Shown piece by piece: positions 1 to 64,000 of a stretch of 64,000 bases of DNA; position 1 is the first letter of the stretch; every line of letters begins with the position of its first letter. The translations under genes and the position numbers were made by a program. The notes under the pieces are model-generated. The model saw only the letters and a list, made by a program, of their open reading frames with translations, was not told the DNA's origin and ran no database searches. Source of the DNA: Acidimicrobiales bacterium. GTDB taxonomy: Bacteria; Actinomycetota; Acidimicrobiia; Acidimicrobiales; Aldehydirespiratoraceae. The stretch is from the NCBI GenBank assembly GCA_965207755.1, contig OZ242297.1, forward strand, positions 83,384 through 147,383. Direction: 5' to 3'.

Positions 1-409
1 TCTCGACTGGATCTTGGCTCGGTCGGTACTGACGCAAGCGAACCTCGGGCGAGCCCTCGTCACGAAGGACCCAAGAGGTCACCTCCTGCAGCCTGCGCGC
101 CCTCCGAATCTGGCGGGCTTCCACGGAGCCGAGGGTACGATTCCCAAGAGCTGGGGCACTGCGGAGAGTCGTCGGCATCCCCGCCTCAACCGGTGGCTTG
201 GGGAGGAAGAAGAGCGCCGATGGGCGCTTCAAGACGCCTACGAGCTTGCTGAACTGGCCTCTCGTGGGACGCGACTCCGCAGCCTCCCAGGCTCTGATCC
301 ATGCCACTGCCACATTCGCACGCTCGGCAAGCTCGCCCTGCGTGAGACCAGCCTCTTCACGAGTCCAAGCGAGAACCTGTGCAGTGATCGGTACGGTCTT
401 GTCTGCCAT
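1..409 (-). CDS. XRE-family helix-turn-helix protein, N-terminal part (ORF runs off the left edge; absent from the supplied ORF track)
   Basis: Own translation of the minus strand from ATG 409..407 gives MADKTVPITAQVLAWTREEAGLTQGELAERANVAVAWIRAWEAAESRPTRGQFSKLVGVLKRPSALFFLPKPP... This is a classic XRE HTH followed by the linker seen in HTH-ImmA/IrrE fusion proteins. The frame stays open to position 1. Confidence 0.65.
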   Translation of the reverse strand, partial: MADKTVPITAQVLAWTREEAGLTQGELAERANVAVAWIRAWEAAESRPTRGQFSKLVGVLKRPSALFFLPKPPVEAGMPTTLRSAPALGNRTLGSVEARQIRRARRLQEVTSWVLRDEGSPEVRLRQYRPSQDPVE

Positions 410-461
410 ATAACTCTGCGAATCACGCAACCGGGTTGGCGGCTACACGGAGTTCGGTGCC

Positions 462-900
462 TTGACGTCCAAGAGTCCTGAGGGGCGGCCGACGGTCCAT
501 GGCGACAGCGCCTACGGCAGCGGCGAGTTCCAGGGGCTGCTGCAGCGGAGCCGCGTCAACTCGAGGTGCCGCACCCAGCCGGCGCGCGCTCCGGGGGGCC
601 GCTTCGCCAAGGACCGCCTCGACGTCGACTTGGCCCGCGGCACAGTCACCCGCGCCGACGGGGACAGCTCGGACACGGCCCGCTCCGGGCGGGCGTGCGC
701 AGGCTGCGAGTTGCGAGACCTCTGCACCGGCGCCGCCGGCGGGCGCAGCGTGCGCGTCGGCGGCCACGAGGCGGCCCTCGCCCGCCAACAGGACCCCCGC
801 TGGAGAGCCGACTGCCGCGCCGTGCGTCCCAAAGCCGAACGCGAGTTCGCGCACCTGATGCGCCGAAGACACGGCGGCCGGCGCGCCCGCCGCCGCCCCA
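462..900 (+). pseudogene. IS1182-family (DDE) transposase, C-terminal fragment only
   Basis: The ORF 462..1019 reads VHGDSAYGSGEF...FAKDRLDVDLARGTVTRADG...CAGCELRDLCTGAAGGRSV...[35 protein letters not shown]. That matches the conserved C-terminal third of IS1182-type transposases. No N-terminal part and no inverted repeats were found. Confidence 0.6.
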
Positions 901-1252
901 CACCGCCTGAAACACCCACACCGCCCAGACCCAGACCGCCGCCAGAGCCGCCATGGTCTCGCCACCCCACGACCCCGCCAACACCCCCCATTTGGCACCA
1001 GCCACCTAGCGCCGCTTGACTGCTCCGACGCGAGATCCAATTCTCCCGTGCTGCCTTCGACGCTGGTCATTCGCGACTCCACAGCGACCAACCTAGCCCT
1101 GATCTGTCGGCGACCATGAGATCCTGCCCGGTGGCGGCCAGCAGGACTGCCCGCGTTGAAGTCCATGTCCCGTCGGGGTCCACCTCGGCGGGGTGCTCCT
1201 GCTACTCGAATGGCCGGTCACCACGACCGAAACCATTGAGCGGGAGGAGCAG

Positions 1253-2430
1253 GTGAAGTCTCGCGAGGAAATCATGAACATGTTGGAAGCGTTCGACCTG
1301 ACCGGGTCGTTCAGGGATGCCGGCGAGCTGGCCGGGGTGTCCCATCACACCGTTGCCGCCTATGTGGCCAGGCGCGACGCCCGCGAGCCGACTGGCGTCG
1401 GGCCACAGCGCAGGGAGCGGATCATCGATCCGTGGATGGGCAAAGTCGACGAGCGCGTCGAGCGGTCCCACGCGAAGATCCGCGCCGACCGGGCCTTTGA
1501 CAAGCTCAAGGCGTTGGGATTCGAGGGCTCGGAGCGCACGGTGCGCCGAGCGGAGGTGGAGGCCAACTGTCGCCGTGGCCGTCGGCGGGTGTGTCGGCCG
1601 TGGATGCCTGAGCCGGGGATGTGGGCGCAGTGTGACTGGGGCGCGGGACCGGTCATCGCCGGGCGAAGGACGAGTCTGTTCTGCGCGTGGTTGGCGTGGT
1701 CGAGGTTCCAGGTGGTGGCGCCGACCCGGGACCGCGCTCTGGTGACGGTGATCGGCTGTGTGGACCGGGCCATGCGGGTCTTCGGCCGCGCGCCGACGTA
1801 TTGGTTGACCGACAACGAGCGCACCGTCACGATCGACCACGTCGCGGGGATCGCTGTGCACCATCCGGAGATGTCAGCGGCCATTACGGGATCACGGTGG
1901 CGGCGTGTGTGCCGGCAGACCCGAGTCCAAAGGCGGCTCGGAAGCGACGGTGAGGGTCGCCAAGGCCGATCTAGTGCCCACCGACGCCAACTTGCGCAGC
2001 ACTACACCAGCTGGGCCGAGCTGGCCGAGGCCTGCGACGCGTGGGCGGCCCACATCAACAGCCGCGAGCATCGCGTGACCCGACGGCCGCCAGCGGAGAT
2101 GCTCGCTGAGGAACAGCAACGGCTTCACCGGCTGCCCGAGACCCCTACACGACGGTGTTCGGCGAGACCCGCAAAGTCGCCTGGAGCTCCACGATCAGCT
2201 TCGGCGGGGTGACCTGCTCGGTCCCGCACACCCTGGTCGATGAGACGGTGCGGGCGCGCATCGACGGCGACTGCATCGTCGTGGTGCACCGCGCGCCCTC
2301 AGGCCCCGTCGAGGTCGCCCGCCACCAGCGTTGCACGCCCGGGCGTCCGATGATCGACGACGCCCACTACCCGCCGCGCCCGACAGGGCCCCTCGGACTC
2401 CGGCCGAACCCACCGCCAGAAAGGCAGTGA
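1253..2430 (+). pseudogene. IS21-family IstA transposase, disrupted by at least two frameshifts; no IstB downstream
   Basis: The HTH N-terminus (SFRDAGELAGVSHHTVAAYV) and the core (CDWGAGPVIAGRRTSLFCAWLAWSRFQVV...TYWLTDNERTV) lie in frame 1193..2212. Homology continues in two other frames (YGITVAACVPADP..., then FGETRKVAWSSTISFGGVTCSVPHTLVDETVRARIDGDCIVVVH in 2155..2430). Confidence 0.75.
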
Positions 2431-3174
2431 CCCCACTGACCAACTGAACGGTCGGCAGAACACCTGGCCGCCAGCGGGCAATTCTGCTGGCCGCCACCGG
2501 GCAGATCCCACTGGCCGTTGACAAAGTCGAGCCTCGCTGCCATAACTGTGGCCTCCACCGGTCGGATGCTTGTGGCGCGACCGGCCATCATGGCCGATCA
2601 CTTGCATCCACCGGCGGAATCCGCCCTCCAACCAACCCCACCAACTAGCCATTCAGGTCACAGCTAGGGCTACCTGCTTGAGTTCCTCCACGCAGTCTCC
2701 GGTACACCCGGCGTCGTCCGGCACGCGCTTGGCATGCACGGTTCAGATCGTACGGACTCCGAGGTTCCAAGGGGAGCGCTTCCCCTCCTCCACAAGGACC
2801 GGTAGAGTTCGCCCAGCTAGGAGCGCATGTAGGATCAGACCGCGAATGACGACTCAAGGGACAGGTGACTTGGAGGCCAGACCAATTCTTCATTGCCTGA
2901 CGTCGACGATGCACGACAAGAGGCGCTCGCGGCCCTGCTTGCCCCGCGCCGCCCCGCGAGGCAAGATCTCAGAGAGTTCCTCATCGATACGCCGTAGGCA
3001 ATCAACGGCTTGTCACGGCCTCGGTCAGCCCGGGCCGCGTCGTGACGTTCAAAGCCCCCAGAACTCGGAGTTGCTTCGCCTGACGCTTAGCAATCAGGGC
3101 CGCTCTGCTTGTCTAGTGACTCGGCAGCCAAATCGGACATCACGATCTCCATCAGTGCTGAGCGAACGAACACA

Positions 3175-3696
3175 ATGAGCATTCAACCTGTTGATGCAGC
3201 GACATTCTCGACGTGCATGGAACAACTGCAAGAGGGCTACGTGTTTTCCGTCGCAGCAACCGCTGGCTGTCTTGTAGAGACGGTCCAGCGTGATATTCTC
3301 GGGCTTGATGTCAGGTTCATACGACAGCGAGGATCGAACCTTGAGGAGACGAGCCTTCATGCGCAACTGAAGAATACAACCACAATATCGCCAGATCTGA
3401 ACAAGCCCACGTTTCCATTCAAGTTCAAGCAGCGACGCCATTTCGATCATCTGACAAAGCAACGATCAACAATCAAGGCAATTCTCATTGTCATGGTCAC
3501 GGATCCCGACCAATCTAGGTGGTCTGACGGAGACCACAATTCTCTGTCTGTACGCAAGTGCTGTTACTGGGCGAACATCGAGGGTCATAATTCTCAAGCC
3601 ACTTATCCGACCGTTCAAGTACCTATTGGACAGACTTTCTCACCTGTTGCCCTAAACGACATTCTGGATCGCATCGAGATAGGCCAGTCCCCATGA
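3175..3696 (+). CDS. DUF4365-like PD-(D/E)xK nuclease-fold protein
   Basis: The ATG at 3175 lies inside ORF 3109..3696. EGYVFSVAATAGCLVETVQRDILGLDVRFI...SLHAQLKNT fits the DUF4365 pattern (D-G-x-D ... Q-x-K). The region is visibly AT-richer than its surroundings. The stop overlaps the next gene start by 4 nt (ATGA). Confidence 0.5.
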   Translation: MSIQPVDAATFSTCMEQLQEGYVFSVAATAGCLVETVQRDILGLDVRFIRQRGSNLEETSLHAQLKNTTTISPDLNKPTFPFKFKQRRHFDHLTKQRSTIKAILIVMVTDPDQSRWSDGDHNSLSVRKCCYWANIEGHNSQATYPTVQVPIGQTFSPVALNDILDRIEIGQSP

Positions 3697-4973
3697 GTCA
3701 TTCCGATGAGCAAACGCCCGACGACGATGACCCGACTCATCTCGAACCTGCCGATGCTCTGCGCTCCGGCAATCTCTCCAGCATGGTCGAGAGCACCCAC
3801 CCGCACCGCCTCCTAACGCTGATGAGAAACAGTGGCTGGCGCGATGTAGGCCACCGGCCGAATAGCTACACGCGCTTGCAGCGAACCAGTTCAGCCAGCC
3901 ATCAAGGCACCTCAGTGATTGTCCCACTCGATCGGGATGCCAGCGACTTCTCTCTCCTGATGGCTGCTGCCCTCGAGACCATCCGCAGGATGTGGCCGAG
4001 CACATGGCAGCGATCCATCGAACCGTTTCTTGGCCTAGAAGCCGCGGATGTGTTCAGCTTTCGCAAAGAAACGGCGGCCCCGCGCGGTCTGATCGCCTGG
4101 AACGAGGGTAGAGACTTGATTGAGAGCGCTCGCATGACTCTCGTCGCAGGTGCAAAAGCCTATCTTGAACCGTCGCGGCACTTTTCCAATCGGTTTGGCC
4201 AGTTTGCGAATCGTTACGTGGACCAAATTTTGATGGGGCAATCAGGTACGGGTAGCTATATTGTGACGGCCGTCGCTCCAGCAGAAGCAGAGGTACCGAT
4301 TGGCAAGTCTGTTGAATCAACGAAAGCAAAGAGCGGTATTCATGCGGCACGCGCCCGCGAGGTAACCGCATCTGTAATCCGCGCCCTTAAGGCCACGACG
4401 GACGCCCTCGATCACTACAAGTTATCGAAATCAATGACCGGGTTCATGGATCAAGTCGAGAGCGGTATTTCATACGAACTTGTGGTGGCACTCCGAAACA
4501 TCGCACAAGGAGGAGACCAGAGCGACATCACAGTCAGTCTTGCTCCTCTCAACCAAACCCTCTTTGATGATGAGCCTAGCATTCATAACTTCGGACTATC
4601 TGGGGGAGACACTAGTGTACTGGAGCATGCCTCCGTTCAACTCTTGGCGGAAACGCAGAAGGAGCGCGTCACCGTTGAGGGCAGAGTTCATCTACTTACC
4701 AAAAAGGAGGCGGCTGGTCCCGGCGTGGTCGGCGTGGATGACGGTGCCCACCGTTATCGCGTCCGCCTCGGCTCCGATGAGGAGTATCACGAGGCTGTGA
4801 TGGCCCATGACGAAGACCGCACAATCACGGTCGAAGGCGAGCTGTCGCGCGAGGGATCCCTCAGGTGGCTCTACGGTGCCGGTCTGTTGACCGGCCAAGC
4901 CTGCGCTCTTCGCCGATCCATCTCCGACACCAGCCAGATACAGATTGGATTCCCGGAGGAGCAGCCGGGCTAG
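3693..4973 (+). CDS. hypothetical protein (426 aa), partner of the DUF4365-like gene
   Basis: Long ORF with balanced, non-shadow composition, translationally coupled to 3175..3696. I recognise no domain. The stop lies 3 nt from an ISL3 end. Confidence 0.6.
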   Translation: MSHSDEQTPDDDDPTHLEPADALRSGNLSSMVESTHPHRLLTLMRNSGWRDVGHRPNSYTRLQRTSSASHQGTSVIVPLDRDASDFSLLMAAALETIRRMWPSTWQRSIEPFLGLEAADVFSFRKETAAPRGLIAWNEGRDLIESARMTLVAGAKAYLEPSRHFSNRFGQFANRYVDQILMGQSGTGSYIVTAVAPAEAEVPIGKSVESTKAKSGIHAARAREVTASVIRALKATTDALDHYKLSKSMTGFMDQVESGISYELVVALRNIAQGGDQSDITVSLAPLNQTLFDDEPSIHNFGLSGGDTSVLEHASVQLLAETQKERVTVEGRVHLLTKKEAAGPGVVGVDDGAHRYRVRLGSDEEYHEAVMAHDEDRTITVEGELSREGSLRWLYGAGLLTGQACALRRSISDTSQIQIGFPEEQPG

Positions 4974-4975
4974 CA

Positions 4976-5362
4976 TGGCTTCGCGCGTTTCAGGTCGTGT
5001 GAGTGTGTCGAGCAGCGCCCAGTTGGGCTTGCCGGCGTAGAGCGGGACGCGGATCCGGTAGTTGGCGAAGTCAGTGCCTGCGCGGAAACGTGGGGAGCGG
5101 GGTGGTTGAGGGTCAGCTTGCCGACCCTCAGAGCCATCTACGACATCGACGACGCCGAAGTGGGCGCCGCCACCGTGAACCAACTCGCCTGAGATCTTCA
5201 AGACCCCGGCCTGCCCCCGAGATCAACCGGCTCGGACGCACCCTGTGGACCTGGCGGCACCAGATAGCCAACTGGCACACCGCCCGAGTCACCAACGCCG
5301 CCAACGAAGCCGCCAACAACCTGATGACACGCGTCAAACGCGTCGCGTTCGGGTACTGACTT
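4976..5362. mobile_element. Back-to-back ISL3-family fragments: minus-strand transposase tail plus end (4976-5072), solo IS end (5077-5114), plus-strand transposase C-terminal fragment (about 5190-5362)
   Basis: The minus strand reads TDFANYRIRVPLYAGKPNWALLDTLTRP. The plus strand reads PEINRLGRTLWTWRHQIANWHTARVTNAANEAANNLMTRVKRVAFG. Both are typical ISL3 transposase C-terminal motifs. The end motif cctgcgcggaaacgtggggagcggggtggttgagggtc recurs at four other sites. Confidence 0.7.
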
Positions 5363-5557
5363 CATCAGTCAGATAGCTATTCTCCCAGGGGCGTGGCGGG
5401 GGCTTGGACGTTGTCGCGATGTCGGCTACCTTCAGCGGTTCTTCCAACTCCACCTGCTCACAACGCTCTCCGGGCATGAACTGCCCGCCACCGGGGCCTT
5501 TGCCTCTGCGTCGGATTGGCATACGTAGAGAATGCCGTACGGCGCAGCGTCACGGGT

Positions 5558-5980
5558 CTATCTCTTGGAGGCAGCCTCTTGAATGTCGCGGTTCAGCGTT
5601 TCCGCGGTCGCGAGGAACTTGTCCAGCCACTCCGCTGTAATCCACATCACTGTCTGCGGTCGGTTCTTGGCCTTGACGTCATGCCGGTAGAGCCGCTCGG
5701 ATGAACCTCCATCTCGGTTGTCCGTTGCCGGGTGGGAGTGGGCGAGATGGTTGCGCTCCGTCACGAACGCCTTGTACCGCTCGGCCAGTGCCTCCAACTT
5801 GGGGTCACCCTTCCACGCTTCCGTCAAGTCTCTGCTGACCTCCCCTGGAGTAGCGCCCGACAGCACGCTCAGGTCTTTGCCGGTGGCGTAGTGAACGGCG
5901 TAGATGACGCCCCACTCCACATACTGAAACCAGTAGTGAGCAAAGCCGAGCTTCAACAGATACTCGTCATCAGGCTTCAT
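5558..5980 (-). CDS. HEPN-like small protein (putative RNase; Rx4H motif ERNHLAH)
   Basis: A 140-aa ORF that looks all-helical, with ...YKAFVTERNHLAHSHP... (R-x4-H, the RNxxAH flavour of HEPN). The start overlaps the upstream stop by 4 nt (ATGA). The region is AT-richer. Confidence 0.45.
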   Translation of the reverse strand: MKPDDEYLLKLGFAHYWFQYVEWGVIYAVHYATGKDLSVLSGATPGEVSRDLTEAWKGDPKLEALAERYKAFVTERNHLAHSHPATDNRDGGSSERLYRHDVKAKNRPQTVMWITAEWLDKFLATAETLNRDIQEAASKR

Positions 5981-6384
5981 CGTGCGGGAACTGCAAGTCT
6001 TGCTCGTAGGTCAGGTTTGGGTGAGGTCGCTGAGCAAGAACTCGGATACGGTTTCGGTCTCGCGTCATTGTTTACCTTGAGGACAAATGGGTGGTCAATC
6101 TTGCTGAGGAACTTGTACTCTCGCTTCTGATATGGACTCTTTCTTGCGGTTTCAATGATGAGCCTAGTGTGCTCGCTCCTGCTGGGTTCATCGAATCTTG
6201 CTTGGCGAAGTTGATAGAACGGCACGAATAGCTTGATGACGCGGTTATCGCCGTGACGCTGATGCGAGATACGGTAGACCTCTCCTGAATTGCCGCCACC
6301 CAGGAGTTCGATTACCTCATACTCGCTCTGGTAGACATAGTCCCCTACGGCTAGAATCCCGCCACCGCCAAGACCACCGCTCAT
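5977..6384 (-). CDS. Protein-kinase N-lobe only (truncated Ser/Thr kinase-like)
   Basis: It has a glycine loop YEVIELLGGGNSGEVY, a VAIK-like RVIKLF and an alphaC Glu / HP motif (KREYKFLSKIDHPFVLKV). The sequence then degenerates. No HRD or DFG motif exists in any frame downstream. Confidence 0.55.
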   Translation of the reverse strand: MSGGLGGGGILAVGDYVYQSEYEVIELLGGGNSGEVYRISHQRHGDNRVIKLFVPFYQLRQARFDEPSRSEHTRLIIETARKSPYQKREYKFLSKIDHPFVLKVNNDARPKPYPSSCSATSPKPDLRARLAVPAR

Positions 6385-6698
6385 TGCTCCATCTCCGGTA
6401 GTGGCAAGCGAACAGCGGCTACACCTGTCTTGGGATCGATGTCATGAGCTTCGAGCAGCGACCTTAGCCGCTCAAGCTCACGGTGCGTGGAGGAAGCCGT
6501 CACTGTATCGATATCGAGGCAGTCCTTCACCAACTTGCTAAACAGCTTGCCGTTGTGGGTGGACTTGCCCAGATATCGGCGCTCTATCGCCGACTTCGAA
6601 TGCTCGCCGCTCTTCCACTCCTCATACATCTGCTCGACCGTCGCGCGGTCGAGCCCGTAATGCTCCAGCATCATGACGTCACATGGGACGGCTTGCAA
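6381..6698 (-). CDS. small hypothetical protein, possible HTH (first gene of a three-gene cassette)
   Basis: A 105-aa ORF (alternative starts at 6674 and 6671). It shares an ATGA overlap with the kinase-like gene. The composition is coding-like and the DNA is AT-richer. Confidence 0.4.
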   Translation of the reverse strand: MQAVPCDVMMLEHYGLDRATVEQMYEEWKSGEHSKSAIERRYLGKSTHNGKLFSKLVKDCLDIDTVTASSTHRELERLRSLLEAHDIDPKTGVAAVRLPLPEMEQ

Positions 6699-6905
6699 CA
6701 GTCAGATGACCCAACCGGCGCCGCCGGGACTTCATCGGCACATGCCCGACACGCGACACTCGCTCGCCACGCTGCCGCTCCGCAGACAGCGTCCGCGCCC
6801 GTGCCAGACAGGTGGGGTGCCGCCCCGATCCTGAGCGCCCCGACAGACTCGGGGCCGTATCGCATGCGACCCTGCCATGGCGACCGACGGGCCCGGCGCC
6901 GCCGG

Positions 6906-7627
6906 CTAGGCAACTCGATTCCGCCGCGGCGAGCCGCCGCGTTTCGCCGGGTACCAGAAATGGCGGCCACCTGCCGCGTGGGGCTCGCGGGCATGACGCA
7001 ATGGTAGCCGGAGCGACCGCCGACCGGCCCAAGCTAGGCGGGTGGTGCGTTGCGGCAGGTCAGCCACGCCGGGCACGACGGTGGCGTTGAACAGCAGCGC
7101 CACGCTGGCCACCCCGCCGCACGCCGCCGGTCGCTGCGGACGCGCCGCCCAGGCCGCGGCGTGGAGCCCGACGGCCACCGCCACCATGGCGGGCCAGGAC
7201 CCGAGGAAGGTGGGCCGGAGGTAGAATCCCGACAGGAACCAGTGCATGTGGGCCGGCGCCGCGGTGAGCACCAGAACCACAGCGACGGCGGCCCGCTGGA
7301 CCCGGGGCGTGTATCCGACCGCCCGCGACAGCCCCAGCGCCCCCCACGGCACGAGCACGAGCAGGCCGAGGCGCCCGCGGCCGTCTGGCCGTGCACCGGG
7401 TCGGTGAAGCGCATCCAGGCGTGGCCCAGCGGCGGGTAGTTCACGCCGATGGCCTGGTCACCGTGGAACCAGTCCGACCAGCCCCGCCAGTCCCACCACG
7501 GAAGGGTCCGCAGCCACTGCGCCGCCGCGGTGTGGCCGACCATGTCGCCGTCGGGAACGCCGCCGTTGCGGGCCGCCGCACACCACGCGGCCCCGACCGT
7601 CGCAGCCACCGCGTTCCCCGCCGACAC
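6906..7627 (-). pseudogene. polytopic membrane protein, frameshifted
   Basis: The N-terminal part (WLRTLPWWDWRGWSDWFHGDQAIGVNYPPLGHAWMRF) lies in frame 7034..7627. The hydrophobic continuation (AAVAVVLVLTAAPAHMHWFLSGFYLRPTFLGSWPAMVAVAVGL) lies in frame 6906..7358. Confidence 0.4.
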
Positions 7628-7717
7628 CCAAACCGCAGCAAGACCCGCTACGAGGTCCGCGACAGACTTCTCGATGTCTTACCGCGTTCCCCGCCGACAC
7701 CCAAACCGCAGCAAGAC
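7608..7717. repeat. DR37-N36-DR37 structure (exact 37-bp direct duplication around a 36-bp insert, period 73)
   Basis: accgcgttccccgccgacacccaaaccgcagcaagac occurs at 7608-7644 and again at 7681-7717. The flanks differ. The duplicated segment includes the GTG start region (MSAGNAV) of the membrane-protein pseudogene. Confidence 0.9.
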
Positions 7718-8456
7718 GCCGCCGCTCAGCACGGGCCTCGCTGGCACCCGGCCCGGCGTCGTCCGCACCCGACGAGCAGGAGTAGGCGGCCCCGGCCGAT
7801 GCCCGTCGCCCAGGCCTTGGCCCGGAACCGGCCCTGCCGCCACATCAGGTGCTCGTCGAGCCCCAGCGCCGACACATCTGAGATCCTCTCGGCGCCGGCT
7901 GCGAGCAGCGCGCAGCCCCAGCGGCGCACCGGCGCGTTCACCGGATGCCGGCTGCAGCCCAACTCCCGCGCGATGTCGTCGTGGGAGCGGCCCCGCCCGG
8001 ACCGGCGCGTCGCCCAGCGCCCCGCCCGCGCCGTCAGCCCCTCGCGCTCGGGAGCGACCCGCGGATCCTGCTCGGTCACGGTCCACGCCGCGCCGTCCGG
8101 GTCCCCGCAGCGCCACCCGCGCCTGCTGCACCAGCCTCCAAGGCCGCCCGAACGCCGGCAGGTCCACCAGCTCCACCCCCCGATCGCCGTCAGAGCACAG
8201 CCGCCCGCCGCAGGCCCCACAGCCCGGCCGCGGCGCCCGACGGCGGACACGCACCCGCAGCGGCTCCCCGGCCCCGTCGTCGACGCCGAGCACCTCCACG
8301 TCGCCCAGCCCCAACATCAGCTCACACGCGCGCAGGGGTTGCCTCCCACAGGGATCCTCCAGATGCTCGGCTGCCTGGCGGCGCCGAATATGGGGGATCC
8401 CTCGCGTTCAGCCGCGGATGGTCAGCGCCCTACTCCGACCTCAAACGCGAAGCGCC
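7680..8456 (-). mobile_element. ISL3-family element (subtype 2), 5' part only: left end plus frameshifted transposase N-terminus
   Basis: The zf-ISL3-like CGACGGRLCSDGDRGVELVDLPAFGRPWRLV, then RCGDPDGAAWTVTEQDPR...GLDEHLMWRQGRFRAKAWATGI, are split over two frames. The terminal 106 bp (8351-8456) recur at 15702-15807. Confidence 0.7.
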
Positions 8457-9059
8457 GGTTTGAGCGAGGACCTTGTGGGATGCATAATGGACGAGCCTCC
8501 AAGTACTGTTCTTCGAGGAAGCCGCGAGCCCCGGAGGGCCAGTCCGAGGATCCTGTAGGGTCGCCTAGGACGGGAGCCGGGGCTCACGCATGCATGGGCC
8601 CGGTCAGCCCACGTAGCGAACTTCCGTCACAGTGAGGTTCCTCTGCAAGAAGCTGAATCCCGCCGATTGGCCGTCGGTGAGGTGCTCCCGGACCACGCCG
8701 GCGAGGGCGTCGGGGTACCACAACAAGGGCTCGGCCTTCGTGCGCCAGTCGTAGCTGAAGGTTGCGGACGTCCGCTCGCGGAAGCAGTTGAGGATCACGG
8801 AGCGGCCGCGTCCGTCCTCACGCTGGCCGCGTGACTCGATGACGAGATGTCCGACACCCTCGCTGTGACCCCGCCCTCTCCCTGGCAGCGCCGAACGGAC
8901 CTGCGAAGCGTCGCGGTCGACCGGATCTCTGCGGGCCTTCAGCCCTTGATGAGCGTCTCGCGGTGGCGTCTCATCGCTGGTGCAAAAAGCGGCACGGGCG
9001 TAGGTTTCCTTCGACGAGTTGTCCGCTCAAGAAGGAGGCCTGCACCGGGGCCTGCATGA

Positions 9060-9500
9060 GTGTCGCCCACCGAAGCTGTCCGCGCCGAGATCGACGAGTT
9101 GTCCGGCTCGGGTCGTGACATCGCAGAGATCCTCGAGGAGGTGATGCGCCTGTGGGCGCGGGCTGTGCTGCTGCAGGTCCTCGAGGAGGAGGTCACCTCC
9201 TGGCTGGGCCGGGACTGGGCCTCCCGCGCCGGCGGCGAACGGGCCGGGCAGCGCAACGGGTTCCGCGACGTGACGGTCAAGTCCACCGCGGGGCCGGTCT
9301 CCTTGAAGCGTCCGAAGCTGCGCAACACCGCCGCGGCGTCGCGTCGCAGCTTCGACGCCGGGTCAAAGTCATCGGCCGGCTCCCCGGCGAGGCCTCCTCC
9401 CCCACCCTGGTGTCAGCCGTGCTCGACCGGGCCTCACCAGGCTGGCGCGGCCTCACCTACACACCCGCCGTCGCCTGCCACCTCGCGGAGCGCCGCTGCC
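9060..9500 (+). pseudogene. IS256-family (Mutator-type) transposase remnant: N-terminal about 95 aa joined to a short C-terminal piece
   Basis: VLLQVLEEEVTSWLGRDWASRAGGERAGQRNGFRDVTVKSTAGPVSLKRPKLRN matches the IS256 N-terminus. VIGRLPGEASSPTLVSAVLDRASPGW (frame 9152..9610) matches the IS256 C-terminus. The whole catalytic core is missing. Confidence 0.65.
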
Positions 9501-9563
9501 GCCTACAGCAACCCCGCCACACCGACCACGCGCAGATCGCAACAGTCGCACGAGCGGTCCAAC

Positions 9564-12311
9564 ATGACCACCCGAGCCTGCGCCCCACACTGCTATTGCA
9601 CCACACCTGAGACGCGACCCACGGCCGGAGCAACGAACGAGAGCGCCGAAGAGTTGTGGGAGGAGTGCGCAGCGATCCTGCGACGCCTGTTCGTCCCCCC
9701 TGAGATCAGGCATGCCGAGCTGGAACGGCTCGCACAGTTGGAGGATCTCACCAGCGCTGACACGGCGGCCGTCCTGGGCCTCGTGTCCAGTTCCGGGCAC
9801 CTGCAGCATTTCTTGGCGAACATCGAGAGCCCAGCCTGGCTCGAAGCGCTGGGAGCCGCCGGCGTCTTGGATCTCTCAGACACGCATGGTCCGTGGCCGC
9901 CGCATGTCGCGGTGACCCGCCTCGCGGGAAGCCATCCCGCCAGGATCACAGCCTGGCTCCAGGACATGTACCCGTCGCGAGACGCTGGACCTGTGCCTGC
10001 CGCACAGGTCTGCCATGCCGCACTGAATGTTGGCGGGCCGGCCCTCGGCTTGGTCCTCGCCGCCGTGCGAGATCACCCAACCGACCACAGGATCATGAGG
10101 TCAGGCGTTAGGGCGGCAGAGCAGGCCGACGCGTCCGCTGCGTTGGTGGAGGACCTCGCCGACCTGATCCTGAATCCGAACAGTTGGCGCGCGGCCCGGC
10201 TCGTTGAGCCGCTGCTCAAACAGATGTCAGCCGGCGCGAACGAGGACAACTCTCAGCGCCGTGTCTCGATCCTTGTGCACAAGATCCGCTCACTCTCTGA
10301 CGACGATCAACTGCTCCGCAGGCTCAAGTGGCGGCGTTCTGGGTCCATCGCCGACACCCCTGCGAGGCATTCGCGTGATGATCGGTCCTGGGCACTGTTG
10401 TCGTGCTTGCTTCGCCTGCTGGAGAGTGCTTGGACCTGGACGCCCGCCAGCGACCTCCTTGACCACCTCGACGGCCTGCCTGACAGCCTCAGGCAACGAC
10501 TACGGGCATGGGTGCTCGCAAACGCGCCAGACGCCGACGCCGCACTCATCATCGATGAGATCGAGCAGGCGATCTCCACGCGGCTGCCGACCGGTGACGA
10601 CCCGGCTCTGCTGGACCGCGCCGCCGCGGTCGGCGACGCAGCCACATCTGCGACCAGATGGCGCGCCGCGTTGGGCACAGCGCCCGACGCGGAGCAAGCG
10701 GCTCGTGCGGCCGCCGCCGACGACATGAACCAGGATTGGCTTCGAGGACTGCGGTGGGTCCCGCTGCTGCCCGCCGGAACCGCGGACGCCTGGGCGGCTG
10801 CGAGCGACATTCTCGCCGACAGCTACGGCAGATCCAGCCGAGAAGGCCTCGCCCGCCGCCGCCCAGACACGATGGCCCAGTTCGCGGTGAGCCCCATCAG
10901 CATTGAGGAACTGCGATCGCTGGACCCGGACAGCGCCGCCGAGCGCGTTGCGGAGTGGCGGCCCGGCCCCGACGACTGGCTCGGCGGGGCGCATGAGATC
11001 GCAAGAGCCCTCGAGACCGTCGTCAAGGACAGCATCGAAGACTGTGTGTCCGCACCGATCCGCACAGTCGAGAAGCTGCGACACCCCACCTACATCAGCC
11101 GCTATCTGTCTGCCCTGACAGCGACCGTCTCAGCCCACGAACTGCCCGTCGGCGACATACTCGACGTGATTGGGCTTGTAAGAACACGCCCGTGGCCAGT
11201 GGAACCGCTCGCCGACGACCACCGCGACTACGACGCCGACTGGCGCGAGACGGAGCAGGCAGCCGTCGGGTTGATCAAGGCTCTGGCCGACTCAGACCGA
11301 GGCTTCGACGGCCGCGCCGACGAAGTCTGGGCGGTGCTGGCCTCTGAAGCCTCTGATCGTTCGGAGCCCTCCAACATAGTCTCGATCAGCACCGGGCCGG
11401 ATCATCTCGACAGCGCCATGGCCCGGCCATGCACCCGTGCCCTCGAGGCTGTGATCTCCCTCGTCGCGCACGAGTACCGCTCTTGTGGCACCGTGCGCCC
11501 AGAAGCGACCGCCCTCTTTGAGGACGCCCTGCGACTCGTCGACACCGACGGCGCCGAACACCGGGCCGTGCTGGCCTCCAGGATCGGATTCTTGTCGCAT
11601 GCCCTGCCCGAATGGACCGAGACGAACCGCGACCTATTGTTCGGAGACCAAGCCCCAGAGGGGCTAGGCCAGCTCACCGTCGAGCTCGCCCTCGAGTGGA
11701 GCCCCCCGAATCGGTGGCTCCTCGAGAACTTCCCCGAAGCCGTCCGCAACGCCGTCAGAGTCAGCGCCGAGCACGCCATGGACCACATGATGATCGCAAT
11801 GCTGTGGGGCTGCGCCGGCTACTCGGTCCCAGAGACCGTCGGGTTCCTGCGATCCTCTCCCGAGTTGGTGTCGAGGTCCGGGCAAGCACTGGCGAACGTC
11901 CTCGGCGGCGCCGACGTCGAAGCGTCCGTCGTCGATACTGTCACCGACTTCTGGAACGCGATCCTCGAGACAGAGACCGGCGACGCGGTCGAAGGATTCG
12001 GGTGGCTCGCAGAAGTCGCAGCAATCAGCGCCGAAACGTGGGAAGACCTCACGCTACGGACAATCAAGGCCGCCAACGGGCGAATCGACTGGAGCCACGG
12101 CATCGTCAAACGGCTCGCGGAATCGCCTCCCACCAGCACAGGCCTCGCACTCCTCAACGAGATGGTACGCGGCGACCTCGAAGAGTGGGACACCCTGAAC
12201 GTCGCCGAAGCGGCAGCGGACGTGCTCTCCAGGGCGGACAGCCTGAAAGACACCGACGACTACAAGCGGCTGCGCACAACACTGCTCGAACGGGCAATTA
12301 TCAGCGATTGA
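9564..12311 (+). CDS. large (about 915 aa) helical-repeat protein of unknown function; true N-terminus probably lost to the IS256 scar
   Basis: This is the C-terminal 915 codons of ORF 9060..12311, starting from the first in-frame ATG after the IS remnant. The composition is Leu/Ala/Asp/Glu-rich and coding-like throughout. No catalytic motif was recognised. Confidence 0.5.
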   Translation: MTTRACAPHCYCTTPETRPTAGATNESAEELWEECAAILRRLFVPPEIRHAELERLAQLEDLTSADTAAVLGLVSSSGHLQHFLANIESPAWLEALGAAGVLDLSDTHGPWPPHVAVTRLAGSHPARITAWLQDMYPSRDAGPVPAAQVCHAALNVGGPALGLVLAAVRDHPTDHRIMRSGVRAAEQADASAALVEDLADLILNPNSWRAARLVEPLLKQMSAGANEDNSQRRVSILVHKIRSLSDDDQLLRRLKWRRSGSIADTPARHSRDDRSWALLSCLLRLLESAWTWTPASDLLDHLDGLPDSLRQRLRAWVLANAPDADAALIIDEIEQAISTRLPTGDDPALLDRAAAVGDAATSATRWRAALGTAPDAEQAARAAAADDMNQDWLRGLRWVPLLPAGTADAWAAASDILADSYGRSSREGLARRRPDTMAQFAVSPISIEELRSLDPDSAAERVAEWRPGPDDWLGGAHEIARALETVVKDSIEDCVSAPIRTVEKLRHPTYISRYLSALTATVSAHELPVGDILDVIGLVRTRPWPVEPLADDHRDYDADWRETEQAAVGLIKALADSDRGFDGRADEVWAVLASEASDRSEPSNIVSISTGPDHLDSAMARPCTRALEAVISLVAHEYRSCGTVRPEATALFEDALRLVDTDGAEHRAVLASRIGFLSHALPEWTETNRDLLFGDQAPEGLGQLTVELALEWSPPNRWLLENFPEAVRNAVRVSAEHAMDHMMIAMLWGCAGYSVPETVGFLRSSPELVSRSGQALANVLGGADVEASVVDTVTDFWNAILETETGDAVEGFGWLAEVAAISAETWEDLTLRTIKAANGRIDWSHGIVKRLAESPPTSTGLALLNEMVRGDLEEWDTLNVAEAAADVLSRADSLKDTDDYKRLRTTLLERAIISD

Positions 12312-12356
12312 AACCGCCAAAACAGACCCGCCAGGCTCATCCCGGTCTCGATAATC

Positions 12357-12895
12357 GAGCCTTCGCGAATTCGTGGGGAGCGGGGTGGTTGAGGGTCCCC
12401 GTTGAGGGGTCGGGGCCCTGCTGGGATCGGTGATTGACACACCACTGATCCAGGAGGGCCTCGATGGCTTCTGATGTTGTGCGGGTGCGGCTGCGTGAGA
12501 CACGCGTGCTGAGAGTGCAGGTCGGCACGCCGAGCGAGCTGCGCGTGGAGATCGAGTCGACGGTGAGGCGCCCGCGGTGCCCGGCGTGCGGGTTCGGTTG
12601 CGCACGGGTGCATGACACCCGCCGACGCGACATTCGCGACGTTGGGGTGTCGGGGCGGCGCACCACGCTGGTTCGGCGCCGGCGACGGTTCCGCTGCGGG
12701 GGCTGCGAGCACCGCTTGGTCGAGGGCCACCCCGGGTTCGACGGCCGCCTGAGGCGGCGTCTGGCCCGGCGGCTGGTGGCCGACGCCGAGGTCAATGAGC
12801 CCGGTTACGTGAAGATGAGGACTCGCTCCAGCCGGTTCACCGTGCCGGTACAGATCGACATCTTCGACGCTCCCACAGCCGGGAGCGACGCCTGA
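12357..12895 (+). mobile_element. ISL3-family (subtype 1) left end plus N-terminal transposase fragment
   Basis: The end motif gagccttcgcgaattcgtggggagcggggtggttgagggtcccc (12357-12400) is followed by ORF 12464.. with the zf-ISL3 pattern RCPACGFGCARVHDTRRRDIRDVGVSGRRTTLVRRRRRFRCGGCEHRLVEGHPGF. The rest of the transposase is absent. Confidence 0.75.
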
Positions 12896-12896
12896 A

Positions 12897-14243
12897 GTGC
12901 CTTACGACGGTGAATATGCCACGGGCCATACGCTCGCTCGACTGGTTGCCAACCCGGCAGTGCGTGACTTCGACGGTGAGATCAAGAAATCCGCATCCAC
13001 CGGTGCTGGAGCCCTGCCCGCCACCATCGCACCACGCCGCGGGTCGACAAGAGTTAAGCGCCTCATCGCCATAGACGGCTCGACTGTGACGTCGAAGGTC
13101 GAGAACGGCCACCCAGGCGCGGAGGCTTCGCTGCTGAACATCGCCGCGGTCGTGATCGCGTTGGCGAGGTTGCGGGAACTAACCCAAATGGGCAAGAACG
13201 CCTCCGAGCCGATCCCGAGCCCCGCCGCAGTCAGAGAACTCGAGAAGTGCGACACCCTCAGCGCCGTGCTGCCCGGACGCAACGTCATAGGCAAGTCCAC
13301 CGGTGCGGACACCCCAAGAAGGTTCTTCCGTCAAGTCGTGCACCGCGAAATCAGCGGAGCGACCCTCTCGGGCGACCACGAGACCCTGCTGGAGACGCTG
13401 CGAGCCATCACCAACGACCGGTCGGCCCCTATCCAGTGCCCGGGCGAGTCCTGCGACCAGCATGTCACGCCGCAGTCTGAGCCGACGAACTGCGAAGCGT
13501 GCAGAGAGACCGTGTACCCCTCGGACTCACTGCGCTGCCACGAGAGATTCGAGGACTACGGCAGTAGCGAACAGGCCTTCACCATGGTGAGGATCGTCGT
13601 CGAGCACCTCTCGATGGTCAACCTGATCCGCTGGTTCGAGAGGCACGACCGGTTCGACGTGCTCGACGGGATCGGGTTCATCATGGACGGTCCGCTGGCC
13701 ATCTTCGGCATGGCAGCGTGGCTCAAGAAGCACATACAAGACGAGCTAGCCCGGCTCCACCGGCTCTCCCTTCACAAGGGCGGAGCGGGAGTGCTCCTGC
13801 TGGGAGTCGAGAAGCACGGGATGTTCATGGACCACCTCGAAGCGCTCGACTGGTCCGCGGCCCGCGGCGAGCGCGGCCGGCTGCAGCCGGGCACAGTGAT
13901 GGCCCCCGACGTTAGCTACATCCACCAGCACATCGCCTTGCGACCGCCGGACGCCAAACCCTACGGGCAGGCGACCTACTACGGCCGGCACCTGATGTAC
14001 AAGTCACAGAGCGGACAGCACGCCGCCTTGACGCTTCCGATTGTCAATGCCCAGGGAGCGGACCCGGCATGTGTGGAGGAGGGTGCTTACCCGCGCGCCG
14101 GCGACGCCCTGGACCTCATCGACGAGTTGGGCACCCACCTCTACAAGGACGGGTTCGCCCCGTTGGCGCGGGCCCATCTGCACGCCGCGGTGCCGCTGCA
14201 CCGCGGCACCGAGATACTGGCCTCCATCTTCTCGGACCGATGA
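12897..14243 (+). CDS. NurA-like nuclease with inserted zinc ribbon (candidate restriction component)
   Basis: GTG start preceded by GGGAGC. It carries RLIAIDGSTVTS and GFIMDGPLAIFGM (the NurA D-G-S / D-G-x-L acidic motifs) and a Cys cluster CPGESCDQH...CEACRETVYPSDSLRCH. The stop overlaps the methyltransferase start (ATGA). Confidence 0.55.
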   Translation: MPYDGEYATGHTLARLVANPAVRDFDGEIKKSASTGAGALPATIAPRRGSTRVKRLIAIDGSTVTSKVENGHPGAEASLLNIAAVVIALARLRELTQMGKNASEPIPSPAAVRELEKCDTLSAVLPGRNVIGKSTGADTPRRFFRQVVHREISGATLSGDHETLLETLRAITNDRSAPIQCPGESCDQHVTPQSEPTNCEACRETVYPSDSLRCHERFEDYGSSEQAFTMVRIVVEHLSMVNLIRWFERHDRFDVLDGIGFIMDGPLAIFGMAAWLKKHIQDELARLHRLSLHKGGAGVLLLGVEKHGMFMDHLEALDWSAARGERGRLQPGTVMAPDVSYIHQHIALRPPDAKPYGQATYYGRHLMYKSQSGQHAALTLPIVNAQGADPACVEEGAYPRAGDALDLIDELGTHLYKDGFAPLARAHLHAAVPLHRGTEILASIFSDR

Positions 14244-15436
14244 CAGCCGCCGTCACCAGACCGACGCCCGACTGCGGAGTGGGGTTCGCCACCCCCGAGG
14301 CCCGATGGGCTCGTCTGGGTCCCTACTACGCGATGTTTCCCATCAGTTTCGCCCAGGATGCCATAGACCGCTTCTCCCAGCCCGGAGACCTGGTCTTGGA
14401 CCCGTTCTGCGGCCGGGGCACCGCCCCATATGCCGCCATGGTCGCCGGCAGGGACGCCCTCGGCTGCGAGATCAACCCGGTCGCCTGGGTGTACGCCGCT
14501 ACCAAGACAGCCCCCGCGCCCGGCCCGGAGGCGGTCAAGGACCGCATCCGCGACATCGCCGAGTCCGCCTCGCCGGAGGACCGCGAGCCCAGATCGGAGT
14601 TCCAGGCCCTCGCGTTCTGCCGGACCGTGCTGGGGTTCCTGCACGCCGCGCGCCGCGGGCTGCGATGGCGGCACGACACCATCGACCGCACAGTCGCCGC
14701 GTTGATCCTCCACTACCTGCACAGCAAGATCCCCCAGGGGCTCTCGAACCAGATGCGCCACTGCCGGGCCATGTCGCCGGGCTACTGCGTGCGCTGGTGG
14801 AACGACAACGGCTACCAGACACCCCCCGAAGTCGACCCCGTCAGCTTCCTCAACGACCGAGTCGACTGGCGCTACCGCAGAGGAATCCCCGAGAGATCGC
14901 ACAGCAGCGGCGTGACCGTGACCCTCGGCGACTCTGCCGCCGACCTGGAGCCAGTGGCCAAGCCGGCCCGGCTGGTAGTGACATCGCCCCCGTACAGCGC
15001 GGTGACCGACTACAGAGCCGACAGTTGGCTGCGGCTGTGGGCGATCGGGGAAGGCCCCGCCTTGCCGAGATGGGACACCAAGCAGAAGTACGTCGACTTG
15101 GCCGCGTACGGCACGATGCTGCGGCGAGTGTTCTCGGCGACGGCACGCAGAGCACACCCCGACGCGGCGTGGCTGGTGCGCTGCGACGCCCGCGAGCGAA
15201 CATTCGACGTCGTCCTCCCCCTGCTGGGCGAGATCGCCGGCGGCCGAGACGTCGACGTGAGCCCTGCCCCGTTCCGGCGGCCCACCCAGACGTCGCTGTA
15301 CGGCGACCGGGCCGCGAAACCCGGCGAGATGGACCTGCTCGTGCGCCCCGGAGCCACGAGAGCACGCCGACCTGGCCAAAGCCGAGCCCCGAACGGCTCC
15401 GCCGCCGCCCGCTGCACACCACAGGCCGAATCGTGA
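14240..15436 (+). CDS. N6A/N4C DNA methyltransferase, motif I before motif IV (alpha-like order)
   Basis: The ATG at 14240 lies inside ORF 14069..15436. LVLDPFCGRGTAPYAA (AdoMet motif I) is followed about 200 aa later by LVVTSPPYSAVTDY (catalytic SPPY). Confidence 0.8.
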   Translation: MTAAVTRPTPDCGVGFATPEARWARLGPYYAMFPISFAQDAIDRFSQPGDLVLDPFCGRGTAPYAAMVAGRDALGCEINPVAWVYAATKTAPAPGPEAVKDRIRDIAESASPEDREPRSEFQALAFCRTVLGFLHAARRGLRWRHDTIDRTVAALILHYLHSKIPQGLSNQMRHCRAMSPGYCVRWWNDNGYQTPPEVDPVSFLNDRVDWRYRRGIPERSHSSGVTVTLGDSAADLEPVAKPARLVVTSPPYSAVTDYRADSWLRLWAIGEGPALPRWDTKQKYVDLAAYGTMLRRVFSATARRAHPDAAWLVRCDARERTFDVVLPLLGEIAGGRDVDVSPAPFRRPTQTSLYGDRAAKPGEMDLLVRPGATRARRPGQSRAPNGSAAARCTPQAES

Positions 15437-15630
15437 CCACCGGCCGCCGCCGAAGCCGCAAACTCGACGACGACTGGCCCAAGACCCCCCACCTCCTCGC
15501 CGCACGCTCCAAGCGATACCTTCGACGGCTCCACGTAGGCGACACCGCTTTCGCCGTCTGGGGAACCGTGGATAGAATGCGCCTCCCGTCTTGGATGACA
15601 TCGAACGGATACTCCGAGAAGTTGCCGGTG

Positions 15631-15807
15631 GCCCAGGCCTCGGTGCGGATCGGCCCCGCCGCCACATCAGGTGCTCGTCGCGCACAGGGTTGTCTTCCAA
15701 AGGGATCCTCCAGATGCCCGGCTGCCTGGCGGAGCCGATTCTGGGGGATCCCTCGCGTTCAGCCGCGGACGGTCAGCGCCCTACTCCGACCTCAAACGCG
15801 AAGCGCC
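15631..15807 (-). mobile_element. ISL3 subtype-2 left-end remnant (internal-deletion copy of 7808-8456)
   Basis: It shares gcccaggcc...ccgccacatcaggtgctcgtcg and the terminal 106 bp (15702-15807) with the copy at 7680-8456, in the same orientation. It retains only DEHLMWRRG of the transposase. Confidence 0.75.
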
Positions 15808-16024
15808 ACGAAAGTCCAGGTCAGAGTACATGTCCTGACTTTCGGCTCCAAAGGGTCTGACGCGATATTCTAATGGATATTCTGATATGCTGTCGGGAAC
15901 CGGTCGGGGAACGGATAGCGGGAAGTGCTACGCTCGTCATCACAATACAAGACATGACCCGGCCCCGGTGGCAGCCGAGGCGGGGCGACGTCACCAATTC
16001 CAGCAGGGCCTCGACCCCTGCTCC

Positions 16025-16063
16025 GGGACCCTCAACCACCCCCTCCCCACGTTTTCCTGCAGG
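16025..16063. repeat. solo ISL3 subtype-1 end (right-end orientation), copy R3
   Basis: gggaccctcaaccaccccctccccacgttttcctgcagg is the inverse of the end at 12357-12400. About 30 further bp inward also match the left end. Confidence 0.75.
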
Positions 16064-16249
16064 TTCGACCAATATAGTGTTTGCTGACGCTAAGCTAAGT
16101 CTCAAGGCTTGTCCTGCCAACACGTTGAGAGCACGATCCGAGTGGCCACCGAGAACACGCTTTGGCCCGTACCATCCAGTATCAACAGAATATGTGTCCG
16201 AGCGTGAAGTCACGAGTGACACAGCTCCTGTAAACAATCGGATGCTCAT
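16064..16249 (-). pseudogene. 5' stub of a fifth operon gene, cut off by the ISL3 end
   Basis: ATG 16249 overlaps the ImmA stop (ATGA). MSIRLFTGAVSLVTSRSDTYSVDTGWYGPKRVLGGHSDRALNVLAGQALRLSLASANTILV then reads into IS-end sequence (EPAGKRGEGVVEGP). Confidence 0.35.
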
Positions 16250-16965
16250 TCTGTCAGTTGAGTAAGTGCTAGAGCCGAACCTCGGCGGACCGAGACTTGA
16301 GCAGGGACATCGCGCTCTTGGCCTCCAACCATGATGGCAAGATGGGTCATCACGTCGCCACCATCAACCAACGCATCCAGCAGAGGTCCAGTCTGCGGCG
16401 CAGAACGAATACGCCCCTCAAATCCCGATGGCAGTCCGGCTGCCCACCTGAAACTCCACTTGGTACCGTCGTGCTTCCAGTGCAATAGGCTTCGCTGCCA
16501 ACCTGCCACTTCGTTTAGACGGACACACGCGGATGCTAGAGATGTATTGGAGCGCCCACTAACGACACGAAGTGTATGGAGGGTCCGTGGGCGCTTATAG
16601 GCCACAGATCTAACCCAAGCCCATGGCAGAAGCAGTGCCGCAGCAAAATCCTCACAAAATCTCTCCTCCTCATCGCGGCCGATGACGTGGCGAGTGGCTA
16701 CGAGCTCCGATCTGGGATCTGAGAGCAAGGCATGGCATAGTTCATGGGCAATGGTGAAACGGCGTCTTTCTCGCGACACGCCTTCTCGCACAATGATGCG
16801 AGTTAGTCCTTCTGAACGCTCCATTCGACCATCTTCAATTAGGTGAGCCTCGATAACTTGATCCACGCCAAGTTGGCTGACAAGACGCTCAATGTCGATC
16901 GGAGGTGGGCCCAACTCGAACATCTCGGCTATCTCCTGCGCTAGGCGGCTAGCTCTTGCGTTCAC
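16246..16965 (-). CDS. ImmA/IrrE-family zinc metallopeptidase (COG2856)
   Basis: It has an HEXXH motif (FTIAHELCHALL) in the usual context, with EERFCEDFAAALLLP downstream. The GTG start overlaps the upstream stop by 4 nt. Confidence 0.8.
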   Translation of the reverse strand: MNARASRLAQEIAEMFELGPPPIDIERLVSQLGVDQVIEAHLIEDGRMERSEGLTRIIVREGVSRERRRFTIAHELCHALLSDPRSELVATRHVIGRDEEERFCEDFAAALLLPWAWVRSVAYKRPRTLHTLRVVSGRSNTSLASACVRLNEVAGWQRSLLHWKHDGTKWSFRWAAGLPSGFEGRIRSAPQTGPLLDALVDGGDVMTHLAIMVGGQERDVPAQVSVRRGSALALTQLTE

Positions 16966-17927
16966 TGTCCTGTGCTCTCATGGAGCCGATACCAGTCGGC
17001 GGGGCTGCCAAATACTAGGCGTCGTACGCCTTCCGACGACAGTACTTGCTCGGCATGCTGCATTAGCCGTTCCGCATGTGAATCACTCCATCCATTCTCT
17101 TCCTGGGAGGAGACGAGCGATTTGATTTGCCTGTATGAGAGTGGACTGCGTTCCTGGGTGAAATAATGCACAACATCGATATCCATGTTGTTACCAAGCC
17201 GAATGATCTGACTGATCGATAGCGTCGCCACGAGCAGTGGATCGCTCAAGTAGTGATCAATGTAGTCTGGTGCCAGCCTACACTGCTCAGCGGCTACCAA
17301 TTGATCGCGGTGGTTGAGACTCCTCCACTTGTACCATAGATCAGATTGAACGTGGCGATACAGTATCGACAGATTGCTACGGATTCTAGGACCGTCCTCG
17401 ATCTTGCTGCGATTGTTCTGAACAAAGAGCCGCACAACTGAGGCGAGTTGGTCTGGCAGCTCATAGAACTCCACATTGATCAGTGGATTACCTGAGACTT
17501 GTCGACTAACGTTCTCTCCCTTCGGAGACAAGTGAAGTATCGGAATGCCTTGTCTGCATGCGAGTTCAAGTTCTTGGCCAGTTCCAGAGCTTCCGCCCTG
17601 AAGCGACAAGATGATCAATGCGTCGGCTTCAGCCAACACTAGGCGAGTGTTCTGTCGGTATATGTCCCATTGGCTGGCATCGCTTGACCATGGAGCACTC
17701 AGCACGGCTGGTGCGTGAGTTCGGAACTGAGCTGGCCCGCCGTCAAATCGGGGATCCTGAATCGTGGCTACGATCTTGTCAACTTGGAAGGTGACGCTTC
17801 GACGCTGCTCGGGTGATGGGTCAGCCCGCGTAAGAGGCGACGCGATGTAGATCAACGGAAGATCGTGGTCATCGCTCCGGCGAGGAGCCTCGCCAGCCGC
17901 AAATGGAAGCTCGAGTTCACCCTTCAT
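16962..17927 (-). CDS. nucleoside 2-deoxyribosyltransferase-like domain fused to a C-terminal XRE-type HTH
   Basis: The N-terminal half has LIYIASPL ... AEADALIILSLQGGSSGTGQELELACRQGIPILHL (NDT-like Rossmannoid pattern with a conserved Glu). The C-terminal half has an HTH-like LVATLSISQIIRLGNNMDIDVVHYF. A good SD (AGGAGAAG) sits 5 nt before the ATG, inside the Doc 3' end. Confidence 0.5.
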   Translation of the reverse strand: MKGELELPFAAGEAPRRSDDHDLPLIYIASPLTRADPSPEQRRSVTFQVDKIVATIQDPRFDGGPAQFRTHAPAVLSAPWSSDASQWDIYRQNTRLVLAEADALIILSLQGGSSGTGQELELACRQGIPILHLSPKGENVSRQVSGNPLINVEFYELPDQLASVVRLFVQNNRSKIEDGPRIRSNLSILYRHVQSDLWYKWRSLNHRDQLVAAEQCRLAPDYIDHYLSDPLLVATLSISQIIRLGNNMDIDVVHYFTQERSPLSYRQIKSLVSSQEENGWSDSHAERLMQHAEQVLSSEGVRRLVFGSPADWYRLHESTGQ

Positions 17928-18345
17928 CGTCTTCTCCTGGTTCTACGAGACGCCGCCGGATCCAACGTCCGAGTTCCTCCTGGCTGACGGTGCCAGCCGC
18001 CACTCCCTCGATCATCGCCACAGTCTCGTCACGTTCCACCCCATCGTTTGGAGGACGTGCCCACTCATAACCATTGCGGTACACAAACTCAAGCAGGCAC
18101 ACGTAGCCGACGCGCTTGTTGCCGTCCAGCAGGGGGTGACCCTTGATGAGCTGAAACGTCATAGCCGCGGCCTTGTCGGCGAAGCACGGGTAGTACTCGA
18201 CCTGCCCAATGCCAGCATTAGGAGCCGACAGGGCGTGCTCAGCCATGTGCAGTCGCGGCAGGCGCGCGAGTGCCTCGACCTCGATCCCGGTGATCTGCTC
18301 CGCGATCAACAGGAACTCGGCAAGGTCGAGGCACTCCACGCTCAT
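17917..18345 (-). CDS. doc: Doc (death-on-curing) Fic-fold toxin
   Basis: It carries the Fic/Doc motif HPLLDGNKRVG. The ATG at 18345 is the internal start of ORF 17917..18489, 1 nt after the antitoxin stop. Confidence 0.85.
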   Translation of the reverse strand: MSVECLDLAEFLLIAEQITGIEVEALARLPRLHMAEHALSAPNAGIGQVEYYPCFADKAAAMTFQLIKGHPLLDGNKRVGYVCLLEFVYRNGYEWARPPNDGVERDETVAMIEGVAAGTVSQEELGRWIRRRLVEPGEDDEG

Positions 18346-18346
18346 G

Positions 18347-18562
18347 TCACTGGGCGAGCCTCTCAAGCACGACGCGCTCCTCGTCGAGGATGCGCTGGAG
18401 CCGTGCCTGAAAGGCGGGGTCGCGCCGTCGCTTCTCGATGTGCTCAGCGATGGCGGCGCGGATCGCCTCCGAAGTGGACACGCCGTCAACCCGCGCGACC
18501 GCGTCGAGTTCGGCGGCCTGCTGGGCGTCTTGGCGGATGGTCGTAGTGCGGGTGTCTGCCAT
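18347..18562 (-). CDS. ribbon-helix-helix antitoxin-like protein (Phd-position partner of Doc)
   Basis: The ATG at 18562 is preceded by AAGGAGGAGG. MADTRTTTIRQDAQQAAELDAVARVDGVSTSEAIRAAIAEHIEKRR is RHH-like. Confidence 0.7.
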   Translation of the reverse strand: MADTRTTTIRQDAQQAAELDAVARVDGVSTSEAIRAAIAEHIEKRRRDPAFQARLQRILDEERVVLERLAQ

Positions 18563-18681
18563 GGTGTGCCTCCTCCTTGAGCGGTGCTTCATCTGCACAT
18601 ACATCTATCAGTAGGCAATAGTTATTGTATCATGCATACGGACCGTGTGCAACCCATGCCGGTGCTTGCCGCCCCTGAGCA

Positions 18682-18722
18682 GGGACCCTCAACCACCCCA
18701 CTCCCCACGTTTCCGCGCAGGC
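18682..18722. repeat. solo ISL3 subtype-1 end, copy R4 (same orientation as R3 and R5)
   Basis: gggaccctcaaccaccccactccccacgtttccgcgcaggc. Confidence 0.75.
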
Positions 18723-18791
18723 TCATCATATATAAGCGGCGCGCCGCGCAGTTGATCGGGATGGTCCGGGAACCCGCTGCACGCAGGACGC

Positions 18792-19796
18792 TCAAGCGAG
18801 ACAGGCGGGGCAGGCAGCCGATCGTCTCGATCTCGGCGGACAACGGACGCGGGCCGATCGCGTGTCTTCGTCTGCTTGATGCAGACTCGCAACTCTCGTC
18901 TCCAATGTTTCTCTCTCGCATTCACGGGCAAGACCGCGAGCACCCAACACTTGACAACTCAGTGCTGCTACTGCTTGCGCGTAGCGGAGCGGCGCGGTCA
19001 GGTCTGATCTCTTGACCTCCTCCGGCACGAGCGACGGGAGTGCGTCCAACAACGCTGCGGTTGTCCAGTCTCCGGCGCCGCCTGCATCAATTGCATGGAC
19101 GGCGTAGGGGGGCACATGGTACCAGGCCCCACCGTTTTGCCGCCAGTACGCACCGTTGGCACCATCGGTATACACATTTGCTCCAGGCGATCCATCAAGC
19201 AGACCGCTCGTGGGGTCAAGTCGGTTAGCCGAGAACTTGACGATGTGGGCAAGCTCAAGCAGACGCCTGAACCTGGGGCTGCTGCCTGGCGTGGACGGCT
19301 CGAACACCACGAGCCCGCCGCCATCCCGAATGTGCTCAGCCATCAGAACCGCGGCCGCCGAAACCCTATCCACGAACAGTACGTCGGGCCGATTGATCGA
19401 ATCGACCAGCCTCTCCGCGAAGTCAATCGGGATGGCTCGAAACTGCGCGAATTTGCGTCCGCACTCCGGACAACCGAATCTGAAGCGGTGCGACCCGTCG
19501 CATACCTCGTGGATGACTACAGGGGTTGTGGAGTCCGGGCGCCGCAGTAGTCCTCTGGAGGAAACGCCTGCTCTCAACAGGTCGGCTCGCAGGTGATCGC
19601 CAGCTGGATCATCGCCGTGTAGAGCCGCAGTCGCTGCATCCCATCCGAGGTAGGACAGGTTGGCTGCGACGTTCCCCGCTGTTCCGCCAGCGCTGTGGCC
19701 TAGTCCGGTTCGATGAACGAGCACGTCCAAGACCACGTAGCCGACCGTGAGGACAGCCTTGCGATCTGGCTTCTGGGTCGGTTCTTGCCTCGTCAT
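18792..19796 (-). CDS. PfkB-family (ribokinase-like) kinase with a zinc-ribbon insertion
   Basis: GGTAGNVAANL (N-terminal GG motif) and AIDAGGAGDWTTAALL (PfkB signature 2) are present. The insertion reads HRFRFGCPECGRKF. The ATG at 19796 (MTRQEP) was chosen within ORF 18792..19829. Confidence 0.75.
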   Translation of the reverse strand: MTRQEPTQKPDRKAVLTVGYVVLDVLVHRTGLGHSAGGTAGNVAANLSYLGWDAATAALHGDDPAGDHLRADLLRAGVSSRGLLRRPDSTTPVVIHEVCDGSHRFRFGCPECGRKFAQFRAIPIDFAERLVDSINRPDVLFVDRVSAAAVLMAEHIRDGGGLVVFEPSTPGSSPRFRRLLELAHIVKFSANRLDPTSGLLDGSPGANVYTDGANGAYWRQNGGAWYHVPPYAVHAIDAGGAGDWTTAALLDALPSLVPEEVKRSDLTAPLRYAQAVAALSCQVLGARGLARECERETLETRVASLHQADEDTRSARVRCPPRSRRSAACPACLA

Positions 19797-19936
19797 TGGT
19801 ATGGAGCGCCAGCCAGCCACAAGCAGCAAAGCTGGTTCGCCTCGCTGAAGGTCTCAAGGCTAACCTCTGGCACGATCTCGTACTCGTCCGCCGCGGCTGC
19901 GGCAATCGGGATGGTCCGTTCGTAGGCCGCTAGCAC

Positions 19937-19962
19937 GGCGCCCTCCACCGGTGGAGGGCGCC
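19937..19962 (-). terminator. perfect 26-bp GC palindrome (candidate intrinsic terminator or operator) between the AlkB-like and PfkB genes
   Basis: ggcgccctccaccggtggagggcgcc is its own reverse complement. It lies about 160 nt downstream of the AlkB-like stop. No U-tract follows. Confidence 0.4.
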
Positions 19963-20120
19963 GGTGTTGGTCAGCGCCCTGCTCGGTATGCAGGCGTAGA
20001 GCAGGGGCTCGGATTCGGCAAATGACGTGCGCAACGCGACTCGACGTACGTGGCTGGCGGCTTCTGTGCCCGATGTCCTGCTGGAGCCTCCGTCTCTCTG
20101 CGGCGGTGCAGCAGATCCGG

Positions 20121-20753
20121 TCAGGTCTGCGCTCGCCGGGTGTGTGCGATGGTGCGGAACGTGATCGAGACGCGTCGTTGGCGCTTGGTCCGTTGGCCGT
20201 TCCAGGTGTCGGTTTGCCGTTTCGCGATGCCGTGGCGCCACTTGTGGCGGGCGTCGCCGTGGAGAAGCACGAGGCTGCGCGGCTCCAAGCGCTGCACATG
20301 CTTGTCCCCGGTCGACTCTCGACAGAAGTCCATGTTGACAGCCGAGCCCAGGCTGACGGTCGCGACGACGGGGCCGAAGCAGTCCCTGTCGATGTGGGGG
20401 GCGATCCCCTGCCCAGGCGAGTACTCGTTGATGATCGCCTGCTCGAACGGCCGGTCGGGGTCGAGTTGCTGCTTCGCTTCCTCGGATGCAACTTCACGCA
20501 CCGTGTGCGACAGTCGTGCCAGCCACTCTGGCAGCGGCCCGATGCGGGCCGTTTCGTCGAGGCTGCGACTGGTGTAGTCGTACTTGTACCCGAAGTGCAT
20601 CACACGCCGGGAGAGGTCCGTGAGCCACTCAGAGCCGTCGATCCGCGCGAGCAGCCCGCCCTCGTCGCGGGCAGACAAGGCGTCGGGGTGGTAATCGAGC
20701 CCCAAGGGAGCAGCCGCGGGCTGCGCGTCCGTCAGCGACAGTTGCAGGCTCAT
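20121..20753 (-). CDS. AlkB-like Fe(II)/2-oxoglutarate dioxygenase
   Basis: IINEYSPGQGIAPHIDRD (HxD), LLHGDARHKWRHGI (distal His) and RVSITFR (2OG Arg) are present. ATG 20753 overlaps the methyltransferase stop (ATGA). Confidence 0.8.
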   Translation of the reverse strand: MSLQLSLTDAQPAAAPLGLDYHPDALSARDEGGLLARIDGSEWLTDLSRRVMHFGYKYDYTSRSLDETARIGPLPEWLARLSHTVREVASEEAKQQLDPDRPFEQAIINEYSPGQGIAPHIDRDCFGPVVATVSLGSAVNMDFCRESTGDKHVQRLEPRSLVLLHGDARHKWRHGIAKRQTDTWNGQRTKRQRRVSITFRTIAHTRRAQT

Positions 20754-21667
20754 GTGCGCAGCATCCAGTGCTCTGCTCGTACGTCCCACAGTCGAGATTG
20801 CTCGTCCCACCATATCGGGCCGTCACCGCGGGCGGAGCCTGGAAAACGCCGCCGCACTCGAACATCGATGCGGTGCTGTTTCTTGAGGACGTCGGCCTCC
20901 TTGAGCATCCGCTCGAGGTCGACAAGCGCGCCTCCGCTGAGGTTCGCGGTGGTGTAGATGAGCTCGACGGCCCGGCCCGCCTCGCCGACGGCCCGCTCGA
21001 TGACGGACGCCCAGGAGGCTATGTGAGCTGGCCTGACGGTTCGTTGGTGGGCCACGTAGCTGAACGCGAACAGCAACCGGTCAACGTCGGTGAAGTCGAC
21101 ATCATCGAGCGAGTCGATGCAGGCGTCTGATCTGAAGCCGGCGCCAAGACACCCAAGGACCTCCCTGCCGAGCTCCCGCATCATTGGATTGGGGTCGAAA
21201 GCCCGGTAGTCGACCCGTCGGCGCTCGCTCCGTGTGAGAGCCTCGCCCAGCCCGACGGCCACCGTGGCCGCCCCGGCGCCGATGTCCACAACCAACAGGC
21301 GCTCGCCCTTCCCCGGTGGCGAGCAACACGCCTGCTTGTACACCTCGCGGAACACATCGGCATGACCCCGCTGATAGTAGAAGGAGTCATACAGCGCATG
21401 GGAGTCAGGCGCATCCGCCGCCAGTTGTCCCTGGCGCTTCGGGGACTCGGCGGCGTGCCGCTGCTCGTCTGGGGTCTCGCTCCATCGGCACACGATGGCC
21501 TCTGCGAATGCTCTGTCGTGGTCCACCGCCGCAGCGTACCTCTCGTGTGCTGTGTGGCTAGCTCGTGCGCCCGGCTCATCGCCGCCCGCCAACACGCCGC
21601 CCACGCCGCCCACGCCGCCAACGAGACCGCCCGGGTGGCCGCCGCCACCATCGGCGGGACGTGGCAT
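20750..21667 (-). CDS. class I SAM-dependent methyltransferase, substrate unknown
   Basis: Motif I is RLLVVDIGAGAATVAVGL and an acidic motif II is YRAFDPNP. The start is uncertain (ATG 21667 or GTG about 21595). The N-terminus is Gly-rich. Confidence 0.65.
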   Translation of the reverse strand: MPRPADGGGGHPGGLVGGVGGVGGVLAGGDEPGARASHTAHERYAAAVDHDRAFAEAIVCRWSETPDEQRHAAESPKRQGQLAADAPDSHALYDSFYYQRGHADVFREVYKQACCSPPGKGERLLVVDIGAGAATVAVGLGEALTRSERRRVDYRAFDPNPMMRELGREVLGCLGAGFRSDACIDSLDDVDFTDVDRLLFAFSYVAHQRTVRPAHIASWASVIERAVGEAGRAVELIYTTANLSGGALVDLERMLKEADVLKKQHRIDVRVRRRFPGSARGDGPIWWDEQSRLWDVRAEHWMLRT

Positions 21668-21935
21668 CGATCTGATGCCTGAAGGCTCGGTCCACGCGCG
21701 ACGCGTCGGTAGTGACCTCTACCGCGAGGACCTTCCCGTCATCGAGCCGAAGGTCGAAGTCGTGCATCCCCAGCGCTCCGCCTGTATCGCGCGGGCGGTG
21801 CTCGCCGCCCAACAGCTGCTTCAGCAACTCGGCTGCTCGGCGCTCCTCGGCGGGCATGTCGGCGAGAAGCTGAGCGTGGGCGACGATCTCAGCCATCTCG
21901 TCGTCGGTGAGCTTCATGGACGGCATGGATACCAC
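21576..21935 (-). CDS. small hypothetical protein; 3' end overlaps the methyltransferase 5' end out of frame (possible frameshifted fusion)
   Basis: MKLTDDEMAEIVAHAQLLADMPAEERRAAELLKQLLGG...GMHDFDLRLDDGKVLAVEVTTD is coding-like. The last 30 codons are Arg-rich shadow of the methyltransferase frame. Confidence 0.35.
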   Translation of the reverse strand: MVSMPSMKLTDDEMAEIVAHAQLLADMPAEERRAAELLKQLLGGEHRPRDTGGALGMHDFDLRLDDGKVLAVEVTTDASRVDRAFRHQIDATSRRWWRRPPGRSRWRRGRRGRRVGGRR

Positions 21936-22172
21936 CTGCCGGAGCCGTCAAGACGCGGTGCATTGAGCTTCGAGCGCCCCGGAAGCCTCAGTCCCATGCG
22001 CCACCCGGCGGGCACCGGATGTTGTCGGTCGGGTCGTCGCTGCAGTCAGCGACCAACTGTCCAAGGCCGGGCATATGAGCAGAGCCAGCGCCGGCGCCGG
22101 CGCCTCTTGGCGAGCCAATGGGCTACTTCCTGAGCGGAAGACAGTCAGCACCGAACCCCGCGCCGACGGCGA

Positions 22173-24608
22173 TCAGCGCGATCCACCCCCCTCCCCACGT
22201 CTCCGCGCAGGCTCACAAGGTTCGGTCGGTGTCAGGGCCAATTCGCAGAGGTCGATTCCAAGCTGCAGATGGTCTCGAGTGCGTTCATCCAATGAGCCGT
22301 CTCTGCGGACGATGCGGGCTCTTGCCGACCCGAGGACCTGTGCCACTCCTTCTTGGGGCAGTTTCTCTTGGGCGCCGGCGAGCAGCAGTTCGGGGAGCAG
22401 CAAGTCGAAGTCGAAGTCTTGGCCCTCCAGATGTTGCAAGGAGTCGCAGCAGTCGCGGCTGTCATGCCCCCACCAGGCCTCCTGCGGCTCGCACCATCGA
22501 AGAATGCATGCGTGGATCAATCCATCGAAGTAGGACCGCAGTACACGCCGAAGATCGAACTGAGCCCAGTAGGGCGCACCCCGTTGGCTCGCCCGGATGC
22601 GAGCTGATTGCATAGCGGATCCCACCGCGCAGAGGGTCTCGCGGCTGCCCAACTCCTGCCCGAAGTATGAGTGCGGCAGCAGTATCGGGCTGTCTCGACC
22701 CAGCAGGGTTTGCCCCGGCGCGGGGCCGTCTTGCAGTTCGTCGAGGCGCGCTTGCAGTTCAGGCGTGGCCAGGCCCTGCTTGTTGGCGGCGAGGTAGGTG
22801 TTGCGTTCCGCAACGAGCGGTGACCAACTCGGGAGGTGGCTCAGCCACAGGGCCAGCAGGCGCTTGTTGCCGTCGGCGTCGGTGAGGTTGTTCCTGATGC
22901 TTGCCCACAGGCGATCGTTGTCAGGGTGGGCGTGGAGTACCAGGCATTGGAAGTTGGCGTCGGGCCATCGTCGGCGTGCGGTAAGGAACATTCGCTGGCA
23001 GGTGAGGCCGGTGCGCGCTCCGAGCATGAGGATGAGCACATCCGGAGAATCGGCGCTAGGCGGCCTGTCGGGTGCGTCGCGGTCGGGGTCCGGTGTGTAG
23101 GCGATCCAATCGGCATCGTCAGACACAAAGCCGTGTTTGCCCAGCGTTTCAGCGAGAGCCTGCCATTCATCGTTGGTCAAGAGACGACGTTCTCTCGCGT
23201 CGTACATCACGACGGAGGCGCGCGACGCTACAAGGTCACGCGTGCGCTGGACAAAGTCCCGTATCGTGTCTTCCCGGTCGCGCTTCGGGTAGCGCTCGAA
23301 CTCAGCCAGACGGTCCTCGATCAGAGTTGCCGGGGATGCCTTGACGAGCAGCGTCGGCTCGAAGAAGATCAGTTCTTCTCGAGCACGCACTGACTCTGGG
23401 GGCGGTCGCGTCCCGGTGGGCCCGACGAGGTTGACGGCGCTATCGGGCGCGCTGTGATATGCCTCCCAGACGGAGGCGTTCCGTCGAGCGTCGAAGATAT
23501 CGGGCACGATCAGGTCGGGCTCGGGCAGGACCAAGGCTGACATGGCTCGTGGATTGATCGTCACGAGACGTGCTGTACGTGCGCTCCGGCACAAGCGGCA
23601 GGGCTGACCGTCGGGCTCAGCGCCTTCCGCCTCGCCCAGACCCAGCCAGGGAGCCTCGATGGTCCGCTGGGGCGGGGGATCCTCGACGATTCGCGGAGGT
23701 GGGGGCTCCACAGAGATGGCAGCCGCGCTGGACTGCTGTCTGGACACGAACTGCTCGATGCGCACCGTGGGTGCACCCAGCGCGGAGAGGGCGTTCAGCA
23801 GCCGCTGGGCGAACCCTCCGCTGTCGCTCACCGACATGAGCCCGAGCATCGGGCTGTCCGGTGAGATGCCGAGCAGGCTGGTGTGGAGTCCCAGGCTGCT
23901 CGACGGGTACCGGTCCAGTGAGAGCACCCCTGCGATCCCAGCCGACGAGTGCGAGACATGGCGATGGCGCTCCGCCGCCCGCTGGAGTTCACCGACCACA
24001 GGCATCAGCGTTCCGATGTCCATGACCGCCGTGGTCAGGGCTTCGGGGTTGAGGGCACCGTAGAGCCAGGTCGCGAGAGCGGGGGCGGCCCTGAGGTCTT
24101 GAAAGGCGTCGGCTAGCCGGATGAAGGTCGACGTGTGCTTTCCCGACGGGAGCACATAGTGGTATGCGTCCGGGTGCCAGAGCGCGTGTCCCCAGTCAAG
24201 GAATGCTTCCATTTCGATGGCGCGGGCCCGGGCAAGCAGCACCGGCTCGTGTCCGGTGCGGTCCTTGAGGCGGTGGCTCCACACGATCGTCGGGGGTGCG
24301 GCAACCTCGAAGACAATCACCCCCGCCGCCGCGACGGAGCCCATGGCCTTGAGTGTGGCCTGGAGAGCATCGGCCGCCTCCTCCGGCGGTGTCCACCCTT
24401 GGTCCTTGTGTCCCCAGCGCGCCAGCACCCAGTCCGGCCGGCCTATGAGGTCCAGCGGCACCGCTCGCAGGTAGCCGGCAACAGTCTCGACGGTGGTTGC
24501 CCAGTCGGCGACATCGAAAAACGTTAGGCCGCCGCCGGTGTCGTCGGCCCGTCGCGTCCGATCATGCTGGAACGGCAGGCGGGCGTACGCGTCCCGACGT
24601 TCCGCCAT
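22173..24608 (-). CDS. 811-aa protein with two degenerate phosphoribosyltransferase-like segments and a CxxC; C-terminus replaced by IS-end sequence
   Basis: ATG 24608 lies 17 nt after the GHKL stop. YHYVLPSGKHTSTFIRLADAF plus PMLGLMSVSDSGGFAQRLL resembles a PRTase hood and PRPP loop. A second loop-like segment is DVLILMLGARTGLTCQRM. A single CxxC is CRLCRS. The upstream 48 codons of ORF 22173..24752 look like shadow. Confidence 0.55.
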   Translation of the reverse strand: MAERRDAYARLPFQHDRTRRADDTGGGLTFFDVADWATTVETVAGYLRAVPLDLIGRPDWVLARWGHKDQGWTPPEEAADALQATLKAMGSVAAAGVIVFEVAAPPTIVWSHRLKDRTGHEPVLLARARAIEMEAFLDWGHALWHPDAYHYVLPSGKHTSTFIRLADAFQDLRAAPALATWLYGALNPEALTTAVMDIGTLMPVVGELQRAAERHRHVSHSSAGIAGVLSLDRYPSSSLGLHTSLLGISPDSPMLGLMSVSDSGGFAQRLLNALSALGAPTVRIEQFVSRQQSSAAAISVEPPPPRIVEDPPPQRTIEAPWLGLGEAEGAEPDGQPCRLCRSARTARLVTINPRAMSALVLPEPDLIVPDIFDARRNASVWEAYHSAPDSAVNLVGPTGTRPPPESVRAREELIFFEPTLLVKASPATLIEDRLAEFERYPKRDREDTIRDFVQRTRDLVASRASVVMYDARERRLLTNDEWQALAETLGKHGFVSDDADWIAYTPDPDRDAPDRPPSADSPDVLILMLGARTGLTCQRMFLTARRRWPDANFQCLVLHAHPDNDRLWASIRNNLTDADGNKRLLALWLSHLPSWSPLVAERNTYLAANKQGLATPELQARLDELQDGPAPGQTLLGRDSPILLPHSYFGQELGSRETLCAVGSAMQSARIRASQRGAPYWAQFDLRRVLRSYFDGLIHACILRWCEPQEAWWGHDSRDCCDSLQHLEGQDFDFDLLLPELLLAGAQEKLPQEGVAQVLGSARARIVRRDGSLDERTRDHLQLGIDLCELALTPTEPCEPARRRGEGGGSR
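22181..22212. repeat. solo ISL3 subtype-1 end, copy R5, forming the last codons of the 811-aa ORF
   Basis: atccacccccctccccacgtctccgcgcaggc. Translated on the minus strand it gives the ORF tail PARRRGEGGGSR. Confidence 0.65.
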
Positions 24609-24625
24609 CTCCGGTGCCGAAGGCC

Positions 24626-25624
24626 TCAGACCGGCGCCGGCTCGCGTCGAGTTCTCGGCCGCGGAACTGGCCCGTCGTGCGTGACGGCGTCGAGAGTCAG
24701 ATGGATCAAGGTCCCTTGCACGCCGTTGTACGCGAACTCCCGGTGGTCCCATTGCCCGGTCCGGCCTCGCCGTCCGTGATGCATAGCGCGCCCGGGCGCG
24801 AACGTCGAGATCAGGTTTATCGTGCCGTTCCAGCGAGCGGCGTGCTTCGCGACGGTGCTGAGGCCGTGGCCTGCCGTTGCGCCGATGACAGAACGGTTGC
24901 CGTAGACGGCCCCGACCAGGTCCGTGACCACATCGACGGCGATCTCGGAGTCGGGCTTGGCACTGTTGGAGAGGCAGGCGGTGTGCTCACCGCGGGCGGC
25001 AAGAGCCGCGGCCTTATCGCGCACCGAGCCCACGATCCCGACACCGTCGTCTGCGACGACGATCTGTAGACGGTTGTGGCTCCCGTGCCCGCCGCCGGCG
25101 GTGGCGCTTACGACGGCGAAGGATCGCCGGGCACGAGACCAGCGATGCACATTGTCGACCGCCTCGAAAAGGCATTGGTCGGTGTGGCGGTCGAAGCACT
25201 CCCGCTGCTCGTGGCCTGCTGCGGCTCCGAGGCCGTCGATCCAGTAGTACCGCCTGCCGTAAGGGTCCGGCACTGGCGGCTCGCGGCTCTCGAGCCGTGA
25301 CACGACTCGCATCCGGTCCGACGTCTCCAAGTCGAACTGGTCAAGGGCCAGTGTCTGGCCGACTGCCTCCACGCCCAACGCCGCGGAGACTGGAACGGGC
25401 TCGCCCTCGATCTCGAGCCCCACTCCGCGCCGGTCGGCCGCGAACACCAAGCCAGCGCGGGCCAGCCGACGTCTGACCACCAGCGATGAGGGGAGCACGA
25501 CCCTGGAAGGCGGGTCCGGGGTGCTCAGCACCCACAGCGCCAGCGCAAGATCTCCCGGCTGGATCGTGGCAGTCGAACTCAAGGCGCTGAGGATCAGTGG
25601 CTCCGATGAGTGCACCTCCGACAT
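24626..25624 (-). CDS. GHKL (histidine-kinase-like) ATPase with an unknown 150-aa N-terminal domain
   Basis: The N box is LFEAVDNVHRWS, G1 is IVVADDGVGIVG and G2 is ATAGHGLSTVAKH. A strong SD (GAGGAGGAG) precedes ATG 25624. Confidence 0.7.
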   Translation of the reverse strand: MSEVHSSEPLILSALSSTATIQPGDLALALWVLSTPDPPSRVVLPSSLVVRRRLARAGLVFAADRRGVGLEIEGEPVPVSAALGVEAVGQTLALDQFDLETSDRMRVVSRLESREPPVPDPYGRRYYWIDGLGAAAGHEQRECFDRHTDQCLFEAVDNVHRWSRARRSFAVVSATAGGGHGSHNRLQIVVADDGVGIVGSVRDKAAALAARGEHTACLSNSAKPDSEIAVDVVTDLVGAVYGNRSVIGATAGHGLSTVAKHAARWNGTINLISTFAPGRAMHHGRRGRTGQWDHREFAYNGVQGTLIHLTLDAVTHDGPVPRPRTRREPAPV

Positions 25625-26061
25625 GGTCTCCTCCTCGGGTATCTCCCTGGGTGATGCAGTTCAACTCTGCGCCGTGAGGTCTGACTGGCTAGATCCACAA
25701 CAATACCGAGCGCCTAGGACAGCAGCGGCTGAGTCTGGGGACGGCGCTGGGGAAATGAGCGCCCGCCTGTGGGAGGACGCTGGGGATTTGAGGCGGCTCT
25801 GTTGGACACTTGGGGAAACTCATGGAGATAACCGCAGTGGTTCGCCGTCCCGGGACTGTCAACGGCCTGTGGGATCTGCCCGCTGGCGGCCAGAGCACCC
25901 GTGGGCCAGCGCGGATCCGCACCCTCACCGGTGCCGAGTCGGCCCGCCTGGGGCGCTCTTCGACGCTCAGCCGCGCCTCGAATCTGCTTGGAAGGCCGTG
26001 TCGGCGCGCCGGGCGCGGCCTCGGCGGTGCTGTCAGCCTGCTTGAAGTCGCCGCACCACTC

Positions 26062-26300
26062 CTAGTCGGGCCGCTTCCCGGTGGAGCCCCGCTTGAGAAG
26101 GTCGGGCGCCGGCACGGCGGCCTTGTCGGGGCGGATCAGGCCGCGTCGGCGTCGGCGGAGGCGGGCGTTGAGCCCCAGCCGGGCCATGGAAGCCCTCCAC
26201 CGTCTTCGTCGAAACCTCGCCGGCGTCTCGGCGCAGATGGGCACGCGCCCACGGCGAGCCGTAGGTGCCGCAACGCCGACCACATCACGGCGAGACGCCG
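26062..26300 (-). pseudogene. IS3-family transposase (OrfB N-terminal region) fragment, frameshifted
   Basis: MARLGLNARLRRRRRGLIRPDKAAVPAPDLLKRGSTGKRPD matches the conserved ...GL..RRRR..T.PD....PDLL.R.F.A..P segment of IS3 OrfB. The preceding YGSPWARAHLRRDAGEVSTKTV lies in another frame. Confidence 0.5.
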
Positions 26301-26377
26301 CCTCTGGGCGCGCTCCTTCTCGGCGCCTGCTGCGCGTCCGCTTCTCACGCTCCGGCGCGATCCCCGGGCCATGCTCG

Positions 26378-26486
26378 GTCACGCTTCCGCCCGGCGCATC
26401 CAATGTCCACAGCCAGAGGAGCGACCCAGCCCGCGCCCCAATCAATCGTCGTCACGCTTCCGCCCGGCGCATCCGATGTCCACAGC
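26378..26486. repeat. DR36-N37-DR36 structure, period 73
   Basis: gtcacgcttccgcccggcgcatcc(a/g)atgtccacagc occurs at 26378-26413 and 26451-26486, with one mismatch. Confidence 0.85.
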
Positions 26487-27059
26487 GGCCGCCGCCGACT
26501 GCCCGAAGGCACCTGCCCCGAAGTTGCCACCGCCCATCTCGCGACCATCGAAGACTCCCCCTGACCCGAGTTGGCGGGTTGGCGGGGTTTGGCTGGGAGG
26601 TATGGCCTCTGACGTGGGGTTTTGTGTTCCGGGAGGGCTCGGGCCTGCGGCGGGGTGCGGCGGGTGATTCGGTCGACGCCGCGGGATCAGCGGCTCTGTT
26701 GTTGGGGGAGGAGAGGGGGGCGATGTGGGTGTGGCTCGCGGCGGTGCCGCGGGCGGCCCGATGGTGCGACGAGCTGGTTCGGCCGCTGGGCTGAGCGGGC
26801 CGCTGAGATGCCCGGGCGGTTCGCACTGGCGGCGGGGCGGTGGCTGTTGACCGTGGAGGTCCTGGCGGCGACGGTGCTCGCTGTAGAGCTTGCCGGGCAT
26901 CCTCGAGGACCTGGTCTTGCCGGTAGGCGCGCTGCGGGCCTGGACGACGCTGGTAGCAGCCGTGGCCACAGCCGTGCTGGCCCGCTGCTGAGGCCGCACC
27001 TGATGACGAACCGCACCGCGCTAGCGAGTGCCGCGGTCGTCGAGCAGCGCCCCCGCGAT

Positions 27060-27644
27060 TCAGGTCTGGCGGTTGTCCCTCGGGTCCCGGCACGCGTCGT
27101 AGGTGGCCTTGTCTATGTGGGTCCACGTCGTTCCCGGTACGCCCCTGGCTGAAGTGCTGCCGGGCCCCACGGGGAACGCCGACTCGAACAGCAGGTAGCG
27201 CTTCTGTGATTGGGCGATGTTCTTGGCGAGCCTCACGGCGGGTCCGAAGTCCGCGTCCTCGCTCACGATGATGGCGGCGTCGTAGCGCCTCTCGTGGGTT
27301 GCCTGTATGAGGTCGAGAGCGAGGCTCACGTCCACGCCCTTCTCTTGGCCGGCCGAGTTCACCCGCCCCGTGTAGACGTGGACGCCCTGGTTGCGGAGGC
27401 GGCGGCACTTGTTGGTCCAGAAGTTGTGCCAGAACTGATTGACAGCTGGGGCCGGGACGCCGGTGCAGAAGCGGACTTCGCTGAGCGTGCGTTGAGACAG
27501 GCGGCCCACCAGGCTGGCGGCGAGCCGCTCCACGTCGTAGCTGGGCCACGAGTACGGGGACGACCCGGCCGGCGGCACCGGAGCCCATGCGATCCTGGCC
27601 AGGTGGTAGAGGTTCTGGCCGTCGATGAGGACTATCGTGCGCAT
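27060..27644 (-). CDS. NYN-domain (LabA/DUF88-like) protein, putative RNase
   Basis: ATG 27644 was chosen. MRTIVLIDGQNLYH ... QEKGVDVSLALDLI ... YDAAIIVSEDADFGPAV are the NYN acidic motifs. Confidence 0.75.
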   Translation of the reverse strand: MRTIVLIDGQNLYHLARIAWAPVPPAGSSPYSWPSYDVERLAASLVGRLSQRTLSEVRFCTGVPAPAVNQFWHNFWTNKCRRLRNQGVHVYTGRVNSAGQEKGVDVSLALDLIQATHERRYDAAIIVSEDADFGPAVRLAKNIAQSQKRYLLFESAFPVGPGSTSARGVPGTTWTHIDKATYDACRDPRDNRQT

Positions 27645-27963
27645 GACATGAAACACCCGCCCGGGGACGGCATCGAAGCGAGCCGTCCAGCGGGCGGGGA
27701 GTAGATGACCCTGAGCGTATTGCGCCGACGCTGGCACGTCAACGCCTGCTCCGGGGACTTCGTTGGGCTAGTGGTGTGTCGTGGGTGCGGGCCCGTCCGA
27801 GAACAGGCCGGCTGCGCCCAGGGGATCGACGGCAAGCTCTAGCGGTGGTTGCAAGTGAGGGCAGTGTAGGCGCTGTGGGGTGAGTGCCAGTCGTGGAGTT
27901 TGCGGGGCATCATATTGAGGTTGTCCTCGATGACGGCGAGGGTGGCCGGGCCAACTACGTCTG

Positions 27964-29158
27964 GTGCATGAACTCATCGAACTCCTTCGACGTGACGGAG
28001 CATTTGACCCTACGAGCATGCACAGCGCCGCCGAGGTCGCACGCGAGCAGCTTGCCGAATCGCTCGAGCCGTACGGGACAGCGCTGCTCGAGGACGGCAG
28101 AATCGAACGAGACCTCGGGGTGTTCGTCAACGCCTCGACACTCCCGGACGAGGGGGTCCGGCCCGAACCGGATAGACGGTGTTCCTTGCGACAGCCTTTC
28201 CGATGAGCTACGTTATGAACATGTGTTCGGATCAGTCAAGGCCTACGAGGCGGCGTGCAAGAGGCAGGCCGTGAGACTTGGCGAGGTGTTCGTATTCGAC
28301 AACGGCCGGCTGACGACGCCCCAGTGGATCATCAACTTCCCGACCAAGGGTCATTGGCGCGCCAGGTCCCGCATCCGCGACGTGGCCGAGGGCCTCGACG
28401 ATCTGCGCGACGTGATCGAGGAGCTGGGGATCTCTTCCATCGCGCTGCCGCCGCTGGGCTGCGGCCACGGCGGGCTGGACTGGGACGAGGTCAGGTCACT
28501 GGTCATGGAGCGCCTGGACGGCCTCGATGTCGTCGTTCACCTGTACGCCCCGGAGGGCGCCCCCGACGCTGCCGAAATGGTGGTGTCGGCCCCGCGCCCG
28601 AGGCTGACTGCGAGCACGGCGGCGCTGGTGTCGGTGATCGACCGGTACTCCCAGGTGGCGCTGTTCGTGTCGCTGATCGAGATCCACAAGCTCATGTATT
28701 TCCTGCAGGAGGCGGGCGAGGACCTCAAGTTGCGCTATCAGGCGAAGTTCTACGGCCCCTACGCCGACAACCTCCGCCATGTGCTCAAGTCGCTCGAGGG
28801 CCATCAACTCGGAGGCTTCGGCGACGGTTCGAAGAAAGTACGCGAAGCCGAGCCGATCGCCGTGCTTCCAGGCGGAGTCGAGGAGGCATCCGACGCTCTC
28901 GCAGAGAATCACCAAATAATCGAGCGCATCGAGCGAGTCCTTGAGCTGGTCGAGGGCTACGAGTCGGCCTACGGACTCGAACTGCTCGCCAGCGTTCACT
29001 GGATGGCCGCCCGCAACGGGAACAGCGATGACTTGAGCGGTGTGACCAAGCGAGTCCAGAGCTGGAGCCGGCGCAAGCGGCGTATGTTCACCGCGCAACA
29101 CATCGAGTCTGCCTGGCAGCGCCTCCATGACCATGGCTGGCTAGCAGCTGCGGCCTAG
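27964..29158 (+). pseudogene. darG: DarG-like macrodomain antitoxin; N-terminal part of the macrodomain frameshifted or degenerate; no DarT gene
   Basis: KAYEAACKRQAVRLGEVFVFDNGRLTTPQWIINFPTKGHWRARSRIRDVAEGLDDLRDVIEELGISSIALPPLGCGHGGLDWDEV closely resembles DarG macrodomains, and a C-terminal domain of about 250 aa follows. The first beta-strands (YGTALLEDG...VFVNAS) sit in a different frame (27964..28206) and lack the usual NxxN/GxMGxG residues. Confidence 0.7.
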
Positions 29159-29204
29159 CGCCCCGGGCCGCAGGTCGTCGGCGGCTCGTGTCGACACGAG
29201 CGCG

Positions 29205-29429
29205 TCACGCGACGAACGGTCCGTTGGTGTGATGATCGAGTTGTTGGTGGATGTACCTGCCCTTGGAGGTTGCTGGATCTGAGAACTCTTCCCAGACGTG
29301 GGCGGGGCATCCCTCGTAGCGCCACTCCACACCGTCACGAGTGAACCTGGCAAGGATTGCCTCTTCGTCCTCCAAGTAGGCGATGGCTTGTGTTCGAGTT
29401 GATTCCGGCGTCGGTATCCAACCAATCAT
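29205..29429 (-). CDS. KTSC-domain small protein
   Basis: IAYLEDEEAILARFTRDGVEWRYEGCPAHVWEEFSDPATSKGRYIHQQL fits the KTSC pattern (x-F-x-x-G-x-x-Y-x-Y ... S-x-G-x-Y). Confidence 0.55.
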   Translation of the reverse strand: MIGWIPTPESTRTQAIAYLEDEEAILARFTRDGVEWRYEGCPAHVWEEFSDPATSKGRYIHQQLDHHTNGPFVA

Positions 29430-29435
29430 GGCTCA

Positions 29436-30043
29436 CCGCCCCATATGCCGCCATGGTCGCCGGCAGGGACGCCCTCGGCTGCGAGATCAACCCGGTCGCC
29501 TGGGTGTACGCCGCTACCAAGACAGCCCCAGCGCCTGACCCGGAGGCGGTCAAGGACCGCATCCGCGCAATCGCCGAGTCCGCCTCGCCGGAGGACCGCG
29601 AGCCCAGATCGGAGTTCCAGGCCCTGGCGTTCTGTCGGACCGTGCTGGGGTTCCTGCACGCCGCTCGCCGCGGGCTGCGATGGCGGCACGACACCATCGA
29701 CGGCACAGTCGCCGCGTTGATCCTCCACTACCTGCACAGCAAGATCCCCCAGGGGCTGTCGAACCAGATGCGCCACTGCCGGGCCATGTCGCCGGGCTAC
29801 TGCGTGCGCTGGTGGAACGACAACGGCTACCAGACACCCCCCGAAGTCGACCCCGTCACTTTTCTGAACACCAGAGTCGACTGGCGCTACGCAAGGGAAT
29901 CCCCGAGAGTTCCCACAGCAGCGGCGTGACCGTCGCCCTCGGCGACTCGGCCACCGACTTGGAGCCAGCGGCCAAGCCGGCCCGGCTGGTAGTGACATCG
30001 CCCCCGTACAGCGCGGTGACCGACTACAGAGCCGACAGTTGGC
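29436..30043 (+). pseudogene. internal fragment (about 610 bp) of a second copy of the 14240..15436 methyltransferase, frameshifted
   Basis: It is near-identical at nucleotide level to 14419-15034 (scattered substitutions by eye). It lacks motif I upstream, retains TSPPY, has a frameshift near 29890, and homology ends abruptly at gacagttggc. Confidence 0.85.
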
Positions 30044-30137
30044 GAGCCCGTGACGGAGGCTTCGAGCCGCCACGCCTTCGATCCGACCCGCTTCCCGACG
30101 ACAGACGCCGTCACCGGCGGCAACTACTCTCGACGCT

Positions 30138-30722
30138 GTGGCCAGACCTACCGCCTTGACGGCGGTCACCGCCCCGGCTGCTTCTCCTGCTGAGGCCCTG
30201 GAGCCCTGCAAGAGGGCGATCCTGTCGGTGCTGCGCCTCTGGCCACGCGGCGCGGCTCAAGCCGCGGTCGCGCGCCGCGCCGGCCTCGACGCCGCAACTG
30301 CTGAGGCGGCGCTGCGGCGGCTCCTCGATGCCGGGCTCGTGGTGTCCAGCGAGGAGACCCCGCCGGTGCGGGGCCAACATGGGCGCATCGTGTTCTGGCG
30401 CCTCGCGGGCGCCTCGGCCACCGCGGCGCTCATGGCGGATGTGCCCCTGCCCGATCCCGCGCCGCGTCGAGGCCCCCGAGGCCCGGTGCCCGACGAGTTC
30501 TGGCACCACTTCTGTTCGGGATCGGACCCCGCCGATCTGCGCCTGCCCCGCGACGCCACGCTGGTGGGCTGCCGCCTCATCGAGTCGTTCGACTCCGAGG
30601 CCCGATCCTGGGTGCTGTCACACTTCACCGTCGAGCAGCTCGCCGCCTGCCACGACCGCTATCCCGACCCCAGCTCAGAAGCCCCTGAGTTGATCGCCGC
30701 GGCCGTCGAGGCTCTGAGTTGA
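30138..30722 (+). CDS. winged-helix transcriptional regulator, antitoxin-like (AbiEi-position partner)
   Basis: ILSVLRLWPRGAAQAAVARRAGLDAATAEAALRRLLDAGLVVSSEE is a MarR/wHTH-like N-terminus. The stop overlaps the start of the nucleotidyltransferase gene. Confidence 0.5.
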   Translation: MARPTALTAVTAPAASPAEALEPCKRAILSVLRLWPRGAAQAAVARRAGLDAATAEAALRRLLDAGLVVSSEETPPVRGQHGRIVFWRLAGASATAALMADVPLPDPAPRRGPRGPVPDEFWHHFCSGSDPADLRLPRDATLVGCRLIESFDSEARSWVLSHFTVEQLAACHDRYPDPSSEAPELIAAAVEALS

Positions 30723-31110
30723 CCGCCATCGGGGACTACAGCGACGTCCTCAACGACAACATGATCGCGGCGTGGCCCCGCGTCGGCGCCGCCCTCGAAG
30801 GCCTCGACTGCGCTCTGATGGGCGGCACCGCGGTGGCCATGGTGCTGCGGCACCGCCACAGCCACGACCTCGACTTCATGACCCTGCAACCCTTCGACTC
30901 GCGAGCGGTCGCAGCCAAGCTGCTGTCAGCGGCCGCCCGGGCCGCCTACAAGGACGACGACCGGCCCCACATCGCTACAGTCGCCTTCGACGGCGTGCCC
31001 GTCACCGTCATGAGAGACCTCCGAGGCTTCATCGAAGGCCACGCCGCCCAGCTCGCCGCGCCCAGCGTCGTCGACGGCATCGCGGTGGGGTCGGTCCCGG
31101 ACCCCACGCT
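30719..31110 (+). pseudogene. AbiEii/AbiGii-type nucleotidyltransferase toxin, truncated after about 130 aa
   Basis: CALMGGTAVAMVLRHRHSHDLDFM matches the AbiEii signature (GGTAL...R.S.DlDf). Beyond about 31110 the ORF is out-of-frame shadow of the next gene. Confidence 0.55.
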
Positions 31111-31146
31111 TGCATCTCGCCGGTGGCGGTCCGCAGGTACTCTTCG

Positions 31147-32511
31147 ATGGCCCTACGCCTCGCCGCTGGAGTTCTCGTCGTGGCCGAGCCGAACTTCCTC
31201 AACCGGACCCTCTGGATCGGCGACAACCTGCCCGTGCTGCGCGGCATCAACTCGGAGTGCGTCGATCTCGTCTGCCTCGACCCGCCCTTCAACTCCACGC
31301 GCCTCTACAACGCTCCGCACGGTTCCGACGCCGCGGGGGCGCGGTTCGACGACACCTGGACGATGGACGGCATGGAGGCCGAGTGGACGGAACTGCACGG
31401 CGCCGCCGACCCTGCCCTGTACCACACAGTCATCGGCGCGAGGCTGTCGGCGGGAGACGCCATGCATGCGTACATGGTGTTCATGGCATTGCGCCTCGTC
31501 GAGGTCTGGCGGGTGCTGAGCCCCACTGGTGGTCTGTACCTGCACTGCGATCCCCACGCCTCGCACTATCTCAAGCAGCTATGCGACTGCGTCTTCGGCC
31601 CGGACCGGTTCCGCAACGAGATCGTGTGGAAGCGCACCAGCACCAAGTCGCTCGGAACCCGACGCTACGCCCGCGACGGCGACCGGATCCTCTACTACAC
31701 CAAGTCGTCTACCGACTTCGTCTGGAATCAGCAGTACCGGCCCCATGATCCCGACCATGTCCGCAAGAACTACCGGCATGACGACAACGATGGGCTGGGA
31801 CCGTACGCTACCGAGCAGTTGACTGGCGGCAAGGCGGGCGGCTCGCTGGCGTATGAGCCGTTCAAGGGGGTGGAACCGCCGAAGGGGCGTGCCTGGTCGC
31901 CGCCTCGCCGCGGAAAGTTCCCGCCCGTCAAAGCAGCGAGACTGCCCGACGACTACGAGCATCTTGACGTCCTCGCCAAGTGTGAGGCGCTCGACGACGC
32001 TGACCTGCTGTATTGGACCGCAGCGGGAATCCCCCGATACAAGAGCCATCTGTCTGCCAAGCGGGGCAACCCTGCGAGCGACATCATCACGCATATCCCT
32101 CCGGTGGCGGGCACGGAGCGCACCGGCTGGCCGACCCAGAAGCCGCTCGCCCTCTACGAGCACTTCATCGCGGCGTCGTCCGATCCGGGCGACATGGTTC
32201 TCGACCCGTTCTGCGGTTGTGCCACCACGATGATCGCCGCCGAGCGGCTGGGACGCCAGTGGGCCGGCATCGACATCGACGAGGTCGCCATCGGGATCAC
32301 CCGGAAGCGGCTGCAGGAAGAGTCCGACGCCGCCGTCCACAACGTCGACCTGGACGGCTCCCGGGAGGGCTCGCCGTCGCTGCACCTGCCGCCGCGCCCA
32401 CCGATCCGCACCGACACGGCCGGCTCGCGCGCGGCCTCCTCCCCGCCCAGACCGGTCGGAGCCAGCCGGCCGCTGACCAGCGTTCCGAGCTCAGATGATG
32501 GCCGAGGGTGA
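31147..32511 (+). CDS. beta-class N6A/N4C DNA methyltransferase (Type III Mod-like layout), no cognate nuclease nearby
   Basis: VDLVCLDPPFNS (motif IV) comes first. After a variable region of about 300 aa come TQKPLALYEHFI and MVLDPFCGCATTMIAAERLGRQWAGIDID (motif I). The ATG at 31147 lies inside ORF 30772..32511. Confidence 0.8.
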   Translation: MALRLAAGVLVVAEPNFLNRTLWIGDNLPVLRGINSECVDLVCLDPPFNSTRLYNAPHGSDAAGARFDDTWTMDGMEAEWTELHGAADPALYHTVIGARLSAGDAMHAYMVFMALRLVEVWRVLSPTGGLYLHCDPHASHYLKQLCDCVFGPDRFRNEIVWKRTSTKSLGTRRYARDGDRILYYTKSSTDFVWNQQYRPHDPDHVRKNYRHDDNDGLGPYATEQLTGGKAGGSLAYEPFKGVEPPKGRAWSPPRRGKFPPVKAARLPDDYEHLDVLAKCEALDDADLLYWTAAGIPRYKSHLSAKRGNPASDIITHIPPVAGTERTGWPTQKPLALYEHFIAASSDPGDMVLDPFCGCATTMIAAERLGRQWAGIDIDEVAIGITRKRLQEESDAAVHNVDLDGSREGSPSLHLPPRPPIRTDTAGSRAASSPPRPVGASRPLTSVPSSDDGRG

Positions 32512-32516
32512 GACGC

Positions 32517-32830
32517 TCGTGCGCCACGCAGCCCAGGCCTGGCGAGCCGGTTTCGGCACCCGCCCCCGGCGGCGCCACCGTCGGGCACTCAGCCCAAGTC
32601 TGGCGAGCCGGTTTCGGCACTGGTGCGCGACGCAGCCCAGGCCTGGCGAGCCGGTTCGGCACTGGCACTCAGCCCCAGGCCTGGCGGGCCGGTTCGGCAC
32701 TGGCACTCAGCCCCAGGCCTGGCGGGCCGGTTTCGGCACTGGTGCGCGACGCAGCCTAGGCCTGGCGGGCCGGTTCGGCACTGGTGCGCGACGCAGCCCA
32801 GGTCTGGCGGGCCGGTTCGGCACTGGTGCG
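32517..32830. repeat. seven tandem 38-42-bp units with core cagcc(c)caggcctggcg(a/g)gccggt(t)tcggcac
   Basis: Read directly from the sequence. Two unit subtypes alternate (tggcactcagcc... and tggtgcgcgacgcagcc...). Each unit contains the 10-bp palindrome ccaggcctgg. The array lies between convergent gene ends. Confidence 0.9.
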
Positions 32831-32842
32831 TCGCCGGGGGTG

Positions 32843-34354
32843 TCACACGGCCAGGGCCGCTCCTCCGGAGCGGGGATCGCTGGCCAGTTCGGCGACGCTT
32901 CTCTCGCTGCGGCGCCCCGTGTCGCGGCCGCCGACGACCAGCTGCAGCCCGCCGCCGACGTTGGCGGTGCGGCGCACTTCGTAGCCGGCCAGCCGGGCGT
33001 CGTCACGCCAGGCGATGCCCGGCTCGGCGAAGGCGTACCACGGCTCGCCGATGCCGGCGGGCACGCCGAACCGGTCGCCGGCGGGGCACACGAACCAGCG
33101 GGACCCGGCCGCTATGTCGGCCGGGGCCGCGCCCCGCCGGAAGCGCTGGACGGCCTGGGCCAGCCACTGCACCTGCCGGTCTCCCCCCGGGGTGGCCACC
33201 GTCATCCAGCCGGGGTCGGGCCTCCGCCGCACATGGGCCGCGCTGAGCGTGTGGGGCAGCACCGCGCCGCCCCGGAGGTTGCACCCGGGCAGGTCCGCCC
33301 GGTCCGACAGGGCGGTGCCCACCCGGTTGCTGAAGGCCACTCCGGTGCCGCCGGCCACCCAGCCGGTGCCGAACTGCACTCCGGCCAGGCTGTGTACCAC
33401 GGTCGCCGACAGGCCGCCGGCGTCCAGCGCGGTGGCCACCGCCGTTCCCGCCGGGCGGGCCGGACCGCGCATGCAGAACTCCGTGAGTTGCTGCTCGGTG
33501 AGCGGGGCCACCGCCTCGGCGAAGTCCCGTGAGGCCGGGTCGGCGCCGGGCGGCGCGGCAGCCAGCAGTGCCGGCGTGACGGCGGCCTGGCTCGGGGCGC
33601 CGGTCACCCACAGCACTATGTCGTCGAGGTCGTGTCGAAGGGCCGGCTCGACGGTGGCCTCCACCGCGGCCAGGTCGTCGTGGCGCAGCGCGGCCCCCTC
33701 GGCCTCGGCCGCCTCCACCAGCCGGTCAGCCAACCTCCCAAGGTAGAAGGCGTCGGGCCCCTGCAAGGCGATCGTCTCGAGGGTGGCGGCCAGATCCGGC
33801 ATCCGGATGGTCGCCCCCGCCTTCGGGGCTCGCTCGCCTCCCAGCATCCGTCGCAGGGCGGCGGTGTGGCCCCGGCTCTCGACCCTCTCGTACACGTCGG
33901 CCATGCGCGCCGTCACGGTGTGACCGGCCGCGGCCGCCAGAGCCCCGGCGAAGAGGTTGGTCCAGTCGAGCCTTCCGCGGGCCCGCCACGCGGCCTCCGC
34001 GCCCCTGAGCGAGCCCGGCACCACCGCGTTGTGGGGACCGCTGGTCGCCGGCCTGCCCTCCTCACGAGCCGCGCTGTCACCGCCGGCCGCGGCCAGAGGA
34101 GCCCGCGACCACCCGCCGTAGAACTGCACCCGGCTGTCCGCTCCGTCGTCGCTGCCCGAGTCGGCGACCAGCGCCACCATCTCGCCGCCGGGACCGGACT
34201 GCGGGGCGTTCACCACCCACTGGGTGAACGCCGCGGCCAACGCCGCGTCCACCGCGGTGCCGCCGGCCTGCAACGCCTCGATACCGGCCTGGGTGGCGAG
34301 CCTGTGGCCGCTGGCCACTCCCGCGGACCCGGTCACCGAGCCGGCGATCTTCAT
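32843..34354 (-). CDS. ggt: gamma-glutamyltranspeptidase-family protein
   Basis: VASGHRLATQAGIEALQAGGTAVDAALAAAF (N-terminal GGT pattern), GTAVATALDAGGLSATVVHSL and the C-terminal PGGDRQVQ... fit a GGT-family protein. Confidence 0.7.
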   Translation of the reverse strand: MKIAGSVTGSAGVASGHRLATQAGIEALQAGGTAVDAALAAAFTQWVVNAPQSGPGGEMVALVADSGSDDGADSRVQFYGGWSRAPLAAAGGDSAAREEGRPATSGPHNAVVPGSLRGAEAAWRARGRLDWTNLFAGALAAAAGHTVTARMADVYERVESRGHTAALRRMLGGERAPKAGATIRMPDLAATLETIALQGPDAFYLGRLADRLVEAAEAEGAALRHDDLAAVEATVEPALRHDLDDIVLWVTGAPSQAAVTPALLAAAPPGADPASRDFAEAVAPLTEQQLTEFCMRGPARPAGTAVATALDAGGLSATVVHSLAGVQFGTGWVAGGTGVAFSNRVGTALSDRADLPGCNLRGGAVLPHTLSAAHVRRRPDPGWMTVATPGGDRQVQWLAQAVQRFRRGAAPADIAAGSRWFVCPAGDRFGVPAGIGEPWYAFAEPGIAWRDDARLAGYEVRRTANVGGGLQLVVGGRDTGRRSERSVAELASDPRSGGAALAV

Positions 34355-34627
34355 CCGGGTCCGGTCTCTGGGCGGCGTCCGGAGAATCTCGGGTGAGGGA
34401 CAATGTCTCTAACGCCTCGGGACACTAGTGGTGTGTCGCAGGTTTGGTTGCGTTACCCACTCGACCTCTGACCTTGCACGATGCAGAACGGAACTCCGCA
34501 GTTGAACTCACGACATACCACTAGGCGCTCAAGGCGGGTCTGCTCTCGTTCGGCCGTCGTCCGTTCCTTCTGGGTCCTGTCTGTCGAGTCCGGCGTGCCC
34601 CGAAGCGCCGCTCGGCTGCTGCGACGG

Positions 34628-34890
34628 TCAGGCCGCCATGCGCAGGAACCGGGCGGCGTTGCCCGAGAACAGCCTCACGCGTTTGGCGTCGTCTTCGATG
34701 CCCCAGGCCGGCGCCGCACCCGGCGAGTCGGGGAAGCGGCACTGGGCGTGGGGGAAGTCCGACTTGTACATGAGCATCCCGTCGCCAGGACGCTGTCGAC
34801 GCAGTCGTAGACCTCGCGGCCCTCGTAGAGCTCGATGCCGCAGTAGACATGACCGGCCCGGGCGCACTCCGACGGCAGCATCAATTCCGG
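34628..34890 (-). pseudogene. amidohydrolase-family C-terminal fragment, frameshifted
   Basis: HVYCGIELYEGREVYDCVDSVLATG (frame 34675..34884) continues as MLMYKSDFPHAQCRFPDSPGAAPAWGIEDDAKRVRLFSGNAARFLRMAA (frame 34628..35077). No N-terminal part is present. Confidence 0.5.
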
Positions 34891-34937
34891 CTGGCGAGTT
34901 CCCGACGTTCGCTCGGTGGGCGTGGCAGGCTGACCCG

Positions 34938-36050
34938 ATGCGAGTGGTCGTGATCGGCGCGGGGATCGCGGGCGCGTCGGCGGCCTGGCACCTGGCCGAC
35001 CACGCCTCGGTGGTGATCGTGGAGCGGGAGGCCCATCCCGGCGCCCACGCCACCGGCCGGTCCGCCGCCCTCCACACCGAGACGTCGGGCGCTCCGGTGG
35101 TGAGCGCGCTGGCCGCGGCCGGCCGCCCGTTCCTGGTCGATCCGCCCGAGGGGTTCGCCGACCATGCGCTGCTGTCGCCCAGGGGCCTGCTGTGGATCGC
35201 CCGGGCCGCCGAGCGGGACCGGTTGGAGGAGAAGGCGGCCGCCGCCGAGGCTCACGGTGTCGAGGTCCATCGCCTCGACTCCTCCCGATGCTGTGAACTG
35301 GTCGGCGTGCTGCGCCCCGAGGCCACCTGTGCGGGCGTGTTCGAGCCCGGAGCCATGAACATCGATGTGGACGGCCTGCTGCAGGGTTTCCTGCGTGGCG
35401 CTCGCCGCCGGGGCGCGGAGTTGCATGTGGACGCCGGGATCGGCGCGGTCACGGCCCGGGCCGGCGGCTGGCGGGTTACCGCCGGGGACCGGCACTGGGA
35501 CTGCGACGTCGTCGTCAACGCGGCCGGGGCGTGGTGCGATGCGGTCGCGGGGCTGGCCGGCGTGGCGCCGCTGGGGCTGCGGCCGCTGCGCCGCTCGGTG
35601 TTCGTGTTCCCTCCGCCGGAGGGGGTCTCCACCGCGGGCTGGCCCATGGTGTGGGACATCGGCGACCGCTTCTACTTCGAGCCCGAGGGGCCGCTGCTGC
35701 TGGCGTCGCCCGTCGACGAGACGCCCAGCGAGCCGTGCGACGCCCGTCCGGAGACGGAGGACATCGCGCTGGGAGTCGAGGAGCTCGAGGCGGCCACCAC
35801 GCTCCGGGTCCGGGGCGTGCGCCGCAGTTGGGCGGGCCTGCGCACCTTCGCTCCCGACCGGGTGCCGGTGGCCGGCTTCGACCCCGACCGCCCGGGGTTC
35901 TTCTGGCTCGCCGGACAGGGCGGCTACGGCATCAAGACCGCCCCGGCGCTGGGGCGCCTGGCCGCCGCGCTGATCACCGACGAATGCGAGCCGCCGCCCC
36001 TGTTGCCGGGGTCGGTGGACGCCCTGAGCCCGGCCCGGTTCCGAGCCTGA
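34938..36050 (+). CDS. FAD-dependent oxidoreductase (DAO family)
   Basis: ATG 34938 gives MRVVVIGAGIAGASAAWHLA (dinucleotide-binding GxGxxG). The C-terminal WLAGQGGYGIKTAPALG is typical. Confidence 0.8.
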   Translation: MRVVVIGAGIAGASAAWHLADHASVVIVEREAHPGAHATGRSAALHTETSGAPVVSALAAAGRPFLVDPPEGFADHALLSPRGLLWIARAAERDRLEEKAAAAEAHGVEVHRLDSSRCCELVGVLRPEATCAGVFEPGAMNIDVDGLLQGFLRGARRRGAELHVDAGIGAVTARAGGWRVTAGDRHWDCDVVVNAAGAWCDAVAGLAGVAPLGLRPLRRSVFVFPPPEGVSTAGWPMVWDIGDRFYFEPEGPLLLASPVDETPSEPCDARPETEDIALGVEELEAATTLRVRGVRRSWAGLRTFAPDRVPVAGFDPDRPGFFWLAGQGGYGIKTAPALGRLAAALITDECEPPPLLPGSVDALSPARFRA

Positions 36051-36053
36051 CAT

Positions 36054-36166
36054 CCCGGGCGGGCCGCGGTTCGGGGCCGGTCGGGTAGGCACCGCGCCCG
36101 GGCGGGCCGCGGTTCGGGGGCCGGTCGGGTAGGCACCGCGGTTCGGGGGCCGGTCGGGTAGGCACA
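36054..36166. repeat. GC-rich tandem repeat (units of about 43 and 29 bp) gcggttcgggg(g)ccggtcgggtaggcac
   Basis: Read directly; three copies of the core lie downstream of the oxidoreductase stop. Confidence 0.85.
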
Positions 36167-36245
36167 CGAGGCTGGTCCGTTCGGACGAGTCCGTGGCCCG
36201 GACGGACGTGAGCAGCACTTCGTCGAACTGAGTCGGGTCCGGTTC

Positions 36246-36695
36246 TCAGCCGGGGTCGGTGGGCAGGGCGGTCACGTCTGCGGGGTCGGTGGGCAGGGCG
36301 GTCACGTCTGCGGGGTCGGTGGGCAGGGCGGTCACGTCTGCGGGGTCGGTGGGCAGGGCGGTCACGTCTGCGGGGCCTTGCTCGGTGCTGTGGTACCGGC
36401 GGCCGCCGGTGATCAGCGATCTCTTGACGGCCTTGGCCGCCAACTCCTCCAGGTCGCCCCGCCGCGGATCGGTCAGGTAGGCACCGACCGCGTCCGTGTC
36501 CGGGAAGGAGAGCACCAGCACCGCGCCGGGCCGGCCCCGCCCGCCTTTCACCTCGGCGGCCCGGCGCTCGGCCCGGCCGCCGTGGCGGGCCGCCAGCTTG
36601 AGCAGCCGGTTGATGTAGCGCTCGAACTGGCGCTTCGACCCGGCGCGCCAGAGCCGGATGGTCAACTCGATGCGCTGGTCGGCGTCACCGCTCAC
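36246..36695 (-). CDS. DUF1330-domain protein with a C-terminal 10-aa tandem repeat
   Basis: IELTIRLWRAGSKRQFERYINRLLKLAARHGGRAERR...VLVLSFPDTDAVGAYLTDP is DUF1330-like. The tail is (PADVTALPTD) x4, encoded by 30-bp repeats at 36251-36374. Confidence 0.55.
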   Translation of the reverse strand: MSGDADQRIELTIRLWRAGSKRQFERYINRLLKLAARHGGRAERRAAEVKGGRGRPGAVLVLSFPDTDAVGAYLTDPRRGDLEELAAKAVKRSLITGGRRYHSTEQGPADVTALPTDPADVTALPTDPADVTALPTDPADVTALPTDPG

Positions 36696-36755
36696 GCAAC
36701 GATTGTACGTCGCCCCTCCGACACGCCCGGAAGCACCCGGCAGCGCTGCGCGCGT

Positions 36756-36808
36756 TTTTCTCGGGTTGGTTTTGGGTGCCTACCGCGCAAAACCGACCCG
36801 AGATTTCC
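36756..36808. repeat. REP-like hairpin element, family A (TCTCGGGTTGG ... CCGACCCGAGA)
   Basis: ttttctcgggttggttttgggtgcctaccgcgcaaaaccgacccgagatttcc forms a 16-bp stem (one mismatch) with a 13-nt loop. Confidence 0.85.
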
Positions 36809-36848
36809 GGGGAGGAGCTCCGGATCCGCTCGCCTGCCCGCTCGCCCC

Positions 36849-37193
36849 TTAGCCGGGCGCGTCGGGGCCTCGCTTGGCGGGGAGTTCCAGGAAGATCCGG
36901 CCGTCGCGCACTTCCAGCGAGTAGCGGGGCTGGAAGCGCTCACGGGCCCTGCAGTAGCCGGTGTCGACCTCGTAGGCCCACTGGTGGCCGGCGCACACCA
37001 GCCGGGTGCCCAGCATCACGCCCTCGTTGAGCTTGCGGCCCCGGTGGATGCACACGTTGGACAGGGCCACCGGCTCGCCGTCGTTCCACAGCAGCAGGAC
37101 CTCGTGGCGGTGCAGATGCACGACCAGCTTGCCGGCCGCGGCCAACTCCGCCGCGGTGGCCTCCACCTCGAACCATCCCTTGGGTGCCGCCAC
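36849..37193 (-). CDS. Rieske [2Fe-2S] domain protein
   Basis: CIHRGRKL ... CAGHQW are the CxH / CxxH Rieske ligands with typical spacing. Confidence 0.8.
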   Translation of the reverse strand: MAAPKGWFEVEATAAELAAAGKLVVHLHRHEVLLLWNDGEPVALSNVCIHRGRKLNEGVMLGTRLVCAGHQWAYEVDTGYCRARERFQPRYSLEVRDGRIFLELPAKRGPDAPG

Positions 37194-37276
37194 GGCTCAG
37201 CCCGTCCCGTCCTCGGCCCGTCCGGTCCCGTCCACGGCTCAGCCCGTCCCGTCCTCGGCCCGTCCCGTCCTCAAGC

Positions 37277-37654
37277 TCAGCCGGTGCCGGCCCAGCCCGT
37301 CCGGGACCCGCCCCCGCCCCCGTCGCCGCCGCCGGGCCCGTCGTCGAGCCCCGCCTGGTCGGGATCCCAGCTGAAGGTCGCGTCGCCCCGGGTGTAGGTC
37401 TGGCAGGCCAGGCGGTAGCCGTCGTCCACCAGCTTGCCCAGCCGGGCCCGCTCCCGTCGCCGGGGCGGGTCGAGGTTCTCGGCCCCCTCCTCGACCACCA
37501 GGCGGTCGGTTCCGCAGTTGCCGCCGGCGCACTGCCACGGCACGTCGATGCCCTCCCGGATGGCCATCCGCAGCACGTTGACCTCCTCGCCCTCGGCGAA
37601 CTCCACGTACTGGTCGGCCGTCCTGAAGTAGATGCGCGGCACGCCGACCTGCAA
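37277..37654 (-). CDS. 2Fe-2S ferredoxin-like protein (one canonical Cys replaced)
   Basis: It has plant-type fold motifs WQCAGGNCGTDRLVV ... LACQT, with Asp where the third Cys is expected, and a Gly-rich tail. Confidence 0.5.
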   Translation of the reverse strand: MQVGVPRIYFRTADQYVEFAEGEEVNVLRMAIREGIDVPWQCAGGNCGTDRLVVEEGAENLDPPRRRERARLGKLVDDGYRLACQTYTRGDATFSWDPDQAGLDDGPGGGDGGGGGSRTGWAGTG

Positions 37655-37683
37655 CCTCGATGGAACGGCTGCCGGCAGAAGGA

Positions 37684-38433
37684 TCAGCCGGCGAGCGCTG
37701 GCTCGCGCTCGTCATCCTCCACCCAGGGGCCGAGGTCGGGCCGCACGTAGGTCTCGTACAGGGCCTTGGTGTAGGCGAAGCGCATGTCGGCCGCCTCCCG
37801 CACGTAGTGTACGCAGCGCTGCTGCAGCTCGGGGGTGTCGGCGTATTTGAGCACGATCTGGTAGCCCCGCTCGCCGTGGATCTCGTCGGAGGTGATGTGG
37901 AGGTCGAAGAACTCCGCCTCCCACTCGGAGAACCCGTACTCGTTGATCAGCGTCGGGTACTGGGTGCGGTAGATGGACGGCACCTGCGACTCCAGGCCCA
38001 CGATCAGCGCGGCCGACGACACCACGAAGTTCTCCCGGCCCGACACGTAGTACATCCAGCCCTGCATGCCCTTGGCGAAGGGCATGGCGTTGTTGCGGTC
38101 CTGCACGTAGGCCCGGGTCCCGCCGCAGGCCTCGGCGAAGCGGATCAGCAGGTCGGTGTGGCGGTCGTCGCTCAGCTCCTCCTCGTACATGTTCTGCAGC
38201 AGGAAGTCCTTGGCGTCGCGGGCATGGTCGGGCGTGTTGGCGTACATGAGGCCCAGGTAGTCGCCGAACGGGCCGATGTAGTGGTAGTGGTTGGTGGCCC
38301 AGTGGACGAAGTGCTGCTTGTGGAGCTTGCCGGCGGCCCAGGCCCGGCTGAAGGACGCGTCCTTGGCCATCGTGCCGGAGAAGGCCTGCTCCAGAGCCAC
38401 TCTGAACTCGCTCGATGACATCAACTCGGCCAT
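37684..38433 (-). CDS. heme-oxygenase-like (TenA/PqqC-type) iron-containing redox enzyme family protein
   Basis: ATG 38433 (MAELMSSSEF) lies inside ORF 37684..38772. HFVHWATNHYHYIGPF ... FLLQNMYEEELSDDRHTDLLIRFAEACG ... DLHITSDEIHGERG resembles PqqC/TenA-like helical-bundle enzymes. Confidence 0.55.
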   Translation of the reverse strand: MAELMSSSEFRVALEQAFSGTMAKDASFSRAWAAGKLHKQHFVHWATNHYHYIGPFGDYLGLMYANTPDHARDAKDFLLQNMYEEELSDDRHTDLLIRFAEACGGTRAYVQDRNNAMPFAKGMQGWMYYVSGRENFVVSSAALIVGLESQVPSIYRTQYPTLINEYGFSEWEAEFFDLHITSDEIHGERGYQIVLKYADTPELQQRCVHYVREAADMRFAYTKALYETYVRPDLGPWVEDDEREPALAG

Positions 38434-38690
38434 TGACTGCTCCTGGAGGTTGGGGTTGCGTTCTCTGTCCGTGCCGTCTCTGCTGCAGCTGCTGTTGCGA
38501 TTGAGGGTCCCGGGGAGACACCGCATCCCCCCGGTTCCGGCCGTTGTTGCTCGGTCACTGTCATTGCGATTGAAGGGCGCCGGGGAGAGGTCGGAATCCC
38601 CGGCGCCCGCGACTGTATACATTAGCTCGCTCCAGCATCGGACTCCAAGTCCGGGCCGATTCAGCGGACCGCCAGGGACGCTGCGGTCCC

Positions 38691-38746
38691 AGAGATCTCG
38701 GGTCTGGAATGGGGCGCATGTCCGCACGATCGCGCCGAGATTCTCT
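38691..38746. repeat. REP-like hairpin element, family A, opposite orientation
   Basis: agagatctcgggtctggaatggggcgcatgtccgcacgatcgcgccgagattctct. Confidence 0.75.
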
Positions 38747-38755
38747 GGGCGGCGG

Positions 38756-39997
38756 CTAGGCGGCGCCCTCATCGAGCAGGGCCAGGGCGGCGTCGAGATA
38801 CCGTTCGGCGGCCTGGGTCATGCGGATCAGCCCGTAGCCGTCGAGCACGGCCCGCTTGAGACGCTCGGGGCCGGCCCGGCGCAGCGCGGCCTGCTGGATC
38901 ACCCCGGCCACCGCGTGGACCGGCTGGTCGCCGGTCCAGGAGCGGCCCAGCAGTCCCTGCCGCTTGTGCCTCGCCACCTCGGCGATCTCGTTGAGTGGCA
39001 CCTCGTACAGCGAGCGCTCCCCCAGTTCCCGCACCACCACGGGCGGCGTCCCGGCCAGCCGATGCACCTGCTGGACCTCGCCCGCGTTGTCGAGTTCGTC
39101 GACTTCCACCTGGCCCCTGAGCGTCAGCCGACCGAGCGCCTGCTCCATCGGCGCCCGGGCCCGCTGCGTGACCTTCGACGATCCCGCCCCCCGGATGTAG
39201 AGCCGGTAGGCCCGGTCGGCGGTCACCGGACCCTCGGCGGTCACGATCTCCAGCAGGCGGGTGGCGACCTCCGAAACCGGAGCGGTGCGGGGATCGGGCA
39301 GCCCGTCTCCCTGCCAGGTCCCGTAGGGCCTCGGCCTGGCGGCAGAGTCCGGCGCCAGGACGGCCATCCCGCCTGTGGCTGCGGCGCCGGCCATCCCGCC
39401 TGTGGCTGCGGCGCCGGCCATCCCGCCTGTGGCTGCGGCGCCGGCCATCCCGCCTGTGGCTGCGGCGCCGGCCATCCCGCCTGTGGCTGCGGCGCCGGCC
39501 GGAGCGGCTACCGCGGACGGACCCGCGGCCGCGCCGGCCGCCTCGGTCCCACCTGGCTCGCGTCGCAGTTCCATCCACCGCTCCGGCGCGGGCGGCTCGG
39601 TGAACCCGAACGACCGGTACAGCCCGTGGGCGTCCGCGGTCCTCAGCAGTATCCGCTTGATCCCGGCCACCGCCGGGTGCTCGCAGGCTGCGGCCACCAC
39701 CGCCCGGCCCAGCCCGAGACCCCGGTGCTCGGCCAGCACGTACACGTCGGTCAGCCACCCGAAGGTGGCCCGGTCGGTCACGATGCGAGCCCCGCCCACC
39801 ATCGACCCGTCGGGCCCGTAAACCCCCAGCACCACGCTGTTGGCCGCGCCCGCCGCGGTCTGCTCCCGGCTGCGCCCCGTCGCCCAGTACCCCTCGGCCT
39901 CAAGGAAGTCGTGCATGGCGTCCGCATCGAACCGCGACGGGTCGTCGGAGATCACATACTCCCCGCACCGCCACTCGCCGCAGCCGTCGCCGTGCAT
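38756..39997 (-). CDS. GNAT acetyltransferase fused through a 9-aa tandem-repeat linker to a DUF3320-like C-terminal domain
   Basis: The GNAT motif A is DVYVLAEHRGLGLGRAVVAAA. The linker is (ATGGMAGAA) x5, encoded by 27-bp repeats at 39361-39495. The C-terminal ATRLLEIVTAEGPVTADRAYRLYIRGAGSSKVTQRARAPMEQAL resembles DUF3320. Confidence 0.6.
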   Translation of the reverse strand: MHGDGCGEWRCGEYVISDDPSRFDADAMHDFLEAEGYWATGRSREQTAAGAANSVVLGVYGPDGSMVGGARIVTDRATFGWLTDVYVLAEHRGLGLGRAVVAAACEHPAVAGIKRILLRTADAHGLYRSFGFTEPPAPERWMELRREPGGTEAAGAAAGPSAVAAPAGAAATGGMAGAAATGGMAGAAATGGMAGAAATGGMAGAAATGGMAVLAPDSAARPRPYGTWQGDGLPDPRTAPVSEVATRLLEIVTAEGPVTADRAYRLYIRGAGSSKVTQRARAPMEQALGRLTLRGQVEVDELDNAGEVQQVHRLAGTPPVVVRELGERSLYEVPLNEIAEVARHKRQGLLGRSWTGDQPVHAVAGVIQQAALRRAGPERLKRAVLDGYGLIRMTQAAERYLDAALALLDEGAA

Positions 39998-40200
39998 GCT
40001 GCGACGCTATCCGGCCTGCGGCTGCGGGCCTGCGGGGAGTCGCCTGAGGCGGCCGCGTCGTTGGGGGTGACAATGATCCCCCGATACTGACTCCCCGGAC
40101 ATCGACCCCCGGACACCCCCCGGACATCGATCCCCGGACATCGACCGGACACCGACCCCCGGACATCGACCCCGGACACCGACCCCAAAGGAGACTTTCG

Positions 40201-41163
40201 ATGGAGATCGCCGTTCAGACACCGCCCGAGCACACCGACTACTCGCGGCTGCTGGACATCTGGCAGACCGCCGACGGGCTCGGCTTCGCCGCCGGGTTCA
40301 CATTCGACCACTTGGTGCCGCTCAATCCCGGCGCCCGGCCGTCGGCGCCCGGCGAGGTCCCCGACGGGCCCCAGCTCGAGGGTTGGATCACCCTGGCCGC
40401 GCTGGGCGCGGCCACCAGCCGCCTCGATGTGGGCACGCTGGTGTCAGGGGTCACCTACCGCCATCCGGTGCTGCTGGCCAAGATGGCGGTGACCCTCGAC
40501 CACGTCACCGCCGGCCGGGCCCTGCTGGGTCTGGGCGCGGCCTGGCACGAGGCCGAGCACCTCATGTACGGCTTCGACTATCCAGGTGTGGGCGACCGCA
40601 TGGCGTTCTTGGACGAGACGCTGGAAGCGTTCGGGCTGCTGTGCACCGCCGAGGGACCGTTCGACTACGACGGGCGCTTCGTGCAGCTGGCTGGCGCCTG
40701 CTTCGACCCCAAGCCGGTGCGGCCCGGCGGCGTGCCGGTGCTGGTGGGCGGCAGCGGCGAGCGGCTGCGGCGCATCGCGGCCCGCCGGGGCGACTGGTAC
40801 AACGGCTTCTGGGCCCCGTGGGAGTGGCCCGAGGTGAACGACGGCCTCGACGAGATGCTGGCCCGCCACGGCCGCAGTCCCGGCGACCTCAAGCGCACCG
40901 CCTTCGTGTTCTCCGAGCTGGCCGGCGACCCAGCCACTGCCGACGGCCTGGTCCGGACGTTCCGCAGGATCCGGGGCGGCACTGAGGAGGAGGTCCGGGC
41001 CCGGATCGTGGCCGGTTCGCCCGAGCAGATGGTGGCCGTGCTGGAGTCCTACGCGGCGGCCGGGGTCGACCTGGCCATCCTCAACATCCGTCCCGACCAG
41101 GGAGCGGCCGAGGTGGCCCGGTTCGGCGAGCAGGTCCTGCCCGCCTTCGACCGCCGGGTCTAG
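40201..41163 (+). CDS. LLM-class (luciferase-like) F420/flavin-dependent oxidoreductase
   Basis: GFAAGFTFDHLVP ... LDHVTAGRALLGLGAAWHEAEH ... PVLVGGSGERL fits the LLM family. Confidence 0.75.
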   Translation: MEIAVQTPPEHTDYSRLLDIWQTADGLGFAAGFTFDHLVPLNPGARPSAPGEVPDGPQLEGWITLAALGAATSRLDVGTLVSGVTYRHPVLLAKMAVTLDHVTAGRALLGLGAAWHEAEHLMYGFDYPGVGDRMAFLDETLEAFGLLCTAEGPFDYDGRFVQLAGACFDPKPVRPGGVPVLVGGSGERLRRIAARRGDWYNGFWAPWEWPEVNDGLDEMLARHGRSPGDLKRTAFVFSELAGDPATADGLVRTFRRIRGGTEEEVRARIVAGSPEQMVAVLESYAAAGVDLAILNIRPDQGAAEVARFGEQVLPAFDRRV

Positions 41164-41303
41164 CGTCGTGTCTCGCAGGTCCATGGATCTGTAGGGCGGA
41201 CCTGTAGGGCGGACCTGTAGGGCGGCGAATTGGTTGCACGTTGCTACTAATCCTGACAAGACTAGTAGTAACTTGTCGGCGCCTGGAACGAAGGGCAAAC
41301 AGG

Positions 41304-41420
41304 ATGATGCAGAACCTGGGCGTGCTCCGCAGGGTGCAGTCGGGCAAGAAGTTCGAGTTCTGGCCCGTCAATGGTCTCTCGGATCAGCTTCGAGCGTTGG
41401 CCGACGAGTTGCATCGATGA
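41304..41420 (+). CDS. 38-aa ORF inside a 240-bp AT-rich islet (possible wing fragment of a wHTH regulator)
   Basis: MMQNLGVLRRVQSGKKFEFWPVNGLSDQLRALADELHR is preceded by AAGGG. It is flanked on both sides by ACTACTAAT-type inverted repeats. It is too short for the supplied ORF track. Confidence 0.3.
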   Translation: MMQNLGVLRRVQSGKKFEFWPVNGLSDQLRALADELHR

Positions 41421-41467
41421 CATACTAATTTACTACTAATGTCTACTAAGTTAGTAATATACGTGCG

Positions 41468-42292
41468 CTAGAGCGTCGGCAGGAGTTCGTCGAAGAGGGC
41501 GCTGAAGCGCTCGGCCGCAGCGGCTGCAGCCTCGATGACCTCGTTGTGAGACAGGGGCAGGTCGGAGATGCCGGCCGCCAGGTTGGTACACAGCGAGATG
41601 CCCAGCACCTGGGCGCCCATGTGGCGGGCGGCGGTGGCCTCGGGCACTGTCGACATGCCCACCATCGACCCGCCCAGCGCCTGGGCCAGGCGGATCTCGG
41701 CCGGGGTCTCGAACATCGGGCCGTGGAACCAGAAGTAAACGCCCTCCCGCAGCGTCTGCCCCAGCCGGGCCGCGGCCGCGTGGGCCTTGGCCCGGAGCTC
41801 AGGTGTGTACACGTCGGTCATGTCGGTGAAGCGGGGTCCGATGCGCTCGTCGTTCGGGCCGGCCAGCGCGCTGATGCCGGCCAGGTTCACGTGGTCGGTG
41901 ATGACGGCCAGGTCGCCGGCGGCCATGCCCTCGCCGCAGGCCCCGGCAGCGTTGGTGAGCACCACCGCCCGGCATCCGGCCGTGACCGCGGTCCGCACCG
42001 CGAACGTGATGGCCCCTGGGTCGTGGCCCTCGTAGGCGTGGGCCCGCCCCGACAGCAGCAGCACCCGGTTGCCGCCCATCTGCGCCGAGTAGGCCGTGCC
42101 GGCGTGGCCGACGGCGGTGGGGATGGGGAACCCGGGCAGGTCCCGGTACGGCACCGCTGCCTTGTCGCTGATCCGGTCGGGGTAGCCGCCCAGCCCCGAC
42201 CCCAGCACCACGCACACGTCGTGCCGCTCGCACCCGGTCCGCTCGGCCAGCACCCGGGCCGTCCCCCGCAGCCGCTCATACAGATCAGTCAC
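41468..42292 (-). CDS. punA: purine nucleoside phosphorylase (trimeric PNP family)
   Basis: VVLGSGLGG...GFPIPTAVGHAGT...LLSGRAHAYEGHD...VLTNAAGA...GDLAVITDHVNL...GPRFTDM...EGVYFWFHGPMFETPAEIR...MVGMSTVPE are present. The start is ambiguous (GTG 42292 or ATG 42352) because of a 73-bp duplication at the 5' end. Confidence 0.85.
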   Translation of the reverse strand: MTDLYERLRGTARVLAERTGCERHDVCVVLGSGLGGYPDRISDKAAVPYRDLPGFPIPTAVGHAGTAYSAQMGGNRVLLLSGRAHAYEGHDPGAITFAVRTAVTAGCRAVVLTNAAGACGEGMAAGDLAVITDHVNLAGISALAGPNDERIGPRFTDMTDVYTPELRAKAHAAAARLGQTLREGVYFWFHGPMFETPAEIRLAQALGGSMVGMSTVPEATAARHMGAQVLGISLCTNLAAGISDLPLSHNEVIEAAAAAAERFSALFDELLPTL

Positions 42293-42370
42293 GACACTGG
42301 GCTGTGTGCGCTTGCTGACCGCACAAGCGCACAGTCCCCTCCAGCCGCTCATACAGATCAGTCACGACAC
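42261..42370. repeat. DR37-N36-DR37 structure at the PNP start; the 36-bp insert is a perfect 10-bp-stem hairpin
   Basis: gtcccc(cg/tc)cagccgctcatacagatcagtcacgacac occurs at 42261-42297 and 42334-42370 (35/37 identical). The insert at 42298-42333 contains tgtgcgcttg-ctgaccgca-caagcgcaca. Confidence 0.9.
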
Positions 42371-42538
42371 CCTCCTCATGCTTTCGACGGACGCCACATG
42401 GGCGTTGGCAGCGTGGTCATGGCGTGCTCCGGGTGAAGCGGGCGATGTCGGCGGTTGCTTCGGGGTATGTCTCGGCCAGTCCGTCGGGTCGCCGAGCTCG
42501 AGAGCGTCGGGGTCGTATGGGCGTGCGAGCGCGTTCAT
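42362..42538 (-). CDS. 58-aa ORF translationally coupled (ATGA) to the upstream amidohydrolase
   Basis: MNALARPYDPDALELGDPTDWPRHTPKQ... Its ATG overlaps the deaminase stop. No homology was recognised and it may be spurious. Confidence 0.2.
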   Translation of the reverse strand: MNALARPYDPDALELGDPTDWPRHTPKQPPTSPASPGARHDHAANAHVASVESMRRVS

Positions 42539-43869
42539 GGTGCGGCTCCGGTCAGTCTCCGTGCCCGGGTGTCGGCTTCGGCTACCGCCTCGGCCACGTC
42601 GAGGGTCAGCAGCCGGCCGTGGTCCACCACCTTGCTCCCGGCTACCCACACCGCGCTGATGGCGCCCGGCGAGCCCGACCACACGATCCGCGACAGCGGG
42701 TCGTCCTCGGCCTCGATCACCGGGTGCAGCGCCGGCTCCGAGGCCGACAGCGCCATCATGTCGGCCCAGCATCCCGGCGCCAGCCGCCCCAACTCGCCTC
42801 TCCGGCCGATCACCTCGGCCGCTCCCGCGGTGGTCATGCGCAGCGCCTCGGCCGGTCCGAACGTCTGGGCGTCGCCCGAGCGGATGCGGGCCGTGCGGAT
42901 GGCGGTGCGCATCTCCTCGAACAGGTCGAGGCGGTGGTGCGACGCCGGCCCGTCGGTCCCTATCGCCAGCCGCAGCCCGGCCGCCTGCATCTCGGTCACC
43001 GGCGCCACCCCGGAGGCGTGCTTGGCGTTGGAGCACGGGCAGTGCACTACCGCGGTGTCGTTGCGGGCCAGCACGTCGATGTCGTCGGCGGTCAGCCACA
43101 CGCCGTGGGCCGCGATCACGTCGCCGTCGAGCAGCCCGAGCGACTCCAGGTACTCGGGGGCGGCCAGCCCGCCGGTGCGCTCCCGGACTGCGGCGTCCTC
43201 CCACTGCTGCTCGGCCAGGTGGATATGCACCGGCATCCCGGCGCCGGCGGCCCGCTCGGCGATGGCGGTCAGGCACTCCGCCGACACCGAGTAGGCGGCA
43301 TGGGCCGCCATCCCCACCCCGATCAGGTCGCTGCCGGCCCAGCGGTCCCGCAGGGCGACCATCTCGTCGAGCTGCTCGGGCCAAGGCCCGGTCAGGGTGA
43401 AGTCGGGGTCCTCGATCACACCGGGGGTCACCAGGCAGCGCATCCCGGCGTCGGTGGCGCCCTCGGCCACGGCCTGGCCGCTGAAGTACATCTCGACCGA
43501 TGTGGTGATCCCGTTGGCCAGCAGCTCGGCCGCGCCGAGCCGCATCCCGGCCCGCACGTCGCCGGCGGTGAGCTTCGACTCCCGGGGCCACATCACCTCG
43601 TGCAGCCAGCGGTCGACCGGCAGCCCCTCGCCGGCGCCCCGCAGCAGCACCATCGGCGTGTGGCAGTGGGCGTTGACGAGGCTCGGCATGAGGATGCCGG
43701 TCCGGTGTACGGCGGCGCCGGGGGCCGGGTCGGGCGCGTCGGCGGCGGGGCCGCACCAGGCGATCCGCCCGTCGTCGTCCACGTCCACCGCCCCGCCGGT
43801 GATCGGTGCGGGGACGGCGCCGGCCGGTCCGTCCATGGTGACGAGCACGTCGCACAGGTACCGGTCCAT
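42535..43869 (-). CDS. amidohydrolase, MTA/SAH (or related nucleoside/base) deaminase family
   Basis: LVNAHCHTPM (HxH metal site), PVHIHLAEQ, AAHGVWL and AIGTDGPASHH fit the MtaD/SsnA-type family. It lies in an operon with the PNP gene. Confidence 0.75.
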   Translation of the reverse strand: MDRYLCDVLVTMDGPAGAVPAPITGGAVDVDDDGRIAWCGPAADAPDPAPGAAVHRTGILMPSLVNAHCHTPMVLLRGAGEGLPVDRWLHEVMWPRESKLTAGDVRAGMRLGAAELLANGITTSVEMYFSGQAVAEGATDAGMRCLVTPGVIEDPDFTLTGPWPEQLDEMVALRDRWAGSDLIGVGMAAHAAYSVSAECLTAIAERAAGAGMPVHIHLAEQQWEDAAVRERTGGLAAPEYLESLGLLDGDVIAAHGVWLTADDIDVLARNDTAVVHCPCSNAKHASGVAPVTEMQAAGLRLAIGTDGPASHHRLDLFEEMRTAIRTARIRSGDAQTFGPAEALRMTTAGAAEVIGRRGELGRLAPGCWADMMALSASEPALHPVIEAEDDPLSRIVWSGSPGAISAVWVAGSKVVDHGRLLTLDVAEAVAEADTRARRLTGAAP

Positions 43870-43980
43870 CAGCGCCCCACCCTAGAGAGCGCCCTGCCTC
43901 TCCCGGAATCCCCGGGTGAGCGAATTGGCAGCAGGATGCCCGTATAGCGTGCATTGTGCTGCCAATTCCTTGCGTAGGCA

Positions 43981-44094
43981 GGCTCCGGGCTGTGTGTGAG
44001 CACCCAGCCCATGCCGCCTCCTGGCCCTGGCCCGGGCCCCAGCGTCGGCCAGCGGCTCCGGGCTGTGTGTGAGTACCCAGCCCATGCCGCCTCC
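43981..44094. repeat. direct duplication with 73-bp period (41-bp match, one mismatch; equivalently 37 + 36)
   Basis: ggctccgggctgtgtgtgag(c/t)acccagcccatgccgcctcc occurs at 43981 and 44054. Confidence 0.85.
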
Positions 44095-44376
44095 CACGCC
44101 CCGATCATCACGAACTGCCTGCTGACCGGCAGCAGGGTGCCGGCCATCACCCGGTCGCCCTGCAGGATGACGTCGGTGCTGGCTGGATGGCGCCGTGGGC
44201 GCGGTCGCTCGAGCCTCTGGCATCTGGAACGGGTGGATGACGTCGGTGGTGGAGGCGCCCGGCACAATCCAGGAGGGCTTGGACCGGGCTGGCGTGGGCA
44301 TCGGCCGGCGGCTAACGTCGGCAGGAGTTCCTGTAGCCACGGCAGCCGCTTTGCCCTGACCAGCGACACGGGGTGC

Positions 44377-45282
44377 ATGCACGCAACCAGCCACCCACCC
44401 GAGCCGCGTTGCATCGCGGAGGCGCGGTTGGGCGACGGCGCGGCCGTCGTCGTTCGCCGTCACGGCAACCCCGACGGCCCCCGGTTGGTGTTGTCCCACG
44501 GTCTCGGCTTCGCGGCGGACTCGTACTGGCCGTTCTGGTCGCTGCTGATGGAGGACTTCGACATTGTCGTCTATGACTTGCGCAGCCACGGATGGAACGC
44601 GGTCAGTCCGCTGCAGTTCCACAACCTGCCGACCATGGTGGACGACAACTGCCGGGTGCTCGACGCCGTGGATGCGGCCTTCGGAACGAGACCGAGCATC
44701 GGAGTGTTCCATTCGTACTCGACGATGGTGGCGTTGATGCACGAGCATCGCACGCCGACGTTCGCGGCGCTGGTCCTGTTCGATCCGCCGATCTACCCGC
44801 CAGGCGCCGATCTCGATGAGATGGAGGCGGTGTGCCAGCGATTCGCCACCAGGGCCCGGCGCCGCCAGCAGCACTTCGAGTCGTGCCAGGACTTCGCGAC
44901 CATGCTGGGGAAGTCGTCGGGCTTCACGCTGATGTCACCCGCGGCCCGCGAGCTGTTCGCCGACACGACGCTGCGGCCGTCCGCGGGGGGAGGCTACGAG
45001 CTGCGCTGCCCGCCGGAGCACGAGGGACAGCTCTACGAGTGGTTCTTCGGGTTCTCGATGCAGGCGCCGGAGATCTTGGAGAGCATCGACATTCCGGTGA
45101 AGGTGATCGGCTCCGATCCCACGGTTCCGTTCTCGTTCCTGCCCAGCATGGATCTGAGCACCCTCACCTCCCTGGACTACGACTTCATTCCCGACCGGAC
45201 CCACTTGTTGCAGCTCGAGGACCCGCAACGGTGCGTCGACTTGACTGTCAAGTTCTTGAGGGCGTGCGGACTCCGCAGGTAG
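44377..45282 (+). CDS. alpha/beta-fold hydrolase
   Basis: ATG 44377 lies inside ORF 43996..45282. PRLVLSHGLGF is an oxyanion-region HG motif. The nucleophile elbow is variant (GVFHSYSTM). The C-terminal DRTHLLQLEDP carries the catalytic His. Confidence 0.6.
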   Translation: MHATSHPPEPRCIAEARLGDGAAVVVRRHGNPDGPRLVLSHGLGFAADSYWPFWSLLMEDFDIVVYDLRSHGWNAVSPLQFHNLPTMVDDNCRVLDAVDAAFGTRPSIGVFHSYSTMVALMHEHRTPTFAALVLFDPPIYPPGADLDEMEAVCQRFATRARRRQQHFESCQDFATMLGKSSGFTLMSPAARELFADTTLRPSAGGGYELRCPPEHEGQLYEWFFGFSMQAPEILESIDIPVKVIGSDPTVPFSFLPSMDLSTLTSLDYDFIPDRTHLLQLEDPQRCVDLTVKFLRACGLRR

Positions 45283-45342
45283 ACTGCCCGGTCGCAGCGC
45301 TCGCTGCGGTCATCCGCCTACACACTTCAGGAGACAACACCG

Positions 45343-45636
45343 ATGATGTACTACATCATGGAAGCCCGCGTCACCGACCGGGACGCCTATGCCGCAACAG
45401 TGGCGCAGTGGCTGCCCAAGGCCCGTGCCGCGGAACAGCACGGCGCTCGGATCAAGATCGCCGGTGGTCATGTGGAGACGGTCGTCGGCGACTGGAAGCC
45501 GAAGAACCTCCTGGTGATCGAGTTCCCCGACAAGGACGCCCTCGCCGAATGGATGGGCTCGGGCGACCATGCCGAAGTCGTTGAATTGGTGGGCCAGAGC
45601 GCCGATGTGCGGGCCGTCACCGTCGCCGGCCTCTGA
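45343..45636 (+). CDS. DUF1330-domain protein
   Basis: MYYIMEARVTDRDAYAATVAQWLPKARAAEQHGARIKIAGG...LLVIEFPDKDALAEWMGS is DUF1330-like. Confidence 0.6.
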   Translation: MMYYIMEARVTDRDAYAATVAQWLPKARAAEQHGARIKIAGGHVETVVGDWKPKNLLVIEFPDKDALAEWMGSGDHAEVVELVGQSADVRAVTVAGL

Positions 45637-45640
45637 CCGG

Positions 45641-45711
45641 AGCGGATGACGAGAATCGAACTCGCATTCTCAGCTTGGGAAGCTGATGTTCTACCATTGA
45701 ACTACACCCGC
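45641..45711 (-). tRNA. tRNA-Gly (anticodon CCC)
   Basis: The reverse complement GCGGGTG-TA-GTTC-AATGGTA-GAAC-A-TCAGC-TTCCCAA-GCTGA-GAAT-GCGAG-TTCGATT-CTCGT-CATCCGC-T folds as a canonical cloverleaf. CCA is not encoded. Confidence 0.9.
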
Positions 45712-45758
45712 GAAGGGCATGAGCGTAGCCAGGTCATCGCCCGCTGCACAGCCGAGGG

Positions 45759-45869
45759 GTTCTCGGGTTGGTAATGGGTCGTGAGTGCCCAAAACCGGCC
45801 CGAGATTTTCCCGCCCGGATTCTCGGGTTGGTAATGGGTGGTGAGTGCCCAAAACCAACCCGAGATTTT
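45759..45869. repeat. two tandem REP-like family A hairpin elements (60-bp period)
   Basis: (g/a)ttctcgggttggtaatgggt(c/g)gtgagtgcccaaaacc(gg/aa)cccgagatttt occurs twice. The second copy has a perfect 12-bp stem TCTCGGGTTGGT/ACCAACCCGAGA. Confidence 0.9.
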
Positions 45870-45877
45870 CGCGGTCG

Positions 45878-46657
45878 CTACGAGTAGCGCACGAAGACGG
45901 GGCGGTCGGTGTCGGACCGTTCGGGGTCGAACCCGTAGCCGAGCCCGTCGAAGTCCCGCAGTCCCCGCACCGACTTCACCCGGTTGCGGATGATCCACCC
46001 CGCCATCGACCCGCGGGCCCGCTTGGCGAAGAACGAGATCATCCTGGGCTCGGCCTCGCCCCGGCCGTCCAGGAAGGCGGGAGTCACCAGCCGCCCCTCC
46101 AGCCGCGCCGCGTCCACCGAGCGGAAGTACTCGTGCGACGCCAGGTTCACCACCACGGCCGGCCCCGGGCTGGCGGCCAGGTCGGCGTTGATGGCCTCTG
46201 TGATGCGCTCGCCCCAGTAGGCGTACAGGTCGCGGCCCCGGTCGGTGGCCAGTTTGGACCCCATCTCCAGCCGGTACGGCTGCATCAGGTCCAGAGGCCG
46301 CAGCACCCCGTACAGCCCCGACAGGATGCGCAGCACCTTCTGGGCGTGGGTGTAGTCCCGCTCAGTGAAGGTGGTCGCCGCGTCCATGCCCTGGTACACG
46401 TCGCCGGCGAAGGCCAGCAGCGCGGGCCGGGCGTCGGCCGTCGTGAACGGTGCCTGCCAGTCGGCGTAGCGCTCGAAGTTGAGTTCGGCCAACTCGGCCG
46501 AGATGCCCATCAGGTTGGCGATCTCGTCGGGCGTCTTCTGGCGCATCGCGTCCACCAGCGGCCCGGCCTCGTCCAGCATCCGGGGCTGGGAGTGCTTGCG
46601 GGTGGGCAGCTTGGAACTGTAGTCGAGCGCCTTGGCCGGTGAGACGACGATCAGCAC
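45878..46657 (-). CDS. yaaA: peroxide stress protein YaaA (UPF0246/DUF328)
   Basis: MLIVVSPAKALDY...AFAGDVYQGMDA...LRILSGLYGVLRPLDLMQPYRLEMG...FAKRARGSMAGWII is a family hallmark. Confidence 0.85.
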   Translation of the reverse strand: MLIVVSPAKALDYSSKLPTRKHSQPRMLDEAGPLVDAMRQKTPDEIANLMGISAELAELNFERYADWQAPFTTADARPALLAFAGDVYQGMDAATTFTERDYTHAQKVLRILSGLYGVLRPLDLMQPYRLEMGSKLATDRGRDLYAYWGERITEAINADLAASPGPAVVVNLASHEYFRSVDAARLEGRLVTPAFLDGRGEAEPRMISFFAKRARGSMAGWIIRNRVKSVRGLRDFDGLGYGFDPERSDTDRPVFVRYS

Positions 46658-46687
46658 CGGACCGTTATACCCCCACTAGGCCTGTTC

Positions 46688-46743
46688 CCCGAAATTGATG
46701 CGGACTGTGCGCCTCAGAGGGCGGGTTGGCCATCAATTTCGGG
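46688..46743. repeat. hairpin with a 13-bp perfect stem (CCCGAAATTGATG / CATCAATTTCGGG) and a 30-nt loop
   Basis: Read directly. It lies in the intergenic region between the yaaA start and the aminotransferase stop and has the same architecture as the REP-like families. Confidence 0.85.
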
Positions 46744-46754
46744 CGAAGGCGGCC

Positions 46755-47987
46755 TCAGGCTGCGGTGGCCTTGTCGGCGGCAGCCGGCTCGCCGGCCTCG
46801 GCCTCGGCACGGGGTTCCAGGTCGGGCAGGCAGCGCCGCAGGTTGCGGATGCCCTGGCTGATGCGCTGGCGGTTCTCGATCAGCGCGAACCGCACGTGGC
46901 CCTCGCCGCCGGGCCCGAACCCCACGCCGGGCGACACGGCCACGTGGGCCTCCCGCACCAGCTTCGACGCGAACTCGATCGAGTCCAGGTGCCGGTACGG
47001 CTCCGGGATCCTGGCCCACACGAACATGGTCCCCTTGGGCGGCTCGACCTCCCAGCCGATGCGGTTGAGGCCCTCGCACAGGGCGTCCCGGCGGCGCTCG
47101 TACACCGCGCAGGCCTCCAGCGGGTAGTCGGGCTGCTCCCTCAGGGTGACCGCCGCCGCGATCTGTATCGGCTGGAACGACCCGTAGTCGAGGTAGCTCT
47201 TGAGCTTGGCCAGCGCGGCCACCACCTCGGCGTTGCCCAGCATGAACGCCATCCGCCAGCCCGCCATCGAGAACGACTTGGTGCACGAGTAGAACTCCAC
47301 CGCGCACTCCTTGGCCCCCTCCACCTGCAGGATCGACGGCGGCTTGTACCCGTCGAAGCCCAAATCCGCGTAGGCGTTGTCGTGTACGACCAGCATCTGG
47401 CGGTCGCGGGCCCAGTCGACCACCTTCTGCATGAAGTCGAGGTCGACGCATGTGGTGGTGGGGTTGTGCGGGAACGAGATCACCGCCACCCGGGGCTTGG
47501 GCCGGCTGTAGTGCCAGGTGAGCTGCATCCGGTGGACGAACTCGTCGCCGTCGGCGAGGGGCACCTCCCGGATCTGGGCGCCGGCGAACAGCGGCCCGTA
47601 GATGTGGATCGGGTAGCTGGGGGTGGGCACCAGGCAGGTGTCGCCGGGCTGGAGCAGCACCCACATGAGGTGGCTGAACCCCTCCTTGGCGCCGATGGTG
47701 TTGATGACCTCGGTGTCGGGGTCGACCTCTACGCCGAAGCGGCTCCGGTACAGGGCGGCGACGTTGCGCCGCAGCGCGGGCAGGCCCCGGCTGGACGAGT
47801 ACCGGTGGTTGCGGGGGTTGCGGGCCGCCTCGCACAGCTTGTCGACTGCGACCGGCGGCGACGGCAGGTCGGGGTTGCCGAACCCGAGGTCGATGATGTC
47901 GGCGCCGTCGTGGCGGAGCTGGATCTTCAGGTCGTTGATGATCGTGAAGACGTAGGGCGGCAGGCCGTTGATCCGGCGGAAATCCAT
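46755..47987 (-). CDS. class I/II pyridoxal-phosphate aminotransferase (alanine/aspartate transaminase-like)
   Basis: YVFTIINDLK...DLGFGNPD...YSSSRGLPALR...HNPTT...SCTKSFSMAGWRMAF (PLP Lys)...RFAL are present. Confidence 0.85.
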   Translation of the reverse strand: MDFRRINGLPPYVFTIINDLKIQLRHDGADIIDLGFGNPDLPSPPVAVDKLCEAARNPRNHRYSSSRGLPALRRNVAALYRSRFGVEVDPDTEVINTIGAKEGFSHLMWVLLQPGDTCLVPTPSYPIHIYGPLFAGAQIREVPLADGDEFVHRMQLTWHYSRPKPRVAVISFPHNPTTTCVDLDFMQKVVDWARDRQMLVVHDNAYADLGFDGYKPPSILQVEGAKECAVEFYSCTKSFSMAGWRMAFMLGNAEVVAALAKLKSYLDYGSFQPIQIAAAVTLREQPDYPLEACAVYERRRDALCEGLNRIGWEVEPPKGTMFVWARIPEPYRHLDSIEFASKLVREAHVAVSPGVGFGPGGEGHVRFALIENRQRISQGIRNLRRCLPDLEPRAEAEAGEPAAADKATAA

Positions 47988-48201
47988 CGACCGAAGCTAA
48001 CAGTTCGGCCGTCCGGAACAAGTGACATGTGTCATGCGTCCAGGGATCTCGGCGTGCTCGACAACCGGTTCCGGTTCGCACCTGGCGGCGGTTCCGGTTC
48101 GCACCCGGCGGCGGTTCCGGCGGCCCGTCGGCTCGTGCGCGGGCCTACGCTCCAGGCATGGACGGCGCACGGGCTGGGCCTGCACGGGATAGAACCGCAC
48201 C

Positions 48202-48765
48202 GTGATCCTGTCGGACCGCTCGATCCGCGAGGCGCTCGCCGCCGGGCGCATCGTGATCGACCCGCTGGACGACGAGGCGGTGCAGCCGTCGTCAGTGGAC
48301 CTGCGGCTGGGGTCCAGCTTCAGGGTGTTCCGCAACCACACGCTCGGCCACATCGACGTCAAGCAGGACCTGTCGGAGCTGACCACCCTGGTGGAGGCCG
48401 GCGACGACGACCCGTTCATCCTCCATCCGGGCGAGCTCGTGCTGGGCGCCACCCTCGAGCGGGTGGCTCTGCCCGACGACCTGGTGGCCCGTCTGGAGGG
48501 CAAGTCGTCGCTGGGGCGGCTGGGGCTGCTGATCCACTCGACGGCCGGCTTCGTGGACCCGGGCTTCGACGGCCAGCTCACCCTGGAGCTGTCGAATGTG
48601 GCCAACCTGCCGATCACGCTGTACCCCGGGATGCGGGTCGGCCAGATCAGCTTCCAGCGGATGACCACCCCGGCCGACACACCCTACGGCGCCATCGGGC
48701 TGGGCTCGAAGTATCACGGCCAGCGGGGCCCGGTCCCGTCCCGCTACTGGGAGAACTTCAAGTAG
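48202..48765 (+). CDS. dcd: dCTP deaminase
   Basis: [12 protein letters not shown]...[11 protein letters not shown]...[33 protein letters not shown] fits dCTP deaminase. The start is GTG. Confidence 0.9.
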
Positions 48766-48795
48766 CGCGGTCCTGCCTCCTCTATCCTCGGGGCT

Positions 48796-49077
48796 ATGCC
48801 GAGACCTACGAAGCGCCGAGTGCCGGCCGGCCGTGTGACCGCCAAGGGCACCCGACCCGACAACTACCAGCCCGACAGGCAGACCCACACCGGGTTCGAC
48901 GAACTGCCGCCGAGCCCCATATGGGTGCCGATCCTGCTGTTCGGCCTGCTGGGACTGGGGGTGGCGACGATCATCGTCAACTATCTGGGCGTGATCTGGG
49001 ACACCTCCAACGTGGTGCTGCTGGTCGGCCTGGCCTTCATCCTGGCTGGGATCGTCACCGCCACCCAGTACCGCTGA
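48796..49077 (+). CDS. crgA: cell division membrane protein CrgA
   Basis: The basic N-terminus (PRPTKRRVPAGRVT), SPIWVPILLFGLLGLGVATIIVNYLG and a second TM helix give the size and layout of actinobacterial CrgA. Confidence 0.7.
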   Translation: MPRPTKRRVPAGRVTAKGTRPDNYQPDRQTHTGFDELPPSPIWVPILLFGLLGLGVATIIVNYLGVIWDTSNVVLLVGLAFILAGIVTATQYR

Positions 49078-49154
49078 CCGGCGCTCTCCCGCTCATCACA
49101 CAGTTGTAATTATCCCCGGATCCGTCCACAGCCTGTGTATAACTTCGGCTGCGG

Positions 49155-49487
49155 TCACTCGACGGGTGTCACCAGGTCCATCTCGTCCTGGCAGTGACGG
49201 GGCGGCTCGGGGTCCTCGTCGGGGGCGACGGTCATGCGCGCCTCGGCCCCGCAGATCGCGCAGCGGTACTCGATCTTGACCTTGCGAAGGATGCCCGGGT
49301 CCGGCGGCTCCGGCAGCGGACGGGCCAGGTTGCGGAGCATGGCCAGGCCCAGTCGCAGTACCCCGTAGGCGATCGCCACCGCGATCAGCACCTTGAAGAC
49401 GTCGGCCAGGATGGAGCCCACCACGAGGCCGGTCAGCGCCAGCACCAGCAACCCGATGTTGACGGCCCTCTCCGACTTCGCCTTCAC
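49155..49487 (-). CDS. membrane-anchored small protein with a C-terminal Cys cluster
   Basis: It has two predicted TM stretches followed by RCAICGAEARMTV...HCQDEM. Confidence 0.45.
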   Translation of the reverse strand: MKAKSERAVNIGLLVLALTGLVVGSILADVFKVLIAVAIAYGVLRLGLAMLRNLARPLPEPPDPGILRKVKIEYRCAICGAEARMTVAPDEDPEPPRHCQDEMDLVTPVE

Positions 49488-49517
49488 GCCAGCCTCCCGC
49501 CGCCGACTGCCCCGATG

Positions 49518-49865
49518 CTACGCCCCAGTCCCGGCCATGCGCCGGGAACCAGACGGCCAGGCGGGCCGCACCGCGGGACCGCAAGGCTCGGGTGGCGGCG
49601 ACCGGGACGTCGGATGTGCTATGGACGGCGAACCAGCAGTGGGGGGCGCCGCACCGGGCTCGGCTGCCGGAGAGTCGATCAGGACGCCGGTACGGGCCAA
49701 GGCCATGATCCGGTTGTCCACCTCCGTCTCAAGCCTGTCGAGCTTCTCCTCGAGCGGCTTGAAGTCGGAGCGCAGCCAGCGGAAGCCCGCGCCGCACGCT
49801 GCGACGAGAGTGGCGAGGGCAACTCCCAACAGCGTGGCGAGGACTCCGGTTTCCATGGGCGTCAC
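49518..49865 (-). CDS. hypothetical membrane or coiled-coil protein
   Basis: An N-terminal TM helix (GVLATLLGVALATLVAACG) is followed by LEEKLDRLETEVDNRIMAL and a Pro-rich tail. Confidence 0.3.
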   Translation of the reverse strand: MTPMETGVLATLLGVALATLVAACGAGFRWLRSDFKPLEEKLDRLETEVDNRIMALARTGVLIDSPAAEPGAAPPTAGSPSIAHPTSRSPPPEPCGPAVRPAWPSGSRRMAGTGA

Positions 49866-49904
49866 AGTAGCAGACCACTATGACACAAACGAGTTGACAT
49901 GCAT

Positions 49905-51185
49905 TCAAATAGCAGTGCTCCACAAGATGACGGCCGAGCCGGTGGGGCCTGCGCTGATGGTCAGGAGCAGCCGCTCGCTGGCCGGGACAGCGAGCCCGTC
50001 AGTGATGAGGCGCAGCTCCTCGGCTGCCCCGGCGTTGCCGGTGGCCACCGCACCTCCGTCACGGTTGATGCGCTCCGCGTCGATGTCCAGGGACCGGGCC
50101 AACAGCATCGTCGTGGCCGCGTCGTGCTCGACGACGGAGATGACGTCGACGGCAGAGAGCTCGACCCCGGCGTCACCCAGCGCCCGACCGACCGCCACGG
50201 CCACGTTGCCGACCGGGTCGAACGGGTCGCCCGCGGCCCGGCCCATCCCGGCCACGGTGGCCATCCCGCCCGGCGCCCGGCCGACCGCCGCGGCCACGTT
50301 GCCGACGGGATCGGGCGGGTCGCAGGCCTGCCCTGTCCCGGCAACTCCGCCTGGCGCCGGGGCCTCGCCAGCCTGCAGCAGCACCGCAGTCACGCAGTCG
50401 GCTGGAGGAGCGAACGTGGCCGCGGTCAGCAGTCCGTCGTCGTCGAAGGCGGGGGGCAGGTCGGCCGCGTCCCCCCAGTCGCGCACCACGTCGTCGGCGA
50501 CCGGGTCGCCGCGGTACACGCCCCGCCCTGCGGCGGCGCCCGGCCTGGCCGCCACCGCCACGATGGCTGCCCGCGACCTTGACCCCGCCGCCGGTCCTGC
50601 CGCCGGTGCCGACTCTGATCCCGGTCCTGCCGCCGACAGCGACCACGCCTCCGCCCGCCGGCGCCGGGACTCCTCGGCCGCGGCGTCGAGCTCGGCCCGG
50701 CCGATGCCGGCGGCCTGAGCAGCCCTCTCCGAGAGCCGGGGCGCCGGCAGCAGCCCCCCGACCTCGTCGAACCGCTCAGCCACCCCGCCCCACGGCGCCC
50801 CGTAGGCGCGGTTGAGCGCAGCCGCGCCCGGCGGCACCACCGAGCACAGGCCGAGGCCGACCACCAGCACGGTCCGGGCCTGGCCGGCCCGGATGGCGGC
50901 CACCGCCGCCTGCGCTGCTGCCGCACCGCTGGTCTCGCCCCGATCGACCACCGAACCGCCGATTGACACCGGCCACCCCGCAGCCAGCACGATCGCCCGG
51001 GCCACGTCGGCCCCGGCGGCCCCCACCGGATCGCAGCACCCCACCACCACCTCGTCGAGCACGCCCGCGTCGAGCCCGGCCCGCTCCAGCACCTCCCGGC
51101 CCACCACGCCGGCCAGCAGCACCGGGTTCCAGCCGGCCAGCTCTCCGTCCACCGGCCGCACCGCCGTCCGGGCTCCAGCCACCAT
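49905..51185 (-). CDS. thiolase-fold protein lacking the catalytic Cys/His residues, with an internal duplication
   Basis: MVAGARTAVRPVDGELAG... has a thiolase N-terminal layout. At the active-site position it reads VVDRGETSGAAAAQ (no Cys). The C-terminal part reads INRDGGAVATGNAG (Asn where His is expected). A repeated DP.DPVGNVA.AVGRA segment is present. Confidence 0.5.
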   Translation of the reverse strand: MVAGARTAVRPVDGELAGWNPVLLAGVVGREVLERAGLDAGVLDEVVVGCCDPVGAAGADVARAIVLAAGWPVSIGGSVVDRGETSGAAAAQAAVAAIRAGQARTVLVVGLGLCSVVPPGAAALNRAYGAPWGGVAERFDEVGGLLPAPRLSERAAQAAGIGRAELDAAAEESRRRRAEAWSLSAAGPGSESAPAAGPAAGSRSRAAIVAVAARPGAAAGRGVYRGDPVADDVVRDWGDAADLPPAFDDDGLLTAATFAPPADCVTAVLLQAGEAPAPGGVAGTGQACDPPDPVGNVAAAVGRAPGGMATVAGMGRAAGDPFDPVGNVAVAVGRALGDAGVELSAVDVISVVEHDAATTMLLARSLDIDAERINRDGGAVATGNAGAAEELRLITDGLAVPASERLLLTISAGPTGSAVILWSTAI

Positions 51186-51334
51186 CGTCACAGCCACCGC
51201 CGGGGTCGCACCCACGGCGTCAATGTCTACTCGCCGCCGGTCCCGCCGGCCGCGCACGAGCGACGCACCCCCCACCGGCGGGTGTTCTCGCCGTCCGGTG
51301 CTCGCGAGGGCGCCAACCCGGCGCCGGCTGCCGT

Positions 51335-51824
51335 GGCCGAAGTTGTGCCTGCATCCCGACGACGCTGCCTCGCGAGGGCCTTGTCGAGGGGGACTGGGCC
51401 CGGATTGAGACGCGGACCGGCAGTGTGGTCGCCGCCATCTCGGTGAGGGACACAATGGACACCGTGGACACAATGAGGGCAGGCCACCTGCGGGTGCGGG
51501 ACCTGGCCCACGGTGTGCAGGCTGCGGGCGGACACCATGGGCACAATGAGGGCAGGCCACCTGCGGGCGCCCCACGGCTGGTGGTATCCCGAGCCGCGGG
51601 GCGAAGCCGACCTTGCCGGCGCGTTCATCAGCAGCGACGCCGTGCTGTGCGACGATGTCGACGAATGGCTCGACCACGAGCATGGCGTTCCCCACTTGCA
51701 GGGCGTTCCCCACTTGCAGGGCGTTCCCCACTTGCAGGGCGTTCCCCACTTCAAGGGCTTTCCCGGGCGTCTGGTCAGGCTGGACGAGCCCCCCGCCCTG
51801 TCCGAGCTGACGCTGAACGGCTGA
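51335..51824 (+). pseudogene. C-terminal (molybdopterin dinucleotide-binding) domain fragment of a Mo-oxidoreductase; multiply frameshifted with internal repeats
   Basis: LHPDDAASRG / LVEGDWARIETRTGSVVAAISVRD / WWYPEPRGEADLAGAFISSDAVLCDD are spread over three frames. An 18-bp repeat x4 (GVPHLQ) lies at 51688-51760. Confidence 0.5.
51458..51567. repeat. DR37-N36-DR37 structure, period 73
   Basis: gacacc(g/a)tgg(a/g)cacaatgagggcaggccacctgcggg occurs at 51458-51494 and 51531-51567 (35/37 identical). Confidence 0.85.
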
Positions 51825-52033
51825 CTTCACGTCTGGCAGCGAGCGCGCTAGCCGGCTGCCGCTCTCTCGTTCAGCCGCAGTTCGAGCGAGTCGAGATCCA
51901 CCGGCGTGCCGTCCTCGCGCACCAGTCCAACCGTGACCCGCTGGCCGGTGTCCCGGTGGTGCCTGCTCACCCCTCTTGAAGCCGTAGTTCTCAGCTGCCT
52001 CGCCGCCGACACCGCCACCGCAATGCTTCCAAC

Positions 52034-52352
52034 TCGGGACCGCGGTGCAGGAGCGGCGCGACCCGGAGTTCTTCAGGAACTCGACGGGCCTGCCGGAGGT
52101 TCCAGGTCGGGACGGCGGTGCAGGAGCGGCGCGACCCGGAGTTCTTCAGGAACTCGACGGGCCTGCCGGAGGTTCCAGGTCGGGACGGCGGTGCAGGAGC
52201 GGCGCGACCCGGAGTTCTTCAGGAACTCGACGGGCCTGCCGGAGGTTCCAGGTCGGGACGGCGGTGCAGGAGCGGCGCGACCCGGAGTTCTTCAGGAACT
52301 CGACGGGCCTGCCGGAGGTTCAGGTCGGGACGGCGGTGCAGGAGCGGCGCGA
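52034..52352. repeat. 73-bp tandem array, about 4.4 copies
   Basis: The unit is tcgggacggcggtgcaggagcggcgcgacccggagttcttcaggaactcgacgggcctgccggaggttccagg. Unit starts are at 52034, 52107, 52180, 52253 and 52325. The unit contains the palindrome gagttcttcaggaactc. The array lies upstream of the DoxX gene. Confidence 0.95.
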
Positions 52353-52429
52353 CGGGGGGCGCCGGCAACCGTGTCTACACTCGCACTGACCATCCGCTGG
52401 ACGCTGAGACACGCAACTGGGAGGTCATC

Positions 52430-53113
52430 GTGAGCAAGCGCGCAGCCGACATCGTCATCCGGGTGATGACCGCCGTGACCCTGGTCGCTATGGCGCTGGC
52501 GGTGTTGTTCTACGAGCAACTGGTCGGCGACGTGTCCCACGCGACTGCTGCACCGCTCTTCGCCGAGGGCGACTACATCGACATCGACTCGCCCCGAACC
52601 GTCGACACCGCCCTGCTGCTCCTGCGGGTCGCGCTCGGGATGATGATCTTCGTCCACGGCTACAACAAGGCGTTCCGGGGCGGGAAGCTCGCCGGCACCG
52701 GCCGCTGGTTCCAGTCGATGGGGATGCGCCCCGGCAAGGTCCACGCCGCCCTGGCGGCCGGCACCGAGATGGGCGTGGGCGTGCTGCTCGTCCTCGGCCT
52801 CCTCACCCAGCTGGCCGCGGCCGGGCTGATCGCGCTGATGCTGGTGGCCTTCTGGACGGTCCACCGTGACAAGGGCTTCATGATCACCGGCGAGGGCTGG
52901 GAGTACGTGGCCCTGATCGCGGTCATGAGCCTCGTCGCCGCCGTCCTCGGCCCGGGCCGCCTGTCGCTGGACTACGAGCTCGAGATCGCCCACCGCCTCG
53001 ACGGCAAGACCGGCCTGGGGATCGCCCTGCTGCTCGGCGTCGGCGCCGGCGCGGCCCAGCTCCTGCTCTTCTTCCGCCCCCCGAAGCCCGCCCCCGCCGC
53101 CGGGGATGGCTGA
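52430..53113 (+). CDS. DoxX-family membrane protein
   Basis: GTG 52430 is preceded by GGGAGG. LLLLRVALGMMIFVHGYNKAF ... LAAAGLIALMLVAFWTVH fits DoxX. Confidence 0.7.
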   Translation: MSKRAADIVIRVMTAVTLVAMALAVLFYEQLVGDVSHATAAPLFAEGDYIDIDSPRTVDTALLLLRVALGMMIFVHGYNKAFRGGKLAGTGRWFQSMGMRPGKVHAALAAGTEMGVGVLLVLGLLTQLAAAGLIALMLVAFWTVHRDKGFMITGEGWEYVALIAVMSLVAAVLGPGRLSLDYELEIAHRLDGKTGLGIALLLGVGAGAAQLLLFFRPPKPAPAAGDG

Positions 53114-53147
53114 CGCTCGACTCTCAAGACTGTTGCTGAGGGTCTCT

Positions 53148-53396
53148 GGTGGGAGCCCTCAAGAAGCCCGAATTCCGTAGCCACCGCGAGCAGCTGGTCT
53201 ATTGCTCCGCCCTGTTGATCCTGGTCCTTCTGTTCACCTTCGCAGCCTCCGCCTCGAGTGGACGGCCCTGACGACGGCGGTGTGCGGGCTGGGCGTGCTG
53301 ATCCTGTGCTTCGCTGGAATCCGGTCCTGGCTCACATGGGGACGCGAGCCCTTCCCGCTGCCGGCAGCTGAACCCGAGCCGGCGGGGAATGGCTGA
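53148..53396 (+). pseudogene. frameshifted paralogue of the following small membrane protein
   Basis: VGALKKPEFRSHREQLVYCSALLILVLLF... stops and then continues in another frame (TALTTAVCGLGVLILCFAGIRSWLTWGREPFPLP). It parallels KPEFRSRREKVGYFTYTIGVGLL...RVAWGRRRFPLP of the next gene. Confidence 0.4.
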
Positions 53397-53688
53397 CCTC
53401 CCAAGAGCCCAGAGGAGCCTCTGGAAGGAGGCTTTCGCCAAGCCGGAGTTCCGTAGCCGCCGTGAGAAGGTGGGCTACTTCACGTACACGATCGGCGTGG
53501 GCCTCCTCATCGTTGCGGTAGCGGTCTTTCAGCCGTTTGACACGTTCCTCGGCGCCCTCCCTAACCTGCTCGTCCTGCTCGGAGTCCCGGTGGTGCAGTA
53601 CGGGGGCTGGTCGGTCCGGGTGGCTTGGGGCCGCCGACGGTTCCCCCTGCCGTCGCCGGGCGGGTCGCTGGGCCGCTTCATCCGCTAG
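53389..53688 (+). CDS. small two-TM membrane protein
   Basis: A 99-aa ORF with two hydrophobic helices. A tandem paralogue lies upstream. Confidence 0.45.
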   Translation: MADLPRAQRSLWKEAFAKPEFRSRREKVGYFTYTIGVGLLIVAVAVFQPFDTFLGALPNLLVLLGVPVVQYGGWSVRVAWGRRRFPLPSPGGSLGRFIR

Positions 53689-53786
53689 AGCCTGTTGAGT
53701 AATGCCGATTTCGCGCGACATGCAAGCCTCTGACCTAGGGTTTTGTGATCCCGGCATCGCGATTTTGGGACTTGCTCGACACTCTC

Positions 53787-55151
53787 CTAGAGCCTGGGGC
53801 GGGTCCGGGGGCGCACCCACGGGCGGCTGACCCGGCCGGCGGCCAAGTCGGCGCCGGCGTGGCCGAAGACGGCGCCCATCACCAGCAGCCCGCCGGCCAC
53901 CGTCACCAGCGGCGGCGCCTCGGCCAGCACGATCCACGCCAGCAGGATCGAGAACGGTGTCTCGCTGGACGCCAGCAGCCCGGCCTCCGCGGCCGGGATG
54001 AGCCGCACCCCCTCGGTCCACAGCACCAGCGACACCGCGAACACCGCCCCGAAGAACACCAGCAGCGGCATCTGGGCGCGGTCCACTCCGAGCGGGTCGG
54101 CCACCACCAGCGCCACCAGGAACAGCAGCACCCCGGCCGAGCCCAGCGCCAGCACCGCGTCGGCCCCCTCGAAGCGGCGTATAAGCACGATCAGCAGGGC
54201 CAGCGTGATCGCCAGCACCACGGCTCGCAGGTTGCCGTCGAGGTCGCCGGGCCCGAGGTTGCCGGCCACCGTGAGGGTCACCCCCGCCAGTGCGACCACG
54301 GCCGCCACCACCGTCGAGCGTCGCAGCCGCTCCCGCAGGATCAGCCACGCCAGCCCGGCGGCCAGGAACGGCACGGTGGCCGAGATCACGGTCACGTTGG
54401 CGACCTCGGTCCGCTGGAGCGCGTCGATGTACAGGATCATCGACATGGCGGACAGCCCGGCCAGCAGAAGCCCCTGGGGACCGAGGGTGGCGCTCCAGCG
54501 CAGCCCGTCCTGGGAGCCGCCGACGCGGCTTCGCAGCCACACGTACACCAGCACGGCACCGCCGCCGATCCCGCTTCGCCAGCTGGCGATCTGCCAGACA
54601 TCGGCCTCGATGCTGCGCGAGATGGCGCCGGTGGCCCCGAACCCCAGCCCCGACAGCAGCATCATCACGGCCCCCAGCCGCCTGGACCGCTTGCCGCCAA
54701 CCCCGCCCCCAATCGCCCCGCCGCCTGGTCCTGGTGCTGCGCCAGCCGGCGTGTTGCCTGGTTCTGTTGTCGTGGCGGTGGGCGTGTCGTCTGGTTCTGT
54801 TGTCGTGGCGGTGGGCGTGTCGTCTGGTTCTGCTGTCGTGGCGGTGGGCGTGTCGCCCGGTCCTGCTGTCGTGCCGGTGGGCGTGTCGCCTGGTTCTGTT
54901 GTCGTGCCGGTGGGTTCGTCGGATGGGTCGACTGCCGTGGCGGAGGGTCCCGTGGCGGAGGGTCCCGTGGCGGAGGGTCCTGCGGCTGGGCCTGCTGTCG
55001 TGGCGGTGGGTTCTGCGGCTGGGCCTGCTGTCGTGGCGGAGGGTTCTGCGGTTGGGCCTGCTGTCGTGCCGGTGGGTTCTGCGTTTGGGCCTGCTGCCGC
55101 GTTGGGCGGCGCGTTGGGCCGCTGGTCTGGAGTCTCCCGGGCGTCCGTCAA
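53787..55151 (-). CDS. DMT-superfamily (EamA-like) transporter with a long repetitive Thr/Pro/Ala-rich N-terminal extension
   Basis: About ten hydrophobic helices give a twin EamA layout (LLSGLGFGATGAISR ... FLAAGLAWLILRERL). The N-terminal 150 aa consist of TTEPDDTPTAT-type repeats encoded by 33-bp units. Confidence 0.65.
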   Translation of the reverse strand: MTDARETPDQRPNAPPNAAAGPNAEPTGTTAGPTAEPSATTAGPAAEPTATTAGPAAGPSATGPSATGPSATAVDPSDEPTGTTTEPGDTPTGTTAGPGDTPTATTAEPDDTPTATTTEPDDTPTATTTEPGNTPAGAAPGPGGGAIGGGVGGKRSRRLGAVMMLLSGLGFGATGAISRSIEADVWQIASWRSGIGGGAVLVYVWLRSRVGGSQDGLRWSATLGPQGLLLAGLSAMSMILYIDALQRTEVANVTVISATVPFLAAGLAWLILRERLRRSTVVAAVVALAGVTLTVAGNLGPGDLDGNLRAVVLAITLALLIVLIRRFEGADAVLALGSAGVLLFLVALVVADPLGVDRAQMPLLVFFGAVFAVSLVLWTEGVRLIPAAEAGLLASSETPFSILLAWIVLAEAPPLVTVAGGLLVMGAVFGHAGADLAAGRVSRPWVRPRTRPRL

Positions 55152-55170
55152 CTAGGGGACCGGCGCGCGG

Positions 55171-55827
55171 CTAGCCGGCCGCCGCCCTGACAGGCTCGTA
55201 GCCGACCTGGCAGAAGCCGTGGTTGCAGTACCCGTTCGGGTTCCGGGCCAGGTACTGCTGGTGGTACTCCTCGGCGTAGTAGAAGGGCCCGGCGTCGACG
55301 ATCTCGGTGGTGATCCCGCCGAAGCCCTTGGCCGTGAGCGACGCCTGGTACCGGTCCCTCGACGCCACCGCAGCCTCCCGCTGGGCTTCGGAGTACACGT
55401 AGATCCCGCTGCGGTACTGGGTGCCGACATCGTTGCCCTGGCGCATGCCCTGGGTGGGGTCGTGCATCTCCCAGAACACCTTCAACAGATGCTCGTACGG
55501 TGCCGCCGCCGGGTCGTGTACCACCAGCACCACCTCGTTGTGGCCGGTGCGGCCGGTGCATACCTCGTGGTAGGTCGGGTTGGGCGTCACGCCGCCGGAG
55601 TAGCCGGCCGCGGTGGTGTACACGCCGGACATCTGCCAGTAGAACCGCTCGGCCCCCCAGAAGCACCCCATCCCGAACACGGCCCGCTCGTACCCGTCCG
55701 GGAACGGCGGCTCTATCGGGGTGCCGAGCACCAAGTGGCCGTAGTCCTGCACCGGCATCGGCTCGTCCCGCCCCGGGAGGGCGTCGGCCGTGGTCGGCAT
55801 CCGTGTCTTGTCGCGTCGCAGCAGCAT
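55171..55827 (-). CDS. msrA: peptide-methionine (S)-S-oxide reductase MsrA
   Basis: [17 protein letters not shown]...[26 protein letters not shown]...[18 protein letters not shown] are present. An alternative start is at 55800. Confidence 0.9.
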
Positions 55828-55895
55828 GCAACGACTGTATCGCCGGCCGCCCCCCGAGGTTTCAGATGCGTCCCAACACGCCCCGGCTCCCTCCC

Positions 55896-56300
55896 GGATT
55901 CTCGGGTTGGTCGTGGGTGTTGGCCGCGTGTTTCCGCCCCGAGATTCCCGGTGCGTGGGTCCGACGGATTCTCGGGTTGGTTTTGGGTGTTGGCCGCGTG
56001 TTTCCGCCCCGAGATTCCCGGTGCGTGGGTCCGACGGATTCTCGGGTTGGTTTTGGGTGTTGGCCGCGTGTTTCCGCCCCGAGATTCCCGGTGCGTGGGT
56101 CCGACGGATTCTCGGGTTGGTTTTGGGTGTTGGCCGCGTGTTTCCGCCCCGAGATTCCCGGTGCGTGGGTCCGACGGATTCTCGGGTTGGTTTTGGGTGT
56201 TGGCCGCGTGTTTCCGCCCCGAGATTCCCGGTGCGTGGGTCCGACGGGTTTCTCGGGTTGGTTTTGGGTGTTGGCCGCGTGTTTCCGCCCCGAGATTCCC
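55896..56300. repeat. 70-bp tandem array, six copies, each containing a REP-like family A hairpin
   Basis: The unit is ggattctcgggttggttttgggtgttggccgcgtgtttccgccccgagattcccggtgcgtgggtccgac. Unit starts are at 55896, 55966, 56036, 56106, 56176 and 56246. The array fills the divergent intergenic region between msrA and the D-aminoacylase gene. Confidence 0.95.
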
Positions 56301-56330
56301 CGGCACCGTGCCACGGCTACTCTCTGCGCA

Positions 56331-58073
56331 ATGCTCGACACGCTGATCACCGGCGGCACGCTCGTCGACGGCACCGGCGCCCCCGCCCGGCCCGCTGACA
56401 TCGCGGTCTCCGACGGCCGGATCGTGGCCGTGGCCGACCCCGGCGAGCTCGCCGACGCCGACCCCACCGAAACGGTCGACGCCGAGGGCCTGGTCGTGTG
56501 CCCCGGCTTCATCGACCCCCACACCCACTACGACGCCCAGATCTTCTGGGATCCGAGGGCCACCCCGTCCAACACGTTCGGCGTCACCACCGTCGTCGGC
56601 GGCAACTGCGGCTTCTCGCTGGCCCCCCTAAGCCACCCGTCCGACGGCGAGTACCTCAAGCGCATGATGGTGAAGGTGGAGGGCATGGAGTTGGCCGCCC
56701 TCGAACAGGGCGTGCCCTGGGACTGGGAGAGCTTCGCCGACTACCTGCGGGCCGTCGAGAACCGGGGCATCGGCGTGAACGCCGGCTTCATGGTGGGACA
56801 TTGCGCGCTCCGGCGGGCGGTCATGCGAGACGATGCCGTCGGTCACGAGGCCAACGACGACCAGATCGCCCTGATGCGGGCCCTGCTGGCCGAGTCGCTG
56901 GCCGCCGGCGGCCTCGGCTTCTCCACCGGCCGCAGCTACACCCACAACGACTGGGACGGCCGGCCGGTGCCCAGCCGCTGGGCCTCCGAGGAGGAGGTGC
57001 TGGAGCTGTGCCGGGAGACGGCCACCCACGAGGGCACCACCCTGGAGTGGGTCGCCGACGGCTGCATGAAGGGCTTCAGCGCCGAAGAGACAGACCTGAT
57101 GACCCGCATGTCGCTGGAGGCCCGGCGCCCCCTCAACTGGAACGTCCTCACCATCGACTCGGCCCGCCCCGACGACTACCGCAACCAGATAGCGGCCTGC
57201 GAGCAGGCGGCCGACGCCGGCGCCGTAGTCATCGCGCTCACCATGCCGATCCTGGTCGGCATGAACATGAGCCTGGGCACGTTCTGCGCCCTGCACATGC
57301 TGCCCGGCTGGCCCGACGTCTTCGGCCTCCCCGTACCCGAGCGCATGGAGGCCCTGCGCCGCCCCGAGACCCTCATCGCCCTCGAGAACTCAGCCGCCGG
57401 ACCCGAGGCGGGCGTGTTCAGCCGTCTCACCGGCTGGTCCGACTACCGCATCGGCGACACCTGCTCGGCCGCCAACGAGGGCCTGAAGGGCCGCCGCATA
57501 GGCGACATCGCGAGGGAGCGGGGCCGGCGGGACTTCTTCTGCCTGGTGGACGTCTGCCTGGCCGACGACCTGCGCACCGTGCTGTGGCCCGCCCCCACCG
57601 ACGACGATCCCGAGAGCTGGCGGCTGCGGGCCGAGGCCTGGGAGCATCCGGCGGTGATGATCGGCGGCAGCGACGCCGGGGCGCACCTCGACCGCATGGC
57701 CGGCGCCTGCTACACCACGGCGTGGATCGACGACTGCCTGCGGGGCCGCCGGCTCACCACCCTCGAGAACGCGGTGCACCATCTCACCGAGGCGCCGGCC
57801 CGGCTGTTCGGCCTGAAGGGCCGGGGCCGCATCGCCGAGGGCTGCCACGCCGACGTCGTGCTGTTCGACCCCGACACGGTGGGCGCGCTCGAGCCGGTGC
57901 TGGTGGCCGACCTGCCCGGCGACGGCAAGCGGCTGTGGTCGGAGGCCACCGGGGTGCGCCGGGTGATGGTCAACGGCGTCATCACCGTGGTCGACGGCGA
58001 GGCCACCGACGCCCTGCCGGGCACGGTGCTGCGCTCGGGTCGTCACACTGAGACCGTCCCCGTCGGCGGCTAG
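56331..58073 (+). CDS. N-acyl-D-amino-acid deacylase (D-aminoacylase, amidohydrolase 3 family)
   Basis: ATG 56331 gives MLDTLITGGTLVDGTGAP...DGRIVAV...VVCPGFIDPHTHYD...GVTTVVGGNCGFS. The C-terminal DVVLFDPDTV is typical. Confidence 0.8.
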   Translation: MLDTLITGGTLVDGTGAPARPADIAVSDGRIVAVADPGELADADPTETVDAEGLVVCPGFIDPHTHYDAQIFWDPRATPSNTFGVTTVVGGNCGFSLAPLSHPSDGEYLKRMMVKVEGMELAALEQGVPWDWESFADYLRAVENRGIGVNAGFMVGHCALRRAVMRDDAVGHEANDDQIALMRALLAESLAAGGLGFSTGRSYTHNDWDGRPVPSRWASEEEVLELCRETATHEGTTLEWVADGCMKGFSAEETDLMTRMSLEARRPLNWNVLTIDSARPDDYRNQIAACEQAADAGAVVIALTMPILVGMNMSLGTFCALHMLPGWPDVFGLPVPERMEALRRPETLIALENSAAGPEAGVFSRLTGWSDYRIGDTCSAANEGLKGRRIGDIARERGRRDFFCLVDVCLADDLRTVLWPAPTDDDPESWRLRAEAWEHPAVMIGGSDAGAHLDRMAGACYTTAWIDDCLRGRRLTTLENAVHHLTEAPARLFGLKGRGRIAEGCHADVVLFDPDTVGALEPVLVADLPGDGKRLWSEATGVRRVMVNGVITVVDGEATDALPGTVLRSGRHTETVPVGG

Positions 58074-58090
58074 CGGTGGCCGGCGGAGGG

Positions 58091-58197
58091 TTCTGTGAGC
58101 AACGAAGCCGCTCCAGGCGGCATATCTGCTCACAGAACGCGGCGGCAGATTTCTGTGAGCAACGAAGCCGCTCCAGGCGGCATATCTGCTCACAGAA
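58091..58197. repeat. two tandem copies (60-bp period) of hairpin family B: TTCTGTGAGCA-N25-TGCTCACAGAA
   Basis: ttctgtgagcaacgaagccgctccaggcggcatatctgctcacagaa occurs at 58091-58137 and 58151-58197. Confidence 0.95.
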
Positions 58198-58240
58198 CGC
58201 GGCGGCAACGCGGCGGTTAGGCAACCAGGAGGAGTGACCA

Positions 58241-60235
58241 ATGGCTGAAGGCTCGATCGAGATCTACGAGACCGAGGACCGCAAGTTCCCGCCGCCGGCG
58301 GACTTCGCGGCCGCGGCCCAGGCCAGAGACCGGTCGATGTACGACGAGGCCGCCGCCGACTTCGAGGCCTTCTGGGCCGGCCAGGCCCGCGACCTGCTCG
58401 ACTGGCACACCGACTTCCACACCACGCTGGAATGGGACCTGCCGTTCGCCAGGTGGTTCCTGGGCGGGCAGCTCAACGTGTCGTACAACTGCCTCGACCG
58501 CCACGTGGCCGCCGGCCGGGGCGACAAGGTGGCGTTCCACTGGGAGGGCGAGCCGGGCGACACCCGCACCATCACCTACTCTGGGCTGCTCGACGACGTG
58601 CAGCGCTTCGCCAACGTGCTGCTGCGCCTCGGCCTGCGCCGGGGCGACCGCATCGCCGTGTACATGCCGATGATCCCGGAGCTGGCCGTCACCATGCTGG
58701 CCTGCACCCGCATCGGGGTGGCCCATTCGGTGATCTTCGGCGGCTTCTCGCCCGACGCCATCACCGACCGCTGCGCCGACGCCGAGGCCCGGCTGGTGGT
58801 CACCGCCGACGCCGGCTACCGCCGGGGCGCGCCGTCGGCCCTGAAGCCGAACGTCGACCTGGCCCTGTCGGCGGGCGCCCCGTCGGTGGAGCACGTGGTG
58901 GTGGTGGACCGCTGCGGCACCGACCCGGCGATGGTGGAGGGCCGGGACCTGTGGTGGCACGACCTGATGGCCGAGGCCGCCCCCGACTGCCCGGCCGAGC
59001 CGATGGACTCCGAGCAGCTGCTGTACCTGCTCTACACGTCGGGCACGACGGCCAAGCCGAAGGGGATCATGCACACCACCGGCGGGTACCTGACCCAGGT
59101 GGCGTTCACCCACCGCTACGTGTTCGATCTGCGGCCCGACACCGACGTGTTCTGGTGCGCGGCCGACATCGGCTGGGTGACCGGCCACAGCTACATCGTG
59201 TACGGGCCGCTGGCCAACGGGGCCACGTCGGTGATGTACGAGGGCACTCCGGACACACCCCGCCCCGCCGAGCGCTCCGGCGACCGGGCCGGCTGGGCCA
59301 AGGACCGGCTGTGGGACATCATCGAGCGCTACGGCGTGACCCAGCTCTACACCGCGCCCACGGCGATCCGCACGTTCATGAAGTGGGGCGAGCAGTGGCC
59401 GGCGGGCCGGGACCTGTCCAGCCTGCGGGTGCTGGGCACCGTGGGCGAGCCGATCAACCCCGAGGCGTGGATGTGGTACCACCGCCATATCGGCGGCGAG
59501 CGCTGCCCGGTGGTGGACACCTGGTGGCAGACCGAGACCGGCGGCCACATGATCACGCCGCTGCCGGGGGTGACCACCACCAAGCCGGGCTCGGCCACGC
59601 AGCCGCTGCCGGGGGTGTTCGCCGAGGTGGTGGACGACGGCGGCAACGTGGTGGCCGAGGGCGGCGGGTATCTGACCATCGTGCGGCCGTGGCCGTCGAT
59701 GCTGCGGGGCATCTGGGGCGACCCGGAGCGCTACCGCGAGACGTACTGGTCGGAGTTCGAGGGCCGCTACTTCGCCGGCGACGGCGCCCGGGTGGACGCC
59801 GACGGCTATCTGTGGCTGCTGGGCCGGGTGGACGACGTGATGAACGTGTCGGGCCACCGGATCTCCACGACCGAGGTGGAGTCGGCGCTGGTGGACCATC
59901 CGGCGGTGGCCGAGGCGGCGGTGGTGGGCGCTCGGGACGACATCACCGGCCAGGCCATCGTGGGCTACGTGATCCTGGTGGGCGCGGCGGCGGCGTCGGA
60001 CGAGCTGCGGGAGGAGGTCCGCCGGCACGTGGCGACCAAGCTGGGGCCGACGGCGCGGCCGAAGGCGGTGTTCCTGGTGCCGGATCTGCCGAAGACCCGT
60101 TCGGGCAAGATCATGCGCCGGCTGCTGCGGGACGTGGCCGACGGCCGGGATCTGGGCGACACCACCACCCTGGCCGATCCGGGCGTGGTGGCCGAGATCC
60201 GGGACCGGGCCGCCGAAGCCGCCGACGAGGAGTGA
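58241..60235 (+). CDS. acs: acetyl-CoA synthetase
   Basis: It is preceded by AGGAGGAG. WFLGGQLNVSYNCLDRH, YTSGTTAKPKG (AMP-binding P-loop), TWWQTETGG, GRVDDVMNVSGHR and LPKTRSGKIMRR are all present. Confidence 0.95.
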   Translation: MAEGSIEIYETEDRKFPPPADFAAAAQARDRSMYDEAAADFEAFWAGQARDLLDWHTDFHTTLEWDLPFARWFLGGQLNVSYNCLDRHVAAGRGDKVAFHWEGEPGDTRTITYSGLLDDVQRFANVLLRLGLRRGDRIAVYMPMIPELAVTMLACTRIGVAHSVIFGGFSPDAITDRCADAEARLVVTADAGYRRGAPSALKPNVDLALSAGAPSVEHVVVVDRCGTDPAMVEGRDLWWHDLMAEAAPDCPAEPMDSEQLLYLLYTSGTTAKPKGIMHTTGGYLTQVAFTHRYVFDLRPDTDVFWCAADIGWVTGHSYIVYGPLANGATSVMYEGTPDTPRPAERSGDRAGWAKDRLWDIIERYGVTQLYTAPTAIRTFMKWGEQWPAGRDLSSLRVLGTVGEPINPEAWMWYHRHIGGERCPVVDTWWQTETGGHMITPLPGVTTTKPGSATQPLPGVFAEVVDDGGNVVAEGGGYLTIVRPWPSMLRGIWGDPERYRETYWSEFEGRYFAGDGARVDADGYLWLLGRVDDVMNVSGHRISTTEVESALVDHPAVAEAAVVGARDDITGQAIVGYVILVGAAAASDELREEVRRHVATKLGPTARPKAVFLVPDLPKTRSGKIMRRLLRDVADGRDLGDTTTLADPGVVAEIRDRAAEAADEE

Positions 60236-60253
60236 CCGTCGCAAGCCGTCCGG

Positions 60254-60381
60254 CAATTTCTTGGGTGGGTTTTGGTGGCTGGAGCACCCATAACCAACCC
60301 GAGATCTTGGGGACCGGGACTACGGCAATTTCTCGGGTTGGTACTACGCGTTCACCGCGCATGACCGACCCGAGATCTTGA
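60254..60381. repeat. two REP-like family A hairpin elements (71-bp spacing)
   Basis: caatttcttgggtgggttttggtggctggagcacccataaccaacccgagatcttgg and caatttctcgggttggtactacgcgttcaccgcgcatgaccgacccgagatcttgag. Confidence 0.85.
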
Positions 60382-60394
60382 GGACGGGCTGGAC

Positions 60395-60925
60395 GTGACG
60401 AGCACGCCGGACAACTGGATGTTCCGCGACGGCGGCGACGCGCCGGCCGGCGGGCCGCTGGTGATCCTCGACCTCGACGGCGTGATCTCCGACGCCACCC
60501 ACCGCCAGCACTACCTGCGGGGCGCCTTCAAGGACTTCCGGGGCTTCTTCACCGCCGCCCCCGCCGACCCGCCGTACGAGTCCGGCCTGGCCCTGGCCGC
60601 CTCGGTCGCCGACGACCACACCGTGGCCATCCTCACTGCTCGCCCCCATTACATGGCCGACGACACCCGCCGCTGGCTGGCCGCCAACGACGTCCGCCAC
60701 GATCTGCTGATCCTGCGCCCGGAGCACGGACGGGGCTCGAGGGGCGCGTCGGCCGACTTCAAGCGCCACGAGCTGAGCCGCCTCCGGGCCGTCGGCTACC
60801 AGATCACAGCGGCCATCGACGACGACGAGCGCATCATCGAGATGTACCGCTCCGAGGGCGTCTTCGCCCTCTACACCCACTCCGGCTACTACGAGCGCCA
60901 CGACGCGGCGCGAGTCTTGAAGTAG
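60395..60925 (+). CDS. HAD-superfamily phosphatase-like protein (polynucleotide 3'-phosphatase-like)
   Basis: LVILDLDGVISD (DxDxV motif I), ILTARP (motif II Thr) and AIDDDERII (motif IV acidic) are present. Confidence 0.5.
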   Translation: MTSTPDNWMFRDGGDAPAGGPLVILDLDGVISDATHRQHYLRGAFKDFRGFFTAAPADPPYESGLALAASVADDHTVAILTARPHYMADDTRRWLAANDVRHDLLILRPEHGRGSRGASADFKRHELSRLRAVGYQITAAIDDDERIIEMYRSEGVFALYTHSGYYERHDAARVLK

Positions 60926-60935
60926 CCGGGGGGGT

Positions 60936-61812
60936 GGCGTCCGCCCTCTACACCCACTCCGGCGACTACGAGCGCGACGACGGTGGAGTAGCCGGGGGGT
61001 GGTGTCCGTCTTCTGCGCGTTCTGCGGCGACTACGAGCGCGACGATGGTGGAGTAGCCGGGGGGTGGTGTCCGTCTTCTGCGCGTTCTGCGGCGACTACG
61101 AGCGCGACGATGGTGGAGTAGCCGGGGGGTGGTGTGCGTCTTCTGCGCGTTCTGCGGCGACTACGAGCGCGACGATGGTGGAGTAGCCGGGGGGTGGTGT
61201 GCGTCTTCTGCGCGTTCTGCGGCGACTACGAGCGCGACGATGGTGGAGTAGCCGGGGGGTGGTGTGCGTCTTCTGCGCGTTCTGCGGCGACTACGAGCGC
61301 GACGATGGTGGAGTAGCCGGGGGGTGGTGTGCGTCTTCTGCGCGTTCTGCGGCGACTACGAGCGCGACGATGGTGGAGTAGTCGGGGGGTGGTGTGCGTC
61401 TTCTGCGCGTTCTGCGGCGACTACGAGCGCGACGATGGTGGAGTAGTCGGGGGGTGGTGTGCGTCTTCTGCGCGTTCTGCGGCGACTACGAGCGCGACGA
61501 TGGTGGAGTAGTCGGGGGGTGGTGTGCGTCTTCTGCGCGTTCTGCGGCGACTACGAGCGCGACGATGGTGGAGTAGTCGGGGGGTGGTGTGCGTCTTCTG
61601 CGCGTTCTGCGGCGACTACGAGCGCGACGATGGTGGAGTAGTCGGGGGGTGGTGTGCGTCTTCTGCGCGTTCTGCGGCGACTACGAGCGCGACGATGGTG
61701 GAGTAGTCGGGGGGTGGTGTGCGCCTTCTGCGCGTTCTGCGGCGACTACGAGCGCGACTCGGGGGCGCGGACCCCTGTAGAGCGGGGTGGTGTCCGCCCT
61801 CTACGTCCACTG
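60936..61812. repeat. 65-bp tandem array, about 13 copies, seeded from the 3' end of the preceding gene
   Basis: The unit is tggtgtgcgtcttctgcgcgttctgcggcgactacgagcgcgacgatggtggagtag(c/t)cgggggg. The first copy still reads gtccgccctctacacccactccggcgactacgagcg, a diverged copy of the gene end (ALYTHSGYYER). The ten 60-aa ORFs spaced 65 nt apart in the track are artefacts of this array. Confidence 0.95.
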
Positions 61813-61925
61813 TTGCGAGTCTCTCGCGGAGTGGTGCGCGGTGGCGTGGAGTTGTGTGCCGGGCGCCCCAACCGGCTCTTACCTTCGGGCGGGTAGGTTG
61901 GGGGCGCAAGCGGAGGTGACGGACG

Positions 61926-62786
61926 ATGTTCAACGCGGCGAAGACGTTCACGCTGCTGGCCCTGCTGGGCGGCCTGTGCATTGTGATCGGGGGCGCTCTC
62001 GGCGGCCGGCCCGGCCTGGTGCTGGGCCTGATCCTGGGCATCGCGATCGCGGGCGGCAGCTACTGGTTCAGCGACAGGCTGGCCATCTCCTCGGCCCGGG
62101 CCCAGCCGGTGACCGCGGCCGACATGCCCCAGTACCACGAGATCATGGTCGACTTGTGCATGAGGGCGCAGATGCCGATGCCGAAGCTGTACATCTCGCC
62201 GAACCCGCAGCCCAACGCCTTCGCCACGGGACGCAACCCCAACAACGCGGCGGTGTGCATCACTCAGGGCCTGACCCAGGCGATGGGCTGGGACGAGATC
62301 CGGGGTGTGCTGGCCCATGAGCTGGCCCATATCCGCAACCGCGACATCCTGATCGGCTCGGTGGCCGCGGCGGTGGGCATGGCGGTGACGTTCGTCGCCA
62401 ACATGGCCATGTGGGGGGCGATGTTCGCCGGCGGGCGCGACGACCGCCACGGCAACGTGTTCGGGCAGCTGGCCCTGGCCATCCTGGCCCCGATCGCGGC
62501 CACGATGATCCAGGCGGCCATCAGCCGCAGCCGCGAGTTCCAGGCCGACGCGTCGGCGGCGAGGCTGATCGGCGACGGCCGTCCCCTGGCCCGGGCGCTG
62601 GAGCGTCTGGAGGCGTACTCGCAGCGGATCCCGTCGGGCGTGAACCCGAGCCAGGCCTCGAACTACATCATCGACCCGCTGAAGGCCCAGGCCCGCGGCG
62701 GCGGGGGAGGCTTCGGCCGCATGTTCTCGACGCACCCGCCCACCGCCGAGCGCATCCGCCGCCTGCAGTCCCGCGACTGGGAGTAG
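61926..62786 (+). CDS. htpX: M48-family zinc metalloprotease HtpX
   Basis: [16 protein letters not shown]..., [25 protein letters not shown] (HEXXH), [10 protein letters not shown] and [11 protein letters not shown] are present. Confidence 0.9.
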
Positions 62787-62826
62787 TCCCCGCCGGCTGG
62801 CAGCCCTGGCTAGCGGAAGTCGACCG

Positions 62827-63315
62827 CTAGTCGCGGAAGTTGACGTATTGGAGGGGGAGGTCGAAGTCGGCTTCCCTGAGTGCGGCGATCACGGCTTGGA
62901 GGTCGTCTCGCTTCTTGGACTGCACTCGCAGCTGGTCGCCCTGGGTGGACGACTGCACGCCTTTGATGCCGAGGCCCTTGATGAACTTGTTGAGCTCCCG
63001 GGACCGGTCCGACGAGATGCCGGCCCGCAGGGCGGCCACCTGCCGCACGGTGGCCCCGGCTGCTTCCTGGACCTTGCCGTAGTCGAGGGCCTTGAGCGAC
63101 ACCTTGCGCCGCACCAGCTTCTCCTCGAGCACGATGCGGGCGGCGGCCAGCCGGTCCTCGGTGGAGGAGTTCATCGTGATGAGGCCGTCGCCGAGCACCA
63201 CCGATGTGCCGGTGTTGCGGAAGTCGTATCGGGTGCCGACCTCCCGTGCCGCCTGGTCCACGGCGTTGCGGACTTCCTGCATGTCGAGCCGGCTGACTAC
63301 GTCGAAGGTGGGCAT
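62827..63315 (-). CDS. yajQ: YajQ-family (UPF0234) nucleotide-binding protein
   Basis: MPTFDVVSRLDMQEVRNAVDQAAREVGTRYDFRNT ... IKGVQSSTQGDQLRVQSKKRDDLQAVI is a family hallmark. Confidence 0.85.
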   Translation of the reverse strand: MPTFDVVSRLDMQEVRNAVDQAAREVGTRYDFRNTGTSVVLGDGLITMNSSTEDRLAAARIVLEEKLVRRKVSLKALDYGKVQEAAGATVRQVAALRAGISSDRSRELNKFIKGLGIKGVQSSTQGDQLRVQSKKRDDLQAVIAALREADFDLPLQYVNFRD

Positions 63316-63381
63316 TGGTTTCGATTCCCGGGGGCCGGGGGGACGGGCATGGGGCTCCTGATGATATCGTGCTGGCCCGTC

Positions 63382-63463
63382 TGGGTCGGTGCCCGAGCGG
63401 CCAAAGGGAACGGGCTGTAAACCCGTCGGCTGAGCCTACGGAGGTTCGAATCCTCCCCGGCCC
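63382..63463 (+). tRNA. tRNA-Tyr (anticodon GTA), class II with long variable arm
   Basis: GGGTCGG-TG-CCC-GAGCGGCCAAA-GGG-A-ACGGG-CTGTAAA-CCCGT-CGGCTGAGCCTAC-GGAGG-TTCGAAT-CCTCC-CCGGCCC-A folds as a cloverleaf. CCA is not encoded. Confidence 0.9.
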
Positions 63464-63508
63464 ACACAAATCACCTGTCAACGGATCCGCGCTTACGTCT
63501 ACCAACTC

Positions 63509-63527
63509 GCATACCGATTTGGTATGC
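63509..63527. promoter_or_regulatory. inverted repeat GCATACC-gattt-GGTATGC, candidate operator of the RHH/MazF-like operon
   Basis: A perfect 7-bp inverted repeat ends 8 nt before the ATG at 63535. RHH antitoxins typically autoregulate through such sites. Confidence 0.4.
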
Positions 63528-63534
63528 TCGGACC

Positions 63535-63789
63535 ATGGGCACCCAACAGGTTGCTGTCCGTTTGGCTGCGCCGCTTCTAGCGAGGCTTGACGACCTCGTC
63601 GAGAGCGGTGCATACGAGAGCCGAGCCGCCGTGGTGCGAGCAGGCATAGAAGCCATCGCGGAAGTTGAGCAGCGGCGCCGGATTGATCGCGCCATCGTCG
63701 ACGGCTACTCGCGGCTGCCACCGACAGAGGCCGAGGATCACGCGGCGATCGTCTCGCTGAGCGAGGCGATCCTCGAAGAGCCGTGGTGA
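63535..63789 (+). CDS. ribbon-helix-helix antitoxin (MazE-position)
   Basis: MGTQQVAVRLAAPLLARLDDLVESGAYESRAAVVRAGIEAI is an RHH N-terminus. The stop overlaps the next start (GTGA). Confidence 0.7.
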   Translation: MGTQQVAVRLAAPLLARLDDLVESGAYESRAAVVRAGIEAIAEVEQRRRIDRAIVDGYSRLPPTEAEDHAAIVSLSEAILEEPW

Positions 63790-64000
63790 CCGACCTTCAG
63801 CGCGGGCAAGTCTGGTGGGGCGAGATTGAGGAAGCCGGCCGGCGCCCTTTCCTCGTCATGAGCCGCAACGCCGCCATTCCCGTGCTGAACAGCGTTCTCG
63901 CTGCTCCCGTCACTCGCACCATCAGAGGGATTCCCACAGAACTGCCACTCGGTCCTGAAGACGGCATGCCCGCGGACTGCGTCGCAAGCTTCGACAACCT
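63786..64000 (+). CDS. MazF/PemK-family toxin, N-terminal part (runs off the right edge; not in the ORF track)
   Basis: Own translation from GTG 63786 gives VTDLQRGQVWWGEIEEAGRRPFLVMSRNAAIPVLNSVLAAPVTRTIRGIPTELPLGPEDGMPADCVASFDN, the PemK/MazF pattern (RG.vw......G.RP.lv.s......... v..P.T). Confidence 0.7.
   Translation, partial: MTDLQRGQVWWGEIEEAGRRPFLVMSRNAAIPVLNSVLAAPVTRTIRGIPTELPLGPEDGMPADCVASFDN

Follow-up and report, generated by a model that had tools for sequence, protein, structure and literature searches.

What process could place, at several unrelated points of one actinobacterial chromosome, two copies of a segment of about 37 bp on either side of about 36 bp of other DNA, with the second copy always beginning 73 bp after the first? 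The question is raised by a window of 64,000 nt, the whole stretch of contig OZ242297.1 that was analysed, from a sponge-symbiotic member of the Acidimicrobiia (the 'Candidatus Aldehydirespirator' clade). In what follows, A is the duplicated target segment and B the sequence between the A copies. We tentatively propose that the structures are scars of a Cas1–Cas2-like, ruler-type capture of short DNA at ordinary chromosomal sites, a reading that we hold to be possible though somewhat short of probable, and in which the staggered cut, like the enzyme's identity, is our inference.

Split duplications with a common period

The first-pass annotation had listed five A–B–A structures, and all five were found where it had placed them, each A2 starting 73 bp after the start of its A1. 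They are given here together with an array and a strain-polymorphic insertion from the same window (L001 and L002 are further assemblies of the species).

7608–7644, unstranded: locus 1, copy A1 (37 bp), 37/37 identical to 7681–7717
7645–7680, unstranded: locus 1, insert B (36 bp, 56% GC), with no second copy in the window
7681–7717, unstranded: locus 1, copy A2, starting at A1 start + 73 bp
26378–26413, unstranded: locus 2, copy A1 (36 bp), one mismatch to 26451–26486
26414–26450, unstranded: locus 2, insert B (37 bp), occurring once in the window
26451–26486, unstranded: locus 2, copy A2, period 73
36054–36165, unstranded: strain-polymorphic insertion of +73 bp made of local copies only (29 + 44 bp), TRF periods 44 and 29
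42261–42297, minus strand: locus 3, copy A1, 35/37 against the copy at 42334
42298–42333, minus strand: locus 3, insert B (36 bp), with a perfect 10-bp stem
42334–42370, minus strand: locus 3, copy A2, the upstream copy, retaining the ribosome-binding site AGGAGG
43981–44021, minus strand: locus 4, copy A1 (41 bp), one mismatch to A2
44022–44053, unstranded: locus 4, insert B (32 bp, 81% GC), also in L001 and L002
44054–44094, minus strand: locus 4, copy A2, the second copy of the 41-bp A
51457–51494, plus strand: locus 5, copy A1 (38 bp), two mismatches to A2, common to L001
51495–51529, unstranded: locus 5, insert B (35 bp), occurring once in the window
51530–51567, plus strand: locus 5, copy A2, within which an 83-aa gene annotated in L001 begins
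52027–52353, unstranded: 73-bp array (AB)4A, A = 36, B = 37, 4.5 copies by TRF with 98% matches

When isolated partial repeats with any period between 10 and 2000 were collected from the window, five had a period of 73, and 60, 77, 93 and 104 were represented once each; the probability that five of nine such events would fall on one period by chance is about 1e-6. A looser scan of the window (periods 40–130) gave seven matches at 73 and 0–3 at any other period, and across 33 related loci there was an excess at 71–73, in line with the spike at 73 that had been predicted.

Locus 1 sits inside a defence and mobile-element island. Locus 3 lies, as the annotation had it, on the start of the gene for purine nucleoside phosphorylase (PNP): A1 is the original gene start (5 nt of upstream sequence, GTG and 10 codons), translation from 42292 begins VTDLYERLRGTARVLAERTG, and the downstream ORF belongs to Pfam PNP_UDP_1 (E = 1.5e-49). 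Copy A2 opens an upstream ORF of 26 codons (VTDLYERLEGTVRLCGQQAHTAQCRD, then a stop), the stop of which overlaps codons 2–3 of the real PNP gene. The insert between them, also found in L001 and L002, contains the hairpin noticed at first reading (predicted MFE −16.6 kcal/mol, z = −2.8). On the minus strand, A1 of locus 4 contains GGAGG-N4-ATG, and a 47-codon ORF from this ATG terminates in TGATG at the start of an amidohydrolase gene; the locus 4 insert has its best outside match, 23/24 but short of significance, at the 3′ end of the amidohydrolase gene in L020. For locus 5, the copies agree at 35/37 positions from 51458/51531 and at 36/38 counting from 51457, and a gene call in L001 (1702–1953, minus strand) corresponds to a start near window position 51537, within A2.

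The 73-bp array had also been picked out by the annotation. Its inner units are identical, and its outer A copies have diverged (one by three mismatches, the other by a 1-nt deletion). The layout (AB)4A agrees with the suggested origin by unequal crossover between two repeats, and the later growth of the array fits the family of slippage minisatellites (VNTRs). Other (AB)nA arrays, likewise ending in a half unit, are present in L008, L019 and L025; none with differing spacers was found in the 64-kb window or among the 1.5 Mb of related loci. A DoxX membrane-protein gene starts about 70 bp downstream of the array; of the membrane-protein pseudogene that had been reported there was no sign, the DoxX gene being called intact, at 229 aa, in another assembly.

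Might such structures be artefacts of assembly? The L001 and L002 assemblies do break at these repeats, in contig ends or scaffold gaps, and at locus 4 the L002 contig begins within the repeat, reading B-A-B-A, while L001 has a scaffold gap; because of this, copy number at locus 4 may vary between strains, or the variation may be only apparent. Such variation would favour the proposed capture. However, loci 3, 4 and 5 recur in these two independent metagenome assemblies, which are about 98.5% identical to the window, so that three independent assemblies of the species show the same structures, each with its own point differences, and like events occur both in chromosome-scale records and in short-read-style NODE_ and k141_ contigs. 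We therefore treat artefact as ruled out, its probability being negligible.

Empty sites, inserts and distribution in the clade

The annotation had advised looking in relatives for pre-insertion alleles, and these exist. A1 of locus 3 exactly matches a single copy in L003 and L004, its B is absent at this site in all relatives, and comparison with L027 gives a gain of exactly 73 bp; as judged from these sequences, locus 3 arose purely by a +73 insertion, with duplication of A. A single A without B was likewise found in relatives for five events in other species: L008 (position 11561), L028 (14463, where the event frameshifts a coding region), L019 (2231), L030 (14420) and L029 (959). The A/B edges are sharp. 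At these six sites the net gain per event is one unit of 71–73 bp (two for the array of L019), and no ancestral allele had B beside one A. The presence in relatives of single A copies without B implies that each event was an insertion with direct duplication of a target as long as a CRISPR repeat.

Where, then, do the inserts come from? As had been claimed for the five loci, they share no sequence with each other, nor do they share any with the rest of the window. They show no relation either to flanking DNA up to 400 bp away or to the stretch that immediately precedes or follows A, so templating from adjacent sequence, which had been named in advance as an outcome that would tell against capture, was not what was found. 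Because they show a codon-like 3-base G+C periodicity (0.35; shuffled sequence gives 0.22 and coding DNA 0.46), they look like captured pieces of real, partly coding, high-GC DNA rather than untemplated filler. Protospacers were sought in seven scans of viral contigs and one of JGI metagenomes, in phage and plasmid sequences and in 3.3 Mb of loci, and within this search space there were no matches; this includes the inserts of locus 1 (viral contigs and JGI metagenomes) and of loci 2 and 5 (viral contigs). The target sites neither resemble a leader–repeat junction nor share a motif, a matrix over 30 junction halves giving just a weak G at +1 and C at +5. No microhomology was found at the junctions, and no structure common to the A segments or to the B segments.

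The process is specific to the clade: repeats with a period of 70–75 bp occupy 45 regions in 653 kb of clade sequence, compared with five in 1.7 Mb from more distant relatives, and the trait is present in 22 of 33 clade loci, at a density of about one event per 15 kb. The same period peak is seen for A–B–A, two-copy and multi-copy classes. The clade is in general rich in repeats of many periods (148 tandem-repeat regions in the 653 kb). Full tandem repeats of 68–71 bp lie at gene starts in L061, L005 and L070, B in these being a copy, since diverged, of the sequence that follows, and a dispersed palindromic element, [AT]TCTCGGG-N31/32-CCCGAGA[AT], is often in tandem at 60–61 or 70–71 bp; a period of about 68–72 bp is thus common to full tandem repeats and dispersed elements. 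In a distant lineage (L081, 61% amino acid identity) there is one event of the same geometry (37/35). The bin name of L081 and the L002 assembly both carry the label RHO, which we take to mean the sponge Rhopaloeides odorabile, and a shared host would fit a transferable system.

What sets the length of the unit?

In 16 clean events, A measures 37.2 ± 2.0, B 35.6 ± 2.1 and the period 72.8 ± 0.9, the inserts being non-local, different at each site and of fixed, spacer-like length. Repeats of 36–37 and spacers of 35–38 are in the usual CRISPR range. The geometry would fit that of CRISPR spacer capture, though outside any CRISPR array. Under the capture proposal, the target strands would be opened at points some 37 bp from each other, a piece of DNA from elsewhere, about 36 bp long, would be joined in, and gap filling would duplicate the 37 bp, giving A–B–A with its 73-bp period; slippage or unequal recombination between the A copies could then produce (AB)nA arrays, and selection would retain mainly events at gene boundaries, where the duplicate leaves a whole gene start or end, together with events in dispensable DNA. 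One report describes an enrichment of CRISPR-Cas genes in sponge-symbiotic members of the family (PMC11706023). As the annotation had noted for the window, no cas gene or CRISPR array was found there, nor in 1.5 Mb of related loci; the same is true of a leader, and the scanned ORFs of the window included neither cas1 nor cas2.

The lengths themselves bear on the proposal. In the main class the sum A+B has a standard deviation of 0.9, compared with 2.0 for A and 2.1 for B (r = −0.90), an anticorrelation that owes part to uncertainty in placing the A/B boundary. A second class of six events has A of about 46 and B of about 26 with the sum unchanged, and for all 22 events the standard deviations are 4.5 (A), 5.1 (B) and 1.5 (sum), with r = −0.96. 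For the sum, 0.9–1.5 compares with 2.9–6.8 expected if A and B were independent (6.8 for all 22), so duplication and insert lengths are anticorrelated rather than independently set. The two independent rulers of Cas1–Cas2 predict neither the tight sum, nor the second class, nor the period shared with tandem and dispersed repeats. Thus, of the Cas1–Cas2 hypothesis as first put forward, the geometry, the non-local inserts and insertion with duplication have stood, but the lack of a junction motif and a sum tighter than its parts speak against it, as do the absence of cas genes and CRISPR arrays from the window and the related loci, the lack of protospacer matches in the sequences scanned and arrays whose spacers never differ. 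The 73-bp strain polymorphism made solely of local copies (L002 is shorter than the window by 73 bp at 36054–36165) also counts against capture. CRISPR-Cas is typically patchy in distribution, and a trait so nearly universal in a clade would be unusual for it.

A serious rival is a Cas-independent process, intrinsic to the clade, that adds a constant unit of about 72–73 bp, the ruler measuring the whole unit; we think it rather unlikely. The unit may hold a local copy of 27–54 bp plus DNA from elsewhere, or local sequence only, and candidates for the ruler are a turn of DNA around a protein, a circle of about 73 nt integrating by homology to A, or fixed-length repair synthesis with template switching. 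The constancy of the sum over the 22 events and its retention in the long-A, short-B class argue for such a process, as do the period peak common to all three repeat classes, the occurrence of events in nearly all clade members and not in distant relatives, and the lack of a target motif, although the distant L081 has its event of the same geometry and the main-class anticorrelation is partly a matter of boundary placement. The 68–71-bp tandem repeats at gene starts, the 29 + 44 polymorphism and the dispersed palindromic elements repeating at 70–72 bp point the same way, except that the polymorphism may be two ordinary duplications and the elements may merely be about 71 bp long. We know of no enzyme or structure that yields such a ruler, and the model is silent on the source and joining of non-local inserts. 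That repeated addition of this unit has built the clade's minisatellites and a good part of its intergenic DNA is, to us, similarly doubtful.

Ordinary minisatellites, arising by slippage or unequal crossing-over with A–B–A as their collapsed ground state, would suit a clade so rich in tandem repeats, in which strains differ in copy number and some arrays are true whole-unit duplications. But slippage copies existing sequence, whereas B is absent from empty sites and unrelated to flanks; the five loci carry 1.5 copies, not whole-unit head-to-tail copies of resident sequence; and neither junctions free of microhomology nor a sharp length peak is predicted, which makes this explanation improbable. 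Still less probable, very much so in our estimation, is that the structures are regulatory modules under selection, such as leader ORFs that couple translation, or that a small mobile element has been copied, as in insertions of REP or MITE type that duplicate their target, despite the gene starts within several A segments, the PNP upstream ORF that stops at the real start codon, the 47-codon ORF ending on the amidohydrolase start and the palindromic family alongside. The inserts have no shared ends or consensus, so no element is being copied, and a transposable element with target-site duplication was rejected for the same reason; A and B have no common structure, the L028 event disrupts a reading frame, and placement at gene boundaries is the expected residue of purifying selection after random insertion.

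Significance and known systems

If the Cas1–Cas2 reading is true, spacer integration outside arrays would here have its first natural record spanning a clade; such a record would turn a laboratory effect into a measurable force in genome evolution and provide a natural data set on site choice by the integrase. If Cas is not involved, the constant 72–73 bp unit points to an undescribed ruler for duplicative insertion. On either reading, the structures account for the origin of the clade's many 70–75-bp tandem repeats. Their effects can be seen in upstream ORFs that did not exist before, in genes with a shifted frame and in newborn minisatellites, and they could serve as strain-typing markers for uncultured sponge symbionts.

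How do they compare with known systems? Bona fide CRISPR arrays have the same repeat–spacer–repeat order with a period of about 73 bp, but each window locus has its own repeat, in two copies or in identical units, with no shared repeat hairpin and no leader or cas genes seen nearby; an array of at least three near-identical repeats with different spacers is not what the loci are, each having two copies and the arrays no differing spacers. Off-target integration by Cas1–Cas2 in Escherichia coli ('neo-CRISPR'; Nivala, Shipman and Church 2018, as cited in bioRxiv 10.1101/148544) likewise puts a spacer-sized foreign insert between repeat-length duplications outside an array, though there with over-expression, a 28-bp duplication and a site motif. 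In the clade the events are natural and widespread, at the density given above, with neither motif nor cas genes found; growth is by amplification of one unit with no new spacers, and A+B is tighter than its parts.

Transposons and casposons also insert between direct target duplicates, but their elements share ends and usually encode a transposase, whereas the inserts here share nothing; their known target-site duplications are of 2–15 bp, compared with about 37 bp in the window. More generally, we know of no integrase, transposase or repair pathway with such a signature. REP/REPIN-type elements resemble the clade's dispersed palindromic element, which is a recognizable family, whereas the five window loci are unique sequences that have only the period in common with it. 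In the mycobacterial MIRU-VNTR loci, intergenic tandem units of 50–80 bp in a high-GC actinobacterium vary between strains and carry small ORFs overlapping neighbouring start codons. The window loci are like them in being intergenic tandem units of variable copy number with small start-overlapping ORFs, but MIRUs are one dispersed family, whereas A and B differ from one window locus to the next and the founding event imports DNA new to the site.

Partial duplications with a 73-bp period

Five loci in the window (68% G+C) share one layout, in which a target segment of about 37 bp (A) is present twice, with an insert of about 36 bp (B) between the copies. Their coordinates and repeat identities were as reported in the first-pass annotation, the second copy starting exactly 73 bp after the first in each, and the array of 73-bp units described there was likewise recovered, with 4.5 copies:

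Locus 1, 7608/7681: A-B-A, copies 37/37 identical
Locus 2, 26378/26451: A-B-A, 36 bp with one mismatch
Locus 3, 42261/42334: A-B-A, 35/37 identical
Locus 4, 43981/44054: A-B-A, 41 bp with one mismatch
Locus 5, 51458/51531: A-B-A, 35/37 identical
Array, 52027-52353: (AB)4A (four A+B units and a terminal A; A=36, B=37), inner units identical, outer A copies diverged

When every period from 10 to 2000 was scanned, isolated partial repeats occurred five times at 73 bp and once each at 60, 77, 93 and 104 bp; the probability that five of nine such events have one period is about 1e-6. A looser scan bore out the anticipated excess within the window, with seven matches at 73 bp and no more than three (0-3) at any of the remaining periods between 40 and 130.

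Lengths were compared over 22 events, drawn from one syntenic region and the window. In the 16 clean events with unique sequences, A is 37.2 +/- 2.0 bp, B is 35.6 +/- 2.1 bp and their sum 72.8 +/- 0.9 bp (r=-0.90); six further events have A of about 46 and B of about 26 bp, summing to 71.8, and an apparent 27/44 event proved to be 36/35 with a 1-nt indel. Fuzzy, error-prone junctions were considered and rejected (2/32 edges, the remainder being sharp), and no target motif was found at the junctions.

Elsewhere in the window, positions 36054-36165 hold 73 bp more than strain L002, the extra DNA being two nested local duplications of 29+44 bp. An Rfam search returned two tRNAs and nothing more: tRNA-Gly(CCC) at 45639-45711, itself 73 nt long and adjoining two copies of a palindromic element discussed below, and tRNA-Tyr(GTA) at 63383-63465.

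Two other public metagenome contigs, from the same species (L001 and L002, about 98.5% identical to the window), encode the amidohydrolase found between loci 3 and 4 identically; they also carry loci 3, 4 and 5, with point differences of their own. The scaffold gaps of L001 lie at locus 4, at the period-60 repeat near 45757, inside the array and near 50600, and L002 begins within locus 4 and reads B-A-B-A, which suggests that copy number at locus 4 varies and that assemblers break on these repeats. An assembly artefact is ruled out by the concordance of the three assemblies, and is also countered by similar events in many public assemblies with differing styles of contig name.

Empty sites and the nature of the inserts

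At locus 3, A (minus strand) is the start of the gene for purine nucleoside phosphorylase (PNP), comprising 5 nt upstream, GTG and 10 codons, so that the first-pass annotation was right to place an event on this gene start. Three related loci (L003, L004 and L061) have a single A here, immediately preceded by AGGAGG, the ribosome-binding site; in the window this site stands before the upstream A copy. L027 shares the short intergenic layout, and by comparison with it the window has gained exactly 73 bp. The proposed comparison with close relatives thus yielded pre-insertion alleles (empty sites, with a single A and no B) for locus 3 and for five events in other species:

L008 11561: event independent of locus 3 but also at the PNP start, displaced by 6-7 nt and with a B that differs
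L028 14463: within a coding region, causing a frameshift
L019 2231: (AB)2A array
L030 14420: single A at the empty site
L029 959: single A at the empty site

Because B is missing from empty sites, simple tandem duplication is rejected for loci 1-5, as had been argued on other grounds. No record was found of two proteins that the window encodes close to loci 1 and 2, and pre-insertion alleles were not recovered there. We make no claim of a hot spot at the PNP start, since by our own estimate, which assumes a small tolerated space, about two coincidences would be expected and two independent events were seen. The locus 3 insertion has created a 26-codon open reading frame upstream of PNP (42285-42365, minus strand), which runs from the upstream A through B and stops on PNP codons 2-3. 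A 47-codon frame (43866-44012, minus strand) starts in the first A copy of locus 4 and ends with TGATG on the amidohydrolase start codon.

The inserts of loci 1-5 share no similarity, as originally noted, and have no second copy anywhere in the window. Templating of B from adjacent sequence was rejected within 400 bp on both strands, over the whole window, and in register against the sequence before and after A. The one insert described as a hairpin is indeed so (locus 3, 42298-42333), and no secondary structure shared among the A or B segments was found. Searches for a source (protospacers) gave no match when 24-mers from seven inserts were compared with viral contigs, or 16 inserts with phages and plasmids, while 20 inserts scored no better than shuffled controls against 3.3 Mb of fetched loci. 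One insert had no match in JGI metagenomes; the scan missed the locus itself too, so that collection appears to be without this species. The only lead to the source of any insert is a 23/24-nt match of the locus 4 insert (44022-44053) to the 3' end of an amidohydrolase gene in a related species (L020 11286-11308), which is better than the match to the window's own amidohydrolase copy but not significant, the query being 81% GC. The 3-base periodicity of G+C is 0.35 in inserts, 0.22 in shuffles and 0.46 in 36-mers of window genes, so that about half of the inserts resemble pieces of high-GC coding DNA; on these compositional grounds the inserts are copied or captured real DNA, rather than products of untemplated synthesis.

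Distribution among relatives and other repeats

A scan of species-representative genomes gave 80 loci, the nearest being from MAGs of sponge-symbiotic Acidimicrobiia labelled 'Candidatus Aldehydirespirator' or Acidimicrobiaceae. The same period scan showed a peak at 71-73 bp (41/165 repeat regions: 24 A-B-A, seven two-copy and ten arrays). Periods of 70-75 bp accounted for 45 regions in 653 kb of loci with at least 72% amino acid identity to the window amidohydrolase, and for five in 1.7 Mb from more distant Acidimicrobiia and others. Arrays ending in half a unit also occur in relatives (e.g. L008 3150, L019 2231, L025 20830). In L008 (OZ220727.1), 21 kb contain about eight events. Three overlapping duplications (periods 73, 61 and 73) are stacked there at 2040-2380, together with five copies of the motif CCCCGAGAA in forward orientation, and nowhere else do neighbouring repeats hold different inserts.

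A dispersed palindromic element of about 47 nt, [AT]TCTCGGG-N31/32-CCCGAGA[AT], is represented by 48 copies over 1.5 Mb, which are frequently arranged in tandem with a spacing of 60-61 or 70-71 bp, and is present in L017, L019, L021, L026 and others. Family-wide covariation was unsupported, the 7-bp ends alone being invariant and the interior variable. Two more families with a 71-72 bp repeat, GAAYTGGCAGC...GCTGCCAATTC and CCGAAAYTGGCGAC...CCAATTTCGG, occur in relatives (L007, L015, L018, L020, L021, L029, L041 and L070). Tandem arrays with other periods, perfect or nearly so, are also numerous in the window. In the 65-bp array it is the 3' end of the gene at 60395-60925 that is reiterated, and a period-77 A-B-A at 60863 precedes this array. 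Positions 1-32000, containing loci 1 and 2, form a defence and mobile-element island. At 49905-51830 (minus strand) a thiolase-like frame has weak, split Pfam matches, L001 calling only a 204-aa Thiolase_C fragment; this gene is probably decaying.

36758-36804, 45760-45806, 45820-45866, 60330-60376: palindromic element
55899-56296: six palindromic elements, within a 70-bp array (55895-56300)
36251-36375, 39361-39500, 54748-55096, 58091-58207, 60960-61758: arrays of 30 bp x4.2, 27 bp x5.2, 33 bp x10, 60 bp x2 and 65 bp x12.3, respectively
1193-2212, 9060-12311, 12464-12895: rve, Mutator and ISL3 transposase fragments
3693-4973: PDC-M02B candidate defence protein
14069-15436, 30772-32511: two N6/N4 DNA methylases
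17917-18489: Fic
20121-20813: AlkB-like oxygenase
27060-27737: NYN-domain protein
27884-29158: DarG

CRISPR-like capture or a whole-unit ruler as possible origins

How might such scars arise? Ordinary slippage is very improbable, as B cannot arise by it. Our tentative preference is for capture of DNA by a Cas1-Cas2-like activity, although much stands against it. The first-pass annotation saw no cas gene or array in the window, and this holds also for 1.5 Mb of related loci; the junctions have no motif, and different spacers were never seen within arrays. The sum A+B is held more tightly than A or B and is preserved in the long-A/short-B class, and almost all members of the clade have the trait. 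There are, moreover, full tandem repeats of 68-71 bp at a gene start in which B is a copy, now diverged, of the sequence after it, a 73-bp strain difference (36054-36165) made of purely local copies, and the palindromic element with its repeat period of 60-61 or 70-71 bp. All this suggests that a ruler acts on the unit in its entirety, and a Cas-independent process of constant unit length, which we rate as somewhat less likely, has to be considered beside Cas1-Cas2-like capture.

Literature searches for such duplicate-and-insert events found nothing. One event of the same geometry occurs in a distant lineage (L081), whose bin name shares with that of the L002 assembly the label RHO, which we take to denote a sponge, Rhopaloeides odorabile; a common host would be consistent with a system that can be transferred. 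CRISPR adaptation is, to our knowledge, the only process by which a target of about 37 bp is duplicated and foreign DNA of about 36 bp inserted. Integration at off-target sites, accompanied by duplication of a repeat-length segment, has been demonstrated in E. coli (Nivala et al., 2018, as cited in bioRxiv 10.1101/148544), and CRISPR-Cas genes are reported to be enriched in symbiotic members of the family (PMC11706023).

Follow-up and report, generated by a model that had tools for sequence, protein, structure and literature searches.

A nuclease–methyltransferase gene pair in an Acidimicrobiales genome as the probable remnant of a HerA/TdpA-like ATPase–NurA/TdpB-like nuclease–methylase cassette

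Organization of the locus

The window analysed here, a stretch of 64,000 nucleotides from the genome of an Acidimicrobiales bacterium, carries a putative nuclease gene followed directly by a DNA methyltransferase gene, with fragments of an ISL3-type insertion sequence on either side (Table 1). The stop codon of the nuclease reading frame (TGA, 14241–14243) shares bases with the methylase start (ATG, 14240–14242) in the string ccgATGAca, and the ATGA overlap from which a first-pass annotation had proposed translational coupling to a methyltransferase is thus seen, with the methyltransferase intact.

Table 1. Coordinates and strands of the features at the locus, in window positions
Feature	Position	Strand	Description
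ISL3-type left terminal repeat	12355..12433 (or from 12357)	+	94% identical to the left end of the ISL3 copy at genome position 2741745
ISL3 transposase 5' fragment	12464..12792	+	First 109 codons; Zn-ribbon domain only
Chimeric ORF	12464..12895	+	143 aa; ISL3 fragment fused in frame to the HerA remnant
HerA/TdpA-like ATPase 3' remnant	12791..12895	+	Last 34 codons and stop; 105 nt directly upstream of the nuclease gene
NurA-fold (TdpB-like) nuclease gene (fold from predicted model)	12897..14243	+	448 aa, intact, GTG start, four-Cys ribbon insert
DNA methyltransferase gene	14240..15436	+	398 aa, intact, motif I before motif IV (SPPY)
ISL3-type terminal repeat, inverted, solo end	15991..16068	-	82% identity over 79 nt to 12355..12433
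Methylase pseudogene fragment	29434..30043	+	Residues about 61–263, no motif I, frameshifted; tblastn in two frames

The short ATPase remnant upstream of the nuclease gene was overlooked in the first-pass annotation. When the 692-residue HerA protein of a relative was searched by tblastn against the 3.84-Mb genome, only its residues 659–691 were recovered, with 94% identity, at 12791–12889. The rest of the cognate herA was not found in the 3.84-Mb genome by tblastn with the relative's three proteins, and a HerA search of the genome at E values of at most 1e-20 returned nothing for the cognate ATPase. Nucleotide homology to the cassettes of eight relatives begins exactly at 12791 and runs to about 15363, homology of the transposase fragment to a fuller ISL3 copy ends at 12792, and the junction carries a 2-nt microhomology (GT). 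The closest relative, at 96% amino acid identity, has an intact 692-residue DUF87 gene upstream of the pair. An illegitimate join of codon 109 of the ISL3 transposase to approximately codon 659 of the ATPase has removed all but the last 34 ATPase codons.

The first-pass annotation took the ISL3 ends around the pair, together with a partial methylase duplicate, as a suggestion of mobility. The ends are real and stand in inverted orientation, and further copies of the terminal repeat lie at 18672..18724 and 5076..5114. The transposase fragment matches PF14690 (Zn_ribbon_ISL3, 8.1e-08) and is without the DDE domain, and a functional ISL3 element, comprising a full transposase with DDE_Tnp_ISL3, two repeats and a target-site duplication, was not found. 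No target-site duplication pairs the two ends that bracket the genes, as their flanks differ; the ends therefore lend no support to movement of the two genes as one unit.

The nuclease and methylase genes

The two acidic motifs and the inserted Cys-rich ribbon from which a NurA-like nuclease had been proposed are all found in the 448-residue protein. AIDGS and MDGPL supply D60 and D264, which are invariant across 30 close and 58 distant relatives; in the nuclease alignments K306 is likewise invariant, E236 is conserved in at least 90%, and the family consensus ends in AHxxAAIPL. These are candidates for the acidic and His catalytic residues expected of NurA, in the order D (strand 1), E (helix 1), D (strand 4) and H (C-terminal helix). 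The ribbon cysteines (C181, C186, C199 and C202) are each at least 90% conserved in the wide nuclease family, and an AlphaFold model places them in a small beta ribbon, an insert that separates strand 3 from helix 1. When this model (AF2; pLDDT 84.3, pTM 0.84) was compared with the PDB by Foldseek, ranks 1–14 were occupied only by TdpB, NurA or TM1739 (E 1.9e-7 to 5.7e-2), with TdpB as the best match (8wfd_G, or 8wet_G, E 1.9e-7) followed by NurA structures, and the first match not of NurA type appeared at E 0.23. The motifs MPYxGE, DGS, DGxLA and AH are common to the protein family and TdpB, and against PDB sequences the wide-family profile matches TdpB at E 0.013, the close-family profile gave chance matches only, and the 448-residue protein itself had no match at E values up to 10. 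Matching NurA-type nucleases alone, the predicted structure supports assignment of the protein as a NurA-fold nuclease.

Sequence profiles give a more distant picture. The protein had no matches in Pfam, NCBIfam, PHROG or PADLOC at E values up to 0.1–1, and none to the NurA model PF09376 (cut-off 21 bits) at E of at most 0.1. Distant members of its family score 13.9–17.5 bits with PF09376, and a plasmid homolog (E 6e-22 to the 448-residue protein), labelled NurA by PGAP, reaches 23.7 bits; because the cut-off is passed by the homolog and not by the window protein, Pfam NurA membership of the latter is transitive only. By hhalign, against one NurA sequence from the same genome and an alignment of 12 NurA sequences from the phylum, bona fide NurA is matched weakly and within motif regions only (E 0.0014 to 0.049), with MDGPL paired to RDGLL, GVEKHG to GVAKTS and RAHLHA to RAHDHA at the weak end (E 0.049). 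The proposed fold is thus borne out by the fourteen leading structural matches and by the homolog above the Pfam cut-off, while a direct PF09376 match fails and the hhalign similarity is weak. In a scan of the whole genome, the sole PF09376 match is the other NurA, at C1:20809–21459. The NurA–HerA pair at C1:18.5–21.9 kb was considered as the missing herA and rejected as an unrelated pair.

The branch leading to the window carries 13 nonsynonymous and 49 synonymous codon changes in the nuclease gene, a pattern like that of its relatives, and relaxed selection on this lineage, tested on the nuclease gene, was not detected. An undecayed nuclease gene fits a recent deletion but also a retained function.

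The methylase scores 49 bits with PF01555 (N6_N4_Mtase), for which the cut-off is 26.7, and matches the PADLOC MTase_II model at 5.4e-20. Its motif order is as the first-pass annotation described, DPFCGRGT (residue 54) preceding SPPY (residue 249) by 195 residues where about 200 had been given. Both motifs are conserved in an alignment with 19 cassette methylases, and every conserved block of that alignment is present in the window methylase; the C-terminus is a short non-homologous extension, homology to the relatives stopping at 15363. No stand-alone restriction endonuclease of the kind found in a Type II pair was found beside the methylase, and PADLOC returned no REase match. The partial duplicate is also real: a copy of 14419..15029, 95.4% identical over 611 nt, lies at 29434..30043, and since this second copy is without motif I and frameshifted, it is a pseudogene fragment.

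A three-gene cassette in related genomes

In relatives at 46–91% identity the gene order is DUF87 – nuclease homolog – N6_N4_Mtase, the first gene encoding a HerA/TdpA-like ATPase of 675–750 residues that lies directly upstream of the pair. Approximately 72 of the 79 related loci, drawn from more than ten phyla, carry the three genes on a single strand, and in the window as in all 79 loci the third gene encodes an N6_N4 DNA methyltransferase. Co-occurrence of the pair in other genomes, named in the first-pass annotation as a check, is therefore widespread, and with the association recurring elsewhere a restriction-modification-like logic is reasonable. A fourth conserved gene was not found, the commonest flanking family occurring in 7 of the 79 loci, and the nuclease family counts 747 representatives when taken at 50% identity. 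Among PDB sequences the cognate ATPase of the relatives matches TdpA best (6.1e-16), then HerA structures; PADLOC HerA models match it at up to 6.4e-20 and the PADLOC mad8 model at 7.6e-12 to 6.9e-15.

The carriers are mesophilic, mostly sponge-associated bacteria, and genes near their cassettes include Type I RM, TIR, AbiEii and TmtA. Distribution within the genus is patchy, with the nuclease in 2 of 25 genomes and a herA fragment only in one further genome; one genome of the genus (G156) has the triad intact. Among cultured bacteria, Flectobacillus rivi LFS242W (locus L082) and Sediminibacterium roseum SYL130 (locus L085) carry the triad. The 1083-residue ORF at 9060–12311 of the window, considered as a counterpart of the 1135-residue GHKL/TmtA-like gene upstream of the triad at locus L001, proved unrelated to it. 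Related arrangements occur on mobile elements: HerA and a NurA-like gene accompany a methylase of another family (Dam/D12) on a temperate phage element of Vibrio, the Deferribacter megaplasmid pDF308 has a methylase, a HerA gene interrupted by an IS and NurA, and a Tolypothrix plasmid, an example among some distant relatives, has HerA and NurA without an adjoining methylase. Neither the literature accessible to search nor PADLOC 2.0 gave a name for the triad of HerA, NurA-like protein and methyltransferase, and that literature yielded no account of it.

The motor gene is lost or broken and the methylase kept in the window, at L015, L026, L060, L038 and L086, and on Deferribacter pDF308. L038 and L086 are the only loci without an intact herA despite enough upstream sequence, and both look decayed. 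Of the three genes, herA is the one most frequently broken in decayed relatives, against a single broken methylase, a bias that is not significant given the gene lengths (an estimated chi-square of about 2.9 with 2 d.f.).

The novelty seen by the first-pass annotation, a HerA-less NurA paired with a methylase, does not survive this comparison, for the ATPase gene stands upstream in every intact relative and its last 34 codons are kept in the window. Because the ATPase gene precedes the pair in the relatives, while only these codons remain here, the locus reads as a decayed three-gene cassette, and the HerA-less state is, judged from the sequence comparison, a lineage-specific deletion and not an architecture.

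Interpretation and alternative explanations

We consider it likely that the pair is the surviving 3' two-thirds (12791–15363) of a HerA/TdpA-like ATPase–NurA/TdpB-like nuclease–methylase cassette, probably with a dead restriction arm and a leftover methylase. In intact copies the methylase would mark host DNA with m4C or m6A, m4C being favoured because the methylase motif is SPPY, and an ATPase hexamer and a nuclease dimer would load on DNA and degrade it by ATP-driven translocation unless it is marked. NurA-type nucleases need a HerA partner for processive DNA degradation, and the restriction arm in the window is therefore most likely inactive; its methylase probably persists as an orphan methylase, to judge from the gene sequence. 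Both remaining genes may be read from the IS promoter by way of the chimeric ORF, and the herA deletion appears recent because both are intact and show no excess of amino acid changes. Synteny, context and the analogy with Tdp suggest the restriction-modification logic. From the earlier proposal of a restriction-modification-like pair, coupling and recurrence thus stand, and a nuclease working without HerA as a genuine design falls with the HerA gene found upstream in intact relatives.

The strongest form of that design would be a genuine HerA-independent two-gene system, in which the NurA-fold nuclease alone restricts unmethylated DNA. Such a system would account for two intact and translationally coupled genes, for a window lineage without excess nonsynonymous change and for an in-frame chimera that keeps translational coupling to an upstream ORF, but the HerA remnant lies directly upstream, HerA is present in all intact relatives including the one 96% identical, the herA-lacking loci L038 and L086 look decayed, and NurA nucleases, as established for HerA–NurA complexes, depend on HerA for processive degradation; we regard such a system as very unlikely. 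Restriction could still work if the nuclease were served in trans by the other HerA-like ATPase of the genome (C1:18.5–20.7 kb), a 704-residue DUF87 protein encoded about 64 kb upstream of the window. This protein, however, resembles the cognate ATPase over partial regions only, at about 31% identity, and its gene shares an overlapping operon with that of a canonical NurA partner of its own (PF09376, 6.9e-09), and partner specificity in complexes of ring ATPases with nucleases would make cross-use unlikely, so that we hold such service in trans to be highly improbable. Misassembly at a repeated insertion sequence, finally, is a hardly credible source of the HerA-less junction: the join does involve the multi-copy ISL3, but the breakpoint falls within two genes, that of the transposase and herA, rather than at the boundary of a repeat, the junction shows a clean microhomology of 2 nt and is spanned by an open reading frame, and 1.97 kb of herA is missing from the whole of a genome that is assembled as a single contig and is 96% complete.

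The triad as a whole might serve a purpose other than immunity, as a module for DNA repair or end resection or as a selfish addiction module that includes the methylase. Archaeal and Deinococcus HerA–NurA work in end resection (PDB titles; PMC13748450), and addiction modules, too, are typically mobile and prone to decay. Against this stand a patchy distribution that crosses phyla, a position in defence islands and beside a phage integrase, methylases drawn from two unrelated families, and the restriction proteins TdpA and TdpB as nearest solved relatives; an addiction role would in any case be compatible with defence. We judge a non-immune triad to be unlikely, and lean towards the reading of the triad as a widespread, unnamed class of ATP-dependent restriction-modification, in which a ring translocase and an RNase-H-fold nuclease would shred DNA without base methylation and repeated loss of the motor would reflect an autoimmune cost. 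If so, methylation-based immunity would possess a distinct restriction arm, made of a HerA-type ring motor and a NurA-type nuclease. Such a pattern, motor lost and methylase kept, would be expected from a restriction arm that carries a cost and a methylase whose loss is safe only after that of the other parts. The window corrects the tempting reading of a HerA-free NurA restriction system and offers one of several independent natural knock-outs of the motor gene, here with the nuclease and methylase genes both intact.

Comparison with known systems

The canonical HerA–NurA end-resection complexes of Sulfolobus, Pyrococcus, Thermococcus and Deinococcus (PDB 2ygk, 3tai, 9x1n and 7f6d) have the same RNase-H-like NurA fold as that predicted here, and in the relatives the cassette nuclease is likewise paired with a HerA-type ATPase; the cassette differs in being without linkage to Mre11–Rad50 and in its methylase partner, horizontal movement and occurrence in defence islands. 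A HerA-family ATPase is also coupled to an effector in the SIR2-HerA and DUF4297-HerA anti-phage systems (PMC11472057, PMC11514289, PMC11291478), as it is in the cassette, but those systems have no modification gene, whereas the cassette effector would be a NurA-fold nuclease with self-marking by the methylase. MADS, an eight-gene methylation-associated defence system (PMC13662399), resembles the three-gene cassette in being methylation-based with ATPase–nuclease modules and in the match of its mad8 model to the cognate ATPase, and differs in its eight genes; the 448-residue nuclease had no match to MADS models at E of at most 0.1. With Types I and III restriction-modification the cassette would share a methylase that protects self DNA and an NTP-driven motor joined to a nuclease, although its motor is a ring of HerA/FtsK type and not an SF2 helicase, and its nuclease is RNase-H-like NurA and not PD-(D/E)xK, without a specificity subunit.

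The closest resemblance is to TdpABC, a phosphorothioate-based restriction-modification system of thermophiles (An et al., Nat Chem Biol 2025), in which modified self DNA is reportedly spared from translocation and nuclease action. TdpABC is cited in PMC12914056, and structures are available (PDB 8wet, 8wfd, 8y1k). In each system a single DNA-modifying enzyme accompanies a ring ATPase and a NurA-fold nuclease, named TdpA and TdpB in TdpABC; no PDB structure fits the fold predicted for the 448-residue protein better than TdpB, with which it has four motifs in common, and among PDB sequences the relatives' ATPase matches TdpA best. They differ in the modifying enzyme, which is here an N6_N4 base methyltransferase and not the phosphorothioate enzyme TdpC, in the nuclease, which is about 70 residues longer than TdpB, carries the four-Cys ribbon insert and is approximately 16% identical to it, and in the hosts, which for the cassette are mesophilic and mostly sponge-associated, the window copy moreover being without its ATPase. 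By this analogy the triad is most likely the counterpart, by base methylation, of the phosphorothioate-based TdpABC, and if that is true the TdpAB machine would not be bound to phosphorothioate marks.

The nuclease and methylase genes

The source genome is a single contig of 3.84 Mb whose nearest kin, in a species-level genome scan, are sponge-associated Acidimicrobiia, and the GC content of the window is high (~0.68). The first-pass annotation, which had proposed an atypical restriction-modification-like pair without HerA, described the sequence accurately: the 448-aa ORF, the ATGA overlap that couples it to the methylase gene, the DPFCGRGT and SPPY motifs, the 611-nt partial duplicate and the ISL3 ends were all found. 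The 398-aa protein is a DNA methyltransferase by the profile check suggested there (PF01555 score 49 bits, threshold 26.7), with a PADLOC MTase_II match of 5.4e-20. Its motifs I and IV lie at residues 54 and 249, and in an alignment it keeps every block conserved among 19 homologous methylases.

Just beyond the methylase pseudogene fragment, a long ORF (30772-32511) shows DPPF ... DPFCGCATT in its translation, read by eye, as in another N6_N4-type methylase, of the beta class; ORF 27884-29158, likewise read by eye, resembles a macro-domain protein. The interval separating the methylase gene from the right-hand ISL3 end holds a short repeat (15623-15807), with further copies at 7800-8456 and at no fewer than three other sites in the genome; it probably marks the terminus of a different mobile element.

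The 448-aa protein has no match in Pfam, NCBIfam, PHROGs, PADLOC or PDB sequences, so that the PF09376 check fails and by score the protein falls outside Pfam NurA. A word-indexed search returned 147 homologs, all annotated "hypothetical", and a full HMMER scan gave a family of 747 representatives at the 50% level (E<=1e-3). The NurA fold that had been claimed is nevertheless upheld by structure: an AlphaFold model built from 30 homologs is confident (pLDDT 84.3, pTM 0.84), and its Foldseek matches in the PDB at ranks 1-14 are exclusively NurA-type proteins, with TdpAB chain G at the top (8wfd, E 1.9e-7, TM 0.60 on target), then NurA of Deinococcus, Thermococcus, Pyrococcus and Sulfolobus, and TM1739; matches to other proteins start at E 0.23. 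A profile of 58 diverse family members matches the TdpB sequence (8wet_G, E 0.013) with four collinear motifs (N-terminal MPYxGE, DGS, DGxLA and AH...IP), and profile-profile comparison with bona fide NurA gives weak scores (E 0.0014 to 0.049). A homolog on a Tolypothrix plasmid (25% identity, 98% coverage, E 6e-22) is called NurA by PGAP and, at 23.7 bits, lies over the Pfam NurA cut-off. Across the wide family D60, D210, D264 and K306 are invariant, and E236 and four cysteines (C181, C186, C199 and C202) are at least 90% conserved. We conclude that the protein is a diverged nuclease of the NurA fold, closest to TdpB and carrying a zinc-ribbon insertion.

An intact three-gene cassette in relatives

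Relatives were sought in one genome per species; 172 were found and 79 loci kept. In every relative whose protein identity lies between 46% and 96%, a DUF87/HerA gene of 675-750 aa lies immediately upstream of the nuclease gene, and the order DUF87/HerA, nuclease, methylase runs on a single strand with gene ends overlapping or nearly abutting. Nuclease and methylase recur together, with HerA as the third member, in ~72 of the 79 loci; contig ends cut most of the others. Carriers belong to Actinomycetota, Chloroflexota, Latescibacterota, Binatia, Gemmatimonadota, Acidobacteriota, Proteobacteria, Bacteroidota, Cloacimonadota, Ignavibacteria, Caldisericales and others, and no fourth conserved gene was found around the triad loci. 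The best PDB sequence match of the ATPase is TdpA (6.1e-16), followed by HerA of defence systems and of archaea, and the PADLOC HerA and mad8 models also match it. Neighbours in defence islands include Type I RM, TIR, AbiEii and TmtA-like genes. The three genes keep strict synteny and form a unit that moves horizontally; its occurrence within the genus is patchy, the nuclease being found in 2 of 25 genomes and a herA fragment alone in one more.

In a Caldilineaceae genome a 1135-aa GHKL-type protein (L001, 2076-5483; PADLOC TmtA 5.2e-102) lies directly upstream of the triad. In a Vibrio temperate phage element, the cassette lies beside the integrase and its NurA-like homolog scores 27% identity (E 1e-38); the methylase there, on the opposite strand, is of a different family from that of the cassette (Dam/D12, PF02086).

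Loss of the ATPase gene

With the three cassette proteins of a close relative as whole-genome tblastn queries, nuclease and methylase were recovered full-length, and of the 692-aa ATPase only residues 659-691 (94% identity). Nucleotide homology with the cassettes of eight relatives runs from exactly 12791 to near 15363. Upstream of 12792 lies a left ISL3 end with the initial 109 codons of a transposase gene, in which only the Zn-ribbon domain is retained; a more complete copy, at genome position 2741745, matches this sequence at 94% identity. Two bases, GT, are common to both parents at the junction. The resulting chimeric ORF preserves the native one-base gap to the nuclease start, and both downstream genes, nuclease and methylase, may therefore now be driven by the IS promoter. 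In the closest relative (96%) the ATPase gene is intact. Codon changes in the nuclease gene on the window branch number 13 nonsynonymous and 49 synonymous, much as in its relatives, which points to a recent deletion. The supposed HerA-less design is a recent, IS-associated deletion, of which a 34-codon ATPase remnant is left; the NurA fold stands, as does the link with a methylase, and the window copy is a remnant of the triad. As for the mobility suggested by the bracketing ISL3 ends, the ends are present, but because their flanks are unrelated there is no sign that the pair moved in a single transposition.

The ATPase gene is independently damaged in several relatives. The herA insertion in a related Acidimicrobiales MAG is related to the ISL3 element of the window; two distantly related MAGs, Binatia and Entotheonella, carry independent nonsense codons within one conserved stretch of herA, with nuclease and methylase genes intact in both; L038 and L086 have herA deletions; and in Deferribacter pDF308 an IS200/IS605 tnpA-tnpB insertion splits the DUF87 gene. 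The same-genus genome G171, with its herA fragment, holds another decayed copy. Three loci have a split nuclease gene and one a split methylase gene, and some gene splits may be sequencing errors. The direction of damage is consistent with loss of the restriction arm first, as restriction-modification logic would have it, with a bias towards the ATPase gene that is not statistically significant given gene lengths.

Features of the cassette, its remnant and related loci (window coordinates unless a genome or locus is named)
Feature	Position	Strand	Remarks
ISL3-type terminal repeat	12357..12433		left end
Chimeric ORF	12464..12895		143 aa; in-frame ISL3 Zn-ribbon N-terminus and last 34 HerA residues
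ATPase remnant match	12791..12889		tblastn; directly before nuclease start
Nuclease ORF	12897..14243	+	448 aa, GTG start
Methylase gene	14240..15436	+	398 aa; ATG overlaps nuclease stop in ATGA
ISL3-type terminal repeat	15991..16068		inverted
Partial methylase duplicate	29434..30043		611 nt, 95.4% identity; without motif I, frameshifted
Canonical NurA (PF09376, 398 aa) and DUF87/HerA (704 aa) operon, source genome	C1:18557-21865 (L090 4558-7865)	minus (L090)	~64 kb upstream of window
L015, related Acidimicrobiales MAG	3939-5250		ISL3-like element inside herA; 75% identical to window 12348-12792
L026, Binatia MAG	about 5343-5345		herA TGG-to-TGA at conserved Trp
L060, Entotheonella MAG	about 5333-5335		herA TAA stop, ten codons beyond L026 site
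G171, same genus	C15:8170-8790		5' fragment of cognate herA only, residues 73-252, 89-91% identity; no nuclease gene
L113, Vibrio phage 10N.286.54.E5_PE002	1-5751		temperate phage element: integrase, HerA (two ORFs), NurA-like homolog, methylase
L114, Deferribacter desulfuricans pDF308 megaplasmid	1-6221		order methylase, DUF87/HerA, NurA

Proposed mechanism and comparison with known systems

In the intact triad the methylase would mark host DNA, and the ring ATPase and nuclease would degrade unmarked DNA, a scheme that would parallel TdpABC. An et al. 2025 reportedly found that the phosphorothioate mark halts TdpAB on self DNA. In this genome the nuclease arm would be inactive because its motor is gone, and the methylase would persist as an orphan. 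The genome does encode another HerA, in an operon with a canonical NurA and next to a DruA-like gene (PF14236, 1.4e-84) and an AbiEii-family gene, but it is unlikely to substitute for the lost ATPase, since it is only ~31% identical to the cognate protein and has its own nuclease partner.

Our search of the literature on HerA, NurA and a methyltransferase together found no account of the triad, and no PADLOC 2.0 model covers the nuclease. A 2026 review of NurA describes bacterial NurA-HerA as acting in immunity, with methylases and Tdp absent from it (PMC13748450). MADS resembles the triad in being methylation-based with ATPase-nuclease modules (PMC13662399), but it comprises eight genes rather than three, and the nuclease matches none of its models. 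The nearest solved relatives of the triad ATPase and nuclease are TdpA and TdpB, and in TdpABC the phosphorothioate mark is made by one enzyme, TdpC (PMC12914056). By analogy, the cassette family would be a Tdp-like machine that uses base methylation instead.

Follow-up and report, generated by a model that had tools for sequence, protein, structure and literature searches.

A conserved RHH-Doc operon with an NDT-like::HTH protein and an M78 protease: a candidate protease-gated toxin module

What is a Doc-type toxin doing in one operon with a metalloprotease and a protein that combines an enzyme-like domain with a predicted DNA-binding domain? This question is raised by a locus from a sponge-associated actinobacterium (Acidimicrobiales bacterium), which lies in the 64,000-nt stretch of DNA analyzed here, referred to as the window. 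The ORF list and the sequence place four co-directional ORFs on the minus strand, in the order RHH, Doc, a 321-aa gene, and M78. The RHH gene starts with an ATG at 18562, just preceded by AAGGAGGAGG, and the M78 gene starts with a GTG. The Doc ATG follows the RHH stop after a gap of 1 nt, Doc and the 321-aa gene overlap by 11 nt, and a GTGA overlap joins the 321-aa gene to M78, which in turn is joined to the next ORF (15821-16249) by an ATGA overlap. The tight overlaps and 1-nt gaps reported in the initial annotation were confirmed, and they are not due to chance, since identical spacings occur in every related locus. The DNA is also AT-richer than its flanks, as had been noted, with a GC content of 0.51-0.58 across 16000-17750 and 0.62-0.72 in the flanks.

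The first gene (18347..18562) encodes an RHH (CopG-type) antitoxin of 71 aa, which is recognized by Pfam RHH_1 (2.5e-7; 30.8 bits, cutoff 20.5) and shows 76-92% identity across related loci. A Phd/YefM antitoxin was considered and rejected, as the protein matches RHH_1 (CopG) and, weakly, models of RelB-family antitoxins instead. The second gene (17917..18345) encodes a Doc (Fic-fold) kinase toxin of 142 aa that matches TIGR01550 DOC_P1 (46.3 bits, cutoff 38.65, 4.2e-12), Pfam Fic (PF02661; 1.1e-8, 36.2 bits, cutoff 24), and the Doc-like toxin family PHROG 577 (2.9e-15). Its catalytic motif, HPLLDGNKR, is intact, with an F-to-L change relative to HxFx(D/N)(A/G)NKR, and all close loci keep the motif. 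The pair had been described as a canonical Phd/Doc system. Models and motif uphold the toxin and a putative antitoxin gene lies 1 nt upstream of it, but the label "Phd/Doc" fits the toxin only, because the antitoxin is of the RHH type.

A sigma-70-like promoter of the operon was located by a consensus scan at 18624..18652 (minus strand), with a -35 box TTGCAC and a -10 box TACAAT that has a TG before it. The promoter is part of the module, since this region is conserved in the related loci L005 and L008, both of which are free of an IS there. Alignment of the upstream regions also revealed a candidate operator at 18597..18616 (minus strand), an inverted repeat (GCCTAC-N8-GTAtGT) that lies downstream of the -10 box and ahead of the ribosome-binding site and reads GCCTAC...GTAGGT in L004, L005, and L008. 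A conserved mRNA hairpin covers doc codons 2-30 (18255..18341, minus strand), starts 4 nt past the doc ATG, and has an MFE of -52.7 kcal/mol (z = -4.65). It is also seen as a perfect 14-nt inverted repeat. A total of 9 loci retain it, and the substitutions among them include one CG<->GC swap and several that are G-U-preserving. Metatranscriptome contigs span all four genes at a low level, a signal that DNA carry-over could account for.

The operon is flanked by ISL3 copies that are truncated ends only. A truncated left end of about 53 nt (18672..18724, minus strand) lies directly upstream of the operon promoter, and another of about 117 nt (15950..16066, minus strand), delimited by alignments, includes approximately the first six transposase codons and matches the core and hairpin motifs of the ISL3 end exactly. 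The repeat occurs in five copies in the window. Its sequence also precedes ISL3 transposase genes at window position 12464 and at L001:7957; in the window, a 110-aa N-terminal transposase fragment (64% identical) comes next, and the gene after it in L001 carries Zn_ribbon_ISL3, HTH_Tnp_ISL3, and DDE_Tnp_ISL3. In L001, an ISL3 end is likewise found at the equivalent place after M78, followed by the transposase. The earlier identification of an ISL3 end that cuts the ORF downstream of M78 was therefore correct. This ORF (15821-16249) enters the left-end repeat after 62 codons (16064..16249, minus strand) and had been taken for a truncated fifth gene. The ATGA overlap and the ISL3 end are real, but no evidence points to a gene: the ORF resembles neither the genes that follow M78 in other loci nor any related locus, and its codon-position GC is flat (0.53/0.52/0.47), without a coding signature. 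The suggested search for an intact copy among relatives returned no homologue in the related loci. The closest relative, L007, diverges exactly at the M78 stop. The stretch 16064..16249 is probably non-coding 3' flank.

The conserved core component of the operon is the 321-aa protein (16962..17927), in which family alignments and an AF2 model (pLDDT 73.5) distinguish an NDT-like domain, a putative helix-turn-helix (HTH), and a tail. M78 directly follows this NDT::HTH gene in 20 of 20 related loci, down to approximately 25-33% identity, so that the adjacency with ImmA that had been singled out for a survey is indeed conserved. RHH-Doc precedes NDT::HTH in every close-clade locus that extends that far. 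All four genes occur together, with the same overlaps, in loci whose 321-aa proteins show 47-86% identity and whose neighborhoods are unrelated, and the identities of the four proteins co-vary across loci. An exhaustive profile search for NDT::HTH yielded at least 384 clusters at 50% identity, nearly all from metagenomes. N-terminal Doc-like::NDT::HTH fusions were found in at least 17 clusters and Ser/Thr kinase::NDT::HTH fusions in three. The toxin had been regarded as joined to the downstream genes by transcription only. The shared operon is confirmed, but distant relatives go further and fuse an inactivated Doc-like domain to the protein itself. Because these fused domains have lost the catalytic motif and RHH is absent, Doc cannot serve as the effector throughout the family. 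A different arrangement is seen in the P0026 clade, where an 84-aa NucS-like fragment takes the place of Doc.

Such a distribution makes it decidedly unlikely that the operon consists of two independent type II TA pairs, RHH-Doc and Xre-COG2856, which share a promoter without cross-talk. Each pair does resemble a known two-gene module, and the P0026 clade has NDT::HTH and M78 without Doc. However, the recurrence of the same overlaps over this range of identity and in unrelated neighborhoods, as well as the Doc-like and kinase fusions, argue against independence.

The genes on either side of the module vary from genome to genome, and CBASS, methyltransferases, IS elements, and integrases are frequent among them. 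In this setting, the module could be considered an immunity switch of the ImmR/ImmA type that belongs to an integrated element or prophage and controls excision or induction instead of functioning in toxicity or defense. Pairs of M78 and HTH proteins are classic regulators of prophages and ICEs, and PHROG families match the protease. Prim-Pol/AAA_25 and phage capsid genes are found close to L016-L018, which form a distant clade, and integrases close to L006 and L019. Nevertheless, this explanation is highly unlikely: no phage or ICE structural genes were found beside the module in the window, L001, L004, L005, or L007, the module has no linked integrase or excisionase as a regulatory target, and the flanks vary. 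Furthermore, the module has its own toxin, and the "repressor" retains a conserved enzyme-like domain. Of the three findings that the initial annotation had named as refuting its idea (no NDT-like fold, no linkage to ImmA, or a prophage immunity region), none was obtained, apart from the phage-like genes beside L016-L018.

The protease gene (16246..16965) encodes a zinc metalloprotease of the M78 (ImmA/IrrE/CapP) type with 239 aa. It matches Peptidase_M78 (PF06114; 49.6 bits, cutoff 22, 4.4e-13), its active-site motif HELCH at residues 74-78 (16732-16746) provides an intact HExxH, and E100/E101, which would provide the downstream Glu ligand, and C104 are invariant. The PADLOC model capP matches at 2.1e-23, and a profile of the protein finds IrrE (2.5e-12) and CapP (2.7e-7; 7t5t) in the PDB, all in agreement with its first assignment as an ImmA/IrrE protease. 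Many RmrA models of PADLOC also match, at 4e-8 and weaker. These matches, together with the strict NDT::HTH-M78 adjacency and the fact that ImmA-domain antitoxins are common to unrelated toxins, would fit a RosmerTA-like system in which NDT::HTH is the toxin and M78 the antitoxin that continuously neutralizes it by binding or cleavage, with RHH-Doc stacked separately. This is quite unlikely, as the capP match is far stronger than those of RmrA, the Doc-like fusions argue against an unrelated, stacked RHH-Doc, and RmrA has its own HTH, whereas the HTH of this operon belongs to the partner of the protease. The protease is proposed to gate NDT::HTH.

Residues ~20-160 of the 321-aa protein (17448..17870) form an NDT-superfamily (DNPH1/MilB-like) domain, as predicted by the initial annotation. 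Foldseek searches of the PDB returned DNPH1, MilB, BcmB, and NDT with target TM-scores of 0.7-0.79; the best matches as a whole are nearly all NDT-superfamily enzymes (probability 1.00, target TM-scores 0.6-0.79), and viral NDTs match too. The family profile finds DNPH1/Rcl (1.5e-7) and MilB (9e-6), and PHROG 355 matches the domain at 4e-5. The Pfam family PF05014 gives 12.4 bits for the 321-aa protein, under the gathering score of 28.8, and reaches E < 0.1 in 17 of 68 relatives (best 3.6e-5). The key residues are Y27, N93, D102, S113, E119 (codon 17571-17573), and S141. Of these, E119, S113, and S141 align to DNPH1 E104, S98, and S128, and E119, located in SSGTGQELE, corresponds to the Glu of the DNPH1/Rcl "GVGYE" segment; its catalytic role, which had been proposed earlier, is predicted. 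In DNPH1, S98 and S128' hold the 5'-phosphate (PMC10603095). Conservation was counted among 150 representatives and amounts to approximately 85-93% for Glu119 (116/129), Ser113 (110/129), and Ser141 (124/133); Tyr27 and Asp102 are conserved as well. The general-acid Asp (DNPH1 D80) is absent: the 321-aa protein has Asn in this column, as do 84 of 124 representatives, and Asp is found in 22 of 124.

This replacement bears on the proposal that the NDT-like domain is itself an effector, where tail cleavage or release from DNA or Doc would unleash an N-glycosidase that depletes a nucleotide pool, and Doc would be an accessory. Possible substrates would be (d)NMPs, or NMN/NAD+-type molecules with a cationic leaving group that need no general acid. 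The effector role suggested by the initial annotation is consistent with the conservation of the nucleophile Glu, along with Tyr27, Asp102, and both phosphate-binding serines. The closest matches are true hydrolases (DNPH1, MilB, and BcmB), NDT-like domains are retron effectors, and clades without an active Doc retain NDT::HTH and M78. In contrast, the Asn is expected to cripple dNMP hydrolysis, because DNPH1 D80N in the PDB holds intact 5hmdUMP, which weakens the case for an enzymatic effector compared with the initial assumption. A conserved core with variable partners would rather be expected of a regulator whose effectors can be exchanged, and a constitutive effector placed on its own repressor domain would require a further inhibition step. 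We consider this explanation somewhat unlikely. That the nucleophile Glu is so strongly conserved would agree equally with an enzyme and with a sensor.

The second domain is a predicted, very divergent XRE-type HTH at residues ~194-257 (17157..17348). It was delimited by homology, as Pfam HTH_3 of the relative P0157 maps onto residues 194-253, and the AF2 model predicts helices at residues 206-257. Fold searches with the C-terminal model gave XRE proteins as the best matches, namely DdrO (E 0.14), C.Esp1396I, ClgR, and lambda cI, all with E > 0.1, and the region shows weak profile matches to HigA3 and C.BclI. None of the profile libraries recognizes an HTH in the 321-aa protein, and no model does so in the close clade; HTH_3/HTH_31 profiles match 1 of 68 relatives (1.9e-8) and the kinase-fused relatives. 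The XRE HTH of the earlier reading is thus supported by weak fold matches and by transitive homology to HTH_3 relatives, but not by Pfam detection. The C-terminal tail is DdrO/CapH-like and has a conserved loop and helix, in which R303 is retained by 92/98 representatives, W312 by 98/99, and D311 by 70/99. It contains a conserved G-V-R-R-L loop (residues 300-304, 17016..17030) about 20 residues before the C-terminus, with a pLDDT < 50. On the model of DdrO L106/R107 and CapH F82/R83 and from its conservation, V301/R302 in this loop is a candidate protease cleavage site.

Gene identities, folds (the HTH as a prediction), motif states, the conserved linkage, and the fusions are shown here. As an explanation for them, we tentatively favor, at somewhat short of even confidence, a self-contained, horizontally moving four-gene toxin module with a repressor-protease core of the DdrO/IrrE and CapH/CapP type and with Doc and RHH as cargo. 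In the resting state, Doc would be neutralized by RHH, and RHH and/or NDT::HTH would repress the sole promoter via the candidate inverted repeat past the -10 box. The hairpin at the start of doc may couple Doc translation to RHH translation, and NDT::HTH may be physically joined with Doc, an association suggested by the Doc-like::NDT::HTH fusions of distant relatives. DNA damage or phage replication would generate ssDNA and thereby activate the protease, as in IrrE and CapP. Cleavage of the G-V-R-R-L loop would then abolish oligomerization and DNA binding of NDT::HTH, the operon would be de-repressed, and Doc would escape control, phosphorylate EF-Tu, and stop translation, with dormancy or abortive infection as the outcome. 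The NDT-like domain could serve as a second input that binds a ligand of the nucleoside-5'-monophosphate type, perhaps with slow turnover. The gap in HTH detection, the position of the repressor-protease pair inside the operon, and the clades with an inactivated Doc-like domain or a NucS-like fragment in place of Doc stand against this explanation.

In a broader and unlikely version, NDT::HTH and M78 would be the core of an unrecognized, widespread switch that is both nucleotide-sensing and protease-gated. The DNPH1-like pocket, with the Asp-to-Asn change by which DNPH1 traps its substrate, would detect a nucleoside 5'-monophosphate specific to phage or damage, such as a hydroxymethylated pyrimidine nucleotide or a product derived from NMN/NAD. 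Once this ligand is bound, the CapP-like protease would be free to cleave the tail, and a protein-kinase toxin would be released. The recurrent kinase partners would be Doc here and Ser/Thr kinases elsewhere, and dead Doc domains would act as adaptors.

No description of this module was found in the literature, and its parts can be compared with several known systems. CapH-CapP, which regulates CBASS and other defense operons (Lau et al. 2022 preprint, 10.1101/2022.04.27.489752; Calloji et al. 2026 preprint), provides capP as the best PADLOC match of M78, and it shares an adjacent gene with an HTH (predicted here) and a C-terminal region, defense-rich neighborhoods, and a candidate hydrophobic/Arg site near the C-terminus. 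However, CapH is a small HTH protein, whereas the HTH here lies behind a 160-residue NDT-like domain. CapH-CapP has been described upstream and on the opposite strand of the operon it controls; here the two genes run in the same direction as the operon, are translationally coupled, and stand at its end. Since it sits inside the operon, de-repression would also raise the antitoxin and the repressor. Among solved structures, the protease best matches IrrE of the DdrO-IrrE (PprI) system of Deinococcus, and DdrO is the top, although not significant, fold match of the C-terminal model. The cleavage site of DdrO lies about 23 residues before its C-terminus, a geometry like that of the candidate site. 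In contrast to the present operon, DdrO-IrrE controls a DNA-repair regulon and not a linked toxin, its genes are not an overlapping pair, and an enzyme-like domain is absent from DdrO.

ImmR-ImmA of ICEBs1 and the Xre-COG2856 pairs of phages likewise consist of an HTH gene followed by a co-transcribed M78 (PF06114) protease. ImmA has 169 aa and no extra C-terminal domain, and excision of the element is controlled there, whereas element genes are absent here and a Doc toxin is present. RosmerTA (RmrT-RmrA) also combines an M78 protease with a variable partner in defense islands. The 321-aa protein gave no RmrT-like match, and RmrA unites HTH and protease in one polypeptide, while they are on separate proteins here. 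ImmA-domain proteins are antitoxins for many unrelated toxins. DNPH1/Rcl, MilB, BcmB, and BlsM, which are nucleoside-5'-monophosphate N-glycosidases, have the same fold as NDT::HTH and likewise a nucleophile Glu, a GxG-x-E loop, and two serines that bind phosphate; NDT::HTH differs in the Asn in place of the general-acid Asp, in its fused HTH and protease-recognition-like tail, and in falling below the PF05014 threshold. The NDT-like effectors of retrons show that such domains work in phage defense. Phd-Doc, in which P1 Doc is an EF-Tu kinase, resembles the first two genes in the Doc model above cutoff, the catalytic motif, and a small antitoxin gene directly upstream. Its antitoxin is of the Phd/YefM type and not RHH/CopG, and RHH-Doc in this clade never stands alone but is always followed by NDT::HTH and M78. 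Seen against these systems, the module appears to be a further, new version of the switches, triggered by damage or phage, with which bacteria control toxins.

The operon consists of four genes that all run along the minus strand, namely an RHH antitoxin gene (71 aa; 18347-18562), a Doc toxin gene (142 aa; 17917-18345), a gene for a 321-aa protein with an NDT-superfamily domain, a putative XRE-type HTH and a conserved tail (NDT::HTH; 16962-17927), and an M78 (ImmA/IrrE/CapP-type) peptidase gene (16246-16965). The tight junctions claimed in the initial annotation are confirmed by the ORF table and the sequence: RHH and Doc are separated by a 1-nt gap, Doc overlaps the 321-aa gene by 11 nt, and the latter meets the M78 gene in a GTGA overlap. 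An additional ORF begins at 16249, in an ATGA overlap with the M78 gene. The DNA is also AT-richer, as had been stated, with a GC content of 0.51-0.58 over the 321-aa and M78 genes versus 0.62-0.72 outside. Gene lengths and overlaps were reproduced in every related locus fetched, and the operon is therefore a conserved unit and not a chance array of ORFs in GC-rich DNA. Ranked by identity to the window protein, the loci fall in almost the same order for each of the four proteins. A mosaic origin, considered for the lower GC3 of the NDT::HTH and M78 genes compared to RHH and doc, was rejected because other loci have the same GC3 gradient and concordant identities.

The upstream pair is predicted to consist of a Doc toxin and an antitoxin of the CopG/RHH type. 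The 142-aa protein scores above the PF02661 and TIGR01550 (DOC_P1) cutoffs, matches PHROG 577 ("Doc-like toxin"), and carries the Doc-type motif HPLLDGNKR, which is kept in all close relatives. The 71-aa protein is above the Pfam RHH_1 cutoff, with weak matches to RelB-type antitoxin models. Of the earlier designation as a Phd/Doc pair, the toxin half stands, whereas the antitoxin has a CopG/RHH fold. The operon promoter, TTGCAC-17-TACAAT, is conserved with IS-free loci, as is an inverted repeat (GCCTAC-N8-GTAtGT) that lies downstream of the -10 box and ahead of the ribosome-binding site. A very stable hairpin (18255-18341, minus strand; -52.7 kcal/mol, z = -4.65) begins 4 nt past the doc ATG and is contained in the first 30 codons. 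Nine loci retain it, with the same position in the related loci L001, L003-L006, L009, L011, and L014; one base pair carries a compensatory CG<->GC swap, and other pairs have G-U-preserving changes. Through this hairpin, the translation of Doc is plausibly coupled to that of RHH. Weak evidence of expression comes from sponge metatranscriptome contigs, 90-96% identical, which span parts of all four genes and may be DNA carry-over.

The N-terminal domain of the 321-aa protein has no Pfam or NCBIfam model above threshold, and its sub-threshold matches are limited to DUF4406, cpYpsA, and Nuc_deoxyrib_tr. An AlphaFold2 model built with 21 homologues (pLDDT 73.5) matches the 2'-deoxynucleoside 5'-phosphate N-hydrolase DNPH1, the CMP N-glycosidases MilB and BcmB, BlsM, and true NDTs, with a probability of 1.00 and target-normalised TM-scores of 0.6-0.79. 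Phage NDTs in BFVD and PHROG 355 (NDT; 4e-5) match the domain as well. In searches of the PDB by sequence alone, the profile of the close-clade alignment (A2) returned only noise, and the broader profile of 68 diverse family members (A6) was needed to reach DNPH1/Rcl (E = 1.5e-7) and MilB (9e-6). The A6 alignment places E119 on the catalytic nucleophile of DNPH1/Rcl, and S113 and S141 on DNPH1 S98 and S128', the two serines that hold the 5'-phosphate (PMC10603095). Among 150 cluster representatives, E119 is kept in 116/129, S113 in 110/129, and S141 in 124/133. The NDT fold with a catalytic Glu, as originally proposed, is thus borne out by the structure matches and the E119 alignment, with the caveat that the general-acid Asp has become Asn: in the column of DNPH1 D80, the window protein has Asn, as do 84/124 representatives, and only 22/124 have Asp. 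A DNPH1 D80N structure with intact substrate bound is among the PDB matches. Since the phosphate and nucleophile residues are kept and the D80N enzyme binds its substrate intact, the pocket looks built to bind a nucleoside-5'-phosphate-like ligand. The main rival explanation, in which the NDT-like domain is itself a glycosidase effector, would draw on the retained nucleophile and has to accommodate the Asn in the general-acid column; we consider it less likely than the reading set out below.

Pfam detects no HTH in the 321-aa protein or its close clade. Residues 172-321, modelled separately (pLDDT 74.8), have no significant match in the PDB; the top non-significant matches are XRE-family proteins, with DdrO first (E 0.14), followed by C.Esp1396I, ClgR, C.Csp231I, YdaS, and lambda cI. 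The broad profile gives weak matches to HigA3, C.BclI, and PhpD across positions 165-262. Distant homologues from the exhaustive search carry Pfam-recognised HTH_3 or HTH_31 domains behind the NDT-like domain, and the HTH of one of them, P0157, maps to residues 194-253 of the window protein. This transitive evidence for a putative HTH is stronger than the direct fold and profile matches. Behind the HTH lies a conserved tail, E-L-A-x-G-G-V-R-R-L-x-L-x(3-4)-D-W, in which R303 is kept in 92/98 and W312 in 98/99 representatives; in the AlphaFold2 model it forms a low-confidence loop and then the last helix.

The M78 protein is above the PF06114 cutoff, and its family profile matches the solved structures of IrrE (2.5e-12) and CapP (7t5t; 2.7e-7). 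Across 11 orthologues, down to 29% identity, H74, E75, H78, E100/E101, and C104 show little or no variation. In the defence library, capP is the best match (2.1e-23), ahead of many RmrA models. An antitoxin role of the protease like that in RosmerTA, to which the RmrA matches would point and which this ranking does not favour, is a minor alternative.

A first word-indexed search found only 23 relatives of the NDT::HTH protein, all in Acidimicrobiia-like metagenome bins (Ca. Poriferisocius, Aldehydirespiratoraceae) from sponge and coral samples. An exhaustive profile search yielded 384 clusters at E < 1e-3, with 59 below 1e-30; the source names of family members are "hypothetical", "nucleoside 2-deoxyribosyltransferase", and "prophage maintenance system killer protein". 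The suggested linkage of NDT::HTH and ImmA held throughout, as the M78 gene directly follows NDT::HTH in 20/20 readable loci, including the P0026 clade (33% identical) and two loci with fused Doc-like domains. The NDT::HTH gene of L014 (5001-5976) and the M78 gene of L015 (662-1356) are each in two pieces, either as pseudogenes or through assembly errors. In the close clade, RHH-Doc is always upstream of NDT::HTH wherever the contig extends far enough.

Beyond the close clade, the upstream position is filled in other ways. Some 25 of the top 150 representatives have lengths of 440-500 aa, and in at least 17 of these the N-terminal domain matches a Doc profile; all of the fused Doc-like domains are without the catalytic H...NKR motif. 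This count of at least 17 independent distant clusters carries the fusion argument and leaves out P0019 (locus L003), whose apparent Doc::NDT fusion was discounted, as it stems from a change of frame within the C-terminal part of Doc on a contig of 2x coverage. Three further representatives are Ser/Thr kinase::NDT-like::HTH_3 proteins. In the P0026 clade, an 84-aa ORF that overlaps the NDT::HTH start stands in Doc's place (L016:5750-6004, also L017 and L018) and matches the C-terminal PD-(D/E)xK nuclease domain of NucS (NucS_C, 1.8e-4). With Doc, dead Doc, a kinase, or a NucS-like ORF beside the same pair, the invariant core is NDT::HTH plus M78, and the partner slot is variable and often a kinase. 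A minor alternative, two unrelated TA pairs that happen to be stacked, could call on the P0026 clade, where NDT::HTH and M78 occur without Doc, and must contend with the fusions themselves and the constant RHH-Doc position in the close clade. The two readable fused-clade loci have no RHH gene. In these loci the protease gene is also followed by two conserved genes (L019:8244-9843 and L020:2780-4259), one for a protein of ~280-320 aa and one for a protein of 207-229 aa, with 60-64% identity between the two loci. Apart from weak hints of AbiEi_4/HTH, neither matches a family significantly, and a suspected antitoxin/RES-like pair found no library support.

The neighbourhoods include CBASS operons (L005, L007), IS elements and an SNF2 helicase (L001), acyl-CoA dehydrogenases (L004), integrases (L006), and Hen1/Pnkp (L003). 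Because the flanks differ in each locus, the comparison argues for a mobile cassette and against the prophage immunity region that had been named as a competing possibility, except in L016-L018, which adjoin Prim-Pol/AAA_25 and phage capsid genes. A mobile-element immunity switch, for which those three loci would speak and the changing flanks elsewhere would not, is likewise a minor alternative. In PLSDB, tblastn of the window protein and a Doc-fused relative found no plasmid-borne relatives, and the kinase-fused relative matched through its kinase domain only.

The truncated fifth gene of the initial annotation was rejected as a demonstrable gene. Its 62 codons have no homologue downstream of M78 or elsewhere in all 20 loci by blastn and tblastn, are flat in codon-position GC, and are missing from L007, the closest relative, whose sequence diverges precisely at the stop codon of M78; the stretch is therefore treated as 3' flank. 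The 62 codons show no similarity to a 73-aa gene in L006 or to the 388-aa gene of one sub-clade (L005:7676-8842, also L008, L009, and L010), which meets the M78 stop in an ATGA overlap. The 388-aa protein, a true fifth gene product there, has no family match and contains hydrophobic segments that are probably membrane-spanning, and it is a candidate extra effector.

The ISL3 end at this site, by comparison, is real. The roughly 60-nt repeat that ends the ORF occurs five times in the window. It precedes a transposase fragment at 12357 and, in L001, an ISL3 transposase gene (~170 nt downstream of M78, as in the window). All five copies are truncated left ends (5074-5116, ~43 nt, and 12357-12787, ~430 nt, on the plus strand; 15950-16066, ~117 nt, 18672-18724, ~53 nt, and 22180-22214, ~35 nt, on the minus strand), and no right end was found for them. 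The N-terminal transposase fragment (110 aa; 12464-12787, plus strand) is 64% identical to the L001 copy and ends just before a 448-aa ORF at 12897. An RNA or attC-like element was rejected, as Rfam gives no match there and the repeat proved to be this ISL3 left end. Two truncated left ends in direct orientation bracket the operon, and the last three, also direct, bracket two blocks, the four-gene operon and 18734-22193. On a contig of another sponge metagenome (run X5), the RHH-Doc match extends to window position 17873 and continues into ISL3 transposase-like sequence (compare 12668-12700), which suggests a population variant with an IS disrupting the NDT::HTH gene start.

The neighbouring block, on the minus strand, encodes a PfkB-family sugar/nucleoside kinase (18792-19829), an AlkB-like 2OG-Fe(II) oxygenase (20121-20813), and two proteins without family match (20750-21667 and 21576-21935), and could be another nucleotide- or nucleic-acid-modifying cassette. 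On the plus strand (12897-15436), the gene of the 448-aa protein, which matches no family, runs into the start of the gene for an N6/N4 DNA methyltransferase (14069-15436), with which it may form a restriction-modification pair. An 859-aa protein without family match is followed by an overlapping protein of 332 aa that weakly matches GHKL (HATPase_c) (22173-25624, minus strand); the two may be another defence-type pair. Further genes encode an rve-type integrase fragment (1193-2212), an NYN-domain protein (27060-27737), a Macro-domain protein (27884-29158), and a second N6/N4 methyltransferase (30772-32511). Over about its first 32 kb, the window resembles a mobilome and defence island.

In response to ssDNA, the closest relatives of the protease cut XRE repressors at hydrophobic|Arg sites close to the C-terminus (DdrO at L106|R107, CapH at F82|R83). 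This habit, the constant adjacency of protease and presumed substrate, the conserved G-V-R-R-L loop, and the Doc-like fusions make a toxin module that responds to damage or infection the most likely reading, which we put forward tentatively. M78 would cleave NDT::HTH, with V301|R302 as the predicted cut and a loss of about 20 residues from the C-terminus, and relieve repression, cleavage would free the associated kinase toxin, and the nucleotide pocket would provide a second input.

Protease-cleaved XRE repressors (ImmR/ImmA, DdrO/IrrE, CapH/CapP) are an emerging general means of linking mobile-element induction and the expression of immune genes to DNA damage or phage infection. Here the presumed cleavable partner bears a conserved nucleotide-pocket domain and is genetically tied to kinase toxins, as a separate active Doc, a fused dead Doc, or a fused Ser/Thr kinase. 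If the proposal is true, small-molecule and DNA-damage inputs are integrated on one repressor, the NDT/DNPH1 fold gains a new role in prokaryotic conflict systems, and Doc, whose natural activation signal beyond plasmid loss is poorly understood, acquires a regulated trigger. The family is sizeable and essentially unannotated, and giving it a name would help to annotate many metagenomic genomes better.

PADLOC has no model for the 321-aa protein, and the literature covered, which is incomplete and no proof of novelty, yielded no description of NDT with ImmA/COG2856/M78 and HTH, or of Doc with M78. The domain belongs to the NDT superfamily, yet it falls below the PF05014 threshold and is without the general acid. 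In its proposed working, the module most resembles CapH/CapP and DdrO/IrrE, but it does not have the divergent, upstream arrangement that defines CapH/CapP, nor the HTH-protease fusion of RosmerTA. It would thus be of a known kind, a protease-cleaved repressor that controls a toxin or defence module, and what is new is the domain architecture.
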